From: an uncultured Bacilli bacterium | GTDB lineage: Bacteria > Bacillota_I > Bacilli_A > RF39 > UBA660 | Length of the DNA: 60,523 bases | Reading direction: 5' to 3' | Assembly (NCBI GenBank): GCA_947588765.1 | Contig: CANPZG010000004.1 | Coordinates: forward strand, 1 to 60,523 | The notes under the pieces: model-generated | The model's database searches: none | Told to the model about the DNA's origin: nothing | What the model saw: only the letters and a program-made list of their open reading frames with translations | Program-made: the position numbers and the translations under genes | Part shown: one piece after another, positions 1 through 60,523 of the stretch | Numbering within the stretch: position 1 is the stretch's first letter | Layout: each line of letters starts with the position of its first letter

Positions 1-171
1 ACAGTAGAAGGAGAAACAACAACTCTTTATATCAAAAAAATATTTGAAAAGAAAAAAATAACCATTTCGCGACTTTCATATGGTATTCCAATGGGAGCCG
101 AAATTGATTATTTGGATATTATAACTTTGGATAAAGCTTTAGAGGATCGTAAAAAGATAAGCGAAGAATAA
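1..171 (+). CDS. recR: Recombination protein RecR, C-terminal fragment (5' end lies outside the window)
   Basis: Frame 1 reads TVEGETTTLYIKKIFEKKKITISRLSYGIPMGAEIDYLDIITLDKALEDRKKISEE-stop (TAA at 169-171). This matches the Toprim/C-terminal part of RecR. Confidence 0.8.
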   Translation, partial: TVEGETTTLYIKKIFEKKKITISRLSYGIPMGAEIDYLDIITLDKALEDRKKISEE

Positions 172-211
172 TTACTAGACTTGGACATATAATTTATTGA
201 GGAAAAATTAT

Positions 212-406
212 ATGGCAAAATATGGAATATTAGTTTTAAAATTAATCAAAAAAATAATATTAGCATTTTGTTTTATTTATGGATTTGATTTTATTGTTTC
301 AGGTATGAATATCTTTATTCCAATTAATTTTGTAACCTTAAGTGTCGTAACAATTCTTGGCTTACCCGGCTTACTTGCTTTATTAGGAGTATATTTCATA
401 ATTTAG
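212..406 (+). CDS. bofA: BofA-family small membrane protein (inhibitor of pro-sigma-K processing)
   Basis: C-terminal FIPINFVTLSVVTILGLPGLLALLGVYFI resembles B. subtilis BofA (..VPINLVTTAISGILGIPGIAALVVIK..). GAGGAAAA RBS precedes the ATG at 212; the ORF track opens at TTG 197. The position near recR matches Bacillus. Confidence 0.7.
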   Translation: MAKYGILVLKLIKKIILAFCFIYGFDFIVSGMNIFIPINFVTLSVVTILGLPGLLALLGVYFII

Positions 407-414
407 GAGGATAA

Positions 415-1245
415 GTGATTGCAGCAAAAAAGTTAGAAAAATTAGTTAATCTTTATCATGAGGATGCACTTTCTCATGTTTATTTGCTTGAGACAAATGA
501 TATGGATTTAGCTATGCAAGATATTTTAACTTTTGTAAAAGCAATCAATTGTCAACAAGAGTACAATGATAATTGTGATAAATGTAATTTATGTAACTTA
601 GTAAATCAAGCCACATTACCATCTTTAATAATTATTGAACCTGATGGTAATATGATAAAAAAAGAACAAGTACTTGATTTAAAGAAAAGATTTAGTTTTA
701 AACCAATTTATACCCCAAACAATATTTATGTTATTAAAATGGCCGATAAATTAAACGGAGCTAGTGCTAATACAATGTTAAAATTTATTGAAGAACCGGG
801 AGAAGCTATAATAGGTTTTTTGCTTACAACTAATCTAAATAATGTTATTCCAACGATAAAAAGTAGATGCGAATTAATTTCTTTAATTTATGATGAATCT
901 ACTGAAACAAATGAAGATAATGTTTATGAAAAGAAAGCAAATGAATACTTAGAAAAAATAGAGCTAGAAAAAGTTGATAAAATTATGTATAATAGAGACG
1001 TAATTTTAAATGATTATCCTGAACGAGGCGATGTTGAGGCAATATTTAAAGAAATTTTTAATATTTATATGAAAGCATATAATGGGGAAGAAATTTCTTA
1101 TTTAAAAAATCTTTCTTATGAAGATTTTAGATTTCGTCTTAAATTAGTAATTAATTTTTTAGATAATATTAATTATAATGCCAATGTTGAATTGTTGATG
1201 GATAAATTTGTTATAGAATTGAGTGAGAGATATGAAAGTATATAG
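415..1245 (+). CDS. holB: DNA polymerase III delta-prime subunit
   Basis: 276 aa with a GTG start after a GGAGGA RBS. Clamp-loader signature LKFIEEPGE...IPTIKSRC. Conserved recR/holB/ricT neighbourhood. Confidence 0.8.
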   Translation: MIAAKKLEKLVNLYHEDALSHVYLLETNDMDLAMQDILTFVKAINCQQEYNDNCDKCNLCNLVNQATLPSLIIIEPDGNMIKKEQVLDLKKRFSFKPIYTPNNIYVIKMADKLNGASANTMLKFIEEPGEAIIGFLLTTNLNNVIPTIKSRCELISLIYDESTETNEDNVYEKKANEYLEKIELEKVDKIMYNRDVILNDYPERGDVEAIFKEIFNIYMKAYNGEEISYLKNLSYEDFRFRLKLVINFLDNINYNANVELLMDKFVIELSERYESI

Positions 1246-1993
1246 TATTTTATTTAGTGATAGTGGTAAAGGTTACAATTTTAAATACGATGGTGATTTA
1301 AAAAAGAACGATTATGTTATTGTTGATACCGAAAATGGGCTTCAATATGGTAAAGTATATGAAGAATTACCTAAAGCTAAAAGTGATGAGTTAAAAAGAA
1401 TTATAAGATTAGCAACCGAAGAAGATACCAATATCTATATGGACAATTTAAAAGATGCCACGGAAGCAAGAGAAAAGTGCATTGAGCTAGTTAAAAAATT
1501 AGATTTAAAAATGAATGTGTTAAGTGCTAAATTTTCATTTGATAGAACGCAACTTTTATTCGATTTTACTGCTGATGATCGAGTTGATTTTCGAGAACTA
1601 GCTCGCAAACTTGCTGGTATTTATCATACAAGAATCGAACTTCATCAAATTGGTGCAAGAGATAAAGCCAAGAAAATTGGTGGTCTTGGGGTATGTGGTG
1701 AAAAACTATGTTGTCAAAGATTTTTAAATAAAATTGATACTGTTTCTATGAATATGGCTAAAAATCAAAACTTAGCTTTAAATCCTAGTAAGATAAATGG
1801 CTGTTGTGGTAGATTGATGTGTTGTTTAGCCTATGAAGAAGCTGCTTATGAAGAAAATAACAAAAATATGCCTCAAATAGGTAGCAAAGTTAATACGAGC
1901 AAAGGTGAAGGACAAGTTATTAGTGTTAATATTTTAGAAAAGAAATATAAGGTTTTAATAGATGGTGAAAAAGAGGAGTTTGAAGTTGAATAA
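1232..1993 (+). CDS. ricT: PSP1-domain protein RicT/YaaT (stage 0 sporulation, RNase Y regulator complex)
   Basis: PSP1 C-terminal domain with Cys clusters CGEKLCCQRF and NGCCGRLMCCLAYE. ATG 1232 follows GAGTGAGAGA; the ORF track opens at GTG 1223. Confidence 0.85.
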   Translation: MKVYSILFSDSGKGYNFKYDGDLKKNDYVIVDTENGLQYGKVYEELPKAKSDELKRIIRLATEEDTNIYMDNLKDATEAREKCIELVKKLDLKMNVLSAKFSFDRTQLLFDFTADDRVDFRELARKLAGIYHTRIELHQIGARDKAKKIGGLGVCGEKLCCQRFLNKIDTVSMNMAKNQNLALNPSKINGCCGRLMCCLAYEEAAYEENNKNMPQIGSKVNTSKGEGQVISVNILEKKYKVLIDGEKEEFEVE

Positions 1994-2705
1994 TTTGGTA
2001 AAAAACGATTTATTTGATTATCCAAATCGTTACATTTATCAATATAATGATGGTTTTAAATTTTCCATTGATTCAATTTTACTCGCGGAATTTGTCGATA
2101 TAAAAAATAATGCTAAAGAAATACTTGATATGTGCACGGGTAATGCTCCAATTCCTTTAATTATTTCGACAAAGACGGATAAACCGATTATTGGCTTTGA
2201 AATACAAAAAGAAATTTATGATTTAGCAATTATGTCTATAAAAGAAAATAATTTAAAAAACCAAATACAAATTATTAATGATGATATAAAAAACATTAAA
2301 AAAATATTTCCCGGGAAATATTTTGATATAATTACTTGTAATCCTCCATACTTTGCTTTAAATAATGAGATTGAAAATAATAAAAACATTATTAAAAGTA
2401 TTGCCCGGCATGAAATAACCATAGATTTAGAAAATATTTTTAAAATAGTGAGCGATATTTTAAGTGATAATGGTAGTTTTTATTTAGTCCATAGGATGGA
2501 AAGAATAGATGATATTATTTTATATGCTGATAAAAATAAATTAAAAATAAAAGAGTTACAAATAATTTGCACGAAAGAAAACTTATGTAAAATCGGTTTA
2601 TTTAAAATACAAAAACATGTTAAAAGAGGAATAAAAATAAATAAAATAATTGATATAAGTAAACTTAATACATATCAAAATATTTTTAGAAAGGAGTCAA
2701 AATGA
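1962..2705 (+). CDS. SAM-dependent N6-adenine methyltransferase, YabB/TrmN6-like
   Basis: NPPY motif (ITCNPPYF) and a Rossmann motif I region (ILDMCTGNAPIPL). An alternative start is TTG 1986, 7 nt after the AAGAGGAG RBS. Confidence 0.7.
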   Translation: MVKKRSLKLNNLVKNDLFDYPNRYIYQYNDGFKFSIDSILLAEFVDIKNNAKEILDMCTGNAPIPLIISTKTDKPIIGFEIQKEIYDLAIMSIKENNLKNQIQIINDDIKNIKKIFPGKYFDIITCNPPYFALNNEIENNKNIIKSIARHEITIDLENIFKIVSDILSDNGSFYLVHRMERIDDIILYADKNKLKIKELQIICTKENLCKIGLFKIQKHVKRGIKINKIIDISKLNTYQNIFRKESK

Positions 2706-3253
2706 AATTAATCGTGGGATTAGGTAATCCAGAAAAAAAATATGATAATACTAGACATAATATTGGTTTTATGGTATTGGATTACTATTTAAATAATGTT
2801 AATTGGCAAGAAAAATTTAATGCTTTATACTATAAAACTTTAATTAATAATGAAACAGTTATGTTTATTAAGCCTTTAACATATATGAATTTAAGTGGCC
2901 AAGCCGTAAGAGAATTTGTTAATTATTTTGATATTGATGTAAAAGATATCTTAATTATTCAAGATGATTTAGATGAAGAAATTGGATGTTTTAAATTAAA
3001 AACTAATAGTAGTTCGGGTGGTCATAATGGTATAAAATCAATTATCTCTGAGCTTAATACGCAAGACTTTGCCAGATTAAAAGTAGGAATAGGCACTGAT
3101 AATATAAATGACACAATCGATTATGTCTTAGGAAAATTTAACTCTAATGAACAAAAAATATTACATGATTTAATGCCAACATTTATGGAAATAATAAATA
3201 GTTTTATAGAAAAAGGTATTGAAAGGACAATGAATATTTATAATACTAAATAG
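2702..3253 (+). CDS. pth: Peptidyl-tRNA hydrolase
   Basis: MKLIVGLGNPEKKYDNTRHNIGF...GGHNGIKSI are classic Pth motifs. Overlaps the upstream stop by 4 nt. Confidence 0.93.
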   Translation: MKLIVGLGNPEKKYDNTRHNIGFMVLDYYLNNVNWQEKFNALYYKTLINNETVMFIKPLTYMNLSGQAVREFVNYFDIDVKDILIIQDDLDEEIGCFKLKTNSSSGGHNGIKSIISELNTQDFARLKVGIGTDNINDTIDYVLGKFNSNEQKILHDLMPTFMEIINSFIEKGIERTMNIYNTK

Positions 3254-3262
3254 AGGTAGATT

Positions 3263-6200
3263 ATGGATTTTCTTGATAAGTTTTTTAAATTTGAAAATAA
3301 TATCGAAATATCGGGTTTAACTTTAGAATTATGTACCCTTTATATTAATTCATTATTTAAAATTGATAATAAGAATATTTTAGTTGTTACTAATTCCTTA
3401 TATGAAGCAAATAACTTATATAATACTTTATCAACATATACAAATAAAGTTTTATTGTTTCCAATGGATGATTTTTTATCTTCAATGATTGTTGCCGAAA
3501 GTCCAGATTTAAAATATAAAAGATTAGAAACAATAGAAAAATTAAAAAATGAAAAAGCAAATATTGTTGTAACTAATTTAATTGGTTATTTAAAATTTTT
3601 GCCAAGTATTAATGCTGTTGATTCTTTAAAACTTACAGTTGGACAAGAAATTAAACGAGACACTTTAATTAATGAATTATTAGAATTTGGTTATCATCAA
3701 GATTCTTTAGTTACTCAAACGGGAGAATATGCTCTTCGTGGTTTTATTGTGGATATTTTTTCCCTTAATGAAGATCATCCGATTAGAATTGAATATGATG
3801 GAAATGTAATAGATGCTATAAAATACTTTGATGAAGATAGTCAACGATCTCTTAATGAATTAAAAGAAATAACGATTAAACCAATTGATGAAATTAAAAC
3901 AGGAGAAATTAACTCTTTATATGATTATGCTAATAAACCTAAAGTAATATTTATTGATTATAATCAAATTGAAGCTGCTTATGCCAAACTCGCTGAAGAT
4001 GTTTTTAATTATCAAGTAAGTAATGAAGTAAAAACAAAAATGATGTATGAACTAACTGATATTAATCCTAATTTTACAATAAAACTTAATAAATTTGGTT
4101 CTAATGTTAATAATTATAAGGCTACAACTATTGCTAATTATAATTTAGATTTTGATAGATTAAAAGAAGATTGCTATAAATTTGAAAAACAAGGCAAAGA
4201 AGTTATTTTTTGCCTATCTACTAAAACTCAAATAAATAAAATAAGAGAAATATTACCTAGTGTTAAAATAATAAATAAAAAAATTAATAATGGATTTATT
4301 ATTGATAGTTATGTTGTTATTGGTGAAAATGATATTGAAGAACAAAAACGACATATTAATTATAAAAATAATTATCGAATAGGAAAGAAAATTAAAAATT
4401 TTGACCAATTAAATAAAGGAGATTATGTTGTTCATTTAGCTCATGGTATAGGTGTTTATCAAGGAATAAAAACCTTAACTGTTCGAGGAGTTGAAAAAGA
4501 CTTTTTAGAAATATCCTATGCCGGAACAGATAAAATTTATGTTCCTGTTGAAAAAATAAGTTCGATTTATAAATATTCTGATAAAGATGGCTCTGTACCT
4601 AAAATAAATAAATTAGGTAGCCTAAATTGGAGTAAAACGAAAAAATATATTGAAAGCAAAATTAAAGATATTTCGGCTGATTTGTTAAATTTATACAAAG
4701 AAAGAATTAAAGTTATTGGTCAAAAATATCTTGATTATTCTGAAGAAGAAACTTTTGCTAGTACTTTTCAATATGAATTGACTGCTGATCAAGAAAAAAC
4801 AATTAAAGAAATAAATAATGATTTAAAGAAAAGTAGTCCAATGGATAGATTATTATGTGGCGATGTTGGTTTTGGTAAAACGGAAGTAGCCATGCGTGCC
4901 ATATTTAAAACTATAATTAATAATCATCAAGTAATGTATCTATGCCCGACAACTATTCTTTCAAAACAACAATATTTGGTTGCTAAGGAAAGATTTAAAG
5001 ATTGGCCAATTGAAGTAGCTTTATTAAATCGACATGTATCAACAGCTAAAGCTAAAATTATTCTTGAAGATTTAGCTAAAGGTAAAATAGATCTTATTAT
5101 TGGAACTCATCGGTTATTAAGTGATGATGTAAAATTTAAAGATTTAGGGTTACTTGTTGTTGATGAAGAACAACGTTTTGGCGTTACTCACAAGGAAAAA
5201 ATCAAATCTATTAAAAATGATGTTAATGTTTTAACTTTAAGTGCTACCCCTATTCCAAGAACTTTAAAAATGGCGATGTCTGGCTTAAGAGATTTATCAG
5301 TTATTGATACCCCTCCAGTGAATCGATATCCTGTGCAAACTTATGTTGTGCTAGAGGATGATTTAATAATTCGGGATGCTATTTATAAAGAATTATCTCG
5401 AGGAGGACAAGTATTTATTTTATATAACTATGTAGAATCAATTGAAAAATATACTGCTCATATTGCATCATTAGTGCCTGAGGCGAGAATAACATTTGCA
5501 CACGGTCAAATGCCAAAGAATACTTTAGATAATATTATGACCGATTTTATTGATGAAAAGTTTGATATTTTAATATGCACAACCATAATAGAAAGTGGAA
5601 TCGATATTCCTAATGTTAATACTTTAATTGTCCACGATGCTGATAGATTTGGCTTAAGTCAACTTTATCAAATAAGAGGACGGGTTGGTCGTAGTAATAG
5701 AATTGCTTATGCTTACTTACTTTATAGTAAAAACAAAGTCTTAAATGAAATCGCTGTTAAAAGATTAGAAACTATCAAAGATTTCACAGAGTTAGGTAGT
5801 GGATATAGAATTGCAATGCGTGATTTAAGTATTAGAGGGGCTGGTGATATTTTTGGTGCTTCACAAGCTGGCTTTGTCGATAGCGTGGGGATTTCTTTAT
5901 ATATGAAAATGATTGAAGACGAAATGAAAAGACAACAAGGTATTGAAGTTTATGAAGAAGATGATTCAACAAATGCTTTAATCAATGTTAAAACTCATAT
6001 TAGTGATGATTATGTTAGTGACGAAGATATTAAAATTGAAATTCACCAAAAGATTAATGAAATTGATTCTTATGATAAATTATTAGAAATAAAACAAGAA
6101 TTAGAGGACCGCTTTGGTAAAATAAATGATGATTTATTAGTTTATATGTATGAAGAATGGTTTGAAAAAATATGCCATAAGTACAATATTACTAAAGTTA

Positions 6201-6409
6201 CGCAAACGGATCGAATGGTTGAAATAGAATTACCAGAAGAATTATCTAATACAATCAAAGGGGATAAATTATTACTTGAAGCTTTATCTTTATCTCGAAA
6301 TTTTAATATTAAGTATGTTAATAAAAGAATAATAATCCAATTACTTTATAAAACATTAGATAAACATTTTGTTTTCTATTTAGTGTCCTTATTTGATAAA
6401 GTATTATAA
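3263..6409 (+). CDS. mfd: Transcription-repair coupling factor
   Basis: 1048 aa. CarD/TRCF RNAP-interaction region (GDYVVHLAHGIGVYQG), SF2 helicase motifs (GDVGFGKTEVAMRA, DEEQRFG, LSATPIPRTL, QLYQIRGRVGRS) and a TRCF C-terminal domain. Confidence 0.96.
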   Translation: MDFLDKFFKFENNIEISGLTLELCTLYINSLFKIDNKNILVVTNSLYEANNLYNTLSTYTNKVLLFPMDDFLSSMIVAESPDLKYKRLETIEKLKNEKANIVVTNLIGYLKFLPSINAVDSLKLTVGQEIKRDTLINELLEFGYHQDSLVTQTGEYALRGFIVDIFSLNEDHPIRIEYDGNVIDAIKYFDEDSQRSLNELKEITIKPIDEIKTGEINSLYDYANKPKVIFIDYNQIEAAYAKLAEDVFNYQVSNEVKTKMMYELTDINPNFTIKLNKFGSNVNNYKATTIANYNLDFDRLKEDCYKFEKQGKEVIFCLSTKTQINKIREILPSVKIINKKINNGFIIDSYVVIGENDIEEQKRHINYKNNYRIGKKIKNFDQLNKGDYVVHLAHGIGVYQGIKTLTVRGVEKDFLEISYAGTDKIYVPVEKISSIYKYSDKDGSVPKINKLGSLNWSKTKKYIESKIKDISADLLNLYKERIKVIGQKYLDYSEEETFASTFQYELTADQEKTIKEINNDLKKSSPMDRLLCGDVGFGKTEVAMRAIFKTIINNHQVMYLCPTTILSKQQYLVAKERFKDWPIEVALLNRHVSTAKAKIILEDLAKGKIDLIIGTHRLLSDDVKFKDLGLLVVDEEQRFGVTHKEKIKSIKNDVNVLTLSATPIPRTLKMAMSGLRDLSVIDTPPVNRYPVQTYVVLEDDLIIRDAIYKELSRGGQVFILYNYVESIEKYTAHIASLVPEARITFAHGQMPKNTLDNIMTDFIDEKFDILICTTIIESGIDIPNVNTLIVHDADRFGLSQLYQIRGRVGRSNRIAYAYLLYSKNKVLNEIAVKRLETIKDFTELGSGYRIAMRDLSIRGAGDIFGASQAGFVDSVGISLYMKMIEDEMKRQQGIEVYEEDDSTNALINVKTHISDDYVSDEDIKIEIHQKINEIDSYDKLLEIKQELEDRFGKINDDLLVYMYEEWFEKICHKYNITKVTQTDRMVEIELPEELSNTIKGDKLLLEALSLSRNFNIKYVNKRIIIQLLYKTLDKHFVFYLVSLFDKVL

Positions 6410-6440
6410 AAAAATTCAGTATTGTTTAACTGAATTTTTA
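6409..6440. terminator. Bidirectional hairpin terminator between convergent mfd and the J-domain gene
   Basis: AAAAAATTCAGT-attgttta-ACTGAATTTTT: an 11-bp stem flanked by an A-run and a T-run. Confidence 0.7.
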
Positions 6441-6452
6441 TTATTACTTTAG

Positions 6453-7586
6453 TTATTTTCTTTTTGTAACTAATTCTAAAGTGATTTCATCATTTATTTT
6501 ATATTTTTCTACTTTTTGATTATCTTTTTCTTTCTTTTGATATTCGTTAATTAAGCTTATCCAATCATCCGTATTTTTAAATAGATGATAAAAATCATAG
6601 GTATCCTTAAAGCAATAAATAAATTTATCATTATCTAGATATTTATCAATATTAATAATTTTTCTTAATTCATAGGCTTTCGAAAAATTATCATTTTTAA
6701 TAATATCAAAGAAGGTTTGAATTGTTGTTAAATAAGAATACATATCATGGAATGTTTCAAAAATTTTATTAACATTTAGTTTAAAATTTTCAATTATATT
6801 TCTAATACTGTATTTATTACTTCTAAAAGATTTTTTGGAAATAGCATCATTATAAAAAGCATTTATAACATTTTTTAAATTATCATAACTATCATAATGT
6901 GAATATTCTAATAATACATTATCTAATTTTTCTTTTAAATTATTATATTGACTGTATCTTTTTAAGTTATCTAATTCATTAAGAAATTGAGTAGGTAATG
7001 CTTCAAAATTAAGTAAACGATAAATGTGATTTAAGTGATAAACATCATCATAATTAATATAATTTTCATAGCAATAAGCATCTACTAATTCATCATATAT
7101 ACCAAAAATCATTTTAGTAAAAAATATATATTGCATTTTACCATCATAAGAAAATAAAGAAATATTTTTGATAGTTGTTACAACACATCTATTTATTCTA
7201 TTAATGTATGTTTTATAATAATCATGATAATTTTTGATATCATCTTTTCTTATTTGATAAGAATTTATTTTCGCAATAATGTTACTATATTGAGAATTAG
7301 TGTTCTTATTGTTGGAGTTAGAATGGGTGTGTGTATTGTGATTTGGGTTTGAATTAGTGTAGGGTCTTTTTGGTTTACCATTATCTAAAGCTTGTTTAAG
7401 TATATTATTAGCATTATTAATTTGTTTCATTTTTTCTAAAGCATTAGGGCTATGATTATAATCCGGATGATATTTTGTTGCTAATTTTCGGTAAGCTTTC
7501 TTCAATTCTTCTTCGGTATAATCTTCATTTAAACCAAGTAAATTTAAAGCATCATAGTATTCATTATGAAAATTATATTTATTCAT
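6453..7586 (-). CDS. J-domain (DnaJ-like) protein with an uncharacterised C-terminal region
   Basis: N-terminal [28 protein letters not shown] is a J domain with the HPD motif. A His/Asn/Ser low-complexity linker ([19 protein letters not shown]) follows. The remaining ~270 aa show no motif I recognise, and there is no Zn-finger or G/F region. Confidence 0.7.
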
Positions 7587-7708
7587 ATCTCGTTCCTTCC
7601 TTTTTAATTTTCAAGTATACTAACATAACCTTTTTATTTTGTCAATTTTGGCAGTATAAAAAAAAGATATTAGTTAAAACTAAAAAGAGAAGAATTGGAG
7701 TGAAGTAG

Positions 7709-8227
7709 TTGAAAGCGACTGGGGTAACAAGAAAAATTGATGAGTTAGGAAGAATTGTTATTCCTAAAGAAATAAGAAGAAATTTGGGAATAAGAGACGG
7801 CGAAAACTTAGAAATATTTATCGATAACGAAGCAATATGTTTAAAAAAGCATAATCAAGTTCATAATTTTCTAGAATTAGGTTCAAGATTAATTGAAATA
7901 ATTACTTCCATTGTAGAAACCGATATTTTAATAACTGATAGAGAAAATGTTATATGTGGAAGTACAAAATATCAAAATGTGATAAATAAAAAAATAAATC
8001 AAAAATTAATTGATTTAATAGATGAAAGAGAAAATTATAATAGTGATGCTATTGAAGAAATTTCTTTTGAAAATGAGGTAGTAAAAGGGTATTTATCAAT
8101 AGTACCAATTATTTCTTCGATTGATTCCTTGGGTTTAGTAATTTTAGTTTCTGAAAAAAAAGAAGATAATAAAATAATAACGAAATTAATAGCTAAGATT
8201 TTAGCGGATAAAGTTGATATTTGTTGA
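7709..8227 (+). CDS. spoVT: Stage V sporulation protein T (AbrB/SpoVT-type swapped-hairpin DNA-binding domain plus GAF-like C-domain)
   Basis: TTG start. MKATGVTRKIDELGRIVIPKEIRRNLGIRDGENLEIF is the AbrB/SpoVT N-domain. At 172 aa the length matches SpoVT rather than the ~95 aa AbrB. Located downstream of mfd as in Bacillus. Confidence 0.8.
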   Translation: MKATGVTRKIDELGRIVIPKEIRRNLGIRDGENLEIFIDNEAICLKKHNQVHNFLELGSRLIEIITSIVETDILITDRENVICGSTKYQNVINKKINQKLIDLIDERENYNSDAIEEISFENEVVKGYLSIVPIISSIDSLGLVILVSEKKEDNKIITKLIAKILADKVDIC

Positions 8228-8286
8228 AATATCAATTTTTTAATGCTAAAATATTTCCCAGGAAATAATCGAAAGAAGGAATTTTA

Positions 8287-9042
8287 ATGTTTACAGATAC
8301 ACATTGTCATTTATATCATGAATATTATGAAGATTTAGATGTTGTTAGGGAAAACGCTAATAAAAATGGAATAAAAAATGCTATTAATAATGGGATAGAT
8401 CAAAAAACAAATGAAGAAGTTTTAAATGCTATTAAAGTTAATGATTATATGTATGGAGCTATAGGGATTCATCCCGAATGTGTTCATGATTATAAAGAAG
8501 AAGATTTAAAATTTATTGAAGAACATATTAATGATGAAAAAGTTTTAGCTATAGGAGAAATAGGTTTAGATTATCATTATGAAAAAACATCTAAAAAAGA
8601 ACAAATGGAATTATTTGAACGCCAATTAAAACTTGCTGAAAAATATGATAAACCTGTAGTAATTCATAGTAGAGAAGCAACTCAAGATACCATAGATACT
8701 TTAAAAAAATATAAAGTAAGAGGTGTAATTCATTCTTTCTCTGGCTCTTTAGAAGTAGCTAAAATTTACATAAAAATGGGATTTTTATTAGGTATAAATG
8801 GGGTTATAACTTTTAAAAATTCTAATATTAAAGATGTTTATGCTCAAATTCCTTTGGATAAAATTTTATTAGAAACGGATTCTCCTTATTTAACTCCACA
8901 CCCTTATCGGGGACAAAGAAATGAACCAATGTATATAAAAGATATTGCATTATTTGTTGCTAATTTAAAAAATATTTCACTTGAAGAATTATCTAAAATA
9001 ACTGAAGAAAATATTCATAATTTATTTTTCAAAAATTGCTAG
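8287..9042 (+). CDS. tatD: TatD-family metal-dependent DNase/hydrolase (YabD-like)
   Basis: FTDTHCHL..., GEIGLDYHY, VVIHSREA and LETDSPYLTP are TatD signature motifs. Confidence 0.9.
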   Translation: MFTDTHCHLYHEYYEDLDVVRENANKNGIKNAINNGIDQKTNEEVLNAIKVNDYMYGAIGIHPECVHDYKEEDLKFIEEHINDEKVLAIGEIGLDYHYEKTSKKEQMELFERQLKLAEKYDKPVVIHSREATQDTIDTLKKYKVRGVIHSFSGSLEVAKIYIKMGFLLGINGVITFKNSNIKDVYAQIPLDKILLETDSPYLTPHPYRGQRNEPMYIKDIALFVANLKNISLEELSKITEENIHNLFFKNC

Positions 9043-9108
9043 GTATAAACTAGTTTTAAAATCATAATATTTTTTAGAAAATAATTTTTAAAAATGTCCG
9101 TAGTTACT

Positions 9109-9137
9109 TTGACAAACACACAAAAAAATGCTACAAT
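9109..9137 (+). promoter_or_regulatory. Sigma-A-type promoter for the 3D-domain gene
   Basis: TTGACA (9109-9114), 17-nt spacer, TACAAT (9132-9137), preceded by an extended -10 TG (TGCTACAAT). Confidence 0.6.
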
Positions 9138-9163
9138 ATTATTGTCCTATTAAGGAGGAAAAA

Positions 9164-9700
9164 ATGAAGAAATTAATCAATTATACAATTCGTTTTATAT
9201 TGGTTATTTTAATTATATTTGTAGCTAATACTAGTGCAAATATTTATGAAACTAAAATAGAAAATAATAATGTTAATCAAACTATAAATTTATCAACTAT
9301 GGCTTTAAAAGTTATTGAAGTTAGTAAATCTGATAAATTCTTAGCTAAAGATACTTTTACTGGTGATTTAACCGGTTATGCTTATAATTGTCCTTTATGT
9401 GGTGGTACTTTAGGTTGCAAACCAAGTTATAATATTAAAGATGGTACAACTACTTATCCTGATAATGAATATGGTAATGTTTATATTGTAGCTTCAAGTA
9501 AAAATTTACCATGTGGTTCAATTGTAAGATTTAATAGTGACCGAGTTTCAGATAATGAAGTTTATGCTATTGTCTTAGACCGTGGGGTAAGAGGTAATGC
9601 TTTAGATTTATTAGTTCCTAGTGAAGAATATGCTTCAAGATATATTGGCAGAAGCAGTATAACTTATGATGTATTAAGAAGTGGTTGGGATGAAAATTAA
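9164..9700 (+). CDS. Secreted 3D-domain protein (YabE/Rpf-like cell-wall-binding or lytic transglycosylase fold)
   Basis: AAGGAGG RBS then ATG 9164. N-terminal signal/anchor MKKLINYTIRFILVILIIFVANTSA. C-terminal FTGDLTGYAYNCPLCGG...GSIVRF...YAIVLDRG..GNALDLLV fits the 3D domain pattern. Confidence 0.7.
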   Translation: MKKLINYTIRFILVILIIFVANTSANIYETKIENNNVNQTINLSTMALKVIEVSKSDKFLAKDTFTGDLTGYAYNCPLCGGTLGCKPSYNIKDGTTTYPDNEYGNVYIVASSKNLPCGSIVRFNSDRVSDNEVYAIVLDRGVRGNALDLLVPSEEYASRYIGRSSITYDVLRSGWDEN

Positions 9701-10466
9701 AAAAAGCTTAGGCCAAAACTTTTTGATAAGCAATGAAATAATAAATAAAATTGTTGATTCCATTACTGCTAATTCCAATGATTTAATTATTGAAATTGGT
9801 CCAGGACGAGGAGCTTTAACTAAAAAAATAATTACCAAAAATTCATACTTTTTGGCTTACGAAATTGATAATGATTTAATTCCTAATTTAAAATTATTGG
9901 AAAATGAAAAAATTAAAATAAAACATGAAGACTTTTTAAAAGCTAATATAAAAGAAGATATAAAGGAAATTCCATTTAATAATCTTTTTATTGTGGGAAA
10001 TCTTCCTTATTACATTACAACGCCAATAATTGAAAAAATAATGCAAGAGGATTTAAAGTTAACTAGTTTAACTATTATGGTGCAAAAAGAAGTTGGCGAA
10101 AGATTTATGGCTGAACCAAAATCTAAGGAATATGGATATTTTACATGTCTCTTAAAATATTATTTTGATATTGAGAAATTGACTTTAGTACCCAATACAG
10201 CGTTCTTTCCTAAACCTAAAGTTGATAGTGTAGTCTTAAGATTAACTCCAAGAGCCGAAAAGCCGGATATTGATATTAAAAAATATCAAGAATTTTTAAA
10301 ACAAGTTTTTAGACAAAAAAGAAAGACTTTAAAAAATAATTTAATGAGTGAAAATTGGGAAGAAATAAAAGCTATTTTAGAAAAATATAATTTATCAGAA
10401 TCAGTTAGAGCTGAGGAATTAACGGAAGAAATTTTATTAGATATTTTTAAAACTTTGAAAAAATAA
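9690..10466 (+). CDS. rsmA: 16S rRNA (adenine1518/1519-N6)-dimethyltransferase
   Basis: KKSLGQNFL, EIGPGRGALT and GNLPYYITTPI are canonical KsgA/RsmA motifs. The ORF track opens at 9681. Confidence 0.92.
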   Translation: MKIKKSLGQNFLISNEIINKIVDSITANSNDLIIEIGPGRGALTKKIITKNSYFLAYEIDNDLIPNLKLLENEKIKIKHEDFLKANIKEDIKEIPFNNLFIVGNLPYYITTPIIEKIMQEDLKLTSLTIMVQKEVGERFMAEPKSKEYGYFTCLLKYYFDIEKLTLVPNTAFFPKPKVDSVVLRLTPRAEKPDIDIKKYQEFLKQVFRQKRKTLKNNLMSENWEEIKAILEKYNLSESVRAEELTEEILLDIFKTLKK

Positions 10467-10520
10467 AATAGGAAAGGTTATTGAATTTGTCAATAATCTT
10501 TTTCTTTTGCATATATTTTA

Positions 10521-11309
10521 ATGGTGATTATCTTGGAAATAAAAAAAGGTGATTATGTAACCCGTGATAGTTATAATAACGATATTGTTTTTAAAGTAGT
10601 TAATATTAAAAATGGTATTTTTTATTTAAAAGGTATTGAGGAAAGACTATATGCTGATAGTCCATTGGAAGATTTAAAAATTTATAATGAAGATGAAGAT
10701 AAAGAGAAAGAATTTGATGTTGAAATAAATAGTGATATGGTAGACAGAAACGAATTCTTCTTTTTGCCGCCAAAATTGTGTCAGCTGGACAGTGATGAGC
10801 AATACCTTGAGCGATGTCTAAAGTTTTATAAAAAAAATAACATCTTGGCTATTGGTAAAAAAATAAATGAAAAAAATATGCCAGAACAAGTTATGCAATT
10901 ACTCCAAGAATATAAGCCAGACATCCTAATAATAACTGGACACGATGCCTTTTATCGCAAGAAGGGAAGCATGGATGATTTAAACAATTATAAGAATTCA
11001 GCTTATTTTGTTAAAACCGTACAAGTGGCTAGAAAGTATGAAAAAAGTCATGAAAAATTAGTTATTATTGCTGGTGCTTGTCAAAGTAATTATGAGGAAC
11101 TAATCAAGGCTGGAGCAAATTTTGCATCCAGTCCTAAAAGAGTAAATATTCATACCCTAGATCCAGCTATAATTGCTAGTACCATTGCTTTAACTGAAAG
11201 AAACAAAGAAATTGATATTGTAGAACTATTAGAAAAAACTAAATATGGCAAAGAAGGTATGGGTGGATTACTTTGTAATGGCTTAATGTACGTGGGTTAT
11301 CCCAGATAA
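10521..11309 (+). CDS. yabG: Sporulation-specific protease YabG (peptidase U57)
   Basis: LDSDEQYLERCLKFYKK...YKPDILIITGHDAF...AGACQS parallels B. subtilis YabG. The start codon is uncertain because there is no clear RBS. Confidence 0.8.
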   Translation: MVIILEIKKGDYVTRDSYNNDIVFKVVNIKNGIFYLKGIEERLYADSPLEDLKIYNEDEDKEKEFDVEINSDMVDRNEFFFLPPKLCQLDSDEQYLERCLKFYKKNNILAIGKKINEKNMPEQVMQLLQEYKPDILIITGHDAFYRKKGSMDDLNNYKNSAYFVKTVQVARKYEKSHEKLVIIAGACQSNYEELIKAGANFASSPKRVNIHTLDPAIIASTIALTERNKEIDIVELLEKTKYGKEGMGGLLCNGLMYVGYPR

Positions 11310-11317
11310 GGAGAGAT

Positions 11318-11530
11318 ATGAATCTAAATATAATTAAAGACCAAATAAGTAAAAGTTTAAACAAGAAAGTATTAGTTAGTGTCTATGGTTTAAGAAATAG
11401 AGTTGATAGGTATGAAGGTACATTATATAAGATGTATCCTAATATTTTTACCATATTAATCAATGGTGAAGAAAAGAGTTTTACGTATCGTGATGTCATA
11501 ACTGGTGAAGTAAAATTAAAATATTTGTAA
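11318..11530 (+). CDS. veg: Veg family protein
   Basis: 70 aa. ..IKDQISKSLNKKVLV...RVDRYEGTLYKMYPNIFTI...SFTYRDVITGEVKL parallels B. subtilis Veg. It follows yabG, which is the Bacillus order. Confidence 0.75.
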   Translation: MNLNIIKDQISKSLNKKVLVSVYGLRNRVDRYEGTLYKMYPNIFTILINGEEKSFTYRDVITGEVKLKYL

Positions 11531-11601
11531 AATATATTGCAAAAATGAAATATTTAAAGTACAATATTAATAGAAAATGTGAATAATGTGGAGGTAGAAA
11601 A

Positions 11602-11868
11602 ATGGAAATTACAAAAGTTAAAGTTCACAAAGTTGAAAGAGAAGGATCTCGTATGAAAGGATATGCAACAGTAACAATTGATGATTGCTTTGTAGTAAGA
11701 AATATCCGTATTATCGAAGGTACTGATAAGTTATTTATCGCTATGCCTAGTCGCAAAATTGCGGAAGATAAATACGAAGATATCGCTCATCCAATTAATG
11801 CTGAAACTAGAGCAATGTTCGAAGAAAAAATTCTTGAAGAATATAATAACCCAACTGAAGAAGAATAA
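11602..11868 (+). CDS. spoVG: Septation protein SpoVG
   Basis: MEITKVKVHKVEREGSRMKGYATVTIDDCFVVRNIRIIEG..LFIAMPSRK...DIAHPINAETR is the highly conserved SpoVG sequence. Confidence 0.95.
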   Translation: MEITKVKVHKVEREGSRMKGYATVTIDDCFVVRNIRIIEGTDKLFIAMPSRKIAEDKYEDIAHPINAETRAMFEEKILEEYNNPTEEE

Positions 11869-11883
11869 AAATTATATTAATTC

Positions 11884-11915
11884 AATAATCTCTTGCAATA
11901 GAGATTATTTTTTTG
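11884..11915 (+). terminator. Rho-independent terminator after spoVG
   Basis: AATAATCTCT-tgcaat-AGAGATTATT followed by a T-run. Confidence 0.7.
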
Positions 11916-11995
11916 CTAAAAATAATTGTCATTTATTTTGAATTTAAGAATACATTATTAGGTAGTGATAATGTATTTTTTATGGAGGCAATTTT

Positions 11996-12364
11996 ATGTA
12001 TACAAAATTTTTATATTATGGCAAGAATGCTGATGATAGAATTTTAATAGGTGCTAGGATGGTATTTGAATCCAGTGATGGTATTAAAACCCAAGAAGTT
12101 TATATAGGTTCTGCTTTTACTTTAGAAGAATTTTTACTCCAAAAGGATAATTTAAATATTAAATCCGATACTAATTTTATTAAAGAAAATTTTTTTAAAT
12201 CTAAAGCTGATAAAATAATTTATTTTAGTAATTTAAAAAAGTTTGGTTTTATTAATGGAGATGATATTGTCGTAAATAATAAAAGTGAATTATTATATTT
12301 AATTGATAGTTTTGCAAGTAAAGATACTTTTTCACGTAAAAAGGTTAATAAGAAAGATAATTAA
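11996..12364 (+). CDS. Hypothetical protein (122 aa, no recognisable motif)
   Basis: An ORF with GGAGG upstream and codon usage like its neighbours. I recognise no homology. Confidence 0.4.
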   Translation: MYTKFLYYGKNADDRILIGARMVFESSDGIKTQEVYIGSAFTLEEFLLQKDNLNIKSDTNFIKENFFKSKADKIIYFSNLKKFGFINGDDIVVNNKSELLYLIDSFASKDTFSRKKVNKKDN

Positions 12365-12392
12365 TTCATATATTATTATAGGAGGACATGCT

Positions 12393-12674
12393 ATGGAAGA
12401 AAAATTAAATTTTGGTAGTCAAGAATTTAGAATGGTTGATAGAGCAAGTGTCGCTATAAGTGGGATAAATAAAATAATTAGTTTTGATGATGAAGAGTTT
12501 TTATTAGAATCCGTTATGGGTAATATTCACCTAAAAGGACAAGGCTTAGAATTATTAAGATTAGATACTAATGAAGGTAGTGTAAAAATAAAGGGGAAAA
12601 TAAATAGTTTTACTTATCTAGATGGCAAAGAAAAATTAAAAGAAGATTCTTTCATAACTAAGTTATTTAAATAA
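12393..12674 (+). CDS. yabP: Sporulation protein YabP
   Basis: GGAGGA RBS 6 nt before ATG 12393. ..VAISGINKIISFDDEEFLLESVMGNIHLKGQGLELLRLDTNEG parallels the YabP family. The stop overlaps the yabQ start (ATAATG). Confidence 0.8.
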   Translation: MEEKLNFGSQEFRMVDRASVAISGINKIISFDDEEFLLESVMGNIHLKGQGLELLRLDTNEGSVKIKGKINSFTYLDGKEKLKEDSFITKLFK

Positions 12675-12979
12675 TGGATAGTATCTTACAATTAAAAACA
12701 TTAATTTTTTCTTTTGGTTTTGGTTGTTTGTTCTTTCTTTTGGCTAAATATAATATGTTTTTAATTAAAGATATGAAGTTAATAAAAAAATATTTAATTA
12801 CTTTAATTTTAGTAGTTGATAGTGTATTATTGTATGTTTATTTAATGTTTAAAATAAATCATGGTCAGTTTCATATCTATTTTTTCTTAAGTGTCGGTTT
12901 AGGTTTTTGGCTAATGTATGGGATGTATCCTAAAATGAAAAAGTTAGTTTATAAGTATTTAAAAAAATTAAAATTGTAA
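12674..12979 (+). CDS. yabQ: Spore cortex biosynthesis membrane protein YabQ
   Basis: 101-aa protein with 3-4 TM segments, translationally coupled to yabP. The call rests on position and topology (yabP-yabQ-divIC). Confidence 0.6.
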   Translation: MDSILQLKTLIFSFGFGCLFFLLAKYNMFLIKDMKLIKKYLITLILVVDSVLLYVYLMFKINHGQFHIYFFLSVGLGFWLMYGMYPKMKKLVYKYLKKLKL

Positions 12980-13006
12980 AATTATGTAAATATATAAAAA
13001 GAAGAG

Positions 13007-13035
13007 TATTTTTAAATTGATACTCTTTTATTTTT
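13007..13035 (+). promoter_or_regulatory. Sigma-A-type promoter for divIC, overlapping the yabQ terminator hairpin
   Basis: TTGATA, 17-nt spacer, TACAAT, with an upstream TG (TGCTACAAT). The hairpin AAGAGTAT...ATACTCTT spans the -35. Confidence 0.55.
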
Positions 13036-13063
13036 TTGCTACAATTTGTTAGAAGGAGCCAAA

Positions 13064-13348
13064 ATGAGAAAGACTAAAAAGGAGAAAAAAAGACTAATTG
13101 CTATTTCTTTAATTATTGTGGGATTAATTGCATCCTTAGTTTCTTCTGTGTCTAAAGATTGGGTAAGTATTTTGGCTAATAAAAAAGAAATTGCGGAATT
13201 ATCAAATAAATATGAAAATTTATTAAGCGAAGAAGAAAAATTAAAAAGTGAAGTAACTAAATTACAAGATAATGATTATGTAGCTAGAGTTGCTAAAGAA
13301 AAGTATTTATATTCAGCTCAAGGTGAAACCATTATTCGGATGGATTAA
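13064..13348 (+). CDS. divIC: Septum formation initiator DivIC/FtsB family
   Basis: GAAGGAG RBS then ATG 13064. N-terminal TM segment followed by a coiled coil ([41 protein letters not shown]), typical of FtsB/DivIC. Confidence 0.7.
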
Positions 13349-13919
13349 TAATTTCATCAATTAAACCATATTTTAATGCCGAAGGAGCATCCATAAAGTT
13401 GTCTCTTTCGGTATCTTTTTCTATTGTGGATAGTTTTTGATTAGTGTTTTGGGCTAAAATATTATTTAATTTTTTCTTTAAAGCAATAATTCTTTCAGCA
13501 GCTATTTTTATATCGGTTGCTTGACCTGATGCACCTCCCAATGGTTGATGAATCATTACCTCGGCATTAGGTAAGGCAGACCTTTTTCCTTTGGTTCCAC
13601 TGGATAATAAGAATGCAGCCATACTCGCAGATATTCCTATGGCAATGGTGCGAACATCACTTTTAATATAATTCATGGTATCATATATGGACATTCCCGC
13701 AGTTATTGAACCGCCTGGACTATTAATATATAAACAAATATCATCATGATTTAAACTATCTAAATAAAGTAATTCGGCTATAATAATACTACTTAAATTA
13801 TCATTAATTTCCCCAGTTAAAAAAATAATTCGGTCTTTTAATAACCTAGAATATAAATCATAAGCATATTCTCTATTACTACTTTTTTCTAAAATTGTTG
13901 GTATAAACATTTTCCTCAC
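13332..13919 (-). CDS. clpP: ATP-dependent Clp protease proteolytic subunit
   Basis: [26 protein letters not shown], the catalytic Ser in [11 protein letters not shown], His in MIHQPLGG, and Asp in ERDNFM. Confidence 0.96.
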
Positions 13920-13969
13920 CTATATAATATATAGGTAAAAATATTAAAAGTTATTCAATAAATTTACTA

Positions 13970-14137
13970 TTAATTGTGTTTTTCCTTATTTTCTTCTTCT
14001 CTTTCTTCAATATACTTTTTTAATATAAATTCTATTTCTTTATTTAAACTACGATTATCTGTTTCGGATAACTCTTTTAATGTTTCATATATTTCTTCAT
14101 CTATTCTAATTAATGTTGCCACTTTATACACATTCAT
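13970..14137 (-). CDS. Ribbon-helix-helix (CopG/Arc-like) small protein, 55 aa; below the ORF-track cutoff
   Basis: My own minus-strand translation gives MNVYKVATLIRIDEEIYETLKELSETDNRSLNKEIEFILKKYIEEREEENKEKHN-stop. A beta-strand followed by two helices is the RHH pattern. GGAAT/AAAGGAA lies upstream, and the gene is 24 nt downstream of the XRE gene. Confidence 0.6.
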   Translation of the reverse strand: MNVYKVATLIRIDEEIYETLKELSETDNRSLNKEIEFILKKYIEEREEENKEKHN

Positions 14138-14161
14138 TTTTATATTCCTTTCATATAATTA

Positions 14162-14398
14162 TTATTTTTCATCAAAGAATTTTTTGATATCAACACTTAA
14201 AACATCAGCTATACGACCTAGGACAGCTAAACTAAAACTTTTTCTTCTTTTTTCACTTTCAATTTCGGCTAGATAATCAATAGACATTTCAGCTTCATCA
14301 GCTAATTTTTGTTGAGTATATCCTTTTTGTAAACGATATTTTTTAATATTTTTTCTAACTATATCATAATAGTAATTATCGGTATGTTTAACGGCCAT
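14162..14398 (-). CDS. XRE-family helix-turn-helix transcriptional regulator
   Basis: HTH_3 pattern: IVRKNIKKYRLQKGYTQQKLADEAEMSIDYLAEIESEKR. AGGAG RBS ~10 nt before ATG 14398; the ORF track opens at TTG 14407. Divergent from the paralog gene at 14581. Confidence 0.85.
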   Translation of the reverse strand: MAVKHTDNYYYDIVRKNIKKYRLQKGYTQQKLADEAEMSIDYLAEIESEKRRKSFSLAVLGRIADVLSVDIKKFFDEK

Positions 14399-14453
14399 TA
14401 ATATCAACTCCTAATAATATTTTCCTATATATTAATTATTTCTTTTATGGGCT

Positions 14454-14488
14454 TATAGCACTAGACAAATATTTTATATTGTGCTATA
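14454..14488. promoter_or_regulatory. Candidate operator: 8-bp perfect inverted repeat in the divergent XRE/paralog intergenic region
   Basis: TATAGCAC (14454-14461), 19 nt, GTGCTATA (14481-14488), lying between the XRE start and the -35 of the paralog promoter. Confidence 0.3.
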
Positions 14489-14523
14489 TTTATTATGTAA
14501 AGATAGGTTAGAATTATAAAAAA

Positions 14524-14552
14524 TTGATAATACATCAAAAATGTTGTATACT
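14524..14552 (+). promoter_or_regulatory. Sigma-A-type promoter of paralog A
   Basis: TTGATA (14524-14529), 17-nt spacer, TATACT (14547-14552), about 29 nt upstream of ATG 14581. Confidence 0.55.
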
Positions 14553-14580
14553 AAATATAGATAATAAAAGGAGTAGTACC

Positions 14581-16339
14581 ATGGAAGAGCAAAATAAAAG
14601 AAAAAGTATAGTTTATTTAACAATAGGAGTATTAACTCTAGTAGCTTTAATAGCCGGAGCAACATATGCTTATTTTCAAGCTCAAACTGGAAATAATGCT
14701 GTAGCTAATTTAAATACTACAACAGGTAGTACTGATAATTTAACTTTTTCAACTGAAGGAGAAATCGAAATAAATGCCAGTGCAGATAACTTTGGCGAAA
14801 ATATGGGAGACCAAGTATCAAAGGCAAGTGCTAGTGCAACATTAATACCAAATAACACAACAAATAAGGCAAGTGATAAATATAATGTCTATTTAGTAAT
14901 AAATGAAAATACATTTGAATATACCAAAGATACAAATACACCAGAATTAATAATGACAGTAAAGAAAGATGGAGATGAATATACAAAAGTAAAAGAATTA
15001 ACAATAAAAGAAAATATAAATATTCAATATAAACAAGAAGGACAAGAAGACTTAACAAGTGAAACAATAAATGGGTATGATATAACCGAAAAAAGAGGAT
15101 TAATAAAAATAGCTGAAGGAGAAGACATAATAGCAAATGGTGGTCAAGAAATAGATAAATGGGAAATAAAGATAATATTAAGAAATTTAGATAAGGATCA
15201 AAATAAAAATACAGGAAAAACATTTAATGGCAAGATAATAATCCAAAAGGAAGATATTCCAACAAAGATATTAGATGTATGTGAACCAAATGATAATATA
15301 GCCAATTGTTTAATCAAATTACATGATGAAAGTGAATATGGAATAACAAAATTAGTGTATCATGATGAAGAAGAAGACTATAAAGGAGAAACAAACTACG
15401 AATTAGAAGCTGGAGACTTTTCTTATCGCTATAGTGGTTCAAATGAAGAAGTAAATAATTATGTTTGCTTTGGAGGGGATTGTTCTAATAATCCAAATGA
15501 AGAAGAAAAATATTCTAATTTATATAGAATAATAGGAGTGTTTCCAACAACAGCAACCAAAGATTCACCAAATAAAGAGTATCAAATAAAAATAATAAAA
15601 GCAGATTATACAACGGAAGAAGAAACGGGAAGGAGAAGGAGCATATAGCGGAACATATAGTTATGGATCGCCTTATTATCAGGGAGAAACAAGTTACTAT
15701 TCAAAAATAGCAGGATATTATTGGAATAGTACGAATACATCAAATAGTAATAATATGTGGAAAGAAAGTAATTTAAATACAGTAAATTTAAATGACACAT
15801 TCTATAACAAAATGATAGAATCATATAAAGAAATGATAGAAGAGCATGAATGGCAAGTAGGAGGTTTTGGTGCGCATGGAACCGCAAAAACAATATATAA
15901 TTTAGAATTAGGCATAGGTAAATTAACAGAACAAGATGAAAGATGTTATAATCAAGGAAATAATAGTACAAGTGCAAAAAGATTATGCAATGGTGACAAA
16001 GACATAACATATCCAGGATATGTAGGATTAATGTATGTAAGTGATTATATGTATGGAGCAACAAATAAAAGTTGGATAACAACAACAAATAACTATAGTG
16101 CAGTAAAAGACAATAACTGGTTATACATGGGATTAGAAGAATGGTTTATTTCTCGTGGGACCAACACTGGCAACTCTGCGTGGGTTGTTACTAGAGCCGG
16201 TCTTGTGTATGACGACAACTATGCTCTCTACGTGTATGGTGGCAGTCGTGGTGTACGTCCTGCCTTGTATCTGGAGTCTTCGGTAAAAATAATATCTGGG
16301 TCAGGTACAAGTGGTGACCCATACAAGCTTTCCATGTAA
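14581..16339 (+). pseudogene. Secreted-protein paralog A (SipW-like signal + N-module + shared Cys domain), split by a 1-nt frameshift near 15627-15633
   Basis: AAAGGAG RBS then ATG 14581 (MEEQNKRKSIVYLTIGVLTLVALIAGATYAYFQAQT). Frame 1 stops at TAG 15646-15648. Frame 2 is open from 15599 and continues EGEGAYSGTYSYGSPYYQGETSYYSKIAGYYWNS..., collinear with the intact 581-aa paralog at 36139 (GGEGIGAYYGPYGSESTYKGNSTYLGKVTRYYWN). Confidence 0.8.
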
Positions 16340-16452
16340 TAAATAAAAACTATCTTGAGATAATAAGTTAAACAATAAATATAAACTTAGATGTTATATA
16401 AAATAAAACGAATGAGAACTCTAATATAAACTGAATAACTGTTTGATTTATT

Positions 16453-16477
16453 AAAGGCCAAATTTGGTCTTTTTTTA
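16453..16477 (+). terminator. Probable terminator after paralog A
   Basis: AAAGGCCAAA-t-TTTGGTCTTT followed by a T-run (one G-U pair in the stem). Confidence 0.5.
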
Positions 16478-16578
16478 ATTGGTTAAAAATAACGAATTTT
16501 ATTGCTTTTTTTAGTGTTTTATATTAGAATAAATGCTACTAAAAAAATTATTTTAATTTTTGGGGGAGGTTTTGGCAA

Positions 16579-19500
16579 ATGTATAAAAAAATATGTTTAT
16601 TTGTATGTATGTTTTTATTATTACCAATATGTGTGCTAGCAAAAGATAAAATGGAATTAAATGTAGATAAAACAGATATAACTGTTGGTGATGAAATAAT
16701 TGTAACTGCTAAAGTTTCAGAAGAATTAAAAAGTTATGCTGTTATAGCTACATTAAAATATGATGAAAATGTTTTTCAAAAGATAGAAGAAACAAATTTT
16801 GATTTAGAGGATGCCGATAGTATTACTTATAATGAATACAATAATAAGTTTGGAATTATTAATAGAAGTGGAAGTATCACGGAGGATGGAGTTCTTTTTA
16901 GTGTTCGTTTAAAGGTAAAAAAAGATGCTAATGTTGGGGATACAAATATTGCTTTAACTAATATATCTTCATCTAATGGAAATGGGAAAATAAGTATTCC
17001 TTCTTGTAAAATTAAAGTTTTAATAACAAGAGATGCTACACCTGGAGAAACAATTCCCGAAAATGAAGAAAATACAATAACTGAAGATACAGAAAATACA
17101 ATTACTACTTTTACGACAATGCCAATTATATATATTTTAGGGAGCATTGCTTTAGTATCTTTAGTCTTAGTTTTAATTTTTATTAGAAAAAATAAATTAA
17201 GTAAAAAGATGATTATTACTTATATTTTATTAGAAATTGCTTTATTTGGGACTATTGTTGCATTAATTATTTCTAATAATAGTAAAAAAGATGTTAATAA
17301 TGATGGTACAAAAGATTATAATGATGCCGAAGAAATTATTAAGTACTTAATTGATATTAAAGGTAATAAAGAAGATAATCAAGATGAAGATAATAATGAA
17401 GAAAATATAACAAATGATAAAAATACTACTAATAAAAATAAGAACAAGAAACCTCATACTAATAATGAAAAACCAAAAGAAGATTTAGATACTAATAATG
17501 ATGGCGAAGTAGATATTGGTGATGTTGGTGATATTGTTGAAGAAGTAACTAAAAATACCAAAGTTGAATTATTCGAAGAAAAATATGACAATATTTATTA
17601 CGTTGAAAAAGGAGAAATAACCCTTAAATTTAAAGCTGATATTACTCCCGCGGATGTATTAATTACCAAAGTAAAAATTGATAATCAATATTATGATGTT
17701 AATTTAAATGAAAATGTATATTCCGTACAAGTAAATAGGACTATTGCGGGTAAATATGATTTTGTAATTACAGAAGTTGTTTTAAATAATGGCAAAAATG
17801 TTAAAACTAAATTAAAATTAACAAGAGAAATTTTAAAAGATGTACCTTATGTTAATAAATTTAATTTAGATGATGCTTCAAAGTCTTTATCTTTCCATTT
17901 AGTAGATGATGATAATGCCTTTATTTCAGGTATGGCAACTATTTATGCTGGTAATGAAATAATTATCAGTAAAGAAATATCAAATTTCACAGAAATAAAT
18001 GATATGCCTTTGGAAGAAGATAAAACTTATTTTGTAGAAATAGTTGGTAATTACGAGCTTGATAGTAATCGAAATGATCAAAATAATGCTTATGTAGATG
18101 AAGTAATGTTTGAACATGAATTTATGCTTGGAGGAGATTATAATTTTGAATTAACTAATTTTGGTATTACTGATGCCTTACAACCGGGGGAAAAACCAAT
18201 AATATCATTTACTAGTTCTAATACAAGAAATGCTAAAATTATGAATGCTACTTTAACAAATGATAATAAAGAAGCAAGTAATTACCAAATATCTAAAATA
18301 GATGGTAACAATTATGAAATTGTAGTGGATGATGCTGATATTACTCCTGGTAAACACACTATTTCTTTAGATGATGTTGGTTTAGATAGTTTAAAAACTT
18401 TTGAAAACAATAAAGATTATGTTACTAATACTTTAACATATACTGTTTTAAAAGAAGCTCCGAAGACAGAAGATATTAAATTAACTAGTAATCTAGAAGA
18501 AAAAGCAATTGATATTGAATTTATGTTAAAAGATCCAAACTTTGCTATTAACTCATTAAATATTGTTGTTGAAAATTCAACTGGTAAAGTAATATCTAAA
18601 GAAGAATTAATTATAGATCAATTTATTACTAATTTACTAGAAAATAAACCAATTAAAACTACAGTTTCATATGGAAATGATACAGATGGTTTATATACGG
18701 TTAAAATTCTTGCTAATTATGATTTATCCGAAAAATATAATTATACTAATCAAAATATAGGAGAAATGGAAATATTAACTCATGGCGATACTATATACAT
18801 TAGCGATATGTTTATAACTAATGATAGAAATGAAAGAACAAATAATTTATATCCAACTAAAAATGCTGGTAATTATCAATTAGCCATAACCTTAGTTACT
18901 AATGGTATTAGAGCTTATACAGCAATTGGTAGTGTAACCATTAATGGTTTAAATTATCCAGCTCAAACTATTGAAGGTTATAAGACAAAAGTTTATGTTA
19001 ATATACCTGATGAAGCTGGAGTTTTAACTTTAAAAGCTAATAGAGTATTACTTATTATTAATAATTACAATTTAAAATTAAATGATTATTATTCCGTTCC
19101 AGAAAAAACAATAAAAGTTGATGTTTTAAAAGATGCTCCTAAAATTGAAAATTTAAGTGTAGAAGAAAACTATGAACAAGATGAAGTAACCTTTGATTTT
19201 GATGTAGTATTAGATGAAAAAGCTAGTACTAGTGATGAAGATTTTAAAGATGGAAAAATTATTTTAAATGGCGAAACGCAACCAATAAATCGGGGTAAAA
19301 ATAGTGTTACTTTTAAAAATGTAGAAAAAGATACCATTTTTGATTTAGATTTTACAGCTAGTTATGATTTGGATTCCGATAATCCAGAAATTAATGCAAT
19401 AACTGGTGACCAAAATGAAAAAATTGATAATAAAATTTTTAGTGTTAAATATGGTTTATTCAATAAAAATACTTATGATAGTATTGCTATAACTGATGGT

Positions 19501-22500
19501 GAAATTTTAAGTCAAAAGAAAAATAAATATTTTGAAAAAAATGAAAGAATGTATTATAGCTTTGATATTATAGGTATTGATGAGGAAAAAGAATTAACAC
19601 CATTTAAGATAGTAGTTAATGATAAAGAATATCTTTTAACTAAAACTTTTAAAGGCTATGCAATTTTATTAGATGGATTTACTAGTTTTGGAGAAAAATC
19701 AATTACAATTACGGATATTATATTTAAAAATGGTCTTAAAGTTAAATTAACGAATCCATATACTGTAAAGATAGAAGTATTAAAAGATAAAATTAGTATT
19801 AATGATTATAATTATAAAATTGATAGCGATAATATTAAAATTACATTTAATAAAAAAGATACTGATAAATCATTAATAGATAATTTAATGGTTAGAATTA
19901 CGGATGATTTTGGCAAAGTCATTTATAATGATAGCTTTAAAAATGAAATTACTTTTGTTAAAGCAAATGATGTTATAAGATATAAAGTCGAAGTAATTGG
20001 TAGTTATGATCGTGATACGGAAATGACTATTAATAGTGAAAATAATTATCAAGATGCCGTATTATTAAGTGAAATTATATCTTTAGATGTAAATAATATT
20101 GAATTAAAAGATATTGAGGATGTTAATTTATACTTAAGAACAACTGTTGATGGTATTGATCAAACTGATAAAATTGATGAAATTTCCATTGTCGAACTAG
20201 AAAATAATTTAGATAATTACTTTGTAGAAATTATAATGACTAATTTACCAACGGTTCGATCTAAAATTGCCAGTGTTAAAAATATTGATAATCATTTATT
20301 CTTAGAGCTAGATTGCAATTACATAACAACGGAAAAAGGTAATGCTAATCAAACAATAAAAATTGATTTTGGAGAAATTAGTGCTAATGGTAAAGCTCTT
20401 AATGAAGAACATCCTGATATCGCTTTTGAAAAATTAATTGAAAAATTACAAAGAAATGAAAATGTGGAATTAACGAAAAATTATGATGCTGCAACTGTAA
20501 GTATTAGTGATGATTACTTTGTTGATGAATACAATGGAACTTTAAATGGTAATGGTTATACAATTAAAAACTTAGATAGACCTTTATTTAATAAAATTAA
20601 TAATGGTACAATTGAAAACTTAAAATTAGAAAATGTAACTATGCCTCGAACTAAAGGTAATGGAGCAATAGCTTTAACAACCAATAAATCAATAATTAGA
20701 AATGTTTTAATAAGTAACTATACTAAAATTAATAATGAAGCAGCAGTAGGTACGTTTGTTGGAACAGCAACCGATTCCACTTTTGAAAATTGTAAAGTAA
20801 GTAATTTCAAAATTAATTCAAATAGTTATACGCAACAATCTATTGGTGGTTTAGTAGGTTATTCTTATGGTTCAACTTTTGAAAACTGTTATGCCTCTGG
20901 TTCAATGAGTGATGGTTGGAATTTCCGTGCTGGTCTAGTTGGTAATGTCGCGAGAGCATCAACATTTATCAATAATTATACCCAAGTTTCATTTAATAAT
21001 CCTTGGGGTGGAGATATAATATGTGGTATTGCTTGTGGTTCCGGTGGTGGAACTTATAAAAATAATATAAGTGTTGGTTCGGGAATTAGGACGCGCATTT
21101 ATGGTTCCGCAAATGAAAGCGATAACAATTATTATTTAGCAAGCGATAATGATGATACTAAAGATCAAAATGGTGTTATTAAGATTACGACGAGTGAAGT
21201 TAATACAGAATTGTTCCGGGATAAAGCCCATTTTGATCCAACTATTTGGAGTTTAAATGATATTTCCATGGAATCTTTACCTAAATTAATCCCGGAAGTT
21301 AAAACTAAATTAGAATCTGAAACTAGTTATGAAAAGGATAAAGAATTATTATATAGTAACTTAATGAAATTAATGCCTTTCTATGATAATGAAAAAATAA
21401 TTAATGTGGGTAAAAATATTGATGTTAATAATTTATTAAATAAAAAAGAAATTCAACATATTTTACCAATTTCTCAAGATGGCAGTTTAGTTACCTATTT
21501 AACATATAATAATGTTAAAAAATTAGATAAAATAAAAATTGTCTTTAGTGATAATTCTAAAACGGAATATGCAGTTATCTTTGATAAAGTATATGATATG
21601 GTAGCATCTTATCGCATAACGGATTTAAATATTGATTATAGTTACAATCATTACTTAATTGATACTAATTCGCAAATAATAAATGATTTAACCAATTATT
21701 TAAGAAATCTTAATTATGCTGATAACTTAGATATTTTAACAAGTAAAGCTGATTCGCGGATTTATAGTGAATTCTATAATGATGTTACAAGTAAAGAATT
21801 ACAAGAATTTGTCTTAAAATATTTAGCTAATAGTAATTATATAAATACGACAAATGATGAAGCAATTAATGATTATCTGGAAGGAAAAATTAAACGAAAT
21901 CAAAAATTAGAAAAAGCCTTATATGTTTATAATTATTTCCGAAGATTCTATGATTTAGATGTTAATGGAATGAAAATATATGACTTTGTAATGTTTAATA
22001 TGCAAGGATTTGATAAAAATCTAACTGCTTCTAAAATAACGGATTTATTCTTAAGTGATGCAACTGGCGCAAATTTTGATACTAATCAAACTAATAATAG
22101 ATATGTAAGTGTTCTTGGAGGTTACACTAAATTAAATTCTATTCCAAAATTTTTAGAATTTATTGTTACTAAATTTAGTGATTATGATATGGCAGAATGG
22201 ACAAGAACGCAATTTAAAGGAATATTAAAAGAAATTACAATTGAAGGACATTCCGAAATTCAATATACTTTATGGGATCATTTAAGTAGTAGAGATTCTA
22301 AATATGGTGAAGTTAGTTTCAATTATGTTTTACCAATTTTAACTCTTCCAGAAACAGCAGCATATATAATTTCAGCTCCAGTGCAATATATAATTGGGGC
22401 ACAAAGAACTTATATGAATAATCCATATAGTGAAACTGATTTAGCTAATTTTGAAGAAAAAATAACATCATATACTGATAGAATGCAAAACTATTACACT

Positions 22501-24042
22501 ACAGCTTATTCTATTTTAGAGGATGCGAATTTATTTAATAATATTCATATCTACCATCTTGATAAAAGATATACCAGAACTTTAGATGGAAGCTCAATAT
22601 TTAATTATCCATATACAACGGAAGAACCATTCCATAAGAATTTTAATGAAGTTACGGGAGCATGGGCTGCGAGTGCTGGAGTTAATGCTGGTGCCAGTGG
22701 TTCTTGGGTTCAATGGCAAGTTGCAGGGGTGTTAGACAGTACTTTAACAACTGATGGTTCTCTTGATGTGGGCCATGTTACCTTTAAAACATTCACTCAT
22801 GAATCAGCTCACAATATTGATGCGAGATTATTCTTAATGGATAATGGTCGAAGATATGATGCTGGTGGTGAAGATTATGCCGATTCATTCTTAATGCAAT
22901 CCTTTGAAAAATTTGGTATTGTTATGAATTTATCTATTAATTTTGATTTAGATAAATTAAATGAAAAAGAACAAGCCGTTGGTTCTAATTTAACACCAGA
23001 AAGAATTAATTCGGAAGCTAAAATTAAAGATTTCTATAATAAAGCTTTCCAAACAATATATATTATGGATTATCTCGAAGCTAAAGCATTCTTACAATTA
23101 GATGATGAAGCTCAAAAAGAATTAGGTATTCAAGTATCATATCCGAATGAAAATGCTCAATTTGCTTATAACATAGTAAAAGATGCTGAGGGAAATGATG
23201 TTCGAGAATATTATGGCCCAACTTATATAGAAGATGAATATGCTCGGTTTAGGGCTTATCAAACAAGTAGATTTACCCAATTAAGTGAAATAGAAAACTT
23301 TGATTATGATAAGTTACAAACTATTGATGATTTAGTGGATAATAAAATTATGCTTTATCCATCAATCTATAAAGTTTCTTCAAGAGCAGATAATTCCTAT
23401 GGTGGAGAAGGATATAATACAGTTCATTGGTATCAACCACATAATGATTATGGTCGTCCTGATTCTTATGCACTAAAGTGGATAAGCTATGAAATGTTAG
23501 GCTATGCTGGATATAAAAAAGGTTTTGTGGAATATGCAAGTAATATTTATTATGAGATTAGAAAAACTTATGATAAATTGGCTACTCCATTTAATGAAGA
23601 TGGAACACCTAATTTAGCTAATGCTAGTTACAAATCTGATGCTATGGCTTTAGAAACAATTACAGAAGGAAAATATACTGATTTTGATAAATACAAGAAA
23701 GATCGTTTCAAAGAAGTAGAAACAAACTTAAGTCGTCTTAATAAAGTTATTAACGCTAAAGAATATGTTCAAGAATTTTATGATGCATTGAAAAAAGATA
23801 GTATTGAGATGAAAGAAGAAGTAGCAAAAGTTATTAATAGGTATGGCTCAGAAGCTAATGCTCTTAATAATTATTGGGGTATAAGAGAATTATGGGCAGC
23901 ACGAAGTTATCCAAATAGTAGTGAAGTTCGTTATAAAATATATAGCACTTTAAAAAATCTAACAAATGATTTTACAACAGATGAAATTTATATGGATACT
24001 TGGCAACAAGATGCTAATGACTTAAGCGTAACAAACAAATAA
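16579..24042 (+). CDS. Giant (2487 aa) surface zinc metalloprotease, M26 (ZmpA/B/C-like) family, with a cohesin-like N-domain, a TM hairpin, dockerin-like Ca-binding repeats and repeated beta modules
   Basis: GGGGGAGG RBS and signal peptide MYKKICLFVCMFLLLPICVLA. Cohesin-like pattern (VGDEIIVTAKVSE..YAVIATLKYDENVF...DGVLFSVRLKVKKDANVGDTNIAL). Two hydrophobic helices (aa ~183-232). DVNNDGTKDYNDAEEIIKYLI and DTNNDGEVDIGDVGDIVEEV. At least 4 modules, each starting [VI]LKD[AV]P. M26 N-domain-like GTLNGNGYTIKNLDRPLF..GTIENLKLENV. HEXXH = HESAH at nt 22798-22812, with GGEDYAD downstream. Confidence 0.8.
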   Translation: MYKKICLFVCMFLLLPICVLAKDKMELNVDKTDITVGDEIIVTAKVSEELKSYAVIATLKYDENVFQKIEETNFDLEDADSITYNEYNNKFGIINRSGSITEDGVLFSVRLKVKKDANVGDTNIALTNISSSNGNGKISIPSCKIKVLITRDATPGETIPENEENTITEDTENTITTFTTMPIIYILGSIALVSLVLVLIFIRKNKLSKKMIITYILLEIALFGTIVALIISNNSKKDVNNDGTKDYNDAEEIIKYLIDIKGNKEDNQDEDNNEENITNDKNTTNKNKNKKPHTNNEKPKEDLDTNNDGEVDIGDVGDIVEEVTKNTKVELFEEKYDNIYYVEKGEITLKFKADITPADVLITKVKIDNQYYDVNLNENVYSVQVNRTIAGKYDFVITEVVLNNGKNVKTKLKLTREILKDVPYVNKFNLDDASKSLSFHLVDDDNAFISGMATIYAGNEIIISKEISNFTEINDMPLEEDKTYFVEIVGNYELDSNRNDQNNAYVDEVMFEHEFMLGGDYNFELTNFGITDALQPGEKPIISFTSSNTRNAKIMNATLTNDNKEASNYQISKIDGNNYEIVVDDADITPGKHTISLDDVGLDSLKTFENNKDYVTNTLTYTVLKEAPKTEDIKLTSNLEEKAIDIEFMLKDPNFAINSLNIVVENSTGKVISKEELIIDQFITNLLENKPIKTTVSYGNDTDGLYTVKILANYDLSEKYNYTNQNIGEMEILTHGDTIYISDMFITNDRNERTNNLYPTKNAGNYQLAITLVTNGIRAYTAIGSVTINGLNYPAQTIEGYKTKVYVNIPDEAGVLTLKANRVLLIINNYNLKLNDYYSVPEKTIKVDVLKDAPKIENLSVEENYEQDEVTFDFDVVLDEKASTSDEDFKDGKIILNGETQPINRGKNSVTFKNVEKDTIFDLDFTASYDLDSDNPEINAITGDQNEKIDNKIFSVKYGLFNKNTYDSIAITDGEILSQKKNKYFEKNERMYYSFDIIGIDEEKELTPFKIVVNDKEYLLTKTFKGYAILLDGFTSFGEKSITITDIIFKNGLKVKLTNPYTVKIEVLKDKISINDYNYKIDSDNIKITFNKKDTDKSLIDNLMVRITDDFGKVIYNDSFKNEITFVKANDVIRYKVEVIGSYDRDTEMTINSENNYQDAVLLSEIISLDVNNIELKDIEDVNLYLRTTVDGIDQTDKIDEISIVELENNLDNYFVEIIMTNLPTVRSKIASVKNIDNHLFLELDCNYITTEKGNANQTIKIDFGEISANGKALNEEHPDIAFEKLIEKLQRNENVELTKNYDAATVSISDDYFVDEYNGTLNGNGYTIKNLDRPLFNKINNGTIENLKLENVTMPRTKGNGAIALTTNKSIIRNVLISNYTKINNEAAVGTFVGTATDSTFENCKVSNFKINSNSYTQQSIGGLVGYSYGSTFENCYASGSMSDGWNFRAGLVGNVARASTFINNYTQVSFNNPWGGDIICGIACGSGGGTYKNNISVGSGIRTRIYGSANESDNNYYLASDNDDTKDQNGVIKITTSEVNTELFRDKAHFDPTIWSLNDISMESLPKLIPEVKTKLESETSYEKDKELLYSNLMKLMPFYDNEKIINVGKNIDVNNLLNKKEIQHILPISQDGSLVTYLTYNNVKKLDKIKIVFSDNSKTEYAVIFDKVYDMVASYRITDLNIDYSYNHYLIDTNSQIINDLTNYLRNLNYADNLDILTSKADSRIYSEFYNDVTSKELQEFVLKYLANSNYINTTNDEAINDYLEGKIKRNQKLEKALYVYNYFRRFYDLDVNGMKIYDFVMFNMQGFDKNLTASKITDLFLSDATGANFDTNQTNNRYVSVLGGYTKLNSIPKFLEFIVTKFSDYDMAEWTRTQFKGILKEITIEGHSEIQYTLWDHLSSRDSKYGEVSFNYVLPILTLPETAAYIISAPVQYIIGAQRTYMNNPYSETDLANFEEKITSYTDRMQNYYTTAYSILEDANLFNNIHIYHLDKRYTRTLDGSSIFNYPYTTEEPFHKNFNEVTGAWAASAGVNAGASGSWVQWQVAGVLDSTLTTDGSLDVGHVTFKTFTHESAHNIDARLFLMDNGRRYDAGGEDYADSFLMQSFEKFGIVMNLSINFDLDKLNEKEQAVGSNLTPERINSEAKIKDFYNKAFQTIYIMDYLEAKAFLQLDDEAQKELGIQVSYPNENAQFAYNIVKDAEGNDVREYYGPTYIEDEYARFRAYQTSRFTQLSEIENFDYDKLQTIDDLVDNKIMLYPSIYKVSSRADNSYGGEGYNTVHWYQPHNDYGRPDSYALKWISYEMLGYAGYKKGFVEYASNIYYEIRKTYDKLATPFNEDGTPNLANASYKSDAMALETITEGKYTDFDKYKKDRFKEVETNLSRLNKVINAKEYVQEFYDALKKDSIEMKEEVAKVINRYGSEANALNNYWGIRELWAARSYPNSSEVRYKIYSTLKNLTNDFTTDEIYMDTWQQDANDLSVTNK

Positions 24043-24068
24043 AAAGCGACAAAATTTTGTTGCTTTTT
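24041..24068. terminator. Bidirectional terminator between the metalloprotease gene and a convergent XRE gene
   Basis: AAAAAGCGACAAAA-TTTTGTTGCTTTTT hairpin with A/T runs on both sides. Confidence 0.6.
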
Positions 24069-24076
24069 GTATATAA

Positions 24077-24313
24077 TTATATATCTTTAAAAAATTCTGT
24101 AATTGGTACCTTTAATCTTTTAGATATAATATAAACAAATTCTAAACTAAAAGTTTGATAACTACTGTTTTCAACATTTGATACTGTACCTATATCATAG
24201 TTAATTAATTCGGCAAGTTTTGCTTGAGTTAATTTATGTTCTTTTCTAATTCTTCTTATATTCTTACCAACTATAACATATATGTATTTATTATCTGTTT
24301 TGTTAATCTCCAT
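24077..24313 (-). CDS. XRE-family helix-turn-helix transcriptional regulator
   Basis: VGKNIRRIRKEHKLTQAKLAELINYDIGTVSNVEN is an HTH_3 pattern. AGGTG RBS 8 nt before ATG 24313; the ORF track opens at 24319. Divergent from paralog B. Confidence 0.85.
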   Translation of the reverse strand: MEINKTDNKYIYVIVGKNIRRIRKEHKLTQAKLAELINYDIGTVSNVENSSYQTFSLEFVYIISKRLKVPITEFFKDI

Positions 24314-24433
24314 TGTCATTACACCTAGTATAATTATCTAATATCATTTGTTAAAATAACTGCATTTAATATATGCACTTTTTTTTAAGAAACTTGTGGT
24401 ATATTTATATTAGAAAAATAAAGGAGAGTTACT

Positions 24434-25705
24434 ATGGAAGAACAAAATAAAAGAAAAAGTATAATATATTTAACAATAGGAGTATTAACATTAATAGCTT
24501 TGATAGCGGGTGCAACCTATGCCTATTTTCAAGCCCAAACTGAAAATAATGCTGTAGCTAATTTAAATACTACAACCGGAACAACAGATAATCTAACATT
24601 TTCAACGGATGGTAATATATTAATAAATGCAAGTGCTGATAACTTTGGAGAAAATATGGGAGACCGAGTATCAACAGCAACTGCTAATGCGACATTGATA
24701 CCAAATAATACTACAAATAATGCAAGTGATACCTATAATGTATATCTTGCAATAAAAGAAAATACGTTTGTGTACACAACTGGGGAATCAACTCCAGAAT
24801 TAATATTATCAGTAAAGAAAGATGGAGAATATTATCAAATAAAAAATGAAGATCAAAAAGAAAATATAAGTATTCAATATAAGAAAAAAGGACAAGAAGC
24901 ATTAACAACTGAAACAATAAAAGGATATGATATAACAACAAAAGATGGATTAATAAAAATAGCTGAAGGGGAAACTATAACAGCAAATGAAAAACAAGAA
25001 ATAGATAACTGGGAAATAAAGATAATATTAAAAAATTTGATAAGTGATCAAAATAATAATACAGGAAAAACATTTAATGGAAAGATAATAATCCAAAAAG
25101 AAAAATTAGCTGATAGTGCAGTAGATTTATCAGGGAATGGATACAATGGTACATTTGAAAATGGAGCTGTTGCTATTCCCGATGAAGAAGGAAATATTGG
25201 AGTTTATTTTGATGGTATAGATGACTATGTTGATATTGTAGATTTACCAGATACAATAGATTGGGAAAGTGGATTTAATGTAGAGTTTGAAGCAAAATGG
25301 TTAGCGTTTAATAAATATTCAAGAATATTTGAGGCTTCTAATGGCCCTAATTCAAATAATATATACATAGCTAACACCAATTATAGTAGTAATCTTGTTT
25401 TATCAGTTTATGGAAAAGGAAAAGGGCATGTAATTTCTAGTGGACAATTATTATTAAATGAGAAAAATGTGGTAAAAATGACTTATACTAAAACTGAAAC
25501 CGGTTATAATTTAAATACAAATATTAATGGGGTAGATCAACCAGTTATAACTCATACACCATTATTAACAAATATTACTAGAACTAGTAACTATATGGGT
25601 AAATCAAATTGGAGTATAGATGGCTACTTTAATGGTTATATTTATAATTTAAAAATAACAGATAGTACTGGTAAACCAATTATTTGGTATGATTTTTCAA
25701 AATAA
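24434..25705 (+). CDS. Secreted-protein paralog B: SipW-like signal + shared N-module fused to a LamG/concanavalin-like jelly-roll domain
   Basis: The first ~220 aa are collinear with paralogs A and C (MEEQNKRKSIIYLTIGVLTLIALIAGATYAYFQAQT...KTFNGKIIIQKE). The C-terminus matches the Laminin_G_3 pattern: VYFDGIDDYVDI...FNVEFEAKW...RIFE...NYMGKSNWSIDGYFNGYIYNLKI. Confidence 0.8.
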   Translation: MEEQNKRKSIIYLTIGVLTLIALIAGATYAYFQAQTENNAVANLNTTTGTTDNLTFSTDGNILINASADNFGENMGDRVSTATANATLIPNNTTNNASDTYNVYLAIKENTFVYTTGESTPELILSVKKDGEYYQIKNEDQKENISIQYKKKGQEALTTETIKGYDITTKDGLIKIAEGETITANEKQEIDNWEIKIILKNLISDQNNNTGKTFNGKIIIQKEKLADSAVDLSGNGYNGTFENGAVAIPDEEGNIGVYFDGIDDYVDIVDLPDTIDWESGFNVEFEAKWLAFNKYSRIFEASNGPNSNNIYIANTNYSSNLVLSVYGKGKGHVISSGQLLLNEKNVVKMTYTKTETGYNLNTNINGVDQPVITHTPLLTNITRTSNYMGKSNWSIDGYFNGYIYNLKITDSTGKPIIWYDFSK

Positions 25706-25733
25706 ATGGTGGCTATAATTTGCCACTTTTTTA
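25704..25733 (+). terminator. Rho-independent terminator after paralog B
   Basis: AAATGGTGGC-tataattt-GCCACTTTTTT. Confidence 0.6.
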
Positions 25734-25829
25734 TTTTGTAATTATAAATTAATATTTATTTTTTATACTAAAATTATTTAAAAAATAATATAATTATGTT
25801 ATAATTTTTTAAAGACTAGGGGAATTGAT

Positions 25830-27470
25830 ATGGATACAGTTAAAATTATTTTTTCAGATGGTAGTGAACATATTTATACTAAAGGGACAACTTTTGAAGA
25901 AATTAGTAAGGATTTTAATTCAAAGTTAGATGCCGTAGGAGTTCGCATTAATAATGAAATATTCTCTTTAGATAAGAAAGCAACTGAAGATTGTAATATT
26001 AGATTTATTACTGTGGATAACTTTTTAGGTAATAAAATGTATAAATCAGCTTTAAAATTTATTTTTGAAGTTGCTTTACGTGGGTATGGTTATGATATAA
26101 CATATGAACATAGTGTTCCGAAAGGAATACTTGGTGTTATTAAAGGAAATAAAATCTTAACTCATAATGATATTGAAACTATTAAAACAGAAATGGAAAG
26201 AATAGTTGAAAGAAACTCCGAAATAGAAAAATTAAATGTTTTACCTAGTGAAGCGATGAAATATTATCATGCATCTCGTCAAGATGAAAAAGCTGATAAT
26301 ATTCAAAATATAAATGATAGAGTAGTTACTTTATATAAATTAGAAAATTATTTAAATTATTTTTATTCGCCAATGCCTTCGAAAACGGGTGTTATTAAAA
26401 AATTTAATTTAGTTTATTTAGGTAATAATCGCGTTATTATATTATTCCCTAATGTTGGAGATAAAGGAGAATTACCAGAATATGTTCATTATGATAATAT
26501 CTTGTTATCATTTGCTAAAGGTAAACAATGGTTGAGTGCTTTAAATATGCCATATGTAACTAATTTAAATAAGACAATTGCTGATGGTACAATAAGAAAT
26601 TTTATTCAATCTTCAGAATTAACATTTAGTTTAAATGTGGCTAAAGTTGCGGAAGAAATAAGCCAAAAAAATATAAAATTTGTTTTAATTGCAGGTCCTT
26701 CATCATCGGGTAAAACGACAACTTGTCATCGACTCGGCTCATACTTGCAAGCTTTAGGGTATAACCCCATAAGTATTTCAATTGATGACTTCTTCTTGAA
26801 TCGAAGTGATACTCCATTGAATGAAGATGGTAGTCGTGATTTTGAATCACTGCAAGCAATTGATGTTCCTTTGTTTAATGAAGTAATTGTTAAGTTACTA
26901 AATAATGAAGAAGTAAATTTACCAATATATAATTTCTATACTGGTAAAAGGGAATATAGTACGAAAAAAACTAAATTAAATGAAAATAGCATTGTATTAA
27001 TTGAAGGATTACATGCTTTAAATGATGAATTAACTAAAGAAGTTGATAAAAAATATAAATATAAAATATATCTGAGTCCTTTTATTCCAATTAATATAGA
27101 TAGGCATAATTATATATCTACACTTGATTTAAGGTTAATAAGAAGAATAGTAAGGGATAATAGAACAAGAGGATATAATGCTGAGGCTACTATTGATAGT
27201 TGGCAAAATGTAAGAAATGGTGAAGAAAAATATATCTTTCCATTTATTCATCAAGCTGATACGATAATTAATACGGCTTTAGCATATGAAGTTGGGGTTT
27301 TGAAAGTTTATGTTGAACCACTTCTTTATTCTATAAGTAGTGATTCTAAATATTATGAAGAAGCAAGAAGATTAATAGTCTTTTTAAAACAATTTTTTAC
27401 CATACCAGGAGAGTATGTAAATGATGATTCTATTTTAAGAGAATTTATAGGAGGGAAAAATAATGATTAA
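25830..27470 (+). CDS. TGS-domain / uridine-kinase-family (PRK-like) nucleoside kinase, 546 aa
   Basis: N-terminal ubiquitin-like TGS-type region. Walker A in VLIAGPSSSGKTTT. The C-terminal half resembles the uridine kinase/phosphoribulokinase family (IEGLHALND..., RRIVRDNRTRG). Confidence 0.7.
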   Translation: MDTVKIIFSDGSEHIYTKGTTFEEISKDFNSKLDAVGVRINNEIFSLDKKATEDCNIRFITVDNFLGNKMYKSALKFIFEVALRGYGYDITYEHSVPKGILGVIKGNKILTHNDIETIKTEMERIVERNSEIEKLNVLPSEAMKYYHASRQDEKADNIQNINDRVVTLYKLENYLNYFYSPMPSKTGVIKKFNLVYLGNNRVIILFPNVGDKGELPEYVHYDNILLSFAKGKQWLSALNMPYVTNLNKTIADGTIRNFIQSSELTFSLNVAKVAEEISQKNIKFVLIAGPSSSGKTTTCHRLGSYLQALGYNPISISIDDFFLNRSDTPLNEDGSRDFESLQAIDVPLFNEVIVKLLNNEEVNLPIYNFYTGKREYSTKKTKLNENSIVLIEGLHALNDELTKEVDKKYKYKIYLSPFIPINIDRHNYISTLDLRLIRRIVRDNRTRGYNAEATIDSWQNVRNGEEKYIFPFIHQADTIINTALAYEVGVLKVYVEPLLYSISSDSKYYEEARRLIVFLKQFFTIPGEYVNDDSILREFIGGKNND

Positions 27471-28464
27471 AGTAGCAATTAATGGATTTGGGAGAATTGG
27501 CAAGTTAGCATTTAGACAAATTGTAACATCTACAGATTTTGAAGTAGTGGGGATTAATGATTTAGCCCCTGCTGAGGATTTAGCATATTTAGTAAAATAC
27601 GATACAGTTCATGGTTCTTTTCATGAAGATAAGATAAGTTTTGATGAAGAAAATATTATTGTGAATGGTACTAAAATAAGAGTGTATAATGAAAAAGACC
27701 CAGAAAATTTACCTTGGAAAGATTTAGATGTGGATGTAGTTTTAGAATGTACTGGTAAATTTACTGATTTAGAAGGAGCCGAAAAGCATATCAAAGCTGG
27801 AGCTAAAAAAGTCTTAATTTCTGCACCTGGTAAAGGTGAAATGAAAACAGTTGTTTATGGTGTTAATGAAAATATCTTAACTAGTGATGATACAGTTGTT
27901 AGTGCTGCAAGTTGTACGACTAACTGTCTAGCCCCAGTATTAAAAGTTTTAAATGATACATTTGGTGTTGAAAAAGGATTTATGTCAACTGTTCATGCTT
28001 ATACAAATGACCAAGCAACACTAGATATTATTCATAAGAAAGGAATTCAATCTCGTCGTGGTCGGGCTAGTGCTGCTAATATTGTTCCAGCATCAACGGG
28101 AGCAGCTAAAGCAATTGGTTTAGTTATTCCAGAATTATTAGGTAAAATGGATGGGGTAGCATATCGAGTACCAGTTACTGATGGTTCTTTAGTAGATTTA
28201 ACTGTAGAATTAAAGAAGAGTACGACTGTTGAAGAAATAAACGAAGCATTTAAAAATCATCAAAGTGATGCTTTAGTATATACAACTGATCCTATAGTAT
28301 CAAGTGATGTTATTAATAAAAAGTGTGGCGCAGTTGTTGATGGTTTATGTACTAGTGTAGTTGAAGCTGATGGCAAACAATTAGTTAAAGTTGTTGCTTG
28401 GTATGACAATGAATATGGTTATACTGCGCAAATGCTTAGAACTGCTAAAAGTATGTTTAAATAA
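27463..28464 (+). CDS. gap: Glyceraldehyde-3-phosphate dehydrogenase (type I)
   Basis: KVAINGFGRIGK, catalytic ASCTTNCLAP, WYDNEYGY. Confidence 0.96.
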   Translation: MIKVAINGFGRIGKLAFRQIVTSTDFEVVGINDLAPAEDLAYLVKYDTVHGSFHEDKISFDEENIIVNGTKIRVYNEKDPENLPWKDLDVDVVLECTGKFTDLEGAEKHIKAGAKKVLISAPGKGEMKTVVYGVNENILTSDDTVVSAASCTTNCLAPVLKVLNDTFGVEKGFMSTVHAYTNDQATLDIIHKKGIQSRRGRASAANIVPASTGAAKAIGLVIPELLGKMDGVAYRVPVTDGSLVDLTVELKKSTTVEEINEAFKNHQSDALVYTTDPIVSSDVINKKCGAVVDGLCTSVVEADGKQLVKVVAWYDNEYGYTAQMLRTAKSMFK

Positions 28465-28485
28465 GATAATATAGAAAATAAGCAA

Positions 28486-28517
28486 TAAAAAATGTTCATA
28501 GTGTTATGAGCATTTTT
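28486..28517. terminator. Bidirectional terminator between gap and a convergent XRE gene
   Basis: AAAAATGTTCATA-gtgt-TATGAGCATTTTT (one mismatch or wobble in the stem). Confidence 0.6.
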
Positions 28518-28529
28518 TATTACTTAAAT

Positions 28530-28871
28530 TTATAGTTTTTTTAAATCAATAATGGCTTGAATATAACTATCAATTTGAACTTTTTCAATGTTGGAAAGTT
28601 TGCGATAATTATCTATTAAGTGATTTTCTTTTTCATTTAATTTTATATTATTAGGTGTAGGATTATCAGTTAGACCTAATAAGTAATCAGCTGAAGTATT
28701 TAATATTTTAGCCATTTTAATTATTGTTGAAGTTTTAGGGTATATTTTTCCACTTATATATTGACTAATAGCTTCTTGTGAAACTTCTAATTCTACAGCT
28801 AGAGAAGTTAATGATTTATTTTGTTCTTTTACTATTTTTTTAAGATTATTCATATTATTATTTTTATTCAT
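28530..28871 (-). CDS. XRE-family HTH regulator with a C-terminal extension (113 aa)
   Basis: LKKIVKEQNKSLTSLAVELEVSQEAISQYISGKIYP...ILNTSADYLLGLTDNP is an HTH_3 pattern, followed by a helical tail of ~40 aa. Divergent from paralog D. Confidence 0.85.
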   Translation of the reverse strand: MNKNNNMNNLKKIVKEQNKSLTSLAVELEVSQEAISQYISGKIYPKTSTIIKMAKILNTSADYLLGLTDNPTPNNIKLNEKENHLIDNYRKLSNIEKVQIDSYIQAIIDLKKL

Positions 28872-28982
28872 TTATTCCTCCAATTATAATTAACTACCAA
28901 AATTATATAATTATTACTTTAAATATAATTGAAGTTATGATAAAATAAAATTGAAGTATAAATTATAATAGAGGTGAATTAT

Positions 28983-30305
28983 ATGAAGAAAATATGGATA
29001 ATTATTACAATTATATTGATTATATGTGTTGGTATTTTTACAATTAATGTATTTAATAGCAAAGATAATAAAGTAATAAAGGATGATTTAGGAAATACAT
29101 TAGCTATAATGATATCAAACGAAAATGGAATAGGATATAAAGATTATGAAAAATCAATATGGCCTAGCAAAGAATATAGATTTAAAGAAGCAAAGTGTTA
29201 TGATATGAATGGTAATTCAGTGGAAAATGTAGTAACATTTAATGAAGAAACAAGAAAAGCAAAAATAACAACAAATCAAACAATAAGTTGTACCTTGTAT
29301 TTTGATAAACCAATAATAACATATTTAAGAAGTAATGATTCAAATGGTATTTTAAGTCAAGAAGAGGTAGGAGGAATGTATAGATACCAAGGAGTTGGAG
29401 TAGAAGAAGCAGCAGATGAAACTCATAAATATGTAGATAACAATTACATTTGTTTTGGAACAAAAGATGAAAGTAAATGTAATTGTGATACTGAGGATAA
29501 TTGTGATAAGTATATGTATCGAATAATAGGAATAACAGCAGATGATGAGTTATATTTAATTAAAATGAAAGTGATTGACGATGGCAATACAAAAACATTT
29601 CAATTAAATTCAAAATATTTAATTGATGATTGTGTTAATAATGCATGTGAATGGGCAAATGTTGAATTATATAAAAGGATAAATGGAGAAGCTTCTCAAA
29701 TAAATATGTCAAATATATTTATAAATAGTGAGAGATATGATTATTTAAAAGATGGAAATCCATGGTATGAAAAAATTGATTATCATAATTGGCTATATGG
29801 TGATATAAATCATATGGCTAACAAAGAATTGAATGGTGAAACAGTTTATGGTGCTTTTAATAATGGTTTAATAGTGTATGAGATAGAAACTGGTTTAAAA
29901 CCAACACAACATTTTGAATATATTAATAATGAATGGAAAATGGTAAAGCATCAATGGAGCCAAGATAAAAAGGTAAAAGCTAAAATAAGATTGATGTATA
30001 TTCATGATGACACTTTAGCATATGATAATATAATAGGTGGTCTTTGGACAGATAATCCAAATAATTGGATAAATTTAAAAAATAGTACGAATACAACGAG
30101 TAGTGAACGCGAATGGTTACTAACAAATTTAGGAAAGGTTAGTGATAGTGCTAACTATTTACATCATTATATGGTATATTCAGAAGGACGCATAGATACA
30201 ACTGAACCGAGTTGGCTCGCACGTGTACGACCTACATTTTATCTAGTAAATACCATTCAATTATCAGGCAAAGGTACAATAGATAATCCATATATCATTA
30301 ATTAA
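28983..30305 (+). CDS. Membrane-anchored paralog D: plain N-terminal TM anchor + unique region + shared Cys domain
   Basis: AGAGGTG RBS 6 nt before ATG 28983. MKKIWIIITIILIICVGIFTI anchor. Shared-domain motifs MYRYQG...NNYICFG...YMYRIIGI ... IRLMYIHDD ... REWLLTN ... VRPTFYL..LSGKGTIDNPYIIN. Confidence 0.8.
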   Translation: MKKIWIIITIILIICVGIFTINVFNSKDNKVIKDDLGNTLAIMISNENGIGYKDYEKSIWPSKEYRFKEAKCYDMNGNSVENVVTFNEETRKAKITTNQTISCTLYFDKPIITYLRSNDSNGILSQEEVGGMYRYQGVGVEEAADETHKYVDNNYICFGTKDESKCNCDTEDNCDKYMYRIIGITADDELYLIKMKVIDDGNTKTFQLNSKYLIDDCVNNACEWANVELYKRINGEASQINMSNIFINSERYDYLKDGNPWYEKIDYHNWLYGDINHMANKELNGETVYGAFNNGLIVYEIETGLKPTQHFEYINNEWKMVKHQWSQDKKVKAKIRLMYIHDDTLAYDNIIGGLWTDNPNNWINLKNSTNTTSSEREWLLTNLGKVSDSANYLHHYMVYSEGRIDTTEPSWLARVRPTFYLVNTIQLSGKGTIDNPYIIN

Positions 30306-30371
30306 ATTGCTATTATTTCTTTTTAATCTTTAATATGTTATACTTATTATATTGAAAAGGAGATGGTAGAT

Positions 30372-31121
30372 ATGTTAGTTGATAAAATTAAACATGAATT
30401 AATAGAACAACGAAAATCAAAATTTAAGGGTAATATCTATCATTATTCTCAAGTTAATTTTGCTTATCATTCCAATAAAATTGAAGGTAGTCAATTAACT
30501 GAAGATGAGACTGAAGAAATATTTGAAACGGACTCTTTTATTCCTAAAAGTGATAAGATAATAAAACTTAATGATTTAACAGAAATGAAGAATCATTTTC
30601 GTCTATTTGATTATTGTTTAGACATTATTGATGAACCATTAACTAAAGATATAATTATAAATATGAATGTAATTTTAAAAAGAAATACTACTGATGAAGA
30701 AAATCCTCGATATAATGTCGGAGGTTTTAAAATTGTTCCCAATAAGATAGGGCTTATTAATGTAATAAATACATCAAGTCCCGAAGATGTGGAAAAAGAA
30801 TTAGATAACTTATTAAAGGAATATAAAAAAATAAATAATGTTACGATTGAAGATATTATAGATTTTCATTATCGTTTTGAATGTATTCACCCTTTTGGCG
30901 ATGGTAATGGTCGCGTGGGTAGAATTATTATGTTTAAGGAATGTTTAAAAAATAACATTATGCCTTTTATTGTTTTAGATAATGATAAACCTTATTATAT
31001 GCGGGGATTAAAAAATTATAAAGAAGATAAAATGTTTTTAATAGATACAATTAAACATGAACAAGATTTATATGAAAGTGCAGCTCAAGAAATGTTAAAT
31101 TTTGAATTAAAAGATAATTAA
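30372..31121 (+). CDS. Fic-family protein (probable AMPylase) with an N-terminal inhibitory motif
   Basis: Fic active-site motif HPFGDGNGRVGR (nt 30888-30923). An [ST]xxxE[GN] motif, SNKIEG, lies at nt 30471-30488. AAGGAG RBS 9 nt before ATG 30372. Confidence 0.88.
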   Translation: MLVDKIKHELIEQRKSKFKGNIYHYSQVNFAYHSNKIEGSQLTEDETEEIFETDSFIPKSDKIIKLNDLTEMKNHFRLFDYCLDIIDEPLTKDIIINMNVILKRNTTDEENPRYNVGGFKIVPNKIGLINVINTSSPEDVEKELDNLLKEYKKINNVTIEDIIDFHYRFECIHPFGDGNGRVGRIIMFKECLKNNIMPFIVLDNDKPYYMRGLKNYKEDKMFLIDTIKHEQDLYESAAQEMLNFELKDN

Positions 31122-31179
31122 TTATAAAAAATAGTTTAATTAATTATCTTTTTTTGATAAAATAAAATAGGTGATACTA

Positions 31180-32304
31180 ATGAAGAATATAAAGGAATTA
31201 GATTTAAAAGACAAAAGAGTTATAGTTCGTTGTGATTTTAATGTGCCATTTAAAGACGGTGAAATTCTGGATACTAATAAAATTGAAATGAGTATACCAA
31301 CAATTAATTATTTATTAGATAATAATTGTAAAGTAATATTATTAAGTCACTTAGGTCGAGTAAAAGAAGAAAGTGATAAGAATAAAAATACTTTAGAAAA
31401 GGTAGCTCAAGTATTATCTAAGTTATTAAAGAGAAATGTTAAGTTTGTATGTGAATGTTATGGAAGACAAGTAAAACAAATTGTTGATGAAGCTTCTTTA
31501 GGAGAAGTAATTTTATTACAAAATACGAGATGGATGGATTATCCGGAAAAATTAGAAAGTAAAAATAATGAAGCTTTAGCTAAGTTTTGGGCTAGTCTTG
31601 CTGACGTGTATGTTAATGATGCTTTTGGTTCTTGCCATCGAGCTCATGCTTCAACTGCGGGTATTGCTAAATATTTACCTCATGCTGTTGGTTTTTTAGT
31701 AGAAAAAGAAATTAAAGAATTAGATATCTTAATTCATAATACGCCAAGACCATTCACAGTATTCATGGGTGGGGCTAAAGTTGATGATAAATTGCCGATT
31801 ATTAAGGCTCTTTTACCTAAATGTGATTTTCTTCTTTTAGGTGGTGGTATTGCCAATTCTTTCCTAAAAGCTTGTGGGGTTGATGTTGGTAAAAGTATTG
31901 CAACTACAGATGAAGAGGTTATAAAAGAATTGAAAACTTTATTGAGTGATTATAAAGAAAAAATAGTGTTACCAAAAGATTCCGTAGCCTGTGATGGTGC
32001 CATAATGGATTATGGAGAAAAAACTGTAAACAAATATCAAGAATATATTAATGAAAGTAATATCGTTTTTGTCAATGGAACCATGGGAAAATACGAAGAT
32101 GATGACTTTAAAAAGGGAACGTTAACTTTCTTTGAAATGTTGGCTAGATCTGGTAAAAGTGTTATAATTGGAGGTGGAGATACGGTATCAGCCGTAAAAA
32201 AATTAGGCTTTGAAGATAAATTCCAATTTTTATCAACTGGTGGAGGCGCCACATTAGAATACATTGCTAATGGAAAACTAGAAGCCTTAGAATGGATGGA
32301 GTAA
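31180..32304 (+). CDS. pgk: Phosphoglycerate kinase
   Basis: RVIVRCDFNVP, LLSHLGR, LQNTRW, GGAKVDDKL, STGGGATLEY. AGGTGA RBS before ATG 31180; the ORF track opens at GTG 31171. Confidence 0.95.
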   Translation: MKNIKELDLKDKRVIVRCDFNVPFKDGEILDTNKIEMSIPTINYLLDNNCKVILLSHLGRVKEESDKNKNTLEKVAQVLSKLLKRNVKFVCECYGRQVKQIVDEASLGEVILLQNTRWMDYPEKLESKNNEALAKFWASLADVYVNDAFGSCHRAHASTAGIAKYLPHAVGFLVEKEIKELDILIHNTPRPFTVFMGGAKVDDKLPIIKALLPKCDFLLLGGGIANSFLKACGVDVGKSIATTDEEVIKELKTLLSDYKEKIVLPKDSVACDGAIMDYGEKTVNKYQEYINESNIVFVNGTMGKYEDDDFKKGTLTFFEMLARSGKSVIIGGGDTVSAVKKLGFEDKFQFLSTGGGATLEYIANGKLEALEWME

Positions 32305-33030
32305 ATGAAATATTTAGTATGTAATTTAAAAAATAAAATGGGGTTAACTGATTTTCTAAAATACAATACTAATTTAAAAGATATTGAACCTTTAGGTACT
32401 AAGTTAATTATTGCACCTTCAAGTGCTTACTTTTTGATGATGAATCCAATTAATTATAGTTTAGCTAGTCAAGATATTACTTCTTTAATTGATGAAACGG
32501 TAACTGGTGAACTAACAGGAAGACAACTAGCATCATACAACATAAAGTATTGCATTGTAGGTCATAGTGAAAGAAGAATATTTAAAAAAGAAATAAATAT
32601 TGATTTTATAAATAAAATAACAGAAGCCGTTAATCATGGTTTAAGTGTTATTTATTGTATTGGGGAAACGTTACAAGAAAAAAATAATAATCAAACTAAA
32701 GAAGTATTGGATAGGCAAATTAGTGAAGTTTTAAATAATGTTGAATTAAAAGATATTATTATTGCTTATGAACCAGTTTGGGCTATTGGTAGTGGTAAAG
32801 TTCCTACGAATAAAGAAATAGAAGAAAATATAAATTATATTAAGAAAATTATTCGGGAAAAATATGATTTAAATATGCCAGTATTATATGGTGGTAGTGT
32901 TAATCCTGATAATATAACAACTTTAGTAGATTTAAAAAATGCTGATGGTTTTTTAGTAGGAGGGGCTAGTTTAGATGTCTCATCTATCAAAGAAATTTTA
33001 AAAGTTATGAATGAAGCTAGATGGGACTAA
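32305..33030 (+). CDS. tpiA: Triosephosphate isomerase (short, 241 aa)
   Basis: Catalytic Lys context CNLKNKM, VGHSERR, AYEPVWAIGSG, LYGGSV. The start abuts the pgk stop (TAAATG). Confidence 0.9.
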   Translation: MKYLVCNLKNKMGLTDFLKYNTNLKDIEPLGTKLIIAPSSAYFLMMNPINYSLASQDITSLIDETVTGELTGRQLASYNIKYCIVGHSERRIFKKEINIDFINKITEAVNHGLSVIYCIGETLQEKNNNQTKEVLDRQISEVLNNVELKDIIIAYEPVWAIGSGKVPTNKEIEENINYIKKIIREKYDLNMPVLYGGSVNPDNITTLVDLKNADGFLVGGASLDVSSIKEILKVMNEARWD

Positions 33031-33071
33031 AATTGGTCCTTTTTCTTTTTATATAGATTTAAGTCCTTTAT

Positions 33072-33108
33072 TTCGACAAATGTTTACAGCGATTGACATA
33101 TCTCGACA
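33072..33108. promoter_or_regulatory. Two Spo0A-box-like elements plus a TTGACA hexamer upstream of spo0A
   Basis: TTCGACA (33072-33078) is the reverse complement of the consensus TGTCGAA. CTCGACA (33102-33108) is the reverse complement of TGTCGAG, a 6/7 match. TTGACA at 33093-33098 lies between them. Confidence 0.5.
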
Positions 33109-33184
33109 GAAGTTTTTGTAGCTTTTTGTAAATTATCCATTTATAATGATGACATGTGCGGTAAAAAGGAAAGGAAACATTATT

Positions 33185-33949
33185 TTGAAAAAGTTTATTA
33201 ATGTAGTTGTCATTGATGACAATGAAGTAGTAACTAGTAACATGAAGAAGTACTTTTTAAGTAGTGAGAAGATTAACATTCAAAAAATATTCAAGGATGG
33301 AAAGACTGGTTTAGATTATTTAATAAATAATGCCACAGAATATGATATCGTTATAATGGATTTGTTGTTACCAAATATTGATGGTATTGCTATTCTAGAA
33401 GAATTAAATAATAAAAATATTAGTAAGACTACCATTATTTTATCTAATTATAAGGATGATTATTCTGTTCAAAGAGCTAGAAGTTTGGGAGCAGCATTTT
33501 ATATGCTAAAACCATTTAGTATGGAATCTTTAGAAAAGAGAATTTTAGATATTAATAAGGAATATAATGCGAAAGTAGAAAATGCTAATAATTATGTGGA
33601 ATTAGAAATTAGTTCAATGTTACATGAATTAGGTATACCAACTCATATCTTAGGTTATCAATATTTAAGAGAAGGAATATTATATTTGTATGAACATCCC
33701 CGAAATTATTCTTTAGTAACAAAAGATGTATATCCAGCTGTTGCTGAAAAATATGATACTACACCTCAACGAGTTGAAAGAGCAATTAGACATGCTATCG
33801 AAGTTAGCTGGGTAAGAGGTGATTTAAAATTAATGGAAAGTTTATTTGGCAACAGCATAGATTTTGAAAAAGCAAGACCTACTAATAGCGAATTCTTAAC
33901 AACTATTGCTGATAGATTAAAAATAAATTCCAAAATATTAATTGGTTAA
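33185..33949 (+). CDS. spo0A: Sporulation master regulator Spo0A (receiver domain + Spo0A-specific DNA-binding domain)
   Basis: Receiver: VVVIDDNE...DIVIMDLLLPNIDG. Spo0A_C: HELGIPTHILGYQYLREGI..., TTPQRVERAIRHAIEVSW, KPTNSEFLTTIADRL. Preferred start is TTG 33185 after AAAGGAAAGGAAA; the ORF track opens at ATG 33146. Confidence 0.9.
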   Translation: MKKFINVVVIDDNEVVTSNMKKYFLSSEKINIQKIFKDGKTGLDYLINNATEYDIVIMDLLLPNIDGIAILEELNNKNISKTTIILSNYKDDYSVQRARSLGAAFYMLKPFSMESLEKRILDINKEYNAKVENANNYVELEISSMLHELGIPTHILGYQYLREGILYLYEHPRNYSLVTKDVYPAVAEKYDTTPQRVERAIRHAIEVSWVRGDLKLMESLFGNSIDFEKARPTNSEFLTTIADRLKINSKILIG

Positions 33950-33977
33950 AAATGATTCCCAAAAAAATCATTTTTTT
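33949..33977 (+). terminator. Terminator after spo0A
   Basis: AAAATGATT-cccaaaaa-AATCATTTTTTT. Confidence 0.6.
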
Positions 33978-34040
33978 ATTGGCAAAAAATTGTAATTTTT
34001 AAAATGATATGGTATTATTTTATATAGAATAGGTGATTAT

Positions 34041-35537
34041 ATGAAAAAACTATTAACAATTATTTTTGATGGCTTTGGTATGAGAGAAGAAACTAAAGGT
34101 AATGCTGTAAAGTTAGCCAATATGCCTAATTTTAATAATATGTGGGAAAATTATCCCCATGCACTACTCAGTGCTAGTGAAGAAGCTGTTGGTTTAAAGG
34201 CTGGCCAAGTTGGAAATAGTGAAGTAGGACATTCTACGATTGGGGCTGGACGAGTATTAAAACAAAGTGAAGTTTTGGTCGATGAATTTTTAGAAAATGT
34301 TGATGAGACTAACGAAACTGTTGCCAAGCTTTTAGAATTAAAAGAAAAAGATATCCATATTGTAGGCTTATGTAGCGACGGTAATGTTCATGCTGGAGTG
34401 GATGATTTTCTAAATGTTTTTAATTTTTTAGCTAATCATGGTTTTAAAAAAATCCATTTTCATCTTATAACTGATGGTAGAGATACGGCTGTAAATGTTG
34501 CTTATAATTATATAAAGATGATAGAAGCAGCAATTAAGAAAAATAAAGTTGGTAATATCGCAACAATATGTGGTAGATATTATGCCATGGATAGAGATGA
34601 AAATTGGGATAGAACAAAAATATATTATGATTTAATTGTTAATGGAAAGGGAAGTTTATCTTTAAATGTTGAAAAATCTTTAAAAGCATCATATGAAGCT
34701 GGCGTAACTGATGAGTTTATTAAACCAATTATTCTGGCTAAAGATATGATAAAAAAAGATGATGTTGTTATTTGGATGAATTACAGAGCTGATCGCTCAA
34801 AACAATTGTTAATAGCTTTAACTAATCCGGAATTTAATGAATTTAGAACTACAAAATTAGATATTGAACTATTTACTTTATTTGACATTGATAAAAGAAT
34901 TAAAAGTAATGTTTTCTTAGAAACACCTTCGGTAAAAGAACCTTTAGGTATATATTTATCGGAATTAGGTTTAACGCAAGCAAGAGTAGCGGAAAGTGAA
35001 AAATTTCCTCATGTAACTTACTTCTTTGATGGTGGATTTAATGGTAAAATAGATAAATGTGATAAATTTCATATTCCATCACCAGAAGTTGCAACTTATG
35101 ATTTAATGCCCGAAATGAGTGCTTATAATGTAACTAAAAAAGTAATTAATTGTATGGTTAATGATTATGATTTTATCTTAGTTAATTTTGCTAATCCTGA
35201 TATGGTAGGGCATACTGGTAATTTAGATGCAGCAATTAAAGCTTGTGAAGTAGTTGATGAATGTTTAGGCAAATTAATTGAGAAAGCTGATGAGAATTTC
35301 TATAAAATTATTTTACTCGCGGACCATGGTAATTGTGATACCATGATAAATCTTGATGGTTCTCCTTGTACCACTCATTCCATTGAAAAAGTTCCTTTTA
35401 TAGTGATGGATAACAAAATTGGCTTACAAAAAATAGGAACTCTTGCTAACGTGGCTCCAACAATATTAGATTATTTAGATATTGCAGTACCTAAAGATAT
35501 GCAAGAAACTGATACAATTTTAATTGATGGTGATTAA
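34041..35537 (+). CDS. gpmI: 2,3-bisphosphoglycerate-independent phosphoglycerate mutase
   Basis: LTIIFDGFG, GNSEVGHSTIGAGR, HLITDGRDT, ADHGNCD (metalloenzyme superfamily, iPGM). Confidence 0.95.
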   Translation: MKKLLTIIFDGFGMREETKGNAVKLANMPNFNNMWENYPHALLSASEEAVGLKAGQVGNSEVGHSTIGAGRVLKQSEVLVDEFLENVDETNETVAKLLELKEKDIHIVGLCSDGNVHAGVDDFLNVFNFLANHGFKKIHFHLITDGRDTAVNVAYNYIKMIEAAIKKNKVGNIATICGRYYAMDRDENWDRTKIYYDLIVNGKGSLSLNVEKSLKASYEAGVTDEFIKPIILAKDMIKKDDVVIWMNYRADRSKQLLIALTNPEFNEFRTTKLDIELFTLFDIDKRIKSNVFLETPSVKEPLGIYLSELGLTQARVAESEKFPHVTYFFDGGFNGKIDKCDKFHIPSPEVATYDLMPEMSAYNVTKKVINCMVNDYDFILVNFANPDMVGHTGNLDAAIKACEVVDECLGKLIEKADENFYKIILLADHGNCDTMINLDGSPCTTHSIEKVPFIVMDNKIGLQKIGTLANVAPTILDYLDIAVPKDMQETDTILIDGD

Positions 35538-35551
35538 AAAATAAAAAGTTT

Positions 35552-35591
35552 TATGACGAAATTCTTTGCAAATGCAAAAAAATTCGTCATA
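35552..35591. repeat. Left copy of a 40-bp element whose exact reverse complement recurs at 38025-38064
   Basis: TATGACGAAATTCTTTGCAAATGCAAAAAAATTCGTCATA. It is an imperfect palindrome with 6 asymmetric positions, so its orientation can be determined. Confidence 0.9.
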
Positions 35592-35614
35592 AGATAGCAA
35601 TAATAAAAGCAACG

Positions 35615-35641
35615 AAATGTTTCAGTACGACTGAAACATTT
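35615..35641. terminator. Perfect 12-bp stem hairpin in the gpmI-downstream spacer
   Basis: AAATGTTTCAGT-acg-ACTGAAACATTT followed by T. Confidence 0.5.
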
Positions 35642-35655
35642 TATCAAATTATGCA

Positions 35656-35684
35656 AAATCTTTCACTGGCACTGAAAGATTTTT
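35656..35684. terminator. Second hairpin (10-bp stem), sequence-related to the one at 35615
   Basis: AAATCTTTCA-ctggcac-TGAAAGATTT followed by TT. It shares ACTGAAA[CG]ATTTT with the previous hairpin. Confidence 0.45.
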
Positions 35685-35751
35685 ATAATGAATTAATTTA
35701 TATAGGTTATAGTGTAAATGCTTATAATAACAAAAGTAGACTATTTAAAGC

Positions 35752-35958
35752 CTACTTTTGTTGTGCTGTTACTTTTTCATCATCGTCATCTTCTAAATTA
35801 TTTAAAGCATATTCAATACAATCATTAATTAATTTATTCATTGAAATATTATGTTTAGAAGATAAATCTTCAATTTTTTTGTATGTTGATACTTTAATTC
35901 TTATTGTTTTTAGCATAGTCTTTTCTTCTTGAATGGTGGGTATTTTAAATTTTTCCAT
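35752..35958 (-). CDS. Ribbon-helix-helix (CopG/Arc-like) small regulator, 68 aa
   Basis: GAGG RBS then ATG 35958. MEKFKIPTIQEEKTMLKTIRIKVSTYKKIEDLSSKHNISMNKLINDCIEYALNNLEDDDDEK is an RHH pattern. Divergent from paralog C. The ORF track extends to 36117 without an RBS. Confidence 0.7.
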   Translation of the reverse strand: MEKFKIPTIQEEKTMLKTIRIKVSTYKKIEDLSSKHNISMNKLINDCIEYALNNLEDDDDEKVTAQQK

Positions 35959-36045
35959 AACTACCTCTTTCTTTAAAATTATAGGATATTTTATTACATT
36001 TTTTAAAGGTTTACAAAAATAATACAAATTGTGTACGTTTTGTAC

Positions 36046-36074
36046 TTGAAATATACCTATGAATAATTTAAAAT
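36046..36074 (+). promoter_or_regulatory. Candidate sigma-A promoter of paralog C
   Basis: TTGAAA (36046-36051), 17-nt spacer, TAAAAT (36069-36074). Confidence 0.4.
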
Positions 36075-36138
36075 AATATATAGAGATAATAAGAATAAAA
36101 CAAAATAAATTAAACACAATAATAGAAGGAGTAGTACT

Positions 36139-37884
36139 ATGGAAGATAAGAACAAAAGAAAAAGTATAATATATTTAATAATAGGTATTGTAACATTAAT
36201 AGCTTTAATAGCCGGAGCAACATATGCTTACTTTCAAGCTCAAACTGGAAATAATGCTGTAGCTAATTTAAATACAACCACAGGTACAACAGATAATCTA
36301 ACATTTTCAACAGAAGGAGAAATAGAAATAAATGCAAGTGCTGATAACTTTGGCGAAAATATGGGAGCCCAAGTATCACAAGCAAGTGCCATAGCAACAT
36401 TAATCCCAAATAATACAAATAATCAAGCTAAAGAAAAATATAATGTCTATTTAGTAATAAATGAAAACCCATTTGAATATACAAATGGAGAAGAAAATCC
36501 AGAATTAGTATTAACAGTAACAAAAGATGGAGGAGAATATACAAAAGTCCAAGATTTAACAATTAAAAATAATATAACGATAAATACTAAAGAGGGAGAA
36601 GACTTAACAAGTGAAACAATAAAAGGATATGATATAACAACAAAAAGAGGATTAATCAAGATAGCCGAAGGGGAAGATATCATAGCAGATAATAAAACCG
36701 AAACTGATAAATGGGAAATAAGTATCATATTAAAGAATTTAGAAACCAATCAACAATTAAATACAGGAAAAGTATTTAATGGTAAGATAATAATTCAAAA
36801 AGAAGAAATACCAACCAAGATATTAGATGTATGTAAAAGTGGAGACAATATAGCCGATTGTTTAATCAAATTACATGATGAGAGTGAATATGGAATAACA
36901 AAGTTAGTATACCATAATGAACAAGAAGATTATAAAGGAGAAACAAACTATACAGAAGAAGCTGGAGACCTTTCATATAGATATAGTGGCTCAAGTGCAG
37001 AAGTAAATAATTATATCTGTTTTGGAGGAGACTGCTCAAACGACCCAACCAATCCAAATTATTCTAATTTGTATCGGATAATAGGAGTGTTTCCAACAAC
37101 AGCAACAAAAGATTCATTGAATAAAGAATACCAATTAAAAATAATAAAAGCCGATTATGCAACAGCTGAAGAATTAGGTGGAGAAGGAATAGGAGCATAT
37201 TATGGTCCCTATGGTTCAGAAAGTACATATAAGGGAAATTCAACATATCTAGGAAAGGTAACAAGATATTATTGGAATAGAGAACAAAACAATTCAGGTG
37301 ATAATACAAATGATTGGAGTAAAAGTAATTTAAATACTGAAAATTTAAATAAATATTTTTTAGATGAATATTTAAAACCTAAAGATGATGGTAAATGGTA
37401 TAATATGATAGAAGAACACTCATGGATAACTGCCGGAGTTAACTGGACAAAAATAAAAATGCAAAATGCCAAAACAATATATTTAAATGAAATAGTAAAT
37501 TTAGATGTAGGAACAGCATTAACAAGTGCGGTACCAGAAGTTACAGCAAGAGTGGGATTAATGTATATAAGTGATTATATGTATGGAGCAAGTCAAGAAC
37601 ATTGGTCAAAAGCAGGAAATAATAATGGCATTAATGATTATAGTGAAAGTAAAAGCAATAATTGGATATATATGGGTTTAGGAGAATGGTTAATTACTAG
37701 ACAAGTTGAAAGTCCAAATCGAGCACTTACAGTACACGTTTATGGGCTTGTGAGTGATGGTTATGTATATGAGGATAATCCTAACTATAACGTGACAATT
37801 AGACCAATAGTTTATCTGAAGCCTGATGTGAAAATTTTCGCAGGCTCTGGTACAAGTAATGACCCATACATAATTTCTGAATGA
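36139..37884 (+). CDS. Secreted-protein paralog C (intact 581 aa): SipW-like signal + N-module + shared Cys domain
   Basis: GAAGGAG RBS. MEDKNKRKSIIYLIIGIVTLIALIAGATYAYFQAQT. Shared-domain motifs SYRYSGS..NNYICFGGDCS..LYRIIGVFP ... VGLMYISDYMYGAS ... NNWIYMGLGEWLITR ... IRPIVYL..GSGTSNDPYIISE. Ends at a TGA stop. Confidence 0.85.
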   Translation: MEDKNKRKSIIYLIIGIVTLIALIAGATYAYFQAQTGNNAVANLNTTTGTTDNLTFSTEGEIEINASADNFGENMGAQVSQASAIATLIPNNTNNQAKEKYNVYLVINENPFEYTNGEENPELVLTVTKDGGEYTKVQDLTIKNNITINTKEGEDLTSETIKGYDITTKRGLIKIAEGEDIIADNKTETDKWEISIILKNLETNQQLNTGKVFNGKIIIQKEEIPTKILDVCKSGDNIADCLIKLHDESEYGITKLVYHNEQEDYKGETNYTEEAGDLSYRYSGSSAEVNNYICFGGDCSNDPTNPNYSNLYRIIGVFPTTATKDSLNKEYQLKIIKADYATAEELGGEGIGAYYGPYGSESTYKGNSTYLGKVTRYYWNREQNNSGDNTNDWSKSNLNTENLNKYFLDEYLKPKDDGKWYNMIEEHSWITAGVNWTKIKMQNAKTIYLNEIVNLDVGTALTSAVPEVTARVGLMYISDYMYGASQEHWSKAGNNNGINDYSESKSNNWIYMGLGEWLITRQVESPNRALTVHVYGLVSDGYVYEDNPNYNVTIRPIVYLKPDVKIFAGSGTSNDPYIISE

Positions 37885-37920
37885 TGGACAGTTTTAAGAA
37901 ATCTAAGTAAATAAAAGGAA

Positions 37921-37968
37921 AAAACGACAAAAAAGTAAGACCAGTGGTTAACGATTTTGTCGTTTTTT
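37921..37968 (+). terminator. Terminator region after paralog C
   Basis: AAAACGACAAAA ... TTTTGTCGTTTTTT. The long-range stem has a 22-nt loop; a smaller alternative is AACGA-ttttg-TCGTT followed by a T-run. Confidence 0.5.
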
Positions 37969-38024
37969 AATATAAGTAAGCATTTTTTATATCAAATAAT
38001 GATTTTCGAAACAATTTTAGTTGC

Positions 38025-38064
38025 TATGACGAATTTTTTTGCATTTGCAAAGAATTTCGTCATA
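38025..38064. repeat. Right copy of the 40-bp element, in inverted orientation
   Basis: TATGACGAATTTTTTTGCATTTGCAAAGAATTTCGTCATA is the exact reverse complement of 35552-35591. Confidence 0.9.
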
Positions 38065-38122
38065 GGATTATTGACAAGACTTAAGAAAAATTATAAAATC
38101 TTATTAGAAAGTTGGTTTATTT

Positions 38123-39376
38123 ATGATAATAAAAAGAGATTCTTATTTGGAACAATTAAAATCAAGAGAAAATAATGGCTTAATTAAAGTTATTACAGGT
38201 TTACGTAGATCAGGAAAATCATATTTATTATTTAATCTATTTTATGATTATTTGATAGATAAGGGAATAGCTAAATCTCATATTATAACTATTGCTTTGG
38301 ATGATTTAACAAATGAAAAATTAAGAGACCCCTATAATATTCTTGATTATATTAAAAAAAGTATAAAAGATGATGATTTATATTATATATTTTTAGATGA
38401 AATTCAATATTTAAATAGATTTGAAGAAGTTTTAAATAGCTTATTACATATAAAAAATGTTGATGTTTATGTGACAGGAAGTAATTCAAAATTGTTGTCA
38501 AAAGATGTTATTACTGAATTTAGAGGCCGTGGAGATGAAATAAAAGTTTATCCTTTGTCTTTTAAAGAGTTTTATTCGGTTTATAATGGAACTATTGATG
38601 AAGCATGGGATGATTATTTTAATTATGGTGGAATGCCCTTAGTTCTTTCGTACAAGGATGTTTCTCAAAAAGTTAATTATTTAAAATCTTTATTTGATAA
38701 AGTTTATATATCAGACATATTAGAAAGATATAATATAAAAAATAAAGTTGAATTAGATGAATTATTAAATATATTATCTTCTGATATTGGTTCACTTACT
38801 AATCCTTTAAAACTTTCTAAAATATTTTCTAGCGGCAAAAGCGTTAAAATAAGTGATAAAACAATTAATAGATATATTGGATATTTAGAGGATGCTTTTT
38901 TAATAAGTAAGGTTCAACGATTTGATATAAAAGGCAAGAAATATATTAATTCTCCTTTTAAATATTATTTCGAGGATATTGGCTTAAGAAATGCTCGTTT
39001 AAATTTTAGACAAGTAGAAGAAAATCATGTTATGGAAAATATTATATATAACGAATTAAAGGTTCGAGGATACAATGTTGATATTGGAATTGTTAATGTT
39101 TACGATTATGATAAAAAGGGGAAAAGAATATTAAAGAATTATGAAGTAGACTTTATAGCTTCAAAAGAAAATAATAAATATTATATTCAATCAGCTTTTT
39201 CTATCGATAATATAGAAAAATTAAATCAAGAAACGAATTCACTTAATAATATTAAGGATTCCTTTAAAAAAATTGTAATTGTAAGAAATAATATTAAACC
39301 TCGAAAAGATGAAAATGGTATAACTACAATGGGAATTTATAATTTTCTTTTAGAGGAAAATAGTTTAGATTTATAA
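38123..39376 (+). CDS. AAA+ ATPase of the AAA_14/DUF4143 type
   Basis: Walker A in GLRRSGKSYLL and Walker B in YIFLDEIQ. The C-terminal DUF4143-like, restriction-endonuclease-like region includes EVDFIA. Confidence 0.75.
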   Translation: MIIKRDSYLEQLKSRENNGLIKVITGLRRSGKSYLLFNLFYDYLIDKGIAKSHIITIALDDLTNEKLRDPYNILDYIKKSIKDDDLYYIFLDEIQYLNRFEEVLNSLLHIKNVDVYVTGSNSKLLSKDVITEFRGRGDEIKVYPLSFKEFYSVYNGTIDEAWDDYFNYGGMPLVLSYKDVSQKVNYLKSLFDKVYISDILERYNIKNKVELDELLNILSSDIGSLTNPLKLSKIFSSGKSVKISDKTINRYIGYLEDAFLISKVQRFDIKGKKYINSPFKYYFEDIGLRNARLNFRQVEENHVMENIIYNELKVRGYNVDIGIVNVYDYDKKGKRILKNYEVDFIASKENNKYYIQSAFSIDNIEKLNQETNSLNNIKDSFKKIVIVRNNIKPRKDENGITTMGIYNFLLEENSLDL

Positions 39377-39380
39377 AAAT

Positions 39381-39412
39381 AAGCAAGTTTTGTCAAAAAA
39401 AGCTTGCTTTTT
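39381..39412 (+). terminator. Terminator after the ATPase gene, upstream of the S10 operon promoter/leader
   Basis: AAGCAAGTT-ttgtcaaaaaa-AGCTTGCTTTTT. An extended -10-like TGTTAGAAT follows at ~39424-39432. Confidence 0.6.
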
Positions 39413-39566
39413 CATATGCTTTAGTGTTAGAATGATATTCGTATGACTGCGTAGATGTGCAAGGTTACTGATACACTAGGATAAGTTGGTAAAATTATTT
39501 ATAGGTTTCGGAGAATTTGTACGGAGCAAGTCTATACTAGATATAGGCGAAAGGAGGACATGGAAA

Positions 39567-39875
39567 ATGTCAAATAACAAAGTGAGAATCAATTTAAGAG
39601 CTTATGATCATCGTTTACTTGATGTTGCAGCTGGAAAAATTGTAGAAACTGTTAAAAGAACTGGTGGGGAAATATCTGGTCCAGTACCACTACCTACAGA
39701 AATTGAAAAAGTAACAGTTTTAAGAGCGGTACATAAATATAAAGATGCTCGTGAACAATTTGAAAGAAGAACTCATAAGAGATTAATTGATATTAAAAAT
39801 CCTAGTAAGGAAACTGTTGATGCGTTGAATCACTTAGATTTACCAAGTGGTGTTGACATCAAAATAAAATTATAA
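39567..39875 (+). CDS. rpsJ: 30S ribosomal protein S10
   Basis: AAGGAGG RBS then ATG 39567. [15 protein letters not shown]...GPVPLPTE...HKRLIDI. Confidence 0.96.
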
Positions 39876-39895
39876 GAAAAGGAAGGTATTAGAAA

Positions 39896-40729
39896 ATGAA
39901 AGGAATCTTAGGACGCAAAAGCGGAATGACTCAAGTATTTACTAAAGATGGTAAACTAATTCCTGTTACAGTAGTAGAAGTTGAACCTAATATTGTAATG
40001 CAAGTTAAAACTTTAGATAAAGATGGATATGAAGCCATTCAACTAGGCGTATTTGAAAAGAAAGAAAAGAAAGCTACTAAATCTGAAGTAGCAAGAGCTA
40101 AAAAAGCAAACACAACTCCTAAGCGCTTCTTAAAAGAAATAAGAGGTGTCGATGCTACTTACAATGTAGGAGATAAATTAGGAGCAGATGTATTTAATGT
40201 TGGAGAAGTTGTTGATGTAACAGGAACTAGTAAAGGTAAAGGTTTCCAAGGTACAATTAAACGTCATAACCAACATCGTGGACCTATGACTCATGGTTCT
40301 CACTATCATAGAGCTGTTGGTTCTTTAGGTACTATGTTACCAAAAAGAGTATTAAAGGGTAAAAATTTACCAGGACATATGGGAGCTGAAACTGTAACTA
40401 TTCAAAATCTTGAAATTATTGAAGTTAATGCAAATGAAAATTACATTTTAGTAAGTGGAAATGTTCCTGGAGCTAAAGATTCTCTAGTATTAATTAAGAG
40501 TGCTGTTAAAAACTCTCGTAAAGAAAATGCTAAAGAAATTATAAGTTATGAAGAAGAAACTGTAGTTGACGAAGTTGTTGAAGAAACTCCTGCTGCAGAA
40601 GAAGTAGCAACTGAAGAATCTCAAGAAGTTGAAAATGATGCAACTGAAACTGAAGAAGCAGTAGAAGAAAAAGTTGAAGAAAGTTCTAGTGAAGCTGAAG
40701 GCAACACAGAAGAAAGTAAAAGCGAATAG
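39896..40729 (+). CDS. rplC: 50S ribosomal protein L3 with a ~60-aa acidic C-terminal extension
   Basis: [15 protein letters not shown]...[12 protein letters not shown]... is the L3 core, ending near aa 205. The tail is Glu-rich ([51 protein letters not shown]). Confidence 0.95.
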
Positions 40730-40745
40730 GAAAGGAAGTTAGAAT

Positions 40746-41372
40746 ATGACAAAAGTTAGTGTTAAAAACCTTAAAGGTGAAAAAGTAAAAGATTTAACTT
40801 TAAATGATGCTATTTGGAATATTGAAGTTAATGATGACTGCCTAAAGAAAATGATTCGCTTACAACTTGATGCAACTCGTCAAGGAACTAGAAAAACTAA
40901 AAACAGAAGCGAAGTTTCTGGTGGTGGAAAGAAACCTTGGAGTCAAAAAGGTACTGGTCGTGCTCGTCAAGGTAGTATTCGGGCTACACAATGGCGTGGT
41001 GGCGGTATTCCTTTTGGAGTATCTCCTCGGGATTACACTTTTAAAATTAATAAGAAAGAAAGAGTTATTGCATTAAAAACTGCTTTAACATATAAAAATA
41101 AGGAAAAGGCATTAATCGTAATTGATAATATTGCTTTAAAAGGATTAAAAACTAAAGAAGCTGTTGAAATATTAAAGGCTTTAAAACTTGAAGGCGAAAA
41201 AACATTATTCGTAACAAGTGATGAAAATGAAAACTTATATATGGCTACAAGAAACTTAGCAAATGTTGCTGTTATTATGGCTGGTGAAATCAATTGTTAT
41301 GATTTAGTTAATGCTGATGTTCTTGTATGTGATGAAGCAGCTGTAAAAGATATTGAGGAGGCATTAAAATAA
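40746..41372 (+). CDS. rplD: 50S ribosomal protein L4
   Basis: SGGGKKPWSQKGTGRARQGSIRATQWRGGG. Confidence 0.96.
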   Translation: MTKVSVKNLKGEKVKDLTLNDAIWNIEVNDDCLKKMIRLQLDATRQGTRKTKNRSEVSGGGKKPWSQKGTGRARQGSIRATQWRGGGIPFGVSPRDYTFKINKKERVIALKTALTYKNKEKALIVIDNIALKGLKTKEAVEILKALKLEGEKTLFVTSDENENLYMATRNLANVAVIMAGEINCYDLVNADVLVCDEAAVKDIEEALK

Positions 41373-41647
41373 TGAAACATTATTCGGATATTATTATTGC
41401 TCCTGTTATAACTGAAAAGTCTATGGCAGCAAGAAGTGCAAATGTTTATACATTTAAAGTTGCTAAGACTGCTAATAAAGATGAAATCAAAAGAGCAGTT
41501 GAAGAAGCATTTAAAGTCAAAGTAGTTAGTGTTAATACATTAAATACTAAATCTAAAAAAAGAAGAGTTGGAAGATACTCAGGAAGAACTAAAACTTATA
41601 AAAAAGCTATGGTTACTGTAGCTGAAGGTTCTTCTATCGAAGTTTAG
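41372..41647 (+). CDS. rplW: 50S ribosomal protein L23
   Basis: DIIIAPVITEKS....YTFKV...KDEIKRAVEEAFKVKV. Confidence 0.95.
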   Translation: MKHYSDIIIAPVITEKSMAARSANVYTFKVAKTANKDEIKRAVEEAFKVKVVSVNTLNTKSKKRRVGRYSGRTKTYKKAMVTVAEGSSIEV

Positions 41648-41659
41648 GAGGTTTAAATC

Positions 41660-42490
41660 ATGGCTATAAAACATTATAAACCAACGACAAATGGTCGAAG
41701 AGGAATGACTACCCTTCAAAATGAAGAACTAACAAATTCCAAACCAACTAAGTCTTTACTAAAAAGACAAAGTAAAACTGGTGGTAGAAATAATCAAGGT
41801 AAAATGACAGTTCGCCATATTGGTGGTGGTGCTCGTAAAAAATATCGGGTTATTGATTACAAAAGAAATAAAATCGGTATTACTGGTAGAGTTGCGACAA
41901 TTGAATATGACCCAAATAGAACTGCAAATATTGCTTTAATTAATTATCTTGATGGAGAAAAAAGATATATTATTGCGCCTAATGGTTTAAAAGTTGGGGC
42001 AATTATCGAAAATGGTAAAGATGCTGATATTAAAGTTGGTAATGCTCTACCTTTAGCAAGTATCCCAGTTGGTACAGTAGTTCATTGTATTGAACTTCAA
42101 CCTGGTAAAGGTGCTGAACTATGCCGTAGTGCTGGTACTTCAGCTCAAATATTAGGTCGTGAAGGAAAATATGTATTACTTCGTTTACAATCAGGTGAAA
42201 CAAGAAAAATTCTTGGAACTTGTATGGCTACAGTTGGTGTAGTTGGTAACGAAGATATAAAACTAGTTAATTTAGGAAAAGCAGGTCGTAAAAGACATAT
42301 GGGTATTCGTCCTACAAACCGTGGATCTGTTATGAACCCTAACGATCACCCTCATGGTGGTGGTGAAGGTCGTGCTCCAGTTGGACGTAAGAGCCCAATG
42401 ACTCCATGGGGTAAACCTGCACTTGGACATAAAACTCGTAAATCTAAAAAAGCTTCTGAAAAACTAATTATTAGTAGGAAGGCTAAATAG
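41660..42490 (+). CDS. rplB: 50S ribosomal protein L2
   Basis: [14 protein letters not shown]...GGGARKKYR...[15 protein letters not shown]. Confidence 0.97.
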
Positions 42491-42499
42491 GAGGATTAA

Positions 42500-42763
42500 A
42501 TGGCAAGAAGTTTAAAGAAAGGACCTTATGTTGCTGAGTCCTTAATGAAAAAAGTTAAAAGTATGAATGAAAGTGGAAAGAAAACTGTTATTAAAACTTG
42601 GTCTAGAAGATCAACAATTTTCCCAGATTTCGTGGGACATACATTTGCTGTTCACAATGGCAAAGACTTTATTCCAGTTTATGTAACAGAAGATATGGTA
42701 GGTCATAAATTAGGTGAGTTTAGTCAAACTCGTAAATTTGGTGGCCATGCTGGTAATAAGTAG
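42500..42763 (+). CDS. rpsS: 30S ribosomal protein S19
   Basis: [11 protein letters not shown]...[23 protein letters not shown]. Confidence 0.97.
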
Positions 42764-42771
42764 GAGGTAAT

Positions 42772-43116
42772 ATGGAAGCTTATGCAATACATAAAAACGC
42801 TTTAATTAAACCTAGACTTGCGCGTATGACTATGGATTTAATTAGAGGTAAAGATGTAAAAACTGCGCAAGGTATATTAGAAAATACTAATACTAAAGCA
42901 AGTAAGTTAATTTTAAAAGTATTAAACTCTGCTGTTGCCAATGCAGTAAATAACCAAGGAGCTAATGAAGATGATTTAAGAATTAAAGAATGTTTCATTA
43001 ATCCAGGACCTATTTATAAAAGAATTAAATTCGCATCACGTGGTCATGTTGATCGTCATGATAAAAGAAGTAGCCATATAACGGTATGTGTTACTGATGA
43101 AAAAGGAGGTAAATAG
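42772..43116 (+). CDS. rplV: 50S ribosomal protein L22
   Basis: PRLARMTMDLIRGKDV..A..IL...KASKLILKVLNSAVANA. Confidence 0.95.
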   Translation: MEAYAIHKNALIKPRLARMTMDLIRGKDVKTAQGILENTNTKASKLILKVLNSAVANAVNNQGANEDDLRIKECFINPGPIYKRIKFASRGHVDRHDKRSSHITVCVTDEKGGK

Positions 43117-43119
43117 AAT

Positions 43120-43797
43120 ATGGGACAAAAAGTTAATCCAATAGGATACCGTCTAGGTGTTAATAAAGATTGGCAATCTAAATGGTATGCTGATGATGAC
43201 TATGCTGAAAAGTTAATTAAAGATGTTAAAATTCGTGAATATCTTGAAAATAAACTTAAAGATGCTGCCATTGCTTCAATTATTATTGAACGTAAAGGTG
43301 CCCGTTTAGAAGTTTCTATTTATACTGCTAAACCTGGTGTTATCATTGGTCGTGGTGGCGAAGATATTGAAAAATTAAGAAAAGAAATCGCTAAATTAAT
43401 TGGTGAAGAAGTTTATATTAATATTATTGAAGAAAAGAATCCTGATTTAAATGCGATGTTAGTTGCGAAAAATATTGCTAGTCAAATTGAAGCAAGAGCA
43501 CCATTCCGTTCCGTTCAAAAAAGAGCTATTCGTAATACCATGAAAGCTGGAGCTAAGGGATGTAAAACGGCTGTATCTGGTCGTTTAGGTGGTGCCGAAA
43601 TGGCTCGTACTGAAGGTTATACTGAAGGTACAGTTCCACTACATACAATTAGAGCTGATGTTGACTATGCAACAGCTGAAGCTAACACAACATATGGTAA
43701 AATTGGGGTTAAAGTATGGATTTACAAAAATGAAATTTTACCTACAAAGAAAACTGTGAAGGGAGCTGAAGGTCATGTTGATGCCAAAGAGAACTAA
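43120..43797 (+). CDS. rpsC: 30S ribosomal protein S3
   Basis: [13 protein letters not shown]...[16 protein letters not shown]...[10 protein letters not shown]. Confidence 0.97.
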
Positions 43798-44200
43798 GTA
43801 TCGTAAGAGCCATCGTTTAAGTTATGATGGTAAAGCCAAAGGAAATAAAGAACTTTCTTTTGGGGAATACGGACTTAAAGCTTTAGAAGGTGGATGGATT
43901 TCTGCTCGCCAAATAGAAGCAGCCAGAATTGCAATGACTCGTTATATGAAACGTGGTGGTAAAGTATTTATTAATATTTTCCCACATATGCCAAGAACTA
44001 AAAAACCTCTTGAAACTCGTCAAGGTAAAGGTAAAGGTAACGTTGAAGAATGGGTAGCAGTAGTTAAAACTGGTAAAATTATGTTTGAAATAACTGGTGT
44101 TGATGAAGCAACTGCTCGTGAAGCATTACGTCTTGCATCTCACAAGTTATCTATTAAAACTAAATTTGTAAAGAAGGATGGTGATTCTCTTGGAAATTAA
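43775..44200 (+). CDS. rplP: 50S ribosomal protein L16
   Basis: [11 protein letters not shown]...[15 protein letters not shown]...[19 protein letters not shown]. Confidence 0.97.
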
Positions 44201-44393
44201 AGACCTAAGAAAATTATCTGATGCAGAACTTGCAAAGAAAATAAAAGAAACAAAAGAAGAATTATTTGTTAAAAGAATGCAACATGCTAATGGAACGCTT
44301 GAAAAACCAAAACAATTAACAGCGTTAAGAAGAGATGTTGCTAGAATGAAAACAATTCTTAATGAAAGAAAAATAAGTGGAGGTGTTAAATAA
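44178..44393 (+). CDS. rpmC: 50S ribosomal protein L29
   Basis: ..[25 protein letters not shown]. The start is ambiguous among ATG 44178, GTG 44181 and TTG 44190. Overlaps the end of rplP. Confidence 0.92.
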
Positions 44394-44650
44394 TGACTGA
44401 TAATAAACCAGTGTTAGTAGGAAAAGTAGTTAGTGCTAATAACAATAAAACAATTACGGTTTTAGTTGAAACTGCGAAAAAACATCCACTATATAATAAG
44501 AGAGTTAAATATTCTAAGAAATATGCAGCTCATGATGAAAATAATAAAGCAAAAGTAGGAGATACAGTAAAAATTAGAATGACTAGACCATTATCTAAAA
44601 CTAAAAGATATGAACTAGTAGAAGTTTTAATTGATGCTGTTATCCTTTAG
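44393..44650 (+). CDS. rpsQ: 30S ribosomal protein S17
   Basis: [20 protein letters not shown]...[16 protein letters not shown]. Confidence 0.96.
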
Positions 44651-44662
44651 GGAGGTAATTTT

Positions 44663-45031
44663 ATGGTAATGCAAGAATCAAGACTTAATGTTGCCGATAA
44701 CAGTGGAGCTCGTGAACTTTTAGTTATAAGAGTTATGGGTGGATCTAAAGTTAAATATGGTAATATTGGTGATGTAGTTGTGGGAACTGTAAAAAAAGCA
44801 ATCCCTAATAGCCCTATCAAAAAGGGGAAAGTTGTAAAAGCAGTTATTGTTAGAACTGTTGAAGGTGTTAGACGCCCAGATGGTTCATATATCAAATTTT
44901 CAGACAATGCTTGTGTTTTAATTAAAGATGATAAATCACCAGTTGGAACACGTGTACTTGGACCTGTTGCTAGAGAATTAAGAGAAAAAGATTATATGAA
45001 AATCGTTTCTTTAGCACCAGAAGTTTTATAG
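44663..45031 (+). CDS. rplN: 50S ribosomal protein L14
   Basis: [25 protein letters not shown]. Confidence 0.97.
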
Positions 45032-45040
45032 GAGGATTAC

Positions 45041-45376
45041 ATGAAAGTTAAAGTTGGAGATAATGTAAAAATTCTTGCTGGTAAAGATAAAGGCAAAGAA
45101 GGAAAAGTAATTAGAACACTAAAATCAGAAAATAAAGTAGTAGTTGAAGGAATTAATATTGTTAAAAAACATTCTAAACCAACTAATACAAATGATAAAG
45201 GTGGAATATTTGATATCGAAGCTCCTCTTCATGTATCTAATGTAAAAGTAATAACTAATACTAAAGAAAGTAAGAAGAGTGAAAAGAAAGAAACAAAAAC
45301 TGTTAAAGAAAAGAAAGAAAAAGTAGCCAAAACAGAAAAACCTGTTAAAAAAACTACAAAGAAAGCGAGTAAGTAG
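45041..45376 (+). CDS. rplX: 50S ribosomal protein L24 with a Lys-rich low-complexity C-terminus
   Basis: MKVKVGDNVKILAGKDKGKEGKV...VEGINIVKKHSKP...APLHVSNV, followed by TKESKKSEKKETKTVKEKKEKVAKTEKPVKKTTKKASK. Confidence 0.95.
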   Translation: MKVKVGDNVKILAGKDKGKEGKVIRTLKSENKVVVEGINIVKKHSKPTNTNDKGGIFDIEAPLHVSNVKVITNTKESKKSEKKETKTVKEKKEKVAKTEKPVKKTTKKASK

Positions 45377-45379
45377 GAT

Positions 45380-45919
45380 ATGAGTAATTTTAAAGAATTA
45401 TATAATAAAAATATTGTACCTAGTTTAATGGATGAATATAAATATTCTTCTATTATGGCTGTACCTCGTTTAGAAAAAATAGTTGTTAATGTTGGTGTTG
45501 GTGAAGGAAGCAAAGATGAAAAATTCATTAATGCTGCTGTTAAAGACTTAGAACAAATTACTGGTCAAAAACCAATCGTAACTAAAGCTCATAAATCAAT
45601 CGCGGGCTTTAAAATAAGAGAAGGTCAATCAATTGGGGTTAAAGTTACTTTAAGAGGAGAAAATATGTATTATTTCCTTGAAAAGTTAATTAAAGTAGGA
45701 CTTCCTAGAGTAAGAGATTTCCGTGGAGTATCTGCTCATTCATTTGATGGACATGGAAACTATACAATAGGTATTAAAGAACAATTAATTTTCCCAGAAA
45801 TTGAATATGATGAAGTTGTTAAAGTACGTGGTATGGATATCGTATTTGTTACAACGGCAAAGAGCAATGAAGAAGCTAAGAGTTTACTTAAAGGCTTTGG
45901 AATGCCTTTCAAGAATTAA
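45380..45919 (+). CDS. rplE: 50S ribosomal protein L5
   Basis: [15 protein letters not shown]...[23 protein letters not shown]...[20 protein letters not shown]. Confidence 0.97.
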
Positions 45920-45931
45920 GGAGGAAAAATA

Positions 45932-46117
45932 ATGGCTAAAAAAAGTATGATAGTTAAAAATAAAAGAACCCCTAAATTTTCAACTCGGGCATATACAAGA
46001 TGTAACAGATGTGGTAGACCTCATGCTGTATTGAAAAAATATGGAATTTGTAGAATTTGCTTTAGAGAATTAGCGAACGAAGGTAAATTACCTGGCGTTA
46101 AAAAATCTAGTTGGTAG
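45932..46117 (+). CDS. rpsN: 30S ribosomal protein S14, zinc-binding type Z (61 aa)
   Basis: MAKKSMIVK...[35 protein letters not shown], with CxxC...CxxC. Confidence 0.96.
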
Positions 46118-46130
46118 AAGGAGGAAAAAT

Positions 46131-46529
46131 ATGTTTGTACAAGATAAAATAGCAGATATGTTAACCAGAATCCGTAATGCTAATCAAATGAAATATCCTA
46201 CTGTTGAAGTAGTTGGGACAAAAATGACTTTAGGTATCGCGGAAATATTAAAAAAAGAAGGTTATATTGCTGATTATACTTATGAAAAAGATACTAAAGG
46301 TGATAAATTAACTTTAACTTTAAAATATGGTGAAAAGAAAGAAAAAGTTATCACTGGTTTAAAAAGAATAAGTAAATCAGGATTAAGAGTTTATGTTAAA
46401 GCTGATGAAGTTCCGCGCGTTCTAAATGGACTAGGTATTGCTATTATCTCAACTAGTGAAGGTTTAATGACTGATAAAGAAGCGAGAGCTAAAAAGTTAG
46501 GAGGCGAAGTTCTTGCCTATATTTGGTAA
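46131..46529 (+). CDS. rpsH: 30S ribosomal protein S8
   Basis: [14 protein letters not shown]...KKEGYI.......LRVY....[20 protein letters not shown]. Confidence 0.97.
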
Positions 46530-46535
46530 GGTATT

Positions 46536-47072
46536 ATGAGTAGAATTGGAGAAAGAAAATTAGTAATCCCTGCAAATGTTACCGTATCAATGGAAGGTAA
46601 TGAACTTAGTGTAAAGGGACCTAAAGGCGAATTAAAATTAGTTGTTGATGCTTTAATCGATGTTAAAGTAGAAGATAATACAGTTATTACAAAACAAAAG
46701 AAAGCATCAAAAAGAGCAAATGTTATGCAAGGAACAGTAAATTCATTAATTAATAATATGTTAATTGGTACTTCAACTGGTTTTACTAAAAGTCTAGAAG
46801 CTGTTGGGGTAGGTTATAGATTTAATGTTCAAGGCAATAAAATTACAATTAATGCAGGTTATTCTCATCCTGTTGTAGTTAATGCTCCAGAAGGTATATC
46901 TGTAACTAGTGAATCAAATACAGAAATTACCTTACATGGTATTGATAAACAAAAAGTTTCAGAATTTGCAGCGAAACTTAGAGAAGTAAGAGAACCTGAA
47001 CCTTATAAAGGAAAAGGTATAAGATATAAAGATGAACATGTTCGTCATAAAGACGGAAAGAAAGCGGCATAA
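46536..47072 (+). CDS. rplF: 50S ribosomal protein L6
   Basis: MSRIGERKLVIPANVTV...VKGPKGEL...GVGYRF...PEPYKGKGIRY. Confidence 0.97.
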   Translation: MSRIGERKLVIPANVTVSMEGNELSVKGPKGELKLVVDALIDVKVEDNTVITKQKKASKRANVMQGTVNSLINNMLIGTSTGFTKSLEAVGVGYRFNVQGNKITINAGYSHPVVVNAPEGISVTSESNTEITLHGIDKQKVSEFAAKLREVREPEPYKGKGIRYKDEHVRHKDGKKAA

Positions 47073-47083
47073 GGAGGTAAATT

Positions 47084-47440
47084 ATGATAAAGAAAGAAGC
47101 TAATAATAAAGCTCGTCAAAGAAGACATTTAAGAGTTAGAAAAAATGTAAGTGGTACTAAAGAAGTGCCAAGATTAAATGTATATCGTTCAAATAATGGT
47201 ATTTATGCCCAAGTTATTAATGATGTTGATGGTAAGACATTAACTAGTTCATCAAATCTTGAATTAAAAATTAAAAATGGTGGTAATATCGAAGCTGCTA
47301 AAGCAGTTGGAAAAGATATTGCAGAAAAATGTTTAAAATTAAAAATTAAGAAAGTTGTTTTTGACCGTGGAGGATATCAATATCATGGTCGTGTTTCTGC
47401 CCTTGCAGATGCTGCAAGAGAAGCAGGTTTAGAGTTTTAG
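47084..47440 (+). CDS. rplR: 50S ribosomal protein L18
   Basis: [15 protein letters not shown]...[17 protein letters not shown]...[26 protein letters not shown]. Confidence 0.97.
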
Positions 47441-47449
47441 GAGGGTAAC

Positions 47450-47953
47450 GTGAGAAATCAAAAGTTTGAACAAAAGAAAAGTTTATTAGAAGAAAAAGTT
47501 ATTTCTATCGGTAGAGTAACAAAAGTTACTCAAGGTGGAAGACATTTTAGATTCTCTGCTACTGTTGCGGTTGGTAATCGTAAAGGTTTAATTGGTATTG
47601 GTAATGGAAAGGCTAATGAAGTTCCAGAAGCTATCAAAAAAGCTTTACAAGCAGCCCAAAAGAATGTTGTAAAAGTTGCTCTTTTAGACAATAGAACTAT
47701 TCCTCATGAAGCAACTGCTAAAGTTGGTCGTTCTGTTGTTTTACTAAAACCTGCTAAAGAAGGTCGTGGTATTATCGCTGGTGGAGCAGCTAGAGCAGTT
47801 TTAGAACTTGCCGGAATTAAAGATATCGTTTCTAAATCTTTAGGTTCTAATACGCAAGTTAATGTTGCCAAAGCTACTTTAGAAGCATTATTAATGCAAA
47901 GAACACCAGAACATATTGCTGAACTTCGTGGCAAGAAAGTTGAGGAGTTATAA
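47450..47953 (+). CDS. rpsE: 30S ribosomal protein S5
   Basis: GTG start after [47 protein letters not shown]. Confidence 0.97.
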
Positions 47954-47954
47954 T

Positions 47955-48398
47955 ATGAAATTAGAAAATTTACCTAGAAGTAATGAAACAAAGGCTAGTA
48001 AAAGAGTAGGTCGTGGACCTGGATCAGGTATGGGTAAGACTTCAACTCGTGGAGAAAAAGGTCAAAAAGCTAGAAGTGGGGCTTCAATTAAAGCGTGGTT
48101 CCAAGGAGGACAAACTCCTCTACATAGAAGAATCCCTATTAGAGGCTTCAATAACAAAAACTTCACAGTTAGATATGCTACTTTAAATTTATCTGATTTA
48201 GAAAAATTCTTTAATGATGGCGATGTTGTTACTCCTGAAGTTTTAAAAGAAAGAAAAATAATTAAAAAAGAATTAAATGGAATTAAAATTTTAGCTGGTG
48301 GTAATTTAACAAAGAAGCTTACGGTTAAAGCTCATCGTTTTACTTCCGCTGCTGTAACTAAAATTGAAAATGCTGGTGGCAAAGTAGAGGTGATTTAA
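47955..48398 (+). CDS. rplO: 50S ribosomal protein L15
   Basis: MKLENLPRS...[30 protein letters not shown] 47955 lies 1 nt after the rpsE stop, so no L30 gene intervenes. The ORF track opens at 47916. Confidence 0.95.
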
Positions 48399-48399
48399 A

Positions 48400-49665
48400 A
48401 TGTTTAAAACATTTACCCAAATATTCAATAAAAATAATAAAGACATTCGAAAAAGAATATATTTTACCTTATTTTGTTTAGGGGTATTCTGTTTGGGAAC
48501 AACAATCACTATTCCTTGGGCATCAGTAGTATATGAAAACTTAGGTTTTCTTGAAATATTTAACTTAATGAGTGGTGGTGGACTTAGAAACTTCTCTATC
48601 TTTGGTTTAGGGGTTTCACCTTACATTACCGCATCAATCATTACCCAATTACTGCAAACAGATATTTTCCCTTATTTTAAGGAATTAAAAGATCAAGGAT
48701 ATGTGGGAAGACAAAAAATAAATAGCATTACTCGTTATTTAGGTATTATTATTGGTTTCCTACAAGCTTATGTTCTATGTATCTTTTATCTAAATGGTGC
48801 TGATGTCTTTACAATGTTAAAAACAGCATTAGTAATGACTGCTGGTACGGCTTTCTGTTTATGGATGGGGGATCAAATTACTAGTAAAGGTATTGGTAAT
48901 GGTCAATCAATGTTAATTATGGCTGGTATTATTCAAAGTATGCCAGGTGTATTTAAGGGAGCTTTCGAAGGCTTAGTTCTAGCCAATGAAAGTGCTTTAA
49001 TGGGTTGGTTATTCTTCGGTTTATTTATTCTTATATATATCTTAATTATTGTGGGTATTATTTGGATTACTTTAGCCGAAAGAAGAATTCCAATTCAATA
49101 TGCAAATAGAACAAATAGTGCTTATGGAGCACAACAAAGTTTCTTACCAATTAAAATAAACTCTGCTGGGGTTTTACCTGTAATATTTGCTTCAATTGTT
49201 TCAACAATTCCTGCAACTATTGTGGGGATTAGTAAGAATCAAGCAGCAATCGATTTTGTTAATAAATATATTGCTAATACTTCATTAACTGGATTTATTA
49301 TATATGTAGCTTTAATATTCTTATTTGGTTATATTTATACATTCTTTATTGCAATGAATCCTGATGAAATGAGTAAAAATGTTAATGAAAGAGGTGGATA
49401 TATTCCTGGTATTAGACCGGGCGAAGATACCTCTAAATACATTGCTAATTCTTTAGGTAAACTAACAACTGTTGGTAGTTTATTCTTAGTTGTTTTAGCT
49501 GCTCTACCAGTATTAATATCTAATTTCTCTAATTTACCATCAAGTGTATCTATTGGAGGAACAGGTATCTTAATCGTTGTTGGGGTAGCAATTGAAACTT
49601 ATAAACAAATCGAAAGTGGTTTAGTATCTCGGAGTTATACATCAAGAAGTAAGAGATTAAAATAA
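48400..49665 (+). CDS. secY: Preprotein translocase subunit SecY
   Basis: 421 aa with 10 predicted TM segments. SIFGLGVSPYITASIITQLL, GIGNGQSMLIMAGI. Confidence 0.96.
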   Translation: MFKTFTQIFNKNNKDIRKRIYFTLFCLGVFCLGTTITIPWASVVYENLGFLEIFNLMSGGGLRNFSIFGLGVSPYITASIITQLLQTDIFPYFKELKDQGYVGRQKINSITRYLGIIIGFLQAYVLCIFYLNGADVFTMLKTALVMTAGTAFCLWMGDQITSKGIGNGQSMLIMAGIIQSMPGVFKGAFEGLVLANESALMGWLFFGLFILIYILIIVGIIWITLAERRIPIQYANRTNSAYGAQQSFLPIKINSAGVLPVIFASIVSTIPATIVGISKNQAAIDFVNKYIANTSLTGFIIYVALIFLFGYIYTFFIAMNPDEMSKNVNERGGYIPGIRPGEDTSKYIANSLGKLTTVGSLFLVVLAALPVLISNFSNLPSSVSIGGTGILIVVGVAIETYKQIESGLVSRSYTSRSKRLK

Positions 49666-50315
49666 TGAAAAATGTTATATTAGTTGCCCCTCCTGCTGCC
49701 GGCAAGGGAACGCAAAGTGAATTATTAGTTAAAGAATATGGTTACATTCATATTTCGATGGGTGATTTACTTAGAGAAGTAATTGCTAGTGGTAGTGAGG
49801 TAGGTAAACAAATAAAATCAATTATTGATGAAGGTAAGTTAGTAGATGATGATTTAACGATTGATTTAATTAGAGATAAATTAAAAGCGATTAAAGGTCA
49901 TCATTACTGCTTAGATGGTTTTCCCAGAACGATTTATCAAGCCCATGAGTTTGATAAAGTTATGGATGAGCTAGGCAATGAAGATTATGTGGTTTTATAC
50001 TTAGATTTAAGTGAAAATAAAGCGTATGAAAGAATTGCCGGAAGACTAATTTGTAGCTGTGGAAAATCTTATAATATATTTAATGAAGAATTAAAACCTA
50101 AAGTAGAGGGAATTTGTGATAATTGTGGGAAAGAATTAGTTAAAAGAACAGATGATAATGCCGAAAGTTTTAAAACCCGTTATCAAGTTGTTTTAGAAAA
50201 TTTTGAACCAATTAAAGAATTCTATGCGAATAAAGGTAAATTAAAAATAATTGATGTTGACCGAAATGTTGATGAAATATTTTCGGATATAGTGAAAGGA
50301 ATAACGAATGATTAG
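49665..50315 (+). CDS. adk: Adenylate kinase (Cys4 zinc-lid type)
   Basis: P-loop PPAAGKGTQ, GDLLRE, and the lid CSCGKSYN...CDNCGKELVKRTDD. Confidence 0.95.
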   Translation: MKNVILVAPPAAGKGTQSELLVKEYGYIHISMGDLLREVIASGSEVGKQIKSIIDEGKLVDDDLTIDLIRDKLKAIKGHHYCLDGFPRTIYQAHEFDKVMDELGNEDYVVLYLDLSENKAYERIAGRLICSCGKSYNIFNEELKPKVEGICDNCGKELVKRTDDNAESFKTRYQVVLENFEPIKEFYANKGKLKIIDVDRNVDEIFSDIVKGITND

Positions 50316-51051
50316 TATTAAGAGTTCTCGGGAAATAGAACTTATGCGTCAAGCAGGAAAATATAATTCATTAGTTATGAAAGAAATAGCCAAAAATATT
50401 AAAGTGGGGGTTACAACCAAATATTTAGATGATGTTTGTATGAAGAAAATCAAAGAATATGGTTGTGAACCTTCCTGTTTAGGCTATGAAGGGTATCCTG
50501 CTTCAGTTTGTATCTCAATAAATGATGAAGTTGTTCATGGCATCCCTGGTAAAAGAAAAATTAAAAATGGGGATATCGTTTCAGTTGATTTAGTGGTTTC
50601 ATATCACGGATATCATGCTGATGCAACTAGAACATTTATTGTGGGAAGTGTTCCAAAAGAAGTCGAAGATTTAGTTAAAAATACGGAACAAGCTTTTTAT
50701 GAAGGTTGTAAGGTATTAAAAGATGGAACTAGAATTAGAGAACTAGGAGCAGCGATTGAAAAATATGCACATGATCATAATTTAGGGGTAGTTGAAGATC
50801 TCGCGGGTCATGGAATAGGCAGCGAAATGCATGAAGACCCTGAAGTACCCAATTATGATGATGGGAGCAATATTCGTCTTAAGGCTGGCATGGTTATCGC
50901 AATTGAACCAATGCTAAACTTAGGAACTAAAGATGTTTATATTGAGGATGATGGCTGGACCATTAAAACTGTAGATGGCAAACCATCAAGTCATTATGAA
51001 AACACAGTGTTAATAACCGAAGATGGTTATGAAATATTGACAGGAGATTAA
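50308..51051 (+). CDS. map: Methionine aminopeptidase type I
   Basis: [36 protein letters not shown]...HE.P.V, EPM. and HYENTVLIT are the metal-ligand motifs. Confidence 0.95.
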
Positions 51052-51055
51052 TTAT

Positions 51056-51280
51056 ATGGAAAAAAATAAAGATAAAATTGAAGTTGAAGGTAAAGTTGTT
51101 GAAGCCCTAAAAGGTGGAATTCATTTCATTGTCGAACTAGAAAATGGTCATAAAGTAAATGCTCATGTTTCTGGAAAAATGAGAATGAATATGATTCGTA
51201 TTTTAGTAGGAGACACGGTTACTGTTGCAATATCACCATATGATTTAGAAAAAGGAATTATAGTTTGGAATAAAAGATAA
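51056..51280 (+). CDS. infA: Translation initiation factor IF-1
   Basis: [11 protein letters not shown].......[36 protein letters not shown]. Confidence 0.95.
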
Positions 51281-51291
51281 GGAGTGAGATT

Positions 51292-51405
51292 ATGAAAGTT
51301 AGACCATCTGTAAAGAAAATTTGCAAAAAATGCAAAGTAATAAGAAGAAAAGGAAAAGTTAGGGTTATTTGTGAAAATCCTAAACACAAACAAGTTCAAG
51401 GTTAG
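51292..51405 (+). CDS. rpmJ: 50S ribosomal protein L36 (37 aa; absent from the ORF track)
   Basis: My own translation gives [37 protein letters not shown]-stop. GGAGTGAG RBS. Canonical infA-rpmJ-rpsM position. Confidence 0.95.
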
Positions 51406-51414
51406 GAGGAAAAT

Positions 51415-51780
51415 ATGGCACGTATTAAAAATATTGAATTACCAAACGATAAACATACTTGTATAGGTTTAACTGCTATATATGGTATTGGTCGTAATTT
51501 AGCAAAAACAATATGTCAAGATGCTGGGGTTGAACCTAGTAAAAAAATTAAAGATTTAACAGAAGATGAAATTGCTAAACTTCGTAAAGAAGTTGATAAA
51601 TACTCAGTTGAAGGGGACTTAAGAAGAGAAGTTCAAATGAGTATTAAAAATAAAATGGAAATTAATTGTTATGAAGGAATTAGACACAAAAAAGGTTTAC
51701 CAGTAAGAGGTCAAAGAACTAATAGAAATGCTCATACTCGTAAAGGCCGTGGTAAAGTAGTGGCTAATAAGAAGAAATAA
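51415..51780 (+). CDS. rpsM: 30S ribosomal protein S13
   Basis: MARI.NIELP..K......LT.IYGIGR..A..I......[16 protein letters not shown]. Confidence 0.97.
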
Positions 51781-51794
51781 GGAGATGGAAAGAT

Positions 51795-52178
51795 ATGGCT
51801 TATAATAGAAGAAAAAGAAAAATTAAGAAGAATGTTCCTGAAGCAGAAGCACATATTCATTCAACATATAACAATACCATTGTTACTATCTGCGATAAAG
51901 AAGGAAATGCAATTTCATGGTCAAGTGCTGGTCGTATAGGTTATAAAGGTAGTAAAAAGAAAACTCCTTTTGCAGCGGGATTAACAAGTGAAGCGGCAGC
52001 AGCCTCTGCTTATGAACAAGGTGTTAGAAAAGTTGATGTTTTTGTTAAAGGTTTAGGACCAGGTAGAGAAAACGCAATTAGATCTTTACAAACTGCTGGA
52101 TTAGAAATCACTAGTATTACTGATGAAACTCCAGTACCTCATAATGGATGTCGTCCACCAAAAAGACCTAGAAAGTAA
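51795..52178 (+). CDS. rpsK: 30S ribosomal protein S11
   Basis: [35 protein letters not shown]...V.VKG.GPGRE.AIR.L...GL.I..I.D.TP.PHNGCRP.K. Confidence 0.97.
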
Positions 52179-52206
52179 TAGATAAAAGGAGGAAAGGATT
52201 AGAATT

Positions 52207-53151
52207 ATGATAAAATTTGAAAAACCAGAATATAAAATTACCGAAAGTCAAGAAAGTAATCATTTTGGAAAATTTGAACTAGAACCTTTAGAAAGAGGAT
52301 TTGGTACAACTATTGGTAATGCTTTAAGAAGAGTTATGTTATCAAGTTTACCAGGTAGTGCGGTAACTGCTATCAAAATTGATGGTGTTATGCATGAATT
52401 TCAAAAAATTGAAGGTGTAGTAGAAGACGTTACAACTATAGTTTTAGCCATAAAGAAATTAGTAGTAAAAAATCATACTGAAGAAGTTAAAACCTTACAT
52501 TTAGTGGCTTCAAAAGAAGGCCCTGTAACGGCAGGAGATATTGCAAAAGATGCTGATATCGAAATAATGAATCCAGAACTCGTTATTTGTAATCTAGTTA
52601 AGGGTGGAAAAATTGACATTGAAATGACTGTAAGAAATGGTCGTGGTTATGTTCCGGCAAGTGAAAATAAAAAATTACTTGAAGATAACAAAGTAGGAGT
52701 TATAGCTATTGACTCATCTTATTCACCAATTGAAAATGTTAAATATGATGTCTTAAAAACCAGAGTTGGTCAAGACGAAAATTATGATAAATTAGTTATG
52801 GAAGTTTCAACAAATGGTAGAATGTTACCAGAAGAAGCTATTGCTTTAGCAGCTAGAATCTTAATTGAACATTTTAATTTAGTAGCTGACTTAAATGCTA
52901 TTAGTAATATTACTGGTATGATGCAAGAAAAGAAAGTCGATACAATGACTAAGACCTTAGAAACTCCAATTGAAGAAGTTGAATTCTCTGTTAGAGCATA
53001 CAATTGCTTAAAGAGAGCAGGAATCCATACTATCCAAGATTTAGTAAACAAAAAAGAAGCAGAAGTTACTAAGATCAGAAACTTAGGAAAGAAATCATTA
53101 AAAGAAGTTCTTGATAAAGTTGCTGAATTAGGACTAGAATTTAAGGAGTAA
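52207..53151 (+). CDS. rpoA: DNA-directed RNA polymerase alpha subunit
   Basis: GKFELEPLERGFGTTIGNALRRVMLSSLPGSAVT plus the C-terminal domain ELSVRAYNCLKRAGIHTIQDL. Confidence 0.97.
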   Translation: MIKFEKPEYKITESQESNHFGKFELEPLERGFGTTIGNALRRVMLSSLPGSAVTAIKIDGVMHEFQKIEGVVEDVTTIVLAIKKLVVKNHTEEVKTLHLVASKEGPVTAGDIAKDADIEIMNPELVICNLVKGGKIDIEMTVRNGRGYVPASENKKLLEDNKVGVIAIDSSYSPIENVKYDVLKTRVGQDENYDKLVMEVSTNGRMLPEEAIALAARILIEHFNLVADLNAISNITGMMQEKKVDTMTKTLETPIEEVEFSVRAYNCLKRAGIHTIQDLVNKKEAEVTKIRNLGKKSLKEVLDKVAELGLEFKE

Positions 53152-53155
53152 TATT

Positions 53156-53500
53156 ATGTTATATAGAAAATTAGGAAGAGAAACAAGAGTTAGAAGAAGT
53201 ATTCTTGCGGGATTAACTAAAGATGTTTTAACTAAAGGTTATGTTGTTACAACAGAAGCAAGAGCTAAAGAAGTTCGTAAATTTGTTGATAAAATGATAA
53301 CTTATGGTAAAGATGGTTCTTTAGTATCTCGTCGTAAAGCCTTAGCGTTCTTACATAATGATAATGATGTTGTATCTGTAGTTTTTAATGATTTAGCTAA
53401 AAGATATGAAACTAGAGACGGTGGATACACAAGAATTATTAAACTTAAAGAACGTCGTGGCGATGATGCTTTAGAAGTAAGACTTGAATTAGTAAAATAG
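53156..53500 (+). CDS. rplQ: 50S ribosomal protein L17
   Basis: YRKLGR....R..IL..L........V.TTEARAKEVRKFVDKMIT.GK...GGYTRI.K...RRGD.A..V.LELV. Confidence 0.96.
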   Translation: MLYRKLGRETRVRRSILAGLTKDVLTKGYVVTTEARAKEVRKFVDKMITYGKDGSLVSRRKALAFLHNDNDVVSVVFNDLAKRYETRDGGYTRIIKLKERRGDDALEVRLELVK

Positions 53501-53519
53501 TGAGCAATCACTATTTTTT
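53495..53519 (+). terminator. Terminator of the alpha operon
   Basis: AAATAGTGA-gcaa-TCACTATTTTTT. Confidence 0.7.
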
Positions 53520-53556
53520 AATACTAAAAAAAGTTAACAATTTGTGAAAAAAAGTA

Positions 53557-53586
53557 TTGACATAAGTAACGAACATATGTTATATT
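53557..53586 (+). promoter_or_regulatory. Strong sigma-A-type promoter for the RhuM/Doc gene
   Basis: TTGACA (53557-53562), 17/18-nt spacer, TTATAT/TATATT (53580-53586). Confidence 0.55.
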
Positions 53587-53613
53587 GTTATTATGTTAAG
53601 GGGGAATGGAAAA

Positions 53614-54546
53614 ATGAAAAACGAAATTATTTTATTTGAAAATCAAGTAGTAAAACTTGAAGTTAATATGCAAGATGAAACAGTATGGCTATCTTTAGAC
53701 CAAATGGCTTTATTATTTGATAGGGACAAATCTGTTATATCAAGACATATTAAAAATGCATTGAAAGAAGAATTGAATGAATCAGTTGTTGCAAAATTTG
53801 CAACAACTGCCAGCGATGGCAAAACTTATCAAGTGGATTATTATAATCTTGATGTGATTATTAGTGTTGGTTATCGAGTAAAATCTCAAAATGGGATAGT
53901 ATTCCGTAAATGGGCTAACAAAATACTTAAAGACTATATGATCAAAGGTTATGCTATTAACCAAAAAAGATTAGATTATTTAGAAAAAACTATTAAATTA
54001 ATTGATATTGCTAATAGAGGTAATGAAAGAATTACTGGTGATGATGCTAAGGAAATATTAGGTGTAATTAATGCCTATACCAAAGCTTTAGATTTGCTAG
54101 ATGATTATGATCATCACACTATAAAGAAAGTTAAAGGTCAAACAAGTGAAAAAGTTGTTACCTATGAAGAATGTATGAATGTTATTGATAAATTAAGATT
54201 TAATAATGAAAGTAGTTTATTTGCCCTTGAAAGAGATGGTAATTTTAAATCTATAATAAACGATATTTATCAAACATTTGGAGGAAATGATGTTTATCCA
54301 TCTATTGAAGAAAAGGCATCTAACTTGCTTTATTTAACAGTAAAAAATCATGCTTTTATTGATGGAAACAAAAGAATTGCGGCCACGATATTTATTTTCT
54401 TTTTACAAGTTAATAACATTTTATATCGTGATAATAATATGGTTATTGATAATAATTCTTTGGCAGCCATAACACTTCTAATCGCGGAGTCTAATCCTAA
54501 AGAAAAAGAAGTAATGATAGATTTAGTAATGAATTTTTTGAAATAA
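53614..54546 (+). CDS. RhuM-family protein with a C-terminal Fic/Doc-type domain
   Basis: AAGGGGGAA RBS before ATG 53614. The RhuM N-domain includes LDQMALLFDRDKSVISRHIKN...YYNLDVIISVGYRVKS..G..FRKWA. The C-terminal Doc-like motif HAFIDGNKR (nt 54349-54375) has GNKR in place of GNGR. Confidence 0.8.
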   Translation: MKNEIILFENQVVKLEVNMQDETVWLSLDQMALLFDRDKSVISRHIKNALKEELNESVVAKFATTASDGKTYQVDYYNLDVIISVGYRVKSQNGIVFRKWANKILKDYMIKGYAINQKRLDYLEKTIKLIDIANRGNERITGDDAKEILGVINAYTKALDLLDDYDHHTIKKVKGQTSEKVVTYEECMNVIDKLRFNNESSLFALERDGNFKSIINDIYQTFGGNDVYPSIEEKASNLLYLTVKNHAFIDGNKRIAATIFIFFLQVNNILYRDNNMVIDNNSLAAITLLIAESNPKEKEVMIDLVMNFLK

Positions 54547-54626
54547 TTGATTTTTGTCAAATCAATTATTTTCTATTTACGAAAGTTTATTTTTGTGTTA
54601 ATCTTATTATGATAAGGTGATGTAGA

Positions 54627-55448
54627 ATGAATAAGAAATTTAGTTTTATAATCCCAATTGTGGTTTTTATAGTTTTGTTAATGCCAATTGCCAAAGGTTT
54701 TAAGATAACAAGAGAACAATACAAAAACACCAAAGAAACAATTAATAGTGTAGTAGAAGAATGTAAAGAAGAAAATAGCTCATTAAGTGAAAGTGCTTGT
54801 GAAAATTTTGAAAATTATAAAATATCATATCAAGATTATCAACACGATTTTTATAAAAATTCTTATGGTAAATATGAAAATATTTTATTAGTTTCTAGTG
54901 CTTTTGTTATGGTTTTATTATATGTATTACCATTATTTAGAAATAAAAAAATTAAAGCAAAAGATTATCAAGAATTAATAATTGAAGTATTTAAAAATGC
55001 TTATCCTGTGGCGTGGGTATATCCAACACTTGTACTAATAAAAGGGATATTAACTTTTATTGGAGCAATGATGATTAATGCTATTCCATTCTATTATATA
55101 TTTTGTCCTATTTTAGAAACTATTCTAGCTTTTATGTTTATGATGATAATTATTAATATTGCTTTAATTATAGCAAGAAAAGTAAATAATCCATTATTCT
55201 ATGTTATTACTAGTTGTATCTTCTATTCTTTTATAGCTTTAATTATTAATAAAACTGGTAATTTATTAGTTCATTTTGGAGCTAATTTTGGCAAATATTT
55301 AAATCTATTAACAATTGATTTTAGTAGTATTAATTATATTTCTGCCTTTATAGTTATTGGGTTAATGTGCTTACTAAGTTGGTTTATAGTTTATTTACTA
55401 TATCGAGATGAAAAGAAATTAATTAAGTATTGTAAGGAAAATGGTTAG
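54627..55448 (+). CDS. Polytopic membrane protein of unknown function (273 aa)
   Basis: An N-terminal TM segment, a ~70-aa Cys-containing extracytoplasmic loop, then ~5 more hydrophobic helices. I recognise no family motif. Confidence 0.5.
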   Translation: MNKKFSFIIPIVVFIVLLMPIAKGFKITREQYKNTKETINSVVEECKEENSSLSESACENFENYKISYQDYQHDFYKNSYGKYENILLVSSAFVMVLLYVLPLFRNKKIKAKDYQELIIEVFKNAYPVAWVYPTLVLIKGILTFIGAMMINAIPFYYIFCPILETILAFMFMMIIINIALIIARKVNNPLFYVITSCIFYSFIALIINKTGNLLVHFGANFGKYLNLLTIDFSSINYISAFIVIGLMCLLSWFIVYLLYRDEKKLIKYCKENG

Positions 55449-55509
55449 TTGCCATTTTCTTTTTGTATAAAAATTATTTTTTTAACTCATTATATAAATG
55501 GAGGAAAAA

Positions 55510-55701
55510 ATGAAAAATAAGGAATGCGGTGGATGTAAGGACGCTAAATTTGGAGTAGCTTATATTGATCCAGAAACTGGTGTTTTATGTAGCAAGATTG
55601 ATACGGGAATGAAGCTTCCAAAAGGGAAAAAGGTGTTAGCTCCTAAAATATGTACAACATGTGGAAATACGGAATGGAAAACAATTGATAATCAAGAATA
55701 A
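55510..55701 (+). CDS. Small zinc-ribbon-like protein (63 aa)
   Basis: GGAGGA RBS before ATG 55510. CGGC near the N-terminus and CTTC near the C-terminus (CxxC...CxxC). Confidence 0.5.
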   Translation: MKNKECGGCKDAKFGVAYIDPETGVLCSKIDTGMKLPKGKKVLAPKICTTCGNTEWKTIDNQE

Positions 55702-55879
55702 AGCCCAAAAGGCTTTTTTTCTTTTGCAATTTTTTTAAAACTAATGCAAAATGATAATAATTATTGTATAATGGAACTAATAATAAGGAAAGTAGTTGAT
55801 AAATAATGAAGAATAAAAAAGGCTTTGTATTTATAGAAACGATAATAACAATAGTATTCTTGGCAGCAGCGCTACTAGT
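55699..55879 (+). repeat. Copy 1 of a duplicated terminator-promoter-5'CDS block (copy 2 at 60347-60523)
   Basis: Both copies contain a short hairpin terminator, AATGCAAAA, the extended -10 TGTATAAT (55765-55772 / 60408-60415), and AGGAAAGTAGTTGATA. The first ~74 nt of the CDS differ at only ~4 positions. Confidence 0.8.
55700..55725 (+). terminator. Terminator preceding the pilin-like gene promoter
   Basis: AAAGCC-caaa-GGCTTTTTTT. Confidence 0.65.
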
Positions 55880-58800
55880 ATTGTATAGTAGTTACAGAAA
55901 TGCAATAGTAGAAGAAAGAAAAAGAATATATTATGATGATATAAGCTATTTGTATCGGAATTATTATATCGCAGACTTTCTAATCAATAAAACCGAAATC
56001 CATGATTTAAAAGATACAGCATTCGAAGAAAAGTATGCAGTAGAAATAGATGATAATTTAAAAAAAGAATTGTTTTCTGATTATCAAACAGAATTAAATT
56101 ATCCTAAAGAATTTGAAACAATCGAAGATAAATTTAATGTTAATAAAATGATGTTCGTATCCGAAGAGTTAATCACGGAATGTTTTAATGCGAAAGAAAA
56201 TGATAAATGTGATAAATCATATGAAGGCTTAAGTGATGGATTAATAAATTATCTCGAAACAATGCAAATAGATCATGAAGAAGATGATAATACCACATAT
56301 TATCTAGTAACAGAATATAGGGAAAAATCAACAAATGAAGGAGTAAAGAAATGTGAACAAGGAGATGAAGATTGTTCAGTCTTTTTTGCAACTTTAAAAT
56401 TAGATATTAATAAGATAATAGAAGTTCCAGATGCTTTAATTGGTGAGGCATGTCAAGGTCAAAACTTCGCAGATTGTATAAAAGATAATTATACCTTAGA
56501 AAATGATTCAGAAAGTGGAAGTGGAATATATCATCATGATGGAAATGGAACAGATTCAGGATATGGAGAGTATGAAGCTAATGATGATTCATATAGATAT
56601 GCGGGAGGAAACCCAAATAACTATATCTGCTTTGGATCTGATGAAGAAAAATGCCCAGATGAAAACTTATATCGAATAATAGGGATATATGGTAATAATA
56701 TCAAAATAATTAAAGAAAAAGATAATGCTGTAAAATGGAATAGTTTAAATACACGTAAAGAAATAATAAATAATTTTAATGAAAAATGGCAAAATATGAT
56801 TGAAGAATATTCTTGGGTAACGGCAGGAATAAACAATGATGTAATAACTAAAAACGCGAAAGAAGTATATGCTGCAGAAATAAGTGGCACAAAAGAAAAT
56901 AGTAAAATAGGCATAATGTATGTTAATGAATATATGTATGGTGCCAGTCCAAAGTATTGGGTTGAAAAAGGAACTGAATATACTAAAGCCAAAGATAATA
57001 ACTGGTTATTTATAGGTAATGAATGGTTATTAACTAAAGTGAAAAATGTAAGTGGGCAAGCATACGTGGTAAGCGATGTTGGTAATGTTGGTAGTAATAT
57101 AACTAGTCAATCAATAAATGCCCGGAGTAGTTTTTATTTAAAAGAAACTGTAATATTATCAAATGGAATTGGTACAAGAGAACAACCATTTAGAATAACT
57201 GATAATGGTGCAGTGGTAAAAGATATAGTTTTAGCCACAGAAGAAACCGGTTATAATGATATAGAGGTAAATGTTCAAGCGGAAAGTCAAGATGGAAAAA
57301 TTTTAAAATATTTCTTTAGTTATAAAAAGAAAAGTGAAACTGATAATAAGTGGAGCGAATGGGTCGAAGATAATGATGAAAATCATTTCTTTGGTGGGTT
57401 AGATTCAGATACAGAATATCAAATTAAAGTTAAAGTTTTAAATAATCGTGGAAATTATTCTGATGAATTTGTGAGAGAATTTAAAACAAGATATGCTGGT
57501 CCAAGTGTAACAATAGAAGGAACAACTAATGGCTGGTTTCAAATAGAATTGCATACTCAAGGTGGTAAAGGTTCAGTTGATATTGCTAGATATTGTTATA
57601 ATATCAATGATGGAGGATTTACTTGTGAAAATTCATCAAATTTAAGTTTTAGTCATACATTTAAAAATTTGAGTCCAAATACAACATATAAAATAGGAAT
57701 AAAAGCTTTTGATAAAAATGGATTAGAATCATTAGAAACAAAATATACTAATGCTAGAACAGATAATCCACCAACAGTAACGGCACCAAATTTAGGAAAT
57801 GGTTGGTATAATTCATCACGTTATATTACCGCTTCTGAAAGTGGTGGAACGGGTTCATATCATATTCAGTATTGTGAAACTACTTCATCAAGTTGTACTC
57901 CAAATACAAATGGCAGTAGAGTATATCATAGTACTGAAGGAACAAAAACGGTATGTTTTAATGCTAAAAATAATGTAACAGGAGAATTAACAAAAGGAAC
58001 TTCTTGTGCAACATCACGATTGGATTTACATGCTCCAACTTGTAGTTATTCCTCTGAACCAAGTGGTTGGGTATCTTCAGCTTATGTGAGTATCGGTTGT
58101 AGTGATACTGGAGGAAGTGGATGTGATCCAAGTTATTCAGGTACTTCAAAATATGCATATTCTTCAAATCCATATTTGAGTACGACAATTAGTGATAGAG
58201 CAGGTAATTCAACATATTGCTCAAAATCGTATTCTATTAAGATAGATAGCACGGATCCAACGTGCAGTTCAACAAGTGGAAATGGTAGTTATGGCAATTG
58301 GGCTAGTTATCGTACAATAACACAATATTGTAGTGATTCACAAAGTGGTTGTAGACAAAATTCATATACTCAAACATTTTATTCAGGTACATATGATACA
58401 ATAAGAATATATGATAATGTAGGTAATTATAGTGATTGTTCAGTGTCTCCTTATGTAGATAGTACTCCACCAAGTTGTGGTTCAACATCTGGGGATGGTT
58501 ATCGATATGATGGAGCATCTTCTAGAACAATAACTCAATATTGTAGTGATTCACAAAGTGGTTGTAAAAAAAGTTCATATACTCAAACATTTTATTCAGG
58601 TTATTCAAGTTCAATAACAATATATGATAATGCTGGAAATTCTAGGTCATGTACGGTATATCCTTATATAGATTCAACAGGCCCAACATGTAGCAGCACT
58701 TCTGGTGAAGGTAGCAGTTACAATTGGACTAATGGCTCTAGGTCAATAACTCAATATTGCTATGATGCAGAAAGTGGTTGTAAGCAAAGTTCATATACTC

Positions 58801-59324
58801 AAACATTTTCATCTGAAGGTAGAACAGGAACTATAACTATTTATGATAATGCAGGGCATTCTACAAATTGTACGGTAGATACATATATAGACAAAACAGC
58901 CCCATCAGTAAGCGTATCAGTAAGTGGAACTAGTGTTACAACAACATGTACAGATTATTTATCTGGTGTTAGTTGGTGTAGTAGTTGTAATTATTCACCA
59001 TGTAAAGAAACATTAAAACCTGCAAATGGATATACATCTGGTTCTACGGACAATGCTGGAAATAATGGAAAAAGTAGTCCGTATAACGTTTCAGGAGGCG
59101 GCGGTTCATCTGGTGGTTCAACTAGCAAAAATTGTTCCGGTGGGTATTATAGTTATTCAGGCAATGTAGGTACTCACTATGATCCTACGTCACGAAGTAG
59201 TTGTAGTAGTTTAAATGGTGGTACTTCTGGACGTTATTATTTATATAGTTGTACGAAAAAATCTCCAGGATGTATGTGTAATTTATATAGTACTCGTACT
59301 TGGATACCTTATACATGTAAGTAA
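55806..59324 (+). CDS. Giant (1172 aa) prepilin-leader protein: type IV pilin-like N-terminus + shared Cys domain + 2 FN3 domains + 5 Cys-rich Ig-like repeats + Gly/Ser linker + Cys-rich tail
   Basis: MKNKKGFVFIETIITIVFLAAALLVL carries the class III (prepilin) signal motif G/FxxIE with Glu at +5. Shared-domain motifs SYRYAGGNPNNYICFG..NLYRIIGIYG ... IGIMYVNEYMYGAS ... DNNWLFIGNEWLLTK ... SSFYL..GIGTREQPFRI. FN3-like DTEYQIKVKVLN and NTTYKIGIKAFD. Repeats of D[SK]T.P.C...YDN[AV]GN. Confidence 0.85.
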   Translation: MKNKKGFVFIETIITIVFLAAALLVLYSSYRNAIVEERKRIYYDDISYLYRNYYIADFLINKTEIHDLKDTAFEEKYAVEIDDNLKKELFSDYQTELNYPKEFETIEDKFNVNKMMFVSEELITECFNAKENDKCDKSYEGLSDGLINYLETMQIDHEEDDNTTYYLVTEYREKSTNEGVKKCEQGDEDCSVFFATLKLDINKIIEVPDALIGEACQGQNFADCIKDNYTLENDSESGSGIYHHDGNGTDSGYGEYEANDDSYRYAGGNPNNYICFGSDEEKCPDENLYRIIGIYGNNIKIIKEKDNAVKWNSLNTRKEIINNFNEKWQNMIEEYSWVTAGINNDVITKNAKEVYAAEISGTKENSKIGIMYVNEYMYGASPKYWVEKGTEYTKAKDNNWLFIGNEWLLTKVKNVSGQAYVVSDVGNVGSNITSQSINARSSFYLKETVILSNGIGTREQPFRITDNGAVVKDIVLATEETGYNDIEVNVQAESQDGKILKYFFSYKKKSETDNKWSEWVEDNDENHFFGGLDSDTEYQIKVKVLNNRGNYSDEFVREFKTRYAGPSVTIEGTTNGWFQIELHTQGGKGSVDIARYCYNINDGGFTCENSSNLSFSHTFKNLSPNTTYKIGIKAFDKNGLESLETKYTNARTDNPPTVTAPNLGNGWYNSSRYITASESGGTGSYHIQYCETTSSSCTPNTNGSRVYHSTEGTKTVCFNAKNNVTGELTKGTSCATSRLDLHAPTCSYSSEPSGWVSSAYVSIGCSDTGGSGCDPSYSGTSKYAYSSNPYLSTTISDRAGNSTYCSKSYSIKIDSTDPTCSSTSGNGSYGNWASYRTITQYCSDSQSGCRQNSYTQTFYSGTYDTIRIYDNVGNYSDCSVSPYVDSTPPSCGSTSGDGYRYDGASSRTITQYCSDSQSGCKKSSYTQTFYSGYSSSITIYDNAGNSRSCTVYPYIDSTGPTCSSTSGEGSSYNWTNGSRSITQYCYDAESGCKQSSYTQTFSSEGRTGTITIYDNAGHSTNCTVDTYIDKTAPSVSVSVSGTSVTTTCTDYLSGVSWCSSCNYSPCKETLKPANGYTSGSTDNAGNNGKSSPYNVSGGGGSSGGSTSKNCSGGYYSYSGNVGTHYDPTSRSSCSSLNGGTSGRYYLYSCTKKSPGCMCNLYSTRTWIPYTCK
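58023..58889 (+). repeat. Four tandem in-frame repeat units (222, 213, 213 and 219 bp) inside the pilin-like gene
   Basis: Units start at 58023, 58245, 58458 and 58671. Units 2-4 share long near-identical DNA runs, for example CAATATTGTAGTGATTCACAAAGTGGTTGTA...TCATATACTCAAACATTTTATTCAGGT. Confidence 0.85.
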
Positions 59325-59337
59325 TTAAGAGGTGCAA

Positions 59338-59793
59338 ATGAAATCAAAATATAATGTTAATCAAATAATTATTATTTCTGTTTTATTCGTTATCTTATGT
59401 TTAATAATTATTTTAATAATAAATAAACAAAATAACCTTAATAAAGTTGATGAACAAATTAACAATGAATATATTGCTAATGCCATTTGTGAAAAAGAAT
59501 ATCAAACAGAAAATAATTATAAATTTTACAATATAGAAAATATTGAATTTAAAAATGATTTAATAGTAGAAATTAAATCAACTAATAGAATAGAATATTT
59601 TGATGAAGATAATTATAATGGCTTTAAATCAAATGAAAAAGTGGAAAATCCAAAATATGATGATGAAAATTTAATAATTACGTTTGATGCTGGAGAAAGT
59701 CCAAGAAAAAATAATATAAAATATTCAGAATATATTAAAGAATTAACCGAAGATGGTTATGATTGTAAAACTAATAATGGTAATAATAGTTAA
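59338..59793 (+). CDS. Small N-terminally anchored protein, paralog 1 (151 aa)
   Basis: AAGAGGTG RBS before ATG 59338. TM anchor IIIISVLFVILCLIIILII. Shares C.KE...Y...I...IEF.ND..., a D/E/N/Y-rich core and a ..Y.....E.GYDCK end with the next gene. Confidence 0.6.
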   Translation: MKSKYNVNQIIIISVLFVILCLIIILIINKQNNLNKVDEQINNEYIANAICEKEYQTENNYKFYNIENIEFKNDLIVEIKSTNRIEYFDEDNYNGFKSNEKVENPKYDDENLIITFDAGESPRKNNIKYSEYIKELTEDGYDCKTNNGNNS

Positions 59794-59827
59794 TTATGAA
59801 ACTTATTAAAAAGAAAGGAAGTTAAAT

Positions 59828-60349
59828 ATGAGTAACCAAAAGAAAACTAAAAAAAATGAAAATATGAATAAATGGTTTATAATTAGTGCGGTTGTTATTT
59901 TAGTATTAATATTGATTGTGGTAATTATTTTAACTGTTAAGTTGAATAGAAAACCAAATGCAGAAAATAATCCTTCAACATCAACAATACCTAATGTTGA
60001 AAATACTTATAATTATAAATGTGAAAAAGAAAACCTATTAGAAGATTCTTTATATAAAGAAGTATACATAAATTATATAAAAGTAGATAATGAAAGAGTA
60101 CTTAATTCAATAAATTCTATTAAAGTTGTTTATGATAATGAAGATGATTATAAAGAAGCCAAGGAATATGAACAAAGGGAAGTAAAATTTAATGATGATG
60201 AAAAATCAATAGAATACTTTAATGAAGAAAGCAAAACTGATTATACTAAGGATGAGAATAATAAGGAAGTAAAAATTGATTATGAAAATTATAAAACAGC
60301 ATTAGAAAGAGAAAACTATACATGTGATAAAATTGATAATAAAGAATAA
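59828..60349 (+). CDS. Small N-terminally anchored protein, paralog 2 (173 aa)
   Basis: AAAGGAAG RBS. TM anchor WFIISAVVILVLILIVVIILTV. KCEKENLLEDSLYKEVYINYIKVDNE... and the ending ..YKTALERENYTCDK parallel the previous ORF. Confidence 0.6.
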   Translation: MSNQKKTKKNENMNKWFIISAVVILVLILIVVIILTVKLNRKPNAENNPSTSTIPNVENTYNYKCEKENLLEDSLYKEVYINYIKVDNERVLNSINSIKVVYDNEDDYKEAKEYEQREVKFNDDEKSIEYFNEESKTDYTKDENNKEVKIDYENYKTALERENYTCDKIDNKE

Positions 60350-60523
60350 AGTCTAAAAGACTTTTTTCTTTTTGGATAAAAAAATAATGCAAAACAAGAA
60401 ATATTATTGTATAATTAAAGTTGAAAATAGGAAAGTAGTTGATAGAATAATGAAGAATAAAAAAGGCTTTGTATTTATAGAAACAATAATAACAATAGTA
60501 TTCTTAGCAGCAGCCCTACTAGT
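60347..60523 (+). repeat. Copy 2 of the duplicated terminator-promoter-5'CDS block
   Basis: See 55699-55879. AGGAAAGTAGTTGATAGAATAATGAAGAATAAAAAAGGCTTTGTATTTATAGAAACAATAATAACAATAGTATTCTTAGCAGCAGCCCTACTAGT. Confidence 0.8.
60450..60523 (+). CDS. Second prepilin-leader protein, 5' fragment (continues beyond the window)
   Basis: ATG 60450. MKNKKGFVFIETIITIVFLAAALL is identical at the protein level to the start of the 55806 gene. Confidence 0.8.
   Translation, partial: MKNKKGFVFIETIITIVFLAAALL

Follow-up and report, generated by a model that had tools for sequence, protein, structure and literature searches.

The large proteins encoded in the window (the whole stretch of DNA that was analysed, 60,523 nt, here 60.5 kb) probably form a repertoire of variable, ligand-binding surface proteins that owes its diversity to module exchange and to a diversity-generating retroelement (DGR), which either acted in the past or acts from another part of the genome. 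This reading draws on the fold of a shared domain (C-domain), the DGR targeting of homologs in related gut Bacilli MAGs and the mosaicism of the paralogs.

Cassette layout and divergent regulators

In each of four cassettes, at 14.0, 24.1, 28.5 and 35.75 kb, a small DNA-binding gene on the minus strand lies divergent from a large gene on the plus strand, as the first-pass annotation had described. The features are as follows.

13970..14137 (-), RHH-like gene of cassette A, 55 aa, with sub-threshold or borderline RHH-type Pfam matches
14162..14407 (-), XRE-family regulator of cassette A, HTH_3 E 2.6e-10, 40.6 bits
14454..14488 (no strand), imperfect palindrome and possible operator in the A intergenic region, 16-nt arms, 81% complementary
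14581..16339 (+), paralog A, N-module and C-domain, frameshifted and chimeric
16157..16261 (+), variable-region-like stretch of paralog A, recognized by a G+C-rich, adenine-poor composition and a codon signature
24077..24319 (-), XRE-family regulator of cassette B, HTH_3 E 2.4e-11, 43.9 bits
24434..25705 (+), paralog B, N-module and Laminin_G_3 (concanavalin-like lectin) domain
28530..28871 (-), XRE-family regulator of cassette C, 113 aa, HTH_3 E 4.5e-12, 46.3 bits
28974..30305 (+), paralog C, a different N-terminal hydrophobic anchor and stalk, then the shared C-domain
35752..35958 (-), RHH-like gene of cassette D, 68 aa, with sub-threshold matches only
36139..37884 (+), paralog D, intact and full-length, 581 aa, with N-terminal helix, beta-sandwich N-module and DUF6273/C-type-lectin-like C-domain
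55806..59324 (+), pilin-like protein, 1172 aa, with the shared domain internal, then fn3 and Cys-rich repeats

Of the regulator types proposed earlier (XRE plus RHH, XRE, XRE and RHH, respectively), the three XRE assignments stood, each gene passing the HTH_3 gathering cut-off of 23 bits, but both RHH genes gave sub-threshold matches only. For the one in cassette A, scores were 20.9 bits for TraY (cut-off 21.3 bits) and 19.8 bits for RHH_3 (cut-off 21.6 bits), with FitA-like and Arc also among the sub-threshold or borderline Pfam matches. The Pfam search with the one in cassette D returned no match, the N-terminus of BfmA (E 6e-4, 20 versus 24 bits) and PrgO both being below threshold; this gene was called in three other assemblies, and its product showed weak BLAST similarity to the RHH-like protein of cassette A (E 0.001). 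The cassettes do interrupt housekeeping blocks, as had been claimed: the gap-pgk block is broken by an XRE gene, paralog C and a Fic gene, and paralog D sits between gpmI and the S10 operon.

The adjacency of regulator and target, which it had been proposed to check in related genomes, was found again there. A divergent XRE/RHH gene lies upstream of family members at about 14 of 61 related loci, including one cis DGR target (L062) and one trans target (L028), and was never found on the same strand. Since about 47 of the 61 loci (about three quarters) are without such a gene, the pairing is recurrent, not family-defining. Copies of the cassette A XRE regulator with 69-70% identity lie divergently upstream of family genes at two Hadza MAG loci (L028 and L041), and the cassette B XRE regulator is 95% identical to that at the syntenic locus of MAG Lapin-021 bin67. 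Local regulation of the paralogs by the XRE/RHH genes is suggested by this adjacency. The palindrome at 14454-14488 in cassette A is a possible operator; it overlaps a promoter-like site (14462-14490), such sites being not above chance in this A+T-rich DNA.

Modules and mosaicism of the paralogs

By tblastn, the window holds exactly three N-modules and four C-domains, and no Pfam model covers any of its large proteins in full. An N-module had been ascribed to the first three paralogs in positional order; the module is real, but its carriers are the genes at 14.6, 24.4 and 36.1 kb (71-78% amino-acid and 74-88% nucleotide identity), and the 29.0 kb gene begins with another N-terminus. The shared 5' module was borne out together with its RBS context, 300 nt being 84-88% identical from the RBS onward and the intergenic DNA upstream not being conserved. 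The C-domain (about 325 aa) is present, as proposed, in the genes at 14.6-16.3, 29.0, 36.1 and 55.8 kb, but in the last of these it is internal rather than C-terminal (about aa 232-465; tblastn 29% identity over 308 aa, E 1e-27). For the copy in paralog C, tblastn gave 25% identity over 353 aa (E 3e-14). Paralog B joins an N-module 71% identical to that of paralog D to a different head, its C-terminal 203 aa, when searched alone, matching Laminin_G_3 (PF13385) with 31 bits against a cut-off of 27.6 (E 3.3e-7). The protein at 55806-59324 has an fn3 match (E 1.2e-8) and begins with KKGFVFIET, judged by eye to be a prepilin-like motif (G|FVFIET followed by a hydrophobic helix), and no N_methyl or prepilin model in Pfam or NCBIfam matched it.

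Paralog A carries a frameshift at about 15629/15630 (three-frame translation), which divides it into ORFs of 355 aa (14581-15648) and 194 aa (15755-16339), and the identical frameshift is present in assemblies L082 and L083 (100% nucleotide identity). Identity to paralog D is 78-80% before the junction and 38% after it. Paralog A is thus chimeric, and without some bypass of the frameshift it is a pseudogene. The frameshift and chimerism of this 14.6 kb copy had been missed in the first-pass annotation.

The proposal of a recombining, modular repertoire was upheld by this chimera and by two further cases. From about aa 305 onward, over the C-terminal half, homolog P0003 shares about 99% identity with paralog D, versus only about 75% in the N-module. 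A comparison of cassettes between relatives, suggested earlier, showed an 801-aa gene of N-module, FN3 and C-domain in place of paralog B in a related MAG (L056), at a site that is syntenic with the B locus (flanks of 82-94% nucleotide identity, a 95% identical XRE gene). These comparisons support a paralogous repertoire of predicted exported or anchored proteins, assembled from exchangeable modules.

The family is very large: more than 1361 full-length-type matches were found to paralog D, and the C-domain profile gathered 6802 clusters at 50% identity, with many copies per MAG (up to a dozen per genome) on long chromosomal contigs. The motif GATYA[YF]F[QK], which ends the N-terminal helix, is nearly invariant, and no other stretch of the family is conserved as strongly. 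The organisms that carry the family are gut Bacilli of rabbits and humans, uncultured, spore-forming and low in G+C.

Fold of the C-domain

The shared C-domain had no Pfam match, and no PDB sequence matched its profile. In the structure check by AlphaFold and Foldseek that had been proposed, PDB 9qa6, the IgA protease of Thomasclavelia ramosa, was matched at E 6e-6 with the AF2 model of paralog D (pLDDT 86.8, pTM 0.82), and with the model of the C-domain only at E 8e-8 (probability 1.0, 346 columns), the structural match having a TM of only 0.40 and an rmsd of 11.6 A. The second match of the C-domain-only model was the C-terminal CTLD of Legionella Lcl, and the best BFVD matches included DUF6273 phage proteins. 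In the IgA protease, the N-terminal domain has been described as an enlarged C-type-lectin-like domain (PMC12237041) and annotated as DUF6273 (PMC12402451), and in gut phages the CLec-like domains targeted by DGRs include DUF6273 (PMC10743442). The models thus support, at the fold level only, a divergent DUF6273/C-type-lectin-like domain. The earlier guess at DUF6273 held at this level and for homologs, 6 of 28 of which weakly matched the Pfam model (PF19789, best E 1.5e-4), but not for the window proteins: the C-domain of paralog D gave no DUF6273 HMM match even at E 10, nor did any other window protein. The proven variable regions (VRs) of homologs align to residues 522-555 of paralog D, at the C-terminal end of the domain and just before RPxxYL.

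DGR targeting of homologs in related MAGs

At three related loci (L001, L039 and L062), genes for an MSL-like protein of 126 aa, an Avd-like protein of 114 aa and an RVT_1 protein come after a family homolog and are accompanied by template repeats (TRs); their MSL and Avd accessory set is the one described by Wu et al. (PMC5758913). Mismatches between TR and VR fell at template adenines in 17/17, 22/28 and 13/14 cases for L001, L039 and L062, respectively. The L062 template also matched the VRs of two unlinked paralogs of the same MAG, L028 (1 non-adenine versus 22 adenine mismatches) and L024 (4 versus 23). Four dispersed paralogs of one rabbit MAG have a common nnY codon framework, in which codon positions 1 and 2 each vary in 19 of 31 codons and position 3 in 4 of 31. 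The VR had a G+C content of at least 0.45 and an adenine fraction of at most 0.25 in 39 of 55 members, versus about 0.30 G+C elsewhere in the gene. A G+C-rich hairpin motif was found 3' of the VR after L001, L028, L037 and L062, but many VR-like homologs are also without it and this feature is therefore not decisive. By these sequence patterns, family members in related MAGs are demonstrable DGR targets, and the verdict of unknown function given in the first-pass annotation, which had not noticed the link to DGRs, can be narrowed to a C-type-lectin-like scaffold hypermutated by DGRs.

Variable-region-like stretch of paralog A and DGR features of the window

In paralog A, the stretch at 16157-16261 (G+C 0.51, adenine fraction 0.17) coincides with the G+C peak of the window, as measured over 130 nt (maximum 0.54 versus a mean of 0.28). 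Of its codons, 11/35 end in C, compared with 12/134 for the remainder of the ORF (p = 0.0015), and its composition is like that of the proven VRs of homologs. Among the window copies, only the frameshifted A retains this signature; the retrohoming footprint (a G+C-rich, A-poor VR of nnY codons) is absent in D, C and the pilin-like gene, the VR-equivalents of which have an ordinary composition and some codons that cannot be reached by adenine mutagenesis of AAY. The VR of paralog A was probably written recently, because A+T mutation pressure should erase such a G+C-rich stretch.

No RT, Avd-like or MSL-like gene was found in the 60.5 kb window by tblastn with the L001 proteins, no template repeat by an A-tolerant scan of the whole window, and no copy of the hairpin motif of L001/L028/L037/L062 at up to 3 mismatches. 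The absence of a DGR from 60 kb says little, since in these lineages even distant paralogs are reached by DGRs in trans. Paralog A is 100% identical at the nucleotide level in two other assemblies and paralog D in three, with no VR variation seen, and possibly all of these are one strain; the protein database likewise held no VR variants of paralog A.

Proposed mechanism and alternative explanations

A full-length member (D, or A up to the frameshift) begins with a hydrophobic N-terminal helix with the GATYA[YF]F[QK] end, either a signal-anchor or a specially processed signal peptide. Next come the N-module, which is a beta-sandwich stalk (about 170 aa), and an enlarged C-type-lectin-like head of about 325 aa, a divergent DUF6273 domain of the type that the T. 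ramosa IgA protease has at its N-terminus. The hypervariable binding surface would consist of the ~35 residues that directly precede the conserved RPxxYL. In related genomes, MSL-Avd-RT and a template repeat copy adenine-mutagenised cDNA into the VR of the adjacent gene and of unlinked paralogs, and a single retroelement could in this way diversify a set of surface receptors or adhesins. In the window, the repertoire is built differently: modules have been swapped between paralogs, so that the N-module bears a CLec or LamG head and the CLec head also occurs with a plain anchor or behind a pilin-like N-terminus, and the VR stretches of C, D and the pilin-like gene have drifted to the genomic composition. 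Copy A keeps a VR that looks freshly written, and a DGR would therefore be acting from outside the window, or would have acted until recently. The divergent XRE/RHH genes are most likely local repressors that set which paralog is expressed.

It is quite possible, though less probable, that the organism has no retroelement and that the recombining, regulator-gated repertoire arises by duplication, gene conversion and module swapping only, the G+C-rich stretch of A being a fossil handed down from a former DGR target, either an ancestor or a donor paralog. Such an origin would fit the lack of RT and template in the window, the chimeric A with its frameshift exactly at the junction, the invariance of A and D across assemblies, the eroded VR-equivalents and the clear mosaicism. 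It fits less well with the G+C peak of a 28% G+C window lying in a probably recent VR of A, with the active-looking VRs in most family members of related MAGs and with the trans action of DGRs on remote paralogs in these lineages.

That the cassettes are mobile-element or prophage remnants, with receptor-binding or tail-fibre proteins and phage-type repressors or antitoxins, is highly improbable. Among the best viral structural matches there are indeed DUF6273 phage proteins and a tail-collar fibre protein, gut phages have known DUF6273 DGR targets (PMC10743442), prophages and toxin-antitoxin modules typically contain XRE and RHH genes, the neighbouring genes include Fic and AAA_14/DUF4143 accessory genes, and housekeeping operons are interrupted. 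However, phage structural, integrase and terminase genes flank no cassette; every member, unlike phage tail proteins, begins with a hydrophobic helix that is conserved; related MAGs carry copies at syntenic chromosomal sites; up to a dozen copies per genome lie on long chromosomal contigs; and it is typically the non-phage DGRs that have remote targets (PMC5758913). An N-module that acts as a TasA/camelysin-like fibre subunit, exported via a SipW-type signal peptide and polymerised into surface fibres displaying lectin heads, is unlikely as well. The conserved GATYAYFQ at the helix end points this way, as does the order of helix, disordered linker and beta-sandwich in the AF2 model of D. Residues 15-35 of D resemble the SipW-cognate signal TIGR04088 (15.2 bits, E 0.018), but the score is under the cut-off of 19 bits and the motif was undetected in the L001 homolog. 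The weak Foldseek matches to the donor-strand fibre subunits PapA, FimA and Ena3A have E values of 0.02-0.05, TasA is absent among the top 50 matches, and no SipW-like peptidase was found in the window.

A stronger form of the preferred reading, diversification by a DGR and module exchange, is rather doubtful: in these gut Bacilli with reduced genomes, one chromosomal MSL-Avd-RT may write one template into at least a dozen dispersed paralogs, each with its own repressor, GATYAYF may mark a dedicated export or processing route, and in the strain of the window most copies may now be out of the retroelement's reach, with module exchange as their source of diversity instead. If true, sequence hypervariation and paralog choice would make up a two-layer system for surface recognition.

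Comparison with known systems

With this analysis, a very large family that Pfam does not model, and whose C-domain profile gathers about 6,800 clusters at 50% identity, acquires an identity in structure and mechanism; an HMM for its annotation could be built from the family alignments. Its members are candidate host-, mucus- or phage-facing receptors in not-yet-grown gut Bacilli of rabbits and humans. They add cellular examples of one DGR with several unlinked targets, and show the decay and reshuffling of DGR targets once the retroelement stops acting on them.

The closest structural relatives are the DUF6273 (PF19789) domains, including the N-terminal domain of the T. ramosa IgA protease (9qa6, the best match), with an enlarged CTLD core of about 300 aa; DUF6273 domains bearing DGR variable regions are found in the DGR-targeted 'tentaclins' and Mtd-like gut-phage proteins. 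Unlike in the IgA protease and the phage proteins, the domain is here carried by a cellular protein, in which it lies C-terminal to an anchor at the N-terminus and a beta-sandwich stalk. Among cellular DGR variable proteins, TvpA of Treponema denticola and LdtA of Legionella likewise have a surface CLec head with a C-terminal VR. The Treponema DGR has seven remote targets (PMC5758913), like the single DGR that serves several unlinked paralogs in related MAGs, and the Legionella DGR has the same MSL and Avd accessory set as found at family homologs (PMC5758913). TvpA and LdtA differ in being lipoproteins with FGE-sulfatase or DUF1566-type CLec domains, whereas this family has another N-terminus, another stalk and a DUF6273-type head, and the window has no DGR and has lost the VR signature in most copies. 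The DGR-diversified type V pilus tip adhesins of Bacteroides (bioRxiv 10.1101/2024.11.15.621889) are also adhesive surface or pilus targets in gut commensals, and in the window one of the proteins with the shared domain is pilin-like (55806-59324); they differ in phylum, pilus system and domain family, the pilus link here being an N-terminal motif recognized by eye only.

Gene content of the window and layout of the cassettes

The window has a G+C content of about 28% and encodes Spo0A, SpoVT, YabG, YabP, ClpP, a glycolytic operon and a ribosomal-protein operon; the host was taken to be a low-G+C spore-forming Firmicute because of this composition and gene content. The four cassettes reported in the first-pass annotation were found at the places claimed, each as a small gene on the minus strand divergent from a large gene on the plus strand. 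The large genes (paralogs A to D), the pilin-like gene and the neighbouring genes referred to in the text are as follows.

13970-14137 (-), small gene of 55 aa
14581-16339 (+), paralog A
16579-24042 (+), M26-type zinc metalloprotease gene, 2487 aa (ZmpA/B/C-like, Peptidase_M26_N/C domains), directly 3' of paralog A
24434-25705 (+), paralog B
28974-30305 (+), paralog C
30363-31121 (+), Fic gene, 3' of paralog C
33146-33949 (+), Spo0A gene, flanked by the glycolytic genes tpi (32305-33030) and gpmI (34041-35537)
35752-35958 (-), small gene of 68 aa
36139-37884 (+), paralog D, intact, 581 aa
38123-39376 (+), AAA_14/DUF4143 ATPase gene, 3' of paralog D
53593-54546 (+), RhuM and Fic gene, upstream of the pilin-like gene
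55806-59324 (+), pilin-like gene

The accessory genes beside the cassettes place the latter within small accessory islands between housekeeping operons. The position of the Spo0A gene in a glycolytic string is unusual and is kept in three other assemblies (L079, L081).

The module content of the large genes was determined by tblastn with the modules of paralog D as queries. Three copies of the N-module, a beta-sandwich stalk, were detected at 14581, 24434 and 36139, and four copies of the C-domain, the shared head of about 325 aa, at 15352-16333, 29400-30302, 36904-37881 and 56574-57203. The N-module had been assigned to paralogs A, B and C; by this count the assignment was wrong by position, since the module is common to the genes at 14.6, 24.4 and 36.1 kb. 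The 5' module starts at the RBS and has 84-88% nucleotide identity across 300 nt; the copies are unrelated in the intergenic DNA that precedes it. The C-terminus of paralog B is a Laminin_G_3 lectin domain. In the pilin-like gene at 55.8 kb, a prepilin-like N-terminal motif was recognized by eye, and the C-domain is internal and followed by fn3 and Cys-rich repeats. In the C-terminal part of its product (58307-58809, +), a Cys-rich unit of about 71 aa is repeated in tandem three to four times, with a period of 213-216 nt, 76-90% nucleotide identity and the motif R(T/S)ITQYC.D..SGC...SYTQTF. The stretch 55737-55879 (promoter-proximal region and first 78 nt of the pilin-like gene) is repeated at the window end, 60380-60523, with identities of 78% and 96%, and a second pilin-like gene therefore begins at 60446.

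Exchange of modules between paralogs

Paralog A carries a frameshift near 15629/15630. The same frameshift was present in two other assemblies, 100% identical over 2.7 kb, and is therefore no assembly slip of this contig. Identity between paralogs A and D falls from 78-80% before the frameshift to 38% beyond it, which makes the frameshift the site of a recombination junction. In the homologous protein P0003, identity to D was about 75% across the N-module and about 99% over the C-terminal half, which starts near aa 305. At the locus of paralog B in a related rabbit MAG (L056), where the flanks had 82-94% nucleotide identity and the XRE gene was 95% identical, an 801-aa gene with N-module, FN3 and C-domain replaces the N-module and LamG of B. 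Modules are thus exchanged between paralogs, as the P0003 mosaic, the junction in A and the L056 replacement indicate. Together with the three different N-terminal contexts on which the C-domain is found within the window, these cases give good support to the first-pass description of a shuffled module set.

Fold and identity of the C-domain and the N-terminus

Pfam and NCBIfam searches with the large proteins were negative. No match to the C-domain was obtained for any window protein in these databases, even with the C-domain alone at E 10, and PDB sequences searched with the family profiles (A3 and A6) gave no match, even at E 10. An AlphaFold2 model of paralog D was built with an alignment of 28 sequences and was confident (pLDDT 86.8, pTM 0.82). 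It consists of a long N-terminal helix (4-35), a disordered linker, a beta-sandwich (about 53-220) and a mixed alpha/beta domain (about 252-581). One significant PDB match was returned by Foldseek, the Thomasclavelia ramosa IgA protease (9qa6, E 6e-6), and the C-domain modelled alone matched the same entry with an E value of 8e-8, a probability of 1.0 and 346 aligned columns. The TM score of 0.40 and rmsd of 11.6 A indicate a common core, not a close likeness. The depositors regarded the N-terminal domain of this protease (IgAse, residues 31-321) as a C-type-lectin-like domain that is enlarged and closest to Lcl (PMC12237041), and a second group annotated it as DUF6273 (PMC12402451). Among predicted viral structures, several gut-phage proteins named as DUF6273 domain-containing matched at a probability of 0.96-1.0, and DUF6273 was matched by 6 of the 28 homologs scanned singly (best E 1.5e-4). 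The tentative comparison with DUF6273 made at first pass thus held at the level of the fold and through homologs, but not as direct HMM membership of the window proteins.

At the start of the C-domain, His259, Asp277 and Cys294 of D (window about 36913-37020) were invariant in the 28 homologs. The IgAse N-terminal domain has a structural zinc held by Asp, His and Cys, with a spacing unlike that of these residues. The M26 protease beside paralog A and the likeness of the C-domain to another gut IgA protease, of the M64 family, suggest a possible island for interaction with the host mucosa.

Conservation in the family is highest where the N-terminal helix ends, in GATYA[YF]F[QK], a motif that resembles a SipW-cognate signal (15.2 bits vs the cut-off of 19). 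No SipW-like peptidase was found in the window, and the N-module had no significant structural neighbour, its weak beta-sandwich and fibre-subunit matches being at E 0.02-0.05. A TasA/SipW reading of the N-module, with sub-threshold support, was not adopted. A phage-remnant reading of the genes was rejected because phage genes are absent beside the cassettes and the N-terminal anchor is conserved.

Family size and DGR targeting of homologs

More than 1361 proteins were recovered as homologs of D, many of them full-length at about 38% identity and almost none with a Pfam match or a name; the C-domain profile alone gave 6802 clusters at 50% identity. Among species-representative genomes, the hosts were uncultured gut 'Bacilli/Tenericutes' MAGs (rabbit, Hadza and other humans) and CAG:460, with up to a dozen family loci per MAG; Lapin-004 bin116, Lapin-016 bin54 and CAKOLL01 are among those rich in copies.

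The homolog P0113, on a 281-kb contig, is followed by a 126-aa gene with a MutS_I-like (MSL) match, a 114-aa gene and a 359-aa RVT_1 gene. Its 3' end and the downstream spacer are joined by a 103-nt repeat in which 17/17 mismatches are at positions where the spacer copy has adenine, within AAC/AAT codons; this pattern identifies the template and variable repeat of a diversity-generating retroelement (DGR). The MSL-Avd-RT cassette was also found 3' of family members in two other loci, with mismatches at template adenines in 22/28 (L039) and 13/14 (L062) cases. MSL and Avd are the accessory set in a subset of DGRs, including that of Legionella, according to Wu et al. (PMC5758913). Gene order in the cassettes of related genomes (L001 10116-11902, L039 2121-3829, L062 11187-12967) runs from the target through the template repeat, the MutS_I-like gene (126 aa) and the Avd-like gene (114 aa) to the RT; this accessory combination is rarely described. 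The 281-kb contig also encodes a large serine recombinase (L001 701-2536, -; Resolvase / Recombinase / Zn_ribbon_recom), upstream of the DGR-linked family gene by about 5.5 kb.

The L062 template also matched the variable regions (VRs) of two paralogs elsewhere in its MAG and unlinked to it, with 1 non-A and 22 A-site mismatches (L028) and with 4 and 23, respectively (L024), so this DGR targets several family members in trans. In another MAG, Lapin-004 bin116, four dispersed paralogs have a common nnT/nnC codon framework and vary at codon positions 1, 2 and 3 in 19/31, 19/31 and 4/31 cases, respectively. In the family alignment a single block is hypervariable, between EW(T/L)I(S/T)R and RPxxYL, and the proven VRs coincide with it (D residues 522-555). 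Among the fetched loci, the variable stretch had a G+C of >= 0.45 and an A of <= 0.25 in 39/55 members, with about 30% G+C in the rest of the gene.

In proven DGR targets, including a remote one without an RT nearby, the stop codon is followed at about 15-20 nt by a conserved hairpin rich in G+C, TGTCTAGCGCGTCCnCGnGCTAGG (L001 9589-9612; L028 11584-11607; L037 11466-11489; L062 10547-10570), which is a candidate target-recognition element. Related hairpins were seen 3' of the L013, L025, L029 and L039 family genes.

Possible DGR traces in the window

No RT, Avd or MSL gene was detected by tblastn in the 60.5-kb window, and no template repeat by an adenine-tolerant scan of it. The G+C-rich hairpin of several proven targets was also not found in the window, which is not decisive because many VR-like homologs are also without it. 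The variable stretch of paralog A (16157-16261) lies within the most G+C-rich 130 nt of the window (maximum 0.54 vs mean 0.28); just 0.025% of segments of this length reach a G+C of 0.51. Adenine makes up 0.17 of the variable stretch, as in proven VRs, and C-ending codons are 11/35 vs 12/134 in the remaining ORF (p = 0.0015), A-ending codons 2/35 vs 67/134. The rest of the 3' ORF of A has about 30% G+C, so the bias is local and no sign of foreign origin. The VR-equivalents of C, D and the pilin-like gene are without such bias and hold codons unreachable by adenine mutagenesis of AAY.

Counting against current activity, paralog A had 100% identical copies in two other assemblies and paralog D in three; the lack of VR variation in A and D across these assemblies is explained by their probably being the same strain. 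P0003, a close relative of D, differed from it by one residue in the variable stretch. No VR variants of paralog A were found in the protein database, where, besides the window sequence itself, the sole match was a 38% relative. A search of JGI metagenome contigs for the A-VR template, with an IUPAC pattern admitting A at every base, gave 2,933 matches, all poly-A runs, and the stricter nnY-framework pattern gave 0 matches in viral contigs. We conclude by inference that a DGR either wrote into paralog A in recent times or targets it still, and that the other copies have escaped.

Small divergent genes, putative regulators

HTH_3 was matched by three XRE-family small genes (40-46 bits vs the cut-off of 23). 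The RHH-type matches were slightly below the cut-off for the 55-aa gene, and only sub-threshold RHH-type matches were obtained for the 68-aa gene. Upstream sequence was sufficient for 61 related family genes, and within 500 nt of about 14 of these lay a small gene of XRE or RHH-like type. All of these small genes were divergent and none co-directional, and the family genes so paired include L062, a DGR target in cis, and L028, one in trans. The XRE protein of L028 is 69% identical to that of paralog A, and the adjacent family protein only about 36% identical to D. From this adjacency and XRE similarity, the pairing is recurrent and partly orthologous, not family-defining; the association with small divergent regulators is optional. 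The intergenic regions of A and D hold imperfect, weak palindromes (14454-14488 and 36012-44), and promoter-like sites in intergenic regions were no commoner than in shuffled sequence. From the arrangement alone, we infer that the XRE/RHH genes may repress the neighbouring genes.

Comparison with known systems

The outline given at first pass was broadly right and the finding is real. The system is not of an unknown kind: the DUF6273-type C-type-lectin fold and the DGR-targeted homologs place the family in an established class. A large family in uncultured gut bacteria thereby gains an identity and testable hypotheses, and its interest is moderate. It joins the class of variable C-type-lectin (DUF6273-type) proteins, probably located at the surface, that DGRs diversify, as a new member that is very large and lacks annotation. 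In the window, which is itself without a retroelement, it is a chromosomal paralog set also evolving by module exchange, and the mechanism class is already established.

What the first reader, a model, noticed from the sequence alone, without database searches (positions are those of the whole stretch)
16150..16330. The last ~180 nt of paralog A are about 49% GC, far above the surrounding sequence
My hand counts give 31/60, 30/60 and 27/60 G+C for 16141-16200, 16201-16260 and 16261-16320. Most other stretches I sampled were around 25-30%. Codons that are rare elsewhere in the window appear here (CTG, GCC, GGC, CGT, GTC, CTC, TAC). The equivalent 3' segments of paralog C (37681-37860, ~38%) and paralog D (30181-30240, ~48%) are also elevated, but over shorter spans. 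This part encodes the conserved ..[VI]RPxxYL..GSGT..DPY end of the shared domain. The pattern suggests a recent import or gene conversion of this 3' module from a higher-GC donor. Alternatively, a nucleotide-level constraint such as a recombination target or RNA structure may overlap the coding sequence.
Basis: seen in the sequence. Interest (0 to 1): 0.65.

Follow-up and report, generated by a model that had tools for sequence, protein, structure and literature searches.

The report
Retroelement-written variable region, template not found
The GC-rich tail of this gene is very probably the hypervariable region of a surface-protein family that diversity-generating retroelements (DGRs) rewrite in gut bacteria; this is a known mechanism, but here the gene is broken and no template or reverse transcriptase lies within the 60 kb.

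Summary
Positions 16150-16330 are 49.2% GC against a window mean of 27.9%. This is the highest GC peak at the 120, 180 and 240 nt scales, and the strongest codon-usage anomaly among 13,290 in-frame windows (z = 7.3). It is mainly an adenine-depletion island: A is 22% here against 47% in the rest of the gene.

More than 80 homologous genes from other 25-30% GC gut genomes carry the same island at the same codons. Nine of them have a template repeat (TR) 270-400 nt downstream whose mismatches fall almost only at template adenines (15/15, 16/16, 17/17, 23/23). In those loci the TR is followed by MutS-like, Avd-like and reverse-transcriptase genes. About 25 further copies fit such a template located elsewhere.

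The family is therefore a DGR target, and the island corresponds to the variable region plus a downstream DNA hairpin. The high GC comes from A-free scaffold codons and from A-to-N mutagenesis, not from a GC-rich donor organism.

In this window no template or RT was found, the gene is frameshifted, and the region is identical in five near-clonal assemblies. It is either a remote target or a recently orphaned one. This is a new member of a known kind and of moderate interest.

The parts
14581..15648 (+). N-terminal reading frame of paralog A (355 aa), with a signal-anchor helix ..IGVLTLVALIAGATYAYFQ. It ends at a premature stop because of a frameshift.
   Evidence: The same N-terminus is present in the intact paralog C and in L164, a relative whose gene has a template repeat beside it.
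15620..15650 (+). Frameshift site. There is a 5-nt gap relative to paralog C (GAAGAAAC-----GGGAAGGA), after which the frame changes.
   Evidence: It is present in all five assemblies. The open frame upstream of the stop is only 246 codons. Of 54 island-bearing genes, including this one, 48 have an open frame of at least 400 codons.
15755..16339 (+). C-terminal reading frame of paralog A (194 aa from the first ATG). It is a DUF6273-like domain fragment that carries the island.
16148..16262 (+). Variable-region equivalent, from ATTTCTCGT (I-S-R) to GGTGTACGTCCTG (G-V-R-P). It is 53% GC and 17-18% A, with 5-6% A at third codon positions. It is five codons longer than the 102-nt variable regions of the closest relatives with known templates.
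   Evidence: The limits come from the TR/VR homology limits in relatives (ATTTCCCG ... GGGGTGCGCCCAG).
16250..16262 (+). GC-rich 3' end of the variable-region equivalent (GGTGTACGTCCTG). This is where TR/VR homology ends in relatives, so it is the likely site where cDNA transfer is primed (IMH-like).
   Evidence: Inferred by position from L164. It cannot be defined without the cognate template.
16263..16336 (+). Segment after the variable region (ALYLESSVKIISGSGTSGDPYKLSM). It lies outside the TR homology of relatives but is still 44% GC against 33% expected.
   Evidence: z = 4.8. The same holds in relatives.
16297..16321 (.). Inverted repeat TGGGTCA / TGACCCA (7 bp stem, 11 nt loop) over the codons SGSGTSGDP. 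It is a candidate DNA hairpin or cruciform of the DGR target site.
   Evidence: centroid structure, -5.5 kcal/mol. Hairpins lie at the same place in targets with known templates, with different stem sequences. P = 0.037 against synonymous recoding; absent in paralogs C and D.
16453..16472 (+). Terminator-like hairpin followed by a T run, in the AT-rich spacer after the gene. No TR, Avd or RT follows. The next gene is an M26 peptidase (16579..24042).

Best explanation
The island is the variable region (VR) of a DGR target gene, together with the target-recognition sequence just downstream of it.

How the family works (shown in relatives). A signal-anchored surface protein ends in a DUF6273-like, probably C-type-lectin-like, domain. 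A roughly 100-nt template repeat (TR) is transcribed. A DGR reverse transcriptase, with Avd-like and MutS-like accessory proteins, copies it into cDNA while misincorporating opposite template adenines. The cDNA then replaces the VR.

Why the GC is high (shown in relatives). Any adenine in the template is mutable, so fixed scaffold residues are written with A-free codons (GCG, GTG, GGC, CGY, CCR, TTC), and variable residues are written as AAY. The template is therefore already 40-47% GC. Mutagenesis then turns about half of its adenines into G, T or C, which brings VRs to 47-59% GC and 12-22% A. In a 28% GC genome this appears as a sharp GC and A-depletion island that ends at the stop codon. 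A GC-rich hairpin downstream of the VR adds to it.

What is inferred for the window copy. Paralog A was written by this process, and recently enough that AT-biased decay has not erased it.

Its present state is open. No TR or RT lies in the 60 kb, the gene is frameshifted, and its VR is the same in five assemblies. I put about 0.45 on a remote target of a cassette elsewhere in the genome. I put about 0.40 on an orphan whose cassette is lost or which is no longer used.
For: 1. Family-wide island. In 95 homologous gene ends from 83 loci, the last 198 nt average 44.5% GC and 23.8% A, against 31.9% GC and 42.7% A in the 300 nt upstream (examples).

2. Templates in relatives. Nine loci have a 95-103 nt repeat 270-400 nt downstream of the VR. 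Mismatches fall at template A in 15/15, 16/16, 17/17, 23/23, 22/23 (three loci), 20/24 and 16/20 cases. Pooled, 590 mismatches are at A sites and about 110 are not. About 90 of those 110 are the 3 nt before the homology starts. By codon position the mismatches are 347/284/69.

3. Cassette. The order TR, MutS_I-like ORF, bAvd-like ORF, RVT_1 reverse transcriptase (E = 7.7e-19, YMDD motif) is seen in L164, L179 and L184, and in truncated form in five more loci. An RT is found only where a TR lies beside the gene.

4. Remote targets. About 25 VRs with no template nearby fit a template seen in another locus with at most 8% non-A mismatches. Several of these have 10 kb of flank on both sides.

5. 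Window copy. It has the same scaffold, ISR-x7-A[W/F]xVxxxGxV...GVRP. Its VR values (GC 0.53, A 0.17) lie inside the range of VRs with a matching template (0.56 +/- 0.04 and 0.16 +/- 0.03). Its codon-usage anomaly is the largest in the window and has the limits 16139-16336. The A deficit is spread over C, G and T.

6. Hairpin. It lies at the same codons as in targets with known templates. This agrees with the hairpin/cruciform requirement in PMC3240598.

7. Literature. DUF6273 is described as a C-type-lectin-like DGR target domain with the VR at its C-terminal end (PMC10743442, PMC11792537). Remote targets and the MutS-like (MSL) accessory gene are described in PMC5758913.
Against: - No TR-like sequence exists anywhere in the 60.5 kb window on either strand. 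There is no RT or Avd either.
- None was found in IMG/VR with A-tolerant patterns or in GenBank phages.
- No TR-like or variant-VR contig at 80% identity or more was found in the four rabbit-gut runs that hold the organism. Depth there is only about 5x, and the cognate template may be less than 80% identical.
- The VR is identical in five assemblies, so no diversification is seen. These are near-clonal, at least 99.98% identical once a divergent contig end is set aside.
- The gene is frameshifted.
- Third-position GC of the VR (0.43) is below the range of VRs with a matching template (0.53-0.75), and third-position A is slightly above it (0.05 against at most 0.03). This suggests either a template with more T-ending codons or the start of decay.
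- The window protein itself has no direct Pfam match, and both structure predictions failed (pLDDT 46-49).
Confidence: 0.85

Rival explanations
1. Horizontal import or gene conversion of the 3' module from a higher-GC foreign organism.
For: There is an abrupt compositional boundary at about 16139. Codon usage is foreign to the genome (z = 7.2-7.3). Nucleotide identity to paralog C collapses inside the island, while the flanks are 72-88% identical.
Against: - The same island with the same limits is present in more than 80 homologues in many low-GC genomes.
- The deviation is adenine-specific and spread over C, G and T.
- Differences between relatives fall at codon positions 1-2 of NNY codons, not at third positions.
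- The demonstrable donors are local templates of 40-47% GC.
- No similar DNA was found in the phage collections.
Confidence: 0.03
2. Selection acting on the coding sequence itself, with no retroelement involved. This could be an amino-acid composition effect, a translational-speed signal, or a structured RNA or regulatory element overlapping the 3' end.
For: About half of the GC excess is due to amino-acid composition (37% expected against about 29-30% upstream). A local hairpin is predicted.
Against: - The synonymous-codon excess remains at z = 7.2 after conditioning on the peptide.
- The RNA fold of 16130-16345 is no better than shuffles (z = -0.24).
- There is no Rfam match.
- Paralogs C and D have the same domain end but genome-like codons.
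- This reading does not explain the A-only TR/VR mismatches in relatives.
Confidence: 0.04
3. Assembly artefact: a chimeric join of reads from a higher-GC organism into this contig.
For: The data are metagenomic at about 5x depth. Logan contigs of two of the four runs break across 16152-16284.
Against: - Five independent assemblies give the identical sequence across the island and both flanks.
- Contigs of two runs cross it without a difference.
- The reading frame and the family scaffold run uninterrupted through both boundaries.
Confidence: 0.01

Closest known systems
DGR variable proteins with a DUF6273 (C-type-lectin-like) domain, from Faecalibacterium prophages and 'tentaclins' (PMC11792537, PMC10743442)
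   Same: Half of the family members tested match DUF6273 (50/104). The VR maps to the C-terminal end of that domain. The TR uses AAY codons and the mismatches are at adenines.
   Different: - These are chromosomal, signal-anchored proteins of 420-540 aa in low-GC gut Firmicutes, not phage tail or receptor-binding proteins.
- No relative was found in GenBank phages, and only two in IMG/VR.
- The window copy itself does not reach any Pfam threshold.
MutS-like (MSL) DGR architecture, 'Architecture D' of Wu et al. 2018 (PMC5758913); the Legionella DGR is an example
   Same: The relatives' cassettes carry a small MutS_I-like ORF together with an Avd-like ORF and the RT, all on one strand.
   Different: The order here is target, TR, MSL, avd, RT. 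Whether these RTs belong to the same clade was not tested. None of this is present in the window.
Treponema denticola DGR with several remote targets (PMC4891356, PMC5758913)
   Same: One template appears to serve several dispersed paralogous target genes. Many VRs have no template within 10 kb.
   Different: The accessory genes differ (HRDC in Treponema) and the target domain family differs. Remote targeting here is inferred from VRs that fit templates seen in other samples, not from a closed genome.
Bordetella phage BPP-1 mtd target site: IMH plus a hairpin/cruciform (PMC3240598)
   Same: The VR has a GC-rich 3' end, and an inverted repeat lies downstream of where TR/VR homology ends. Stem sequences vary between lineages while the position is kept.
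   Different: The hairpin starts about 35 nt after the homology end, against 4-34 nt reported. It lies inside the coding sequence. Its loops are 3 or 11 nt rather than the 4-nt GRNA loop. Its function is untested.
N-terminal DUF6273 domain of the Thomasclavelia ramosa IgA protease ThomasA (PMC12402451). PDB entry 9qa6 is titled 'IgA protease'; that it is this protein is my inference.
   Same: It is the only PDB sequence match of the family profile (E = 0.0019, chain residues 196-272).
   Different: The match is weak, and no DGR is known to act on it. Whether it says anything about the M26 peptidase gene next to paralog A is unknown.

Membership tests
DGR target (variable region) | A template repeat elsewhere that matches the variable region, with differences confined to template adenines | tested here: inconclusive
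   For the window copy, none was found in the 60.5 kb, in IMG/VR or in the sample's contigs at 80% identity or more. The rest of the genome is not available. For homologues the feature is met in nine loci (15/15 to 23/23 mismatches at A), and about 25 more VRs fit templates in other loci.
DGR target (variable region) | A DGR-type reverse transcriptase, usually with Avd, in the same genome | tested here: inconclusive
   The window has no RT or Avd (tblastn E > 0.5). In relatives an RVT_1 RT (E = 7.7e-19) is found next to every cis template that is followed by enough sequence. The bAvd-like hit (E = 1.8e-4) is below Pfam's cut-off. The rabbit sample holds many related RT, Avd and TR contigs, but none can be tied to this organism.
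DGR target (variable region) | Compositional footprint: adenine depletion, variable codons of NNY type, variation at codon positions 1-2 | tested here: met
   A is 17-22% against 47% in the rest of the gene. Third-position A is 5-6% against 40% genome-wide. Third positions in the VR core are 80% C or T. In relatives the mismatches fall 347/284/69 by codon position.
DGR target (variable region) | Target-site elements: GC-rich 3' end of the VR and a downstream hairpin or cruciform | tested here: met
   GGTGTACGTCCTG lies at the position of the homology end in relatives. The inverted repeat is at 16297-16303 / 16315-16321. P = 0.037 against synonymous recoding, and 35% of island-bearing relatives reach p < 0.05. 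Function was not tested.
DGR target (variable region) | Ongoing diversification, meaning the variable region differs between or within populations | tested here: not met
   The VR is identical in five assemblies, and only one form appears in the Logan contigs. The test is weak, because the assemblies are near-clonal, depth is about 5x and no raw reads were available. Between more distant relatives the VR is hypervariable.
DUF6273 / C-type-lectin-fold variable proteins | Sequence membership in Pfam PF19789 | tested here: inconclusive
   The window proteins A, C and D have no Pfam hit at E <= 0.1. Of 104 aligned family members, 50 match DUF6273 (best E = 7.8e-8).
DUF6273 / C-type-lectin-fold variable proteins | C-type-lectin-like fold with the variable region on its surface | tested here: inconclusive
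   Two AlphaFold2 runs on the 194-aa fragment gave pLDDT 46 and 49. No fold search was run on such models. The fold assignment rests on the literature for DUF6273 (PMC10743442).

The most novel reading that the evidence does not exclude
A single chromosomal DGR of the MutS-like architecture maintains a dispersed array of paralogous surface-protein genes in low-GC gut Firmicutes. Copies that lose contact with it, like this frameshifted paralog A, persist as 'frozen' variable regions. Such regions would be recognisable from composition alone. GC and A-depletion islands at gene 3' ends could then serve as a template-free detector of present and past DGR targets. They could also act as a clock for how long ago a target was last rewritten, with A appearing recent and C and D appearing old.
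Probability: 0.3. Interest if true: 0.5.

Novelty: new member of a known kind. Interest (0 to 1): 0.35.

Why it matters
- It explains an odd compositional island by a known mechanism. It also shows that in very AT-rich genomes a DGR variable region can be spotted from base composition alone, even when the template and reverse transcriptase are on another contig, as is usual in metagenomes.
- It adds an unnamed protein family of at least 2,031 database proteins (E <= 1e-5) from gut Firmicutes. These are signal-anchored proteins with a DUF6273-like C-terminus, often in several copies per genome. They join the set of cellular, non-phage DGR targets and point to hypervariable surface ligand-binding proteins in these organisms.
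- The broken, invariant copy in this window is a candidate example of a target that has dropped out of the system.

Tried and rejected
1. Genome-contig scan. As a result the organism's name and a possible species genome were not obtained.
2. IMG/VR pattern scans. The same idea with third codon positions fixed found nothing.
3. Search for the template inside the window, L005, L006 and L127. None was found.
4. Laying the rabbit-gut Logan contigs on the island. No template or variant VR appeared at 80% identity or more. Contig breaks over the VR in two runs cannot be told apart from low depth.
5. Laying the same contigs on a relative's cassette. The sample holds many related RT, Avd and TR pieces. 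One template-like piece reads AAT GCG TGG AAT GTC AAC AAT AAC GGA AAT and shares the A-W scaffold of the window's VR. It has 3 non-A mismatches in 30 nt and a higher depth, so it is not the cognate template.
6. Structure prediction, twice, with 20 and 104 aligned sequences. Both gave low confidence, probably because the 194-aa frame is only part of the domain. No fold search was run.
7. PDB profile searches. Only one weak hit was found.
8. Rfam and a whole-island RNA fold. Both were negative.
9. GenBank phage searches by DNA and by protein. There was no match.
10. Using strain divergence to test VR stability. The apparent 0.4% divergence of L003 is confined to one contig end, so the five assemblies are effectively one strain and the test is weak.

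Full report
**1. The observation**

The window averages 27.9% GC. With 180-nt windows the sd is 5.4%. This segment is the maximum of the whole window at 120, 180 and 240 nt.

The only comparable 180-nt peaks lie in rplD, rplB and the catalytic region of an M26 peptidase gene. I conditioned each in-frame 66-codon window on its own peptide and on the window's codon usage. Those peaks then disappear (z 0.8-2.3). The island becomes the top of 13,290 windows, with limits 16139-16336: observed 48.0%, expected 37.0%, z = 7.3. About half of the excess is therefore amino-acid composition and half is synonymous codon choice.

The rare-codon list is correct except for GTC, which is not an in-frame codon here.

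The main feature is an adenine deficit. A is 21.9% in 16139-16339 against 46.9% in the rest of the gene. The missing A is shared among C (+10 points), G (+9) and T (+6). Third-position A is 6% in the core against 40% in the window's genes.

**2. The gene**

'Paralog A' consists of two reading frames, 14581..15648 and 15755..16339. A frameshift separates them (a 5-nt gap relative to the intact paralog C, 36139..37884). The frameshift and an identical 194-aa product occur in four other ENA assemblies. The sequencing runs that hold the window are labelled rabbit gut metagenome.

Those assemblies are effectively one strain. The only dense differences lie at one contig end.

The neighbouring genes (spoVG, spoVT, yabP, yabG, clpP, glycolysis, ribosomal proteins) indicate a spore-forming Firmicute of about 28% GC. 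I could not name it, because my only scan of the genome collection was wasted on a badly designed pattern.

**3. Relatives show what the island is**

The closest database relative outside this strain is only 38% identical. A group of hits is nearly identical to one another except in one stretch, EWTISR-x-[AS]-x5-[AV]F-x-V-xxx-G-x-V-...-GVRP. That stretch is rich in N, Y, S, D and F.

A metagenome scan returned 80 loci, mostly human gut and 25-30% GC. Over 95 gene ends, the last 198 nt average 44.5% GC and 23.8% A. The 300 nt upstream average 31.9% GC and 42.7% A. A minority of paralogous copies have no island (about 25% GC).

Nine loci carry a 95-103 nt repeat of the hypervariable stretch 270-400 nt downstream of it. 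Mismatches at positions where the downstream copy has A are 15/15, 16/16, 17/17, 23/23, 22/23 (three loci), 20/24 and 16/20.

In L164 the layout is as follows:
- target gene 8936..10525, with the same N-terminal anchor as the window's paralogs;
- VR 10352-10451;
- TR 10753-10852;
- a MutS_I-like ORF;
- a bAvd-like ORF (E = 1.8e-4, below Pfam's cut-off);
- an RVT_1 reverse transcriptase with YMDD (E = 7.7e-19).

The same order recurs in L179 and L184, and in truncated form in five more loci. An RT is present only where a TR lies beside the gene. This is a diversity-generating retroelement of the MutS-like-accessory architecture described by Wu et al. (PMC5758913).

**4. Why the variable region is GC-rich**

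The templates read, in the target's frame, ISR-N-[AS]-D-N-x-N-N-A-F-N-V-N-N-x-G-N-V-N-N-N-N-[AV]-N-N-N-N-G-V-R-P. Variable residues are AAC or AAT. Fixed residues use A-free codons (GCG, GTG, GGC, CGC, CCG, TTC). The templates are 33-36% A and 40-47% GC, which is already far above their genomes.

Their VRs are 12-22% A and 47-59% GC. A>G, A>T and A>C changes number 246, 220 and 124, and mismatches by codon position are 347/284/69.

The island therefore has two causes: adenine avoidance at scaffold positions of the template, and adenine mutagenesis at the rest. The window's VR equivalent (16148-16262) has GC 0.53 and A 0.17. That is inside the range of VRs with a matching template (0.56 +/- 0.04 and 0.16 +/- 0.03). 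Its third-position GC (0.43) is below their range (0.53-0.75).

**5. The part after the variable region**

TR/VR homology ends at GGGGTGCGCCCAG (the G-V-R-P codons), yet the remaining 75 nt or so of the gene are also GC-rich. In the window they are 44% against 33% expected.

A DNA hairpin is predicted over the SGSG..DP codons in the window (TGGGTCA 16297-16303 / TGACCCA 16315-16321). Hairpins are predicted at the same place in targets with known templates, with different stems: CAGGGTCA/TGACCCTG, ATCGGG/CCCGAT and AGCGGC/GCCGCT. The window's paralogs C and D lack it.

Against synonymous recoding with GC-matched codon usage, 35% of island-bearing genes reach p < 0.05, and the window copy gives p = 0.037. 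This fits the hairpin/cruciform requirement for DGR target sites, where stem structure matters rather than stem sequence (PMC3240598). The loops here differ from the phage consensus. I regard this element as probable, not shown.

**6. Status of the window copy**

No TR-like sequence is present in the window on either strand, under identity or A-tolerant scoring. There is no RT or Avd. A terminator-like hairpin and an AT-rich spacer follow the gene.

This is not unusual for the family. Only nine island-bearing genes have a template beside them. About 25 others fit a template seen in another locus with at most 8% non-A mismatches, and several of those have 10 kb of flank on both sides. Remote targets are known for cellular DGRs (PMC5758913).

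Several observations weigh against present activity:
- The frameshift. Of 54 island-bearing genes, including this one, 48 have open frames of at least 400 codons. This copy has the shortest, at 246.
- The identical VR in five assemblies.
- The absence of a TR-like or variant contig in the sample.
- The lower third-position GC.

Each of these is weak on its own, given near-clonal strains, about 5x depth and an 80% identity floor. The retained hairpin and the undecayed A deficit argue that the last rewriting was recent.

The rabbit sample contains many related RT, Avd and TR contigs. One template-like piece has the same A-W scaffold as the window's VR, but it cannot be assigned to this organism.

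**7. Rival explanations**

- A foreign GC-rich donor does not explain a family-wide, adenine-specific island with position-1/2 variation and local templates.
- A structured RNA is not supported (z = -0.24, no Rfam family).
- An assembly chimera is excluded by five concordant assemblies.

**8. Comparison with known systems**

DUF6273 is reported as a C-type-lectin-like DGR target domain with the VR at its C-terminal end (PMC10743442, PMC11792537). Of 104 family members, 50 match it. The window proteins do not reach any threshold themselves, and my two structure predictions failed. The fold is therefore taken from the literature, not tested here.

The family profile weakly matches a PDB chain titled 'IgA protease' (9qa6, E = 0.0019). 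The EMBO J paper on the Thomasclavelia ramosa IgA protease assigns a DUF6273 N-terminal domain to that enzyme (PMC12402451). Equating the chain with that protein is my inference.

**9. Verdict**

The feature is real. It is the footprint of a known mechanism in a previously unnamed target family of at least 2,031 proteins. I class it as a new member of a known kind. The open question is whether this particular copy is a remote target or an orphan.

Noticed in passing
window 15620-15650: Paralog A is split by a frameshift (a 5-nt gap relative to paralog C). The frameshift is conserved in all five assemblies. The C-terminal frame stays open for 246 codons and overlaps the end of the N-terminal frame.
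   Followed up: partly
window 16821-16836 (M26 peptidase gene 16579..24042) vs L001: Assembly L001 lacks 16 nt (TATTACTTATAATGAA) near the 5' end of the M26 IgA-protease-like gene. The gene is then called as 105 aa plus 2307 aa instead of 2487 aa. This could be an on/off polymorphism of that gene.
   Followed up: no
window 10776-10973 (inside yabG-like Peptidase_U57 gene 10521..11309): This is the second-largest codon-usage GC excess in the window. Observed GC is 34.3% against 24.7% expected from the peptide (z = 6.8). It is unexplained.
   Followed up: no
window 24434..25705, 28974..30305, 36139..37884, 55806..59324, 60446-60523: The window holds a local family of surface-protein genes. B shares A's N-terminal half but ends in a Laminin_G_3-like domain. 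C and D end in the same domain type as A, without the DGR codon footprint. E starts like a prepilin (KGFVFIETII) and carries the domain internally, followed by FN3 repeats. Its first 78 nt recur at 96% identity at the very end of the window.
   Followed up: partly
L164 11038-11418; also L179, L184, L195, L191, L182, L132, L199: A small MutS domain-I-like ORF lies between the TR and the Avd-like gene in every cassette of this DGR group. It corresponds to the 'MSL' accessory gene of Wu et al. 2018, whose role is unknown.
   Followed up: partly
L164 10526-10700: A GC-rich, apparently structured spacer of about 170 nt lies between the target's stop codon and the TR. Its composition is unlike the surrounding AT-rich DNA. 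It may be part of the DGR RNA. It is absent downstream of the window's gene.
   Followed up: no
runs X1-X4 laid on L164 10740-12830: The rabbit-gut sample contains many distinct contigs 80-93% identical to parts of this RT, Avd and TR. Depth reaches about 120 over the RT motif region 12345-12464. DGRs of this group are therefore abundant and diverse in that community.
   Followed up: partly
window 14947, 14994, 15028 vs L001; L003 1-300 vs window 13134-13433: Three SNPs cluster within 81 nt of A's N-terminal half in one assembly. This may be conversion between paralogs or a mis-assembly. One assembly has a strongly divergent contig end next to clpP.
   Followed up: no
L127 10496-10560 (IMG/VR contig IMGVR_UViG_3300045988_181655): One of only two viral-contig relatives has a VR-like island followed at once by a very GC-rich inverted-repeat region. 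The contig ends about 100 nt after the gene. This is consistent with assemblies breaking at a TR/VR repeat.
   Followed up: no
window 53593..54546: An ORF with RhuM-family and Fic/DOC domains lies between the ribosomal-protein cluster and the pilin-like gene E.
   Followed up: no

Follow-up and report, generated by a model that had tools for sequence, protein, structure and literature searches.

The window analysed here is a stretch of 60,523 nucleotides from an uncultured Bacilli bacterium (contig CANPZG010000004.1). Near its end lies an open reading frame (55806–59324, plus strand) that starts with ATG and runs through 1172 codons without interruption, so that the 1172-residue protein proposed in a preliminary description of this DNA is real. 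A ribosomal protein operon lies directly upstream, its genes identified by eye, and gives the locus a chromosomal housekeeping context. The sequence ahead of the gene offers a set of candidate expression signals (table 1), in which the promoter was assigned by eye and is best regarded as putative. The terminator, the TGTATAAT −10 element and the ribosome-binding site are duplicated (60344–60449) ahead of a second copy of the gene. The preliminary description had placed the start of this copy at 60450, and rightly so: its first 24 residues are those of the 1172-residue protein, and in other assemblies the second copy is identical over at least 270 residues.

Genes of this kind, in which a pilin-like module is fused to further domains, recur in related loci, where the long fusion genes are situated outside the conserved pilin locus. 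Their small neighbours recur with them. Homologues of the 153- and 173-residue membrane proteins flank the fusion genes in four loci (L004, L011, L058, L067), and in two of these, L004 and L058, copies of the 67-residue Cys-rich protein, 90–94% identical, immediately precede related fusion genes. Family searches returned no match for any of the three.

Table 1. Features of the candidate modular pilin gene and its surroundings. Positions are those of the window.
Feature	Position (nt)	Strand	Basis
67-aa Cys-rich small protein (CxxC...CxxC), directly upstream of the gene	55498–55701	+	
Expression signals of the gene	55700–55805	+	terminator, promoter, RBS
Terminator hairpin of the upstream gene (terminator-like site)	55700–55716	+	sequence
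Putative extended −10, TGTATAAT	55765–55772	+	sequence, by eye
RBS, AGGAAAG	55786–55792	+	sequence
Pilin-like carrier module, complete (aa 1–205), ‘GFVF[IV]ETII’ family, lineage-specific	55806–56420	+	
Putative class III signal peptide leader, MKNKKG (aa 1–6)	55806–55823	+	sequence; predicted prepilin peptidase cleavage after Gly6
Hydrophobic α1-N segment, FVFIETIITIVFLAAALLVLY (aa 7–27), Phe+1 and Glu+5	55824–55886	+	sequence, alignments
Shared ‘Cys domain’ (aa 206–466), enlarged C-type-lectin-like, DUF6273-like	56421–57203	+	AF2, Foldseek, BLASTP
Two fibronectin type III domains (aa ~470–653)	57213–57764	+	Pfam PF00041
About six Cys-containing Ig-like repeats (aa 655–1095)	57768–59090	+	alignment A4
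Gly/Ser linker SGGGGSSGGS (aa 1096–1105), Cys-rich C-terminal knob (aa 1106–1172), stop codon	59091–59324	+	
Two small N-terminally anchored membrane proteins, 153 and 173 aa, mutual paralogues	59332–60349	+	
Second, tandem copy of the gene (start only, runs off the window)	60450–60523	+	

Does the protein begin as a prepilin does? Its N-terminus reads MKNKKG/FVFIETIITIVFLAAALLVL, with Gly6, Phe7 and Glu11 at positions −1, +1 and +5. This is the composition of a class III signal peptide: a short, positive leader ending in Gly, about 20 hydrophobic residues, and Glu at +5. Gly−1, Phe+1, Glu+5 and Thr+6 (G6, F7, E11, T12) are invariant in homologues down to about 26% identity (alignments A1, A2 and A6), as is F9 in alignments A1 and A2. 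Gly−1 and Glu+5 are as invariant in the fusions as in stand-alone homologues, and a conserved charged residue within a membrane helix would be unexpected for a plain anchor. The preliminary description called this N-terminus ‘textbook’. The diagnostic residues are indeed present, but the standard signatures PF07963 (N_methyl) and TIGR02532 gave no match at E≤10 on either the full protein or its first 70 residues. When compared by hhalign with a partner pilin family that does pass PF07963 (27–36 bits, cut-off 21.2) and TIGR02532, the N-terminus matched with 96% probability (E 3e-9, 35 columns). Similarity of the carrier family to ComGF and ComGE is weak (E ~1e-3); the NCBIfam equivalog models for these two proteins scored 13.7–19.3 bits, far under their cut-offs of 49 and 80. 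A Pfam scan for TadE (PF07811) gave no match on the window protein or on the three stand-alone proteins of its carrier family (the A family) that were scanned, those of L030 and L007 included.

What follows the hydrophobic helix? Residues ~27–205 had been taken for a unique region, and the pilin head was thought to be missing; both views have to be abandoned. Residues 1–205 align end to end with complete stand-alone proteins of about 190–200 residues, found by the hundred in uncultured gut Bacilli, and the module ends where these homologues end. A profile search with the module retrieved 860 cluster representatives, in all of which it is N-terminal. The gene thus encodes a full pilin-sized module of about 200 residues, with extra domains grafted behind it. 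Its conserved Cys residues are Cys126/Cys135 and Cys183/Cys190. The AF2 model (pLDDT 83) predicts a helix of 39 residues (4–42) and then an α/β head made of helices and a 4–5-stranded sheet. A Foldseek comparison of this head with the PDB returned no significant match, to a pilin or to anything else, and the module profile found no match among PDB sequences.

The domain behind the module had been proposed at nt ~56420–57200 as one shared with other genes of the window, and BLASTP confirms it there. The three other genes matched lie at 36139–37884, at 28974–30305, where the domain is displayed on a plain TM anchor, and at 14524–15648/15755–16339, where it is split. The ‘SipW-type signal’ ascribed to the window paralogues falls short of its profile, TIGR04088, with 13.3 bits where 19 are required. 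The AF2 model of the shared domain (pLDDT 94.5) has as its best Foldseek match 9qa6, the IgA peptidase of Thomasclavelia ramosa (E 5e-7, probability 1.0, 293 columns), at a TM-score (query) of 0.49 and only 13% identity. Next come 8q4e and then, at weak E-values, C-type lectins. The N-terminal domain (NTD) of the IgA peptidase is described as a CTLD/DUF6273 domain that is dispensable for catalysis, and its authors name 8q4e as its closest relative (PMC12237041, PMC12402451). The Foldseek output gives no coordinates; the aligned length, together with the second match to 8q4e, suggests that the match is to this NTD. The shared domain therefore resembles a solved DUF6273/CTLD structure, and is presumed to be the ligand-binding module. 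By sequence, Pfam DUF6273 (PF19789) has no match on the window protein, and a distant homologue, P0009, reaches 16 bits, below the cut-off of 23.5.

Both fibronectin type III domains of the preliminary description are supported by PF00041 (35.5 bits, cut-off 25, in two stretches, the better at 483–551). The Ig-like repeats behind them are likewise real, but not as five copies with the motif YDN[AV]GN: three copies are tight (aa 812–1028; DNA 58314–58907, 74–76% identical), two to three more are divergent, and YDN[AV]G[NH] occurs in only three repeats. TRF reported no tandem array here, and the weak Pfam matches to this region (DUF7743, Big_3_3) are below cut-off. The Gly/Ser linker and the Cys-rich tail, with 7 Cys in the knob, are as first described. 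P0002 and P0003 have a comparable Cys-rich C-terminal end, while P0001, P0004 and P0005 have W/G-rich repeats in its place, with a precomputed PF19127 on P0001.

In what company is the carrier module found? In about 45 related loci the stand-alone A gene has pilin-like neighbours that score above the N_methyl/TIGR02532 thresholds. The order is the A pilin, an optional pilin-like gene lacking Glu5 (‘GF[IL]ST’) and a canonical pilin; in several of these loci comEA–comEC is next. In L015 a T2SSE ATPase (207 bits) is encoded 9.4 kb from the A–M–P operon. Adjacent tad genes are absent in most relatives, but in two MAGs (L054 and L042) the stand-alone A gene is found directly behind the same tad (Flp-pilus) operon. 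In L054 it starts 65 nt past tadC, the operon comprising, in this order, flp, tadE, tadZ, T2SSE and two T2SSF genes, and a neighbouring gene matches TadE at 37 bits. Within the window, motif scans, tblastn with E. coli HofB, HofC and GspO, and Pfam searches on part of the ORFs agree with the earlier statement that it holds no pilus assembly genes. Neither an A24-like prepilin peptidase motif nor a tblastn match to E. coli GspO was detected in its 60.5 kb or in 950 kb of related loci. The conserved canonical pilins imply, we infer, that the lineage does possess such a peptidase.

How, then, might this protein function? The reading that we think probable is that of a type IV minor pilin of giant size and modular build, in which both the carrier family and the cargo are new. 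A prepilin peptidase would take off the leader MKNKKG, and the new N-terminal hydrophobic helix, with Phe+1 and Glu+5, would keep the protein in the membrane. By means of this helix the pilin module of ~200 residues would next be inserted into a Tad/Flp- or Com-type type IV filament, in which the protein would most probably sit at the tip or be scarce. The cargo (the DUF6273-like C-type-lectin-like domain, two fibronectin domains, about six Cys-stabilised Ig-like domains and the Cys-rich knob) would stand out from the filament and attach to host mucus, to IgA or to other cells through a ligand that is either a glycan or a protein. The analysis shows the domain architecture, the kinship of the module with stand-alone proteins, their synteny with genuine pilins and, in relatives, with type IV filament machinery, and the fold of the lectin-like domain; that the leader is cleaved, that the protein enters a filament and sits at its tip, and that it binds a ligand are steps that we infer. 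If the module is a true pilin, its combination with lectin-like and fibronectin domains makes the protein a modular pilin by definition. The core idea of the preliminary description, a prepilin-type N-terminus carrying adhesin-like domains, holds on comparative grounds: the invariant Gly−1, Phe+1 and Glu+5, the hhalign match at 96% and the synteny of relatives with pilin and tad genes all speak for delivery by a pilin, though by one whose head is not missing. The exchange of cargo speaks for it as well. The preliminary description had asked whether homologues of the shared domain occur elsewhere with pilin leaders. They do, on two other pilin-like carriers in relatives: the Glu5-less pilin-like gene carries the lectin-like domain in 9 loci, and the canonical pilin carries it together with FN3 in L012 and L014. 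Other cargo on the A module comprises ALK_LTK_GRD (glycine-rich), Flg_new (the Listeria-Bacteroides repeat) and DUF285. Such interchange is what PMC8179133 describes for modular pilins.

Several observations count against a pilin. Curated pilin models are blind to the N-terminus, and the predicted head has no significant structural or sequence match among solved pilins. The lectin-like domain adjoins the pilin module instead of taking a distal position. The mature subunit, at roughly 125 kDa, would be much larger than the modular pilins studied experimentally. The motif, tblastn and partial Pfam searches met with no type IV filament machinery in the window, and the fusion genes are unlinked to the conserved pilin locus. 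The last three points would suit an adhesin that stays anchored in the membrane at the cell surface and never becomes part of a polymer. Its helix would serve as a signal-anchor, either uncleaved or cleaved by the prepilin peptidase but retained in the membrane like an unassembled pseudopilin, and its FN3/Ig stalk, an array typical of cell-anchored adhesins, would space the binding domains off the cell. In the paralogue at 28974–30305 it is indeed a plain TM anchor that bears the shared domain, and the small bitopic membrane proteins that always accompany the fusion genes could be membrane partners. Nevertheless, a plain anchor would not need Gly−1 and Glu+5, which are invariant in the fusions too; the whole pilin head of ~200 residues is kept, not merely the TM helix; and the gene that follows tadC in L054 encodes this very module. 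We regard an unpolymerised adhesin as a serious but rather unlikely alternative.

Could the cargo instead be of phage origin? Phage ‘tentaclins’ targeted by diversity-generating retroelements (DGRs) (PMC10743442) and DGR targets of Faecalibacterium prophages are reported to have a DUF6273 domain with FN3/Ig domains behind it, so that the gene might be a prophage remnant or a DGR target encoding a receptor-binding protein of this type. A repeat search of the window found no DGR and no template/variable repeat pair for the lectin domain, the window ORFs, part of which were profiled, showed no sign of a reverse transcriptase, the ribosomal protein operon speaks for a housekeeping locus, and conservation of the N-terminal pilin module extends over hundreds of loci that are not of phages. 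A phage or DGR origin is very improbable. An artefact of assembly or annotation, by which two separate genes, one for a small pilin and one for an adhesin, were run together, is less credible still. Metagenomic contigs elsewhere do break within these genes, as the near-identity of the tandem copies explains, but here the frame is intact over all 1172 codons, and the same junction (…LKLDINK-linker-lectin domain) recurs in independent MAGs and assemblies (P0001, P0003–P0008, L003, L004, L011, L063 and L067).

A giant modular pilin would not be without parallel. Modular type IV minor pilins are known from Streptococcus sanguinis, in which PilB bears a vWA module and PilC a lectin module (Raynaud et al. 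2021, PMC8179133; PMC9934059). Since modular type IV pilins are described as widespread, with FN3 (IPR003961) among the frequent extra domains (PMC8179133), the design has precedent. Shared with PilB and PilC are the monoderm host and the logic of a carrier plus an exchangeable effector. The differences are that the carrier belongs to another family, undetected by the IPR012902/PF07963 signature; that the cargo is a DUF6273-like C-type-lectin-like domain with about eight β-sandwich domains; that the fusions have 1172–1594 residues; and that the gene is not part of a pil operon. No new mechanism is revealed; what is new is the carrier and the cargo of a known design principle. If our reading is correct, the modular-pilin principle gains a carrier family of at least 860 cluster representatives outside the IPR012902/PF07963 catalogue. 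Signature-based surveys would miss such proteins, and those published would consequently undercount modular pilins in uncultured gut Firmicutes. It would also tie the orphan domain DUF6273, whose other known settings are an IgA protease and the hypervariable receptor-binding proteins of phages, to presentation on pili, and so yield a testable hypothesis on what this domain binds. It would suggest, too, a means by which these little-known gut Bacilli, whose genomes are probably reduced, adhere to cells of the host or of partners.

To which kind of filament would the carrier belong? Minor pilin complexes located at the tip are known from the Com pilus (ComGD/E/F/G; PMC12153270). The stand-alone relatives recall these, and likewise GspH–K and CofB of ETEC, in forming two or three adjacent minor-pilin-like genes, and they recall the Com pilus in often adjoining comEA–comEC. 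One of the adjacent genes is without Glu5, and its head varies and is at times large; in these features it resembles GspK and ComGG. In contrast to the Com pilus, however, these genes are not in a comGA–GG operon, number only two or three rather than four, and follow a tad operon in two MAGs. The pseudopilins TadE/TadF of Tad/Flp (type IVc) pili are a further comparison: in L054 and L042 the stand-alone homologue comes immediately after tadC, and the operon also encodes a Flp-like pilin, TadE-like proteins, TadZ, TadA and TadB/C. Yet the leader is G/FVFxE, as against G/xxxxEY in the Flp gene of L054.

A bolder proposal, speculative and in our judgement improbable, is that the filament tip in these gut Bacilli resembles the tail fibre of a phage in being a receptor-binding platform that can be exchanged. 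A DUF6273-type lectin would be shuffled among three pilin carriers, plain membrane anchors and a fibre module that is possibly TasA-like; through it the giant pilins would bind host IgA, mucin glycans or the surface of partner bacteria; and the ‘GFVFIETII’ family would be a new class of minor pilin common to Tad-type and Com-type filaments. The preliminary description had asked whether homologues of the shared domain occur elsewhere with pilin leaders. They do, on two other pilin-like carriers in relatives: the Glu5-less pilin-like gene carries the lectin-like domain in 9 loci, and the canonical pilin carries it together with FN3 in L012 and L014. Other cargo on the A module comprises ALK_LTK_GRD (glycine-rich), Flg_new (the Listeria-Bacteroides repeat) and DUF285.

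What kind of protein is encoded by the intact 1172-residue open reading frame (ORF)? The answer best supported is a modular minor pilin of giant size. The prepilin-type N-terminus claimed in the preliminary description reads MKNKKG/FVFIETIITIVFLAAALLVL. Between the rho-independent terminator of the upstream gene and the ORF lies TGTATAAT, followed by AGGAAAG; the gene therefore seems to be served by a promoter and ribosome binding site of its own. Terminator, -10 element and ribosome binding site are duplicated ahead of the second gene, likewise correctly anticipated, whose first 24 residues are the same; in other assemblies the two copies are identical over at least 270 residues. Downstream of the window, public contigs end inside the duplicated genes, as expected since the tandem copies are near-identical.

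Locations of the features discussed (nucleotide positions in the window unless another locus, L, or amino acid residues, aa, are named)
Feature	Location	Remarks
1172-aa protein gene	55806-59324 (+)	intact ORF
Second such gene	starts at 60450	
Terminator of upstream gene	55700-55716	
Shared (lectin-like) domain	aa 206-466	common to three other window genes
Other window genes with this domain	36139-37884; 28974-30305; 14524-15648/15755-16339	last one split
FN3 domains of 1172-aa protein		two, scoring above the Pfam cut-off
Ig-like repeats with Cys		about six, including three tight copies (DNA identity 74-76%)
Linker SGGGGSSGGS	aa 1096-1105	
C-terminal tail		7 Cys
tad/Flp-type operons, 'Tenericutes'/Bacilli MAGs	L042 3456-10963; L054 5131-10597	GFVF[IV]ETII gene follows directly
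Module fused to ALK/LTK-type glycine-rich domain	L021 4945-6669; L046 9998-11743	conserved position; PF12810, up to 104 bits
Small paralogous TM proteins	59332-59793; 59828-60349; L011 3747-5256; L067 8899-9435, 14308-15307	
LIAGATYAYFQAQT-module genes	14524-15648; 24434-25705; 36139-37884	
Protein with M26 metallopeptidase regions	16579-24042	2487 aa
67-aa CxxC protein	55498-55701	directly upstream of pilin gene
RhuM-family + Fic/DOC protein	53593-54546	two genes upstream of pilin gene
Second Fic-like gene	30363-31121	by eye
Sporulation-type genes	7709-8227; 33146-33949; 10521-12979	
Ribosomal protein operon-like ORFs	~39.5-53.5 kb	by eye

What lies between the leader and the shared domain? 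The stretch had been described as a unique region; it is instead a pilin-sized module. Searches with residues 1-205 returned stand-alone proteins of 190-200 residues. Their alignment starts at query residue 1 and continues to the end of each protein, exactly where the query has ...FFATLKLDINK. The module profile matched 860 cluster representatives (E<=1e-3) among 1.84 billion sequences, and the module was N-terminal in all of them; 23 of the 150 best matches exceed 400 residues, the longest having 1304. Residues G6, F7, F9, E11 and T12 are invariant in the alignments, and two Cys pairs are conserved. The AF2 model of the module (pLDDT 83) has a helix from residue 4 to 42 and then an alpha/beta head. 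No pilin model in Pfam or NCBIfam matched the whole protein or its first 70 residues, and PF07963 and TIGR02532 gave no match to the N-terminus even at E<=10. Against the PDB, Foldseek returned nothing significant for the model (best, crAss-like phage portal proteins, E 0.18), and the module profile found nothing among the PDB sequences. Alignment by hhalign of the stand-alone family (A) with the canonical pilin-like family (P) gave a probability of 96% (E 3e-9), over the first 35 columns only.

Where do the stand-alone relatives reside? Scanning representative genomes for them gave 62 loci. Nearly all belong to MAGs of uncultured gut 'Bacilli' or 'Tenericutes', Coprobacillus sp. CAG:605 and Ca. 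Onthocola among them; two of the records are titled Muribaculaceae. About 45 loci share the order cotS-like, A (GFVF[IV]ETII, ~190 aa), an optional M ('KKGF[IL]ST..Y' leader without Glu5, variable head), P (pilin-like, ~200 aa), ylbJ-like, ylbL-like. Several also contain comEA-comEC, ComEC scoring 231 bits on TIGR00361. On PF07963, where the cut-off is 21.2, the P proteins score 27-30 bits. Of three that were scanned with NCBIfam, two exceed the TIGR02532 threshold and one falls just short of it (15.7 against 16.3). Both models are passed by a separate 152-aa major-pilin-like gene present in L023 and L034.

Type IV filament machinery was found in three loci by a tblastn search for the ATPase with E. 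coli HofB. In L015 a T2SSE ATPase (Pfam, 207 bits) is encoded 9.4 kb from the locus's own A-M-P operon. Loci L054 and L042 contain a full tad-type operon: Flp-like, TadE (37 bits), TadE-like, ParA/TadZ-like, T2SSE ATPase (207 bits) and two T2SSF genes, the A gene of L054 starting 65 nt past tadC. The Walker A expression GPTGSGKT had overlooked L015 (GATGTGKS) and L054 (GGTGSGKT), which the HofB search recovered. Closer relatives (32-43% identity) lie near comEA-comEC, one of them with a T2SSE ATPase whose short N-terminus is like that of ComGA or PilT; more distant relatives (27-29%) lie behind tad operons. No A24 prepilin peptidase was seen in the 950 kb examined, a sample of ~15 kb per genome that is uninformative on whole genomes; matches to the A24 motif expression were to ComEA only. 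An FtsK gene adjoining a pilin gene in L045 proved a false lead as pilus ATPase. A literature search on RF39 and type IV pili or competence yielded nothing useful.

What cargo does the module carry? For residues 206-475 (AF2, pLDDT 94.5) the sole strong Foldseek match was 9qa6, the Thomasclavelia ramosa IgA peptidase (E 5e-7, probability 1.0, 293 aligned columns), followed by 8q4e (Legionella Lcl C-terminal domain) and then, with weak E-values, classical C-type lectins; P0009, a distant homologous protein, has a sub-threshold match to PF19789 (DUF6273). From these matches we read the shared domain as a putative divergent DUF6273-type lectin fold. The part of 9qa6 that is matched is probably its N-terminal domain, judging by the aligned length and the second match, as Foldseek gives no coordinates. 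Neither the domain nor its profile matched the IgA peptidase among PDB sequences; only structure connects the two. The DGR-targeted phage 'tentaclins' (PMC10743442) likewise have DUF6273 followed by FN3/Ig domains. Both FN3 domains of the preliminary description were borne out, as were its linker and Cys-rich tail, but not its count of five Cys repeats. TRF detected no tandem array in the repeat region. The one PDB match of the C-terminal half, a weak one to bitiscetin (E 0.002), was attributed to Cys-rich composition.

Between lectin-domain paralogues of the window sits the M26 protein, with the N- and C-terminal regions of IgA1-specific metallopeptidases and a GLUG motif, notable since the best structural match of the lectin-like domain is probably the N-terminal domain of another IgA peptidase, one of the M64 family. 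Of the two ORFs of the split paralogue, the first matches the N-terminal part of the domain and the second the C-terminal part, suggesting a frameshift or a pseudogene.

The lectin-like domain is not confined to one carrier. Nine loci have it on the E5-less M gene; the 302-aa example of L007 shows 31% identity to the query domain (E 6e-28). In L012 and L014 the canonical P pilin carries it together with two FN3 domains (676-685 aa; N_methyl 18.5-18.9 bits, just below the cut-off). In L042 a 376-aa lectin-domain protein is encoded between tadC and the A gene. Within the window its carriers include proteins with an 'AGATYAYFQAQ' N-terminus and one with a plain TM anchor. The SipW-type signal, one of the three delivery routes proposed earlier, falls short of its model (13.3 bits against a cut-off of 19). 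Conversely, other cargo is found on the A module: glycine-rich PF12810 domains (L021, L046 and four of the 23 long representatives), Listeria-Bacteroides repeats (four) and DUF285 (two). Such reciprocal exchange of carrier and cargo is the pattern described by Raynaud et al. (2021) for more than 1200 modular type IV pilins in 264 architectures, with FN3 a frequent extra (PMC8179133).

Three window genes share a ~230-aa N-terminal module beginning ...LIAGATYAYFQAQT; the lectin-like domain is present in two of them, and a different C-terminus without a Pfam match in the third. The N-terminal part of the family profile drew 'pilin' and 'Pilin_N domain-containing protein' chains from the PDB at E 0.7-7, not significant. 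This module could be a candidate TasA-like fibre module.

How might the 1172-aa protein operate? As a minor pilin, it would be cleaved after Gly6, and its alpha1-N helix would dock into a filament of the Tad or Com type, probably at the tip; the lectin-like, FN3 and Ig domains and the knob would then be presented as a ligand-binding adhesin. In the chief alternative, the protein would remain in the membrane as a non-polymerised adhesin with a pilin-type anchor. Its large size, the location of the fusion genes apart from the pilin locus and the small bitopic membrane proteins always adjacent to them fit such a protein; a plain anchor is nevertheless disfavoured by the conserved Gly-1 and Glu+5 and by the presence of the complete module head. 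That the fusion is an artefact is unlikely given the independent assemblies. A phage remnant is unlikely too, in view of the housekeeping context and with no DGR template/variable repeat pair in the window. The window is chromosomal (~27% G+C); it includes mfd, confirmed by Pfam, and the ORFs that by eye look ribosomal.

The modular-pilin principle is already published. What is new in the proposed giant minor pilin is a carrier family that standard pilin signatures cannot see, cargo of the DUF6273 type that is exchanged between several carriers, and the size of the proteins (1172-1594 aa). Their value would rise if IgA, mucin or partner cells proved to be bound by the lectin-like domain.

The giant pilin genes are always flanked by two or three small proteins (146-180 aa) that are paralogues of one another, each with two conserved Cys and a TM helix at its N-terminus. 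They are like PilN/PilO-type bitopic proteins in size and topology, a likeness unsupported by any profile (no PilN or PilO match at E<=0.1). The 67-aa protein has two CxxC pairs, is zinc-ribbon-like by eye and matched no family; its L004 and L058 copies, in the same position, are 90-94% identical, whereas the pilin genes are only ~55% identical. Among the sporulation-type genes, Pfam supports SpoVT, while the Spo0A-like response regulator and the YabG/YabP/YabQ-like genes are assigned by eye only; such genes would be a surprise in an RF39-like lineage with reduced genomes, should the organism be a member of one. Besides the RhuM-family and Fic/DOC domain protein, the window has, by eye, a second Fic-like gene.
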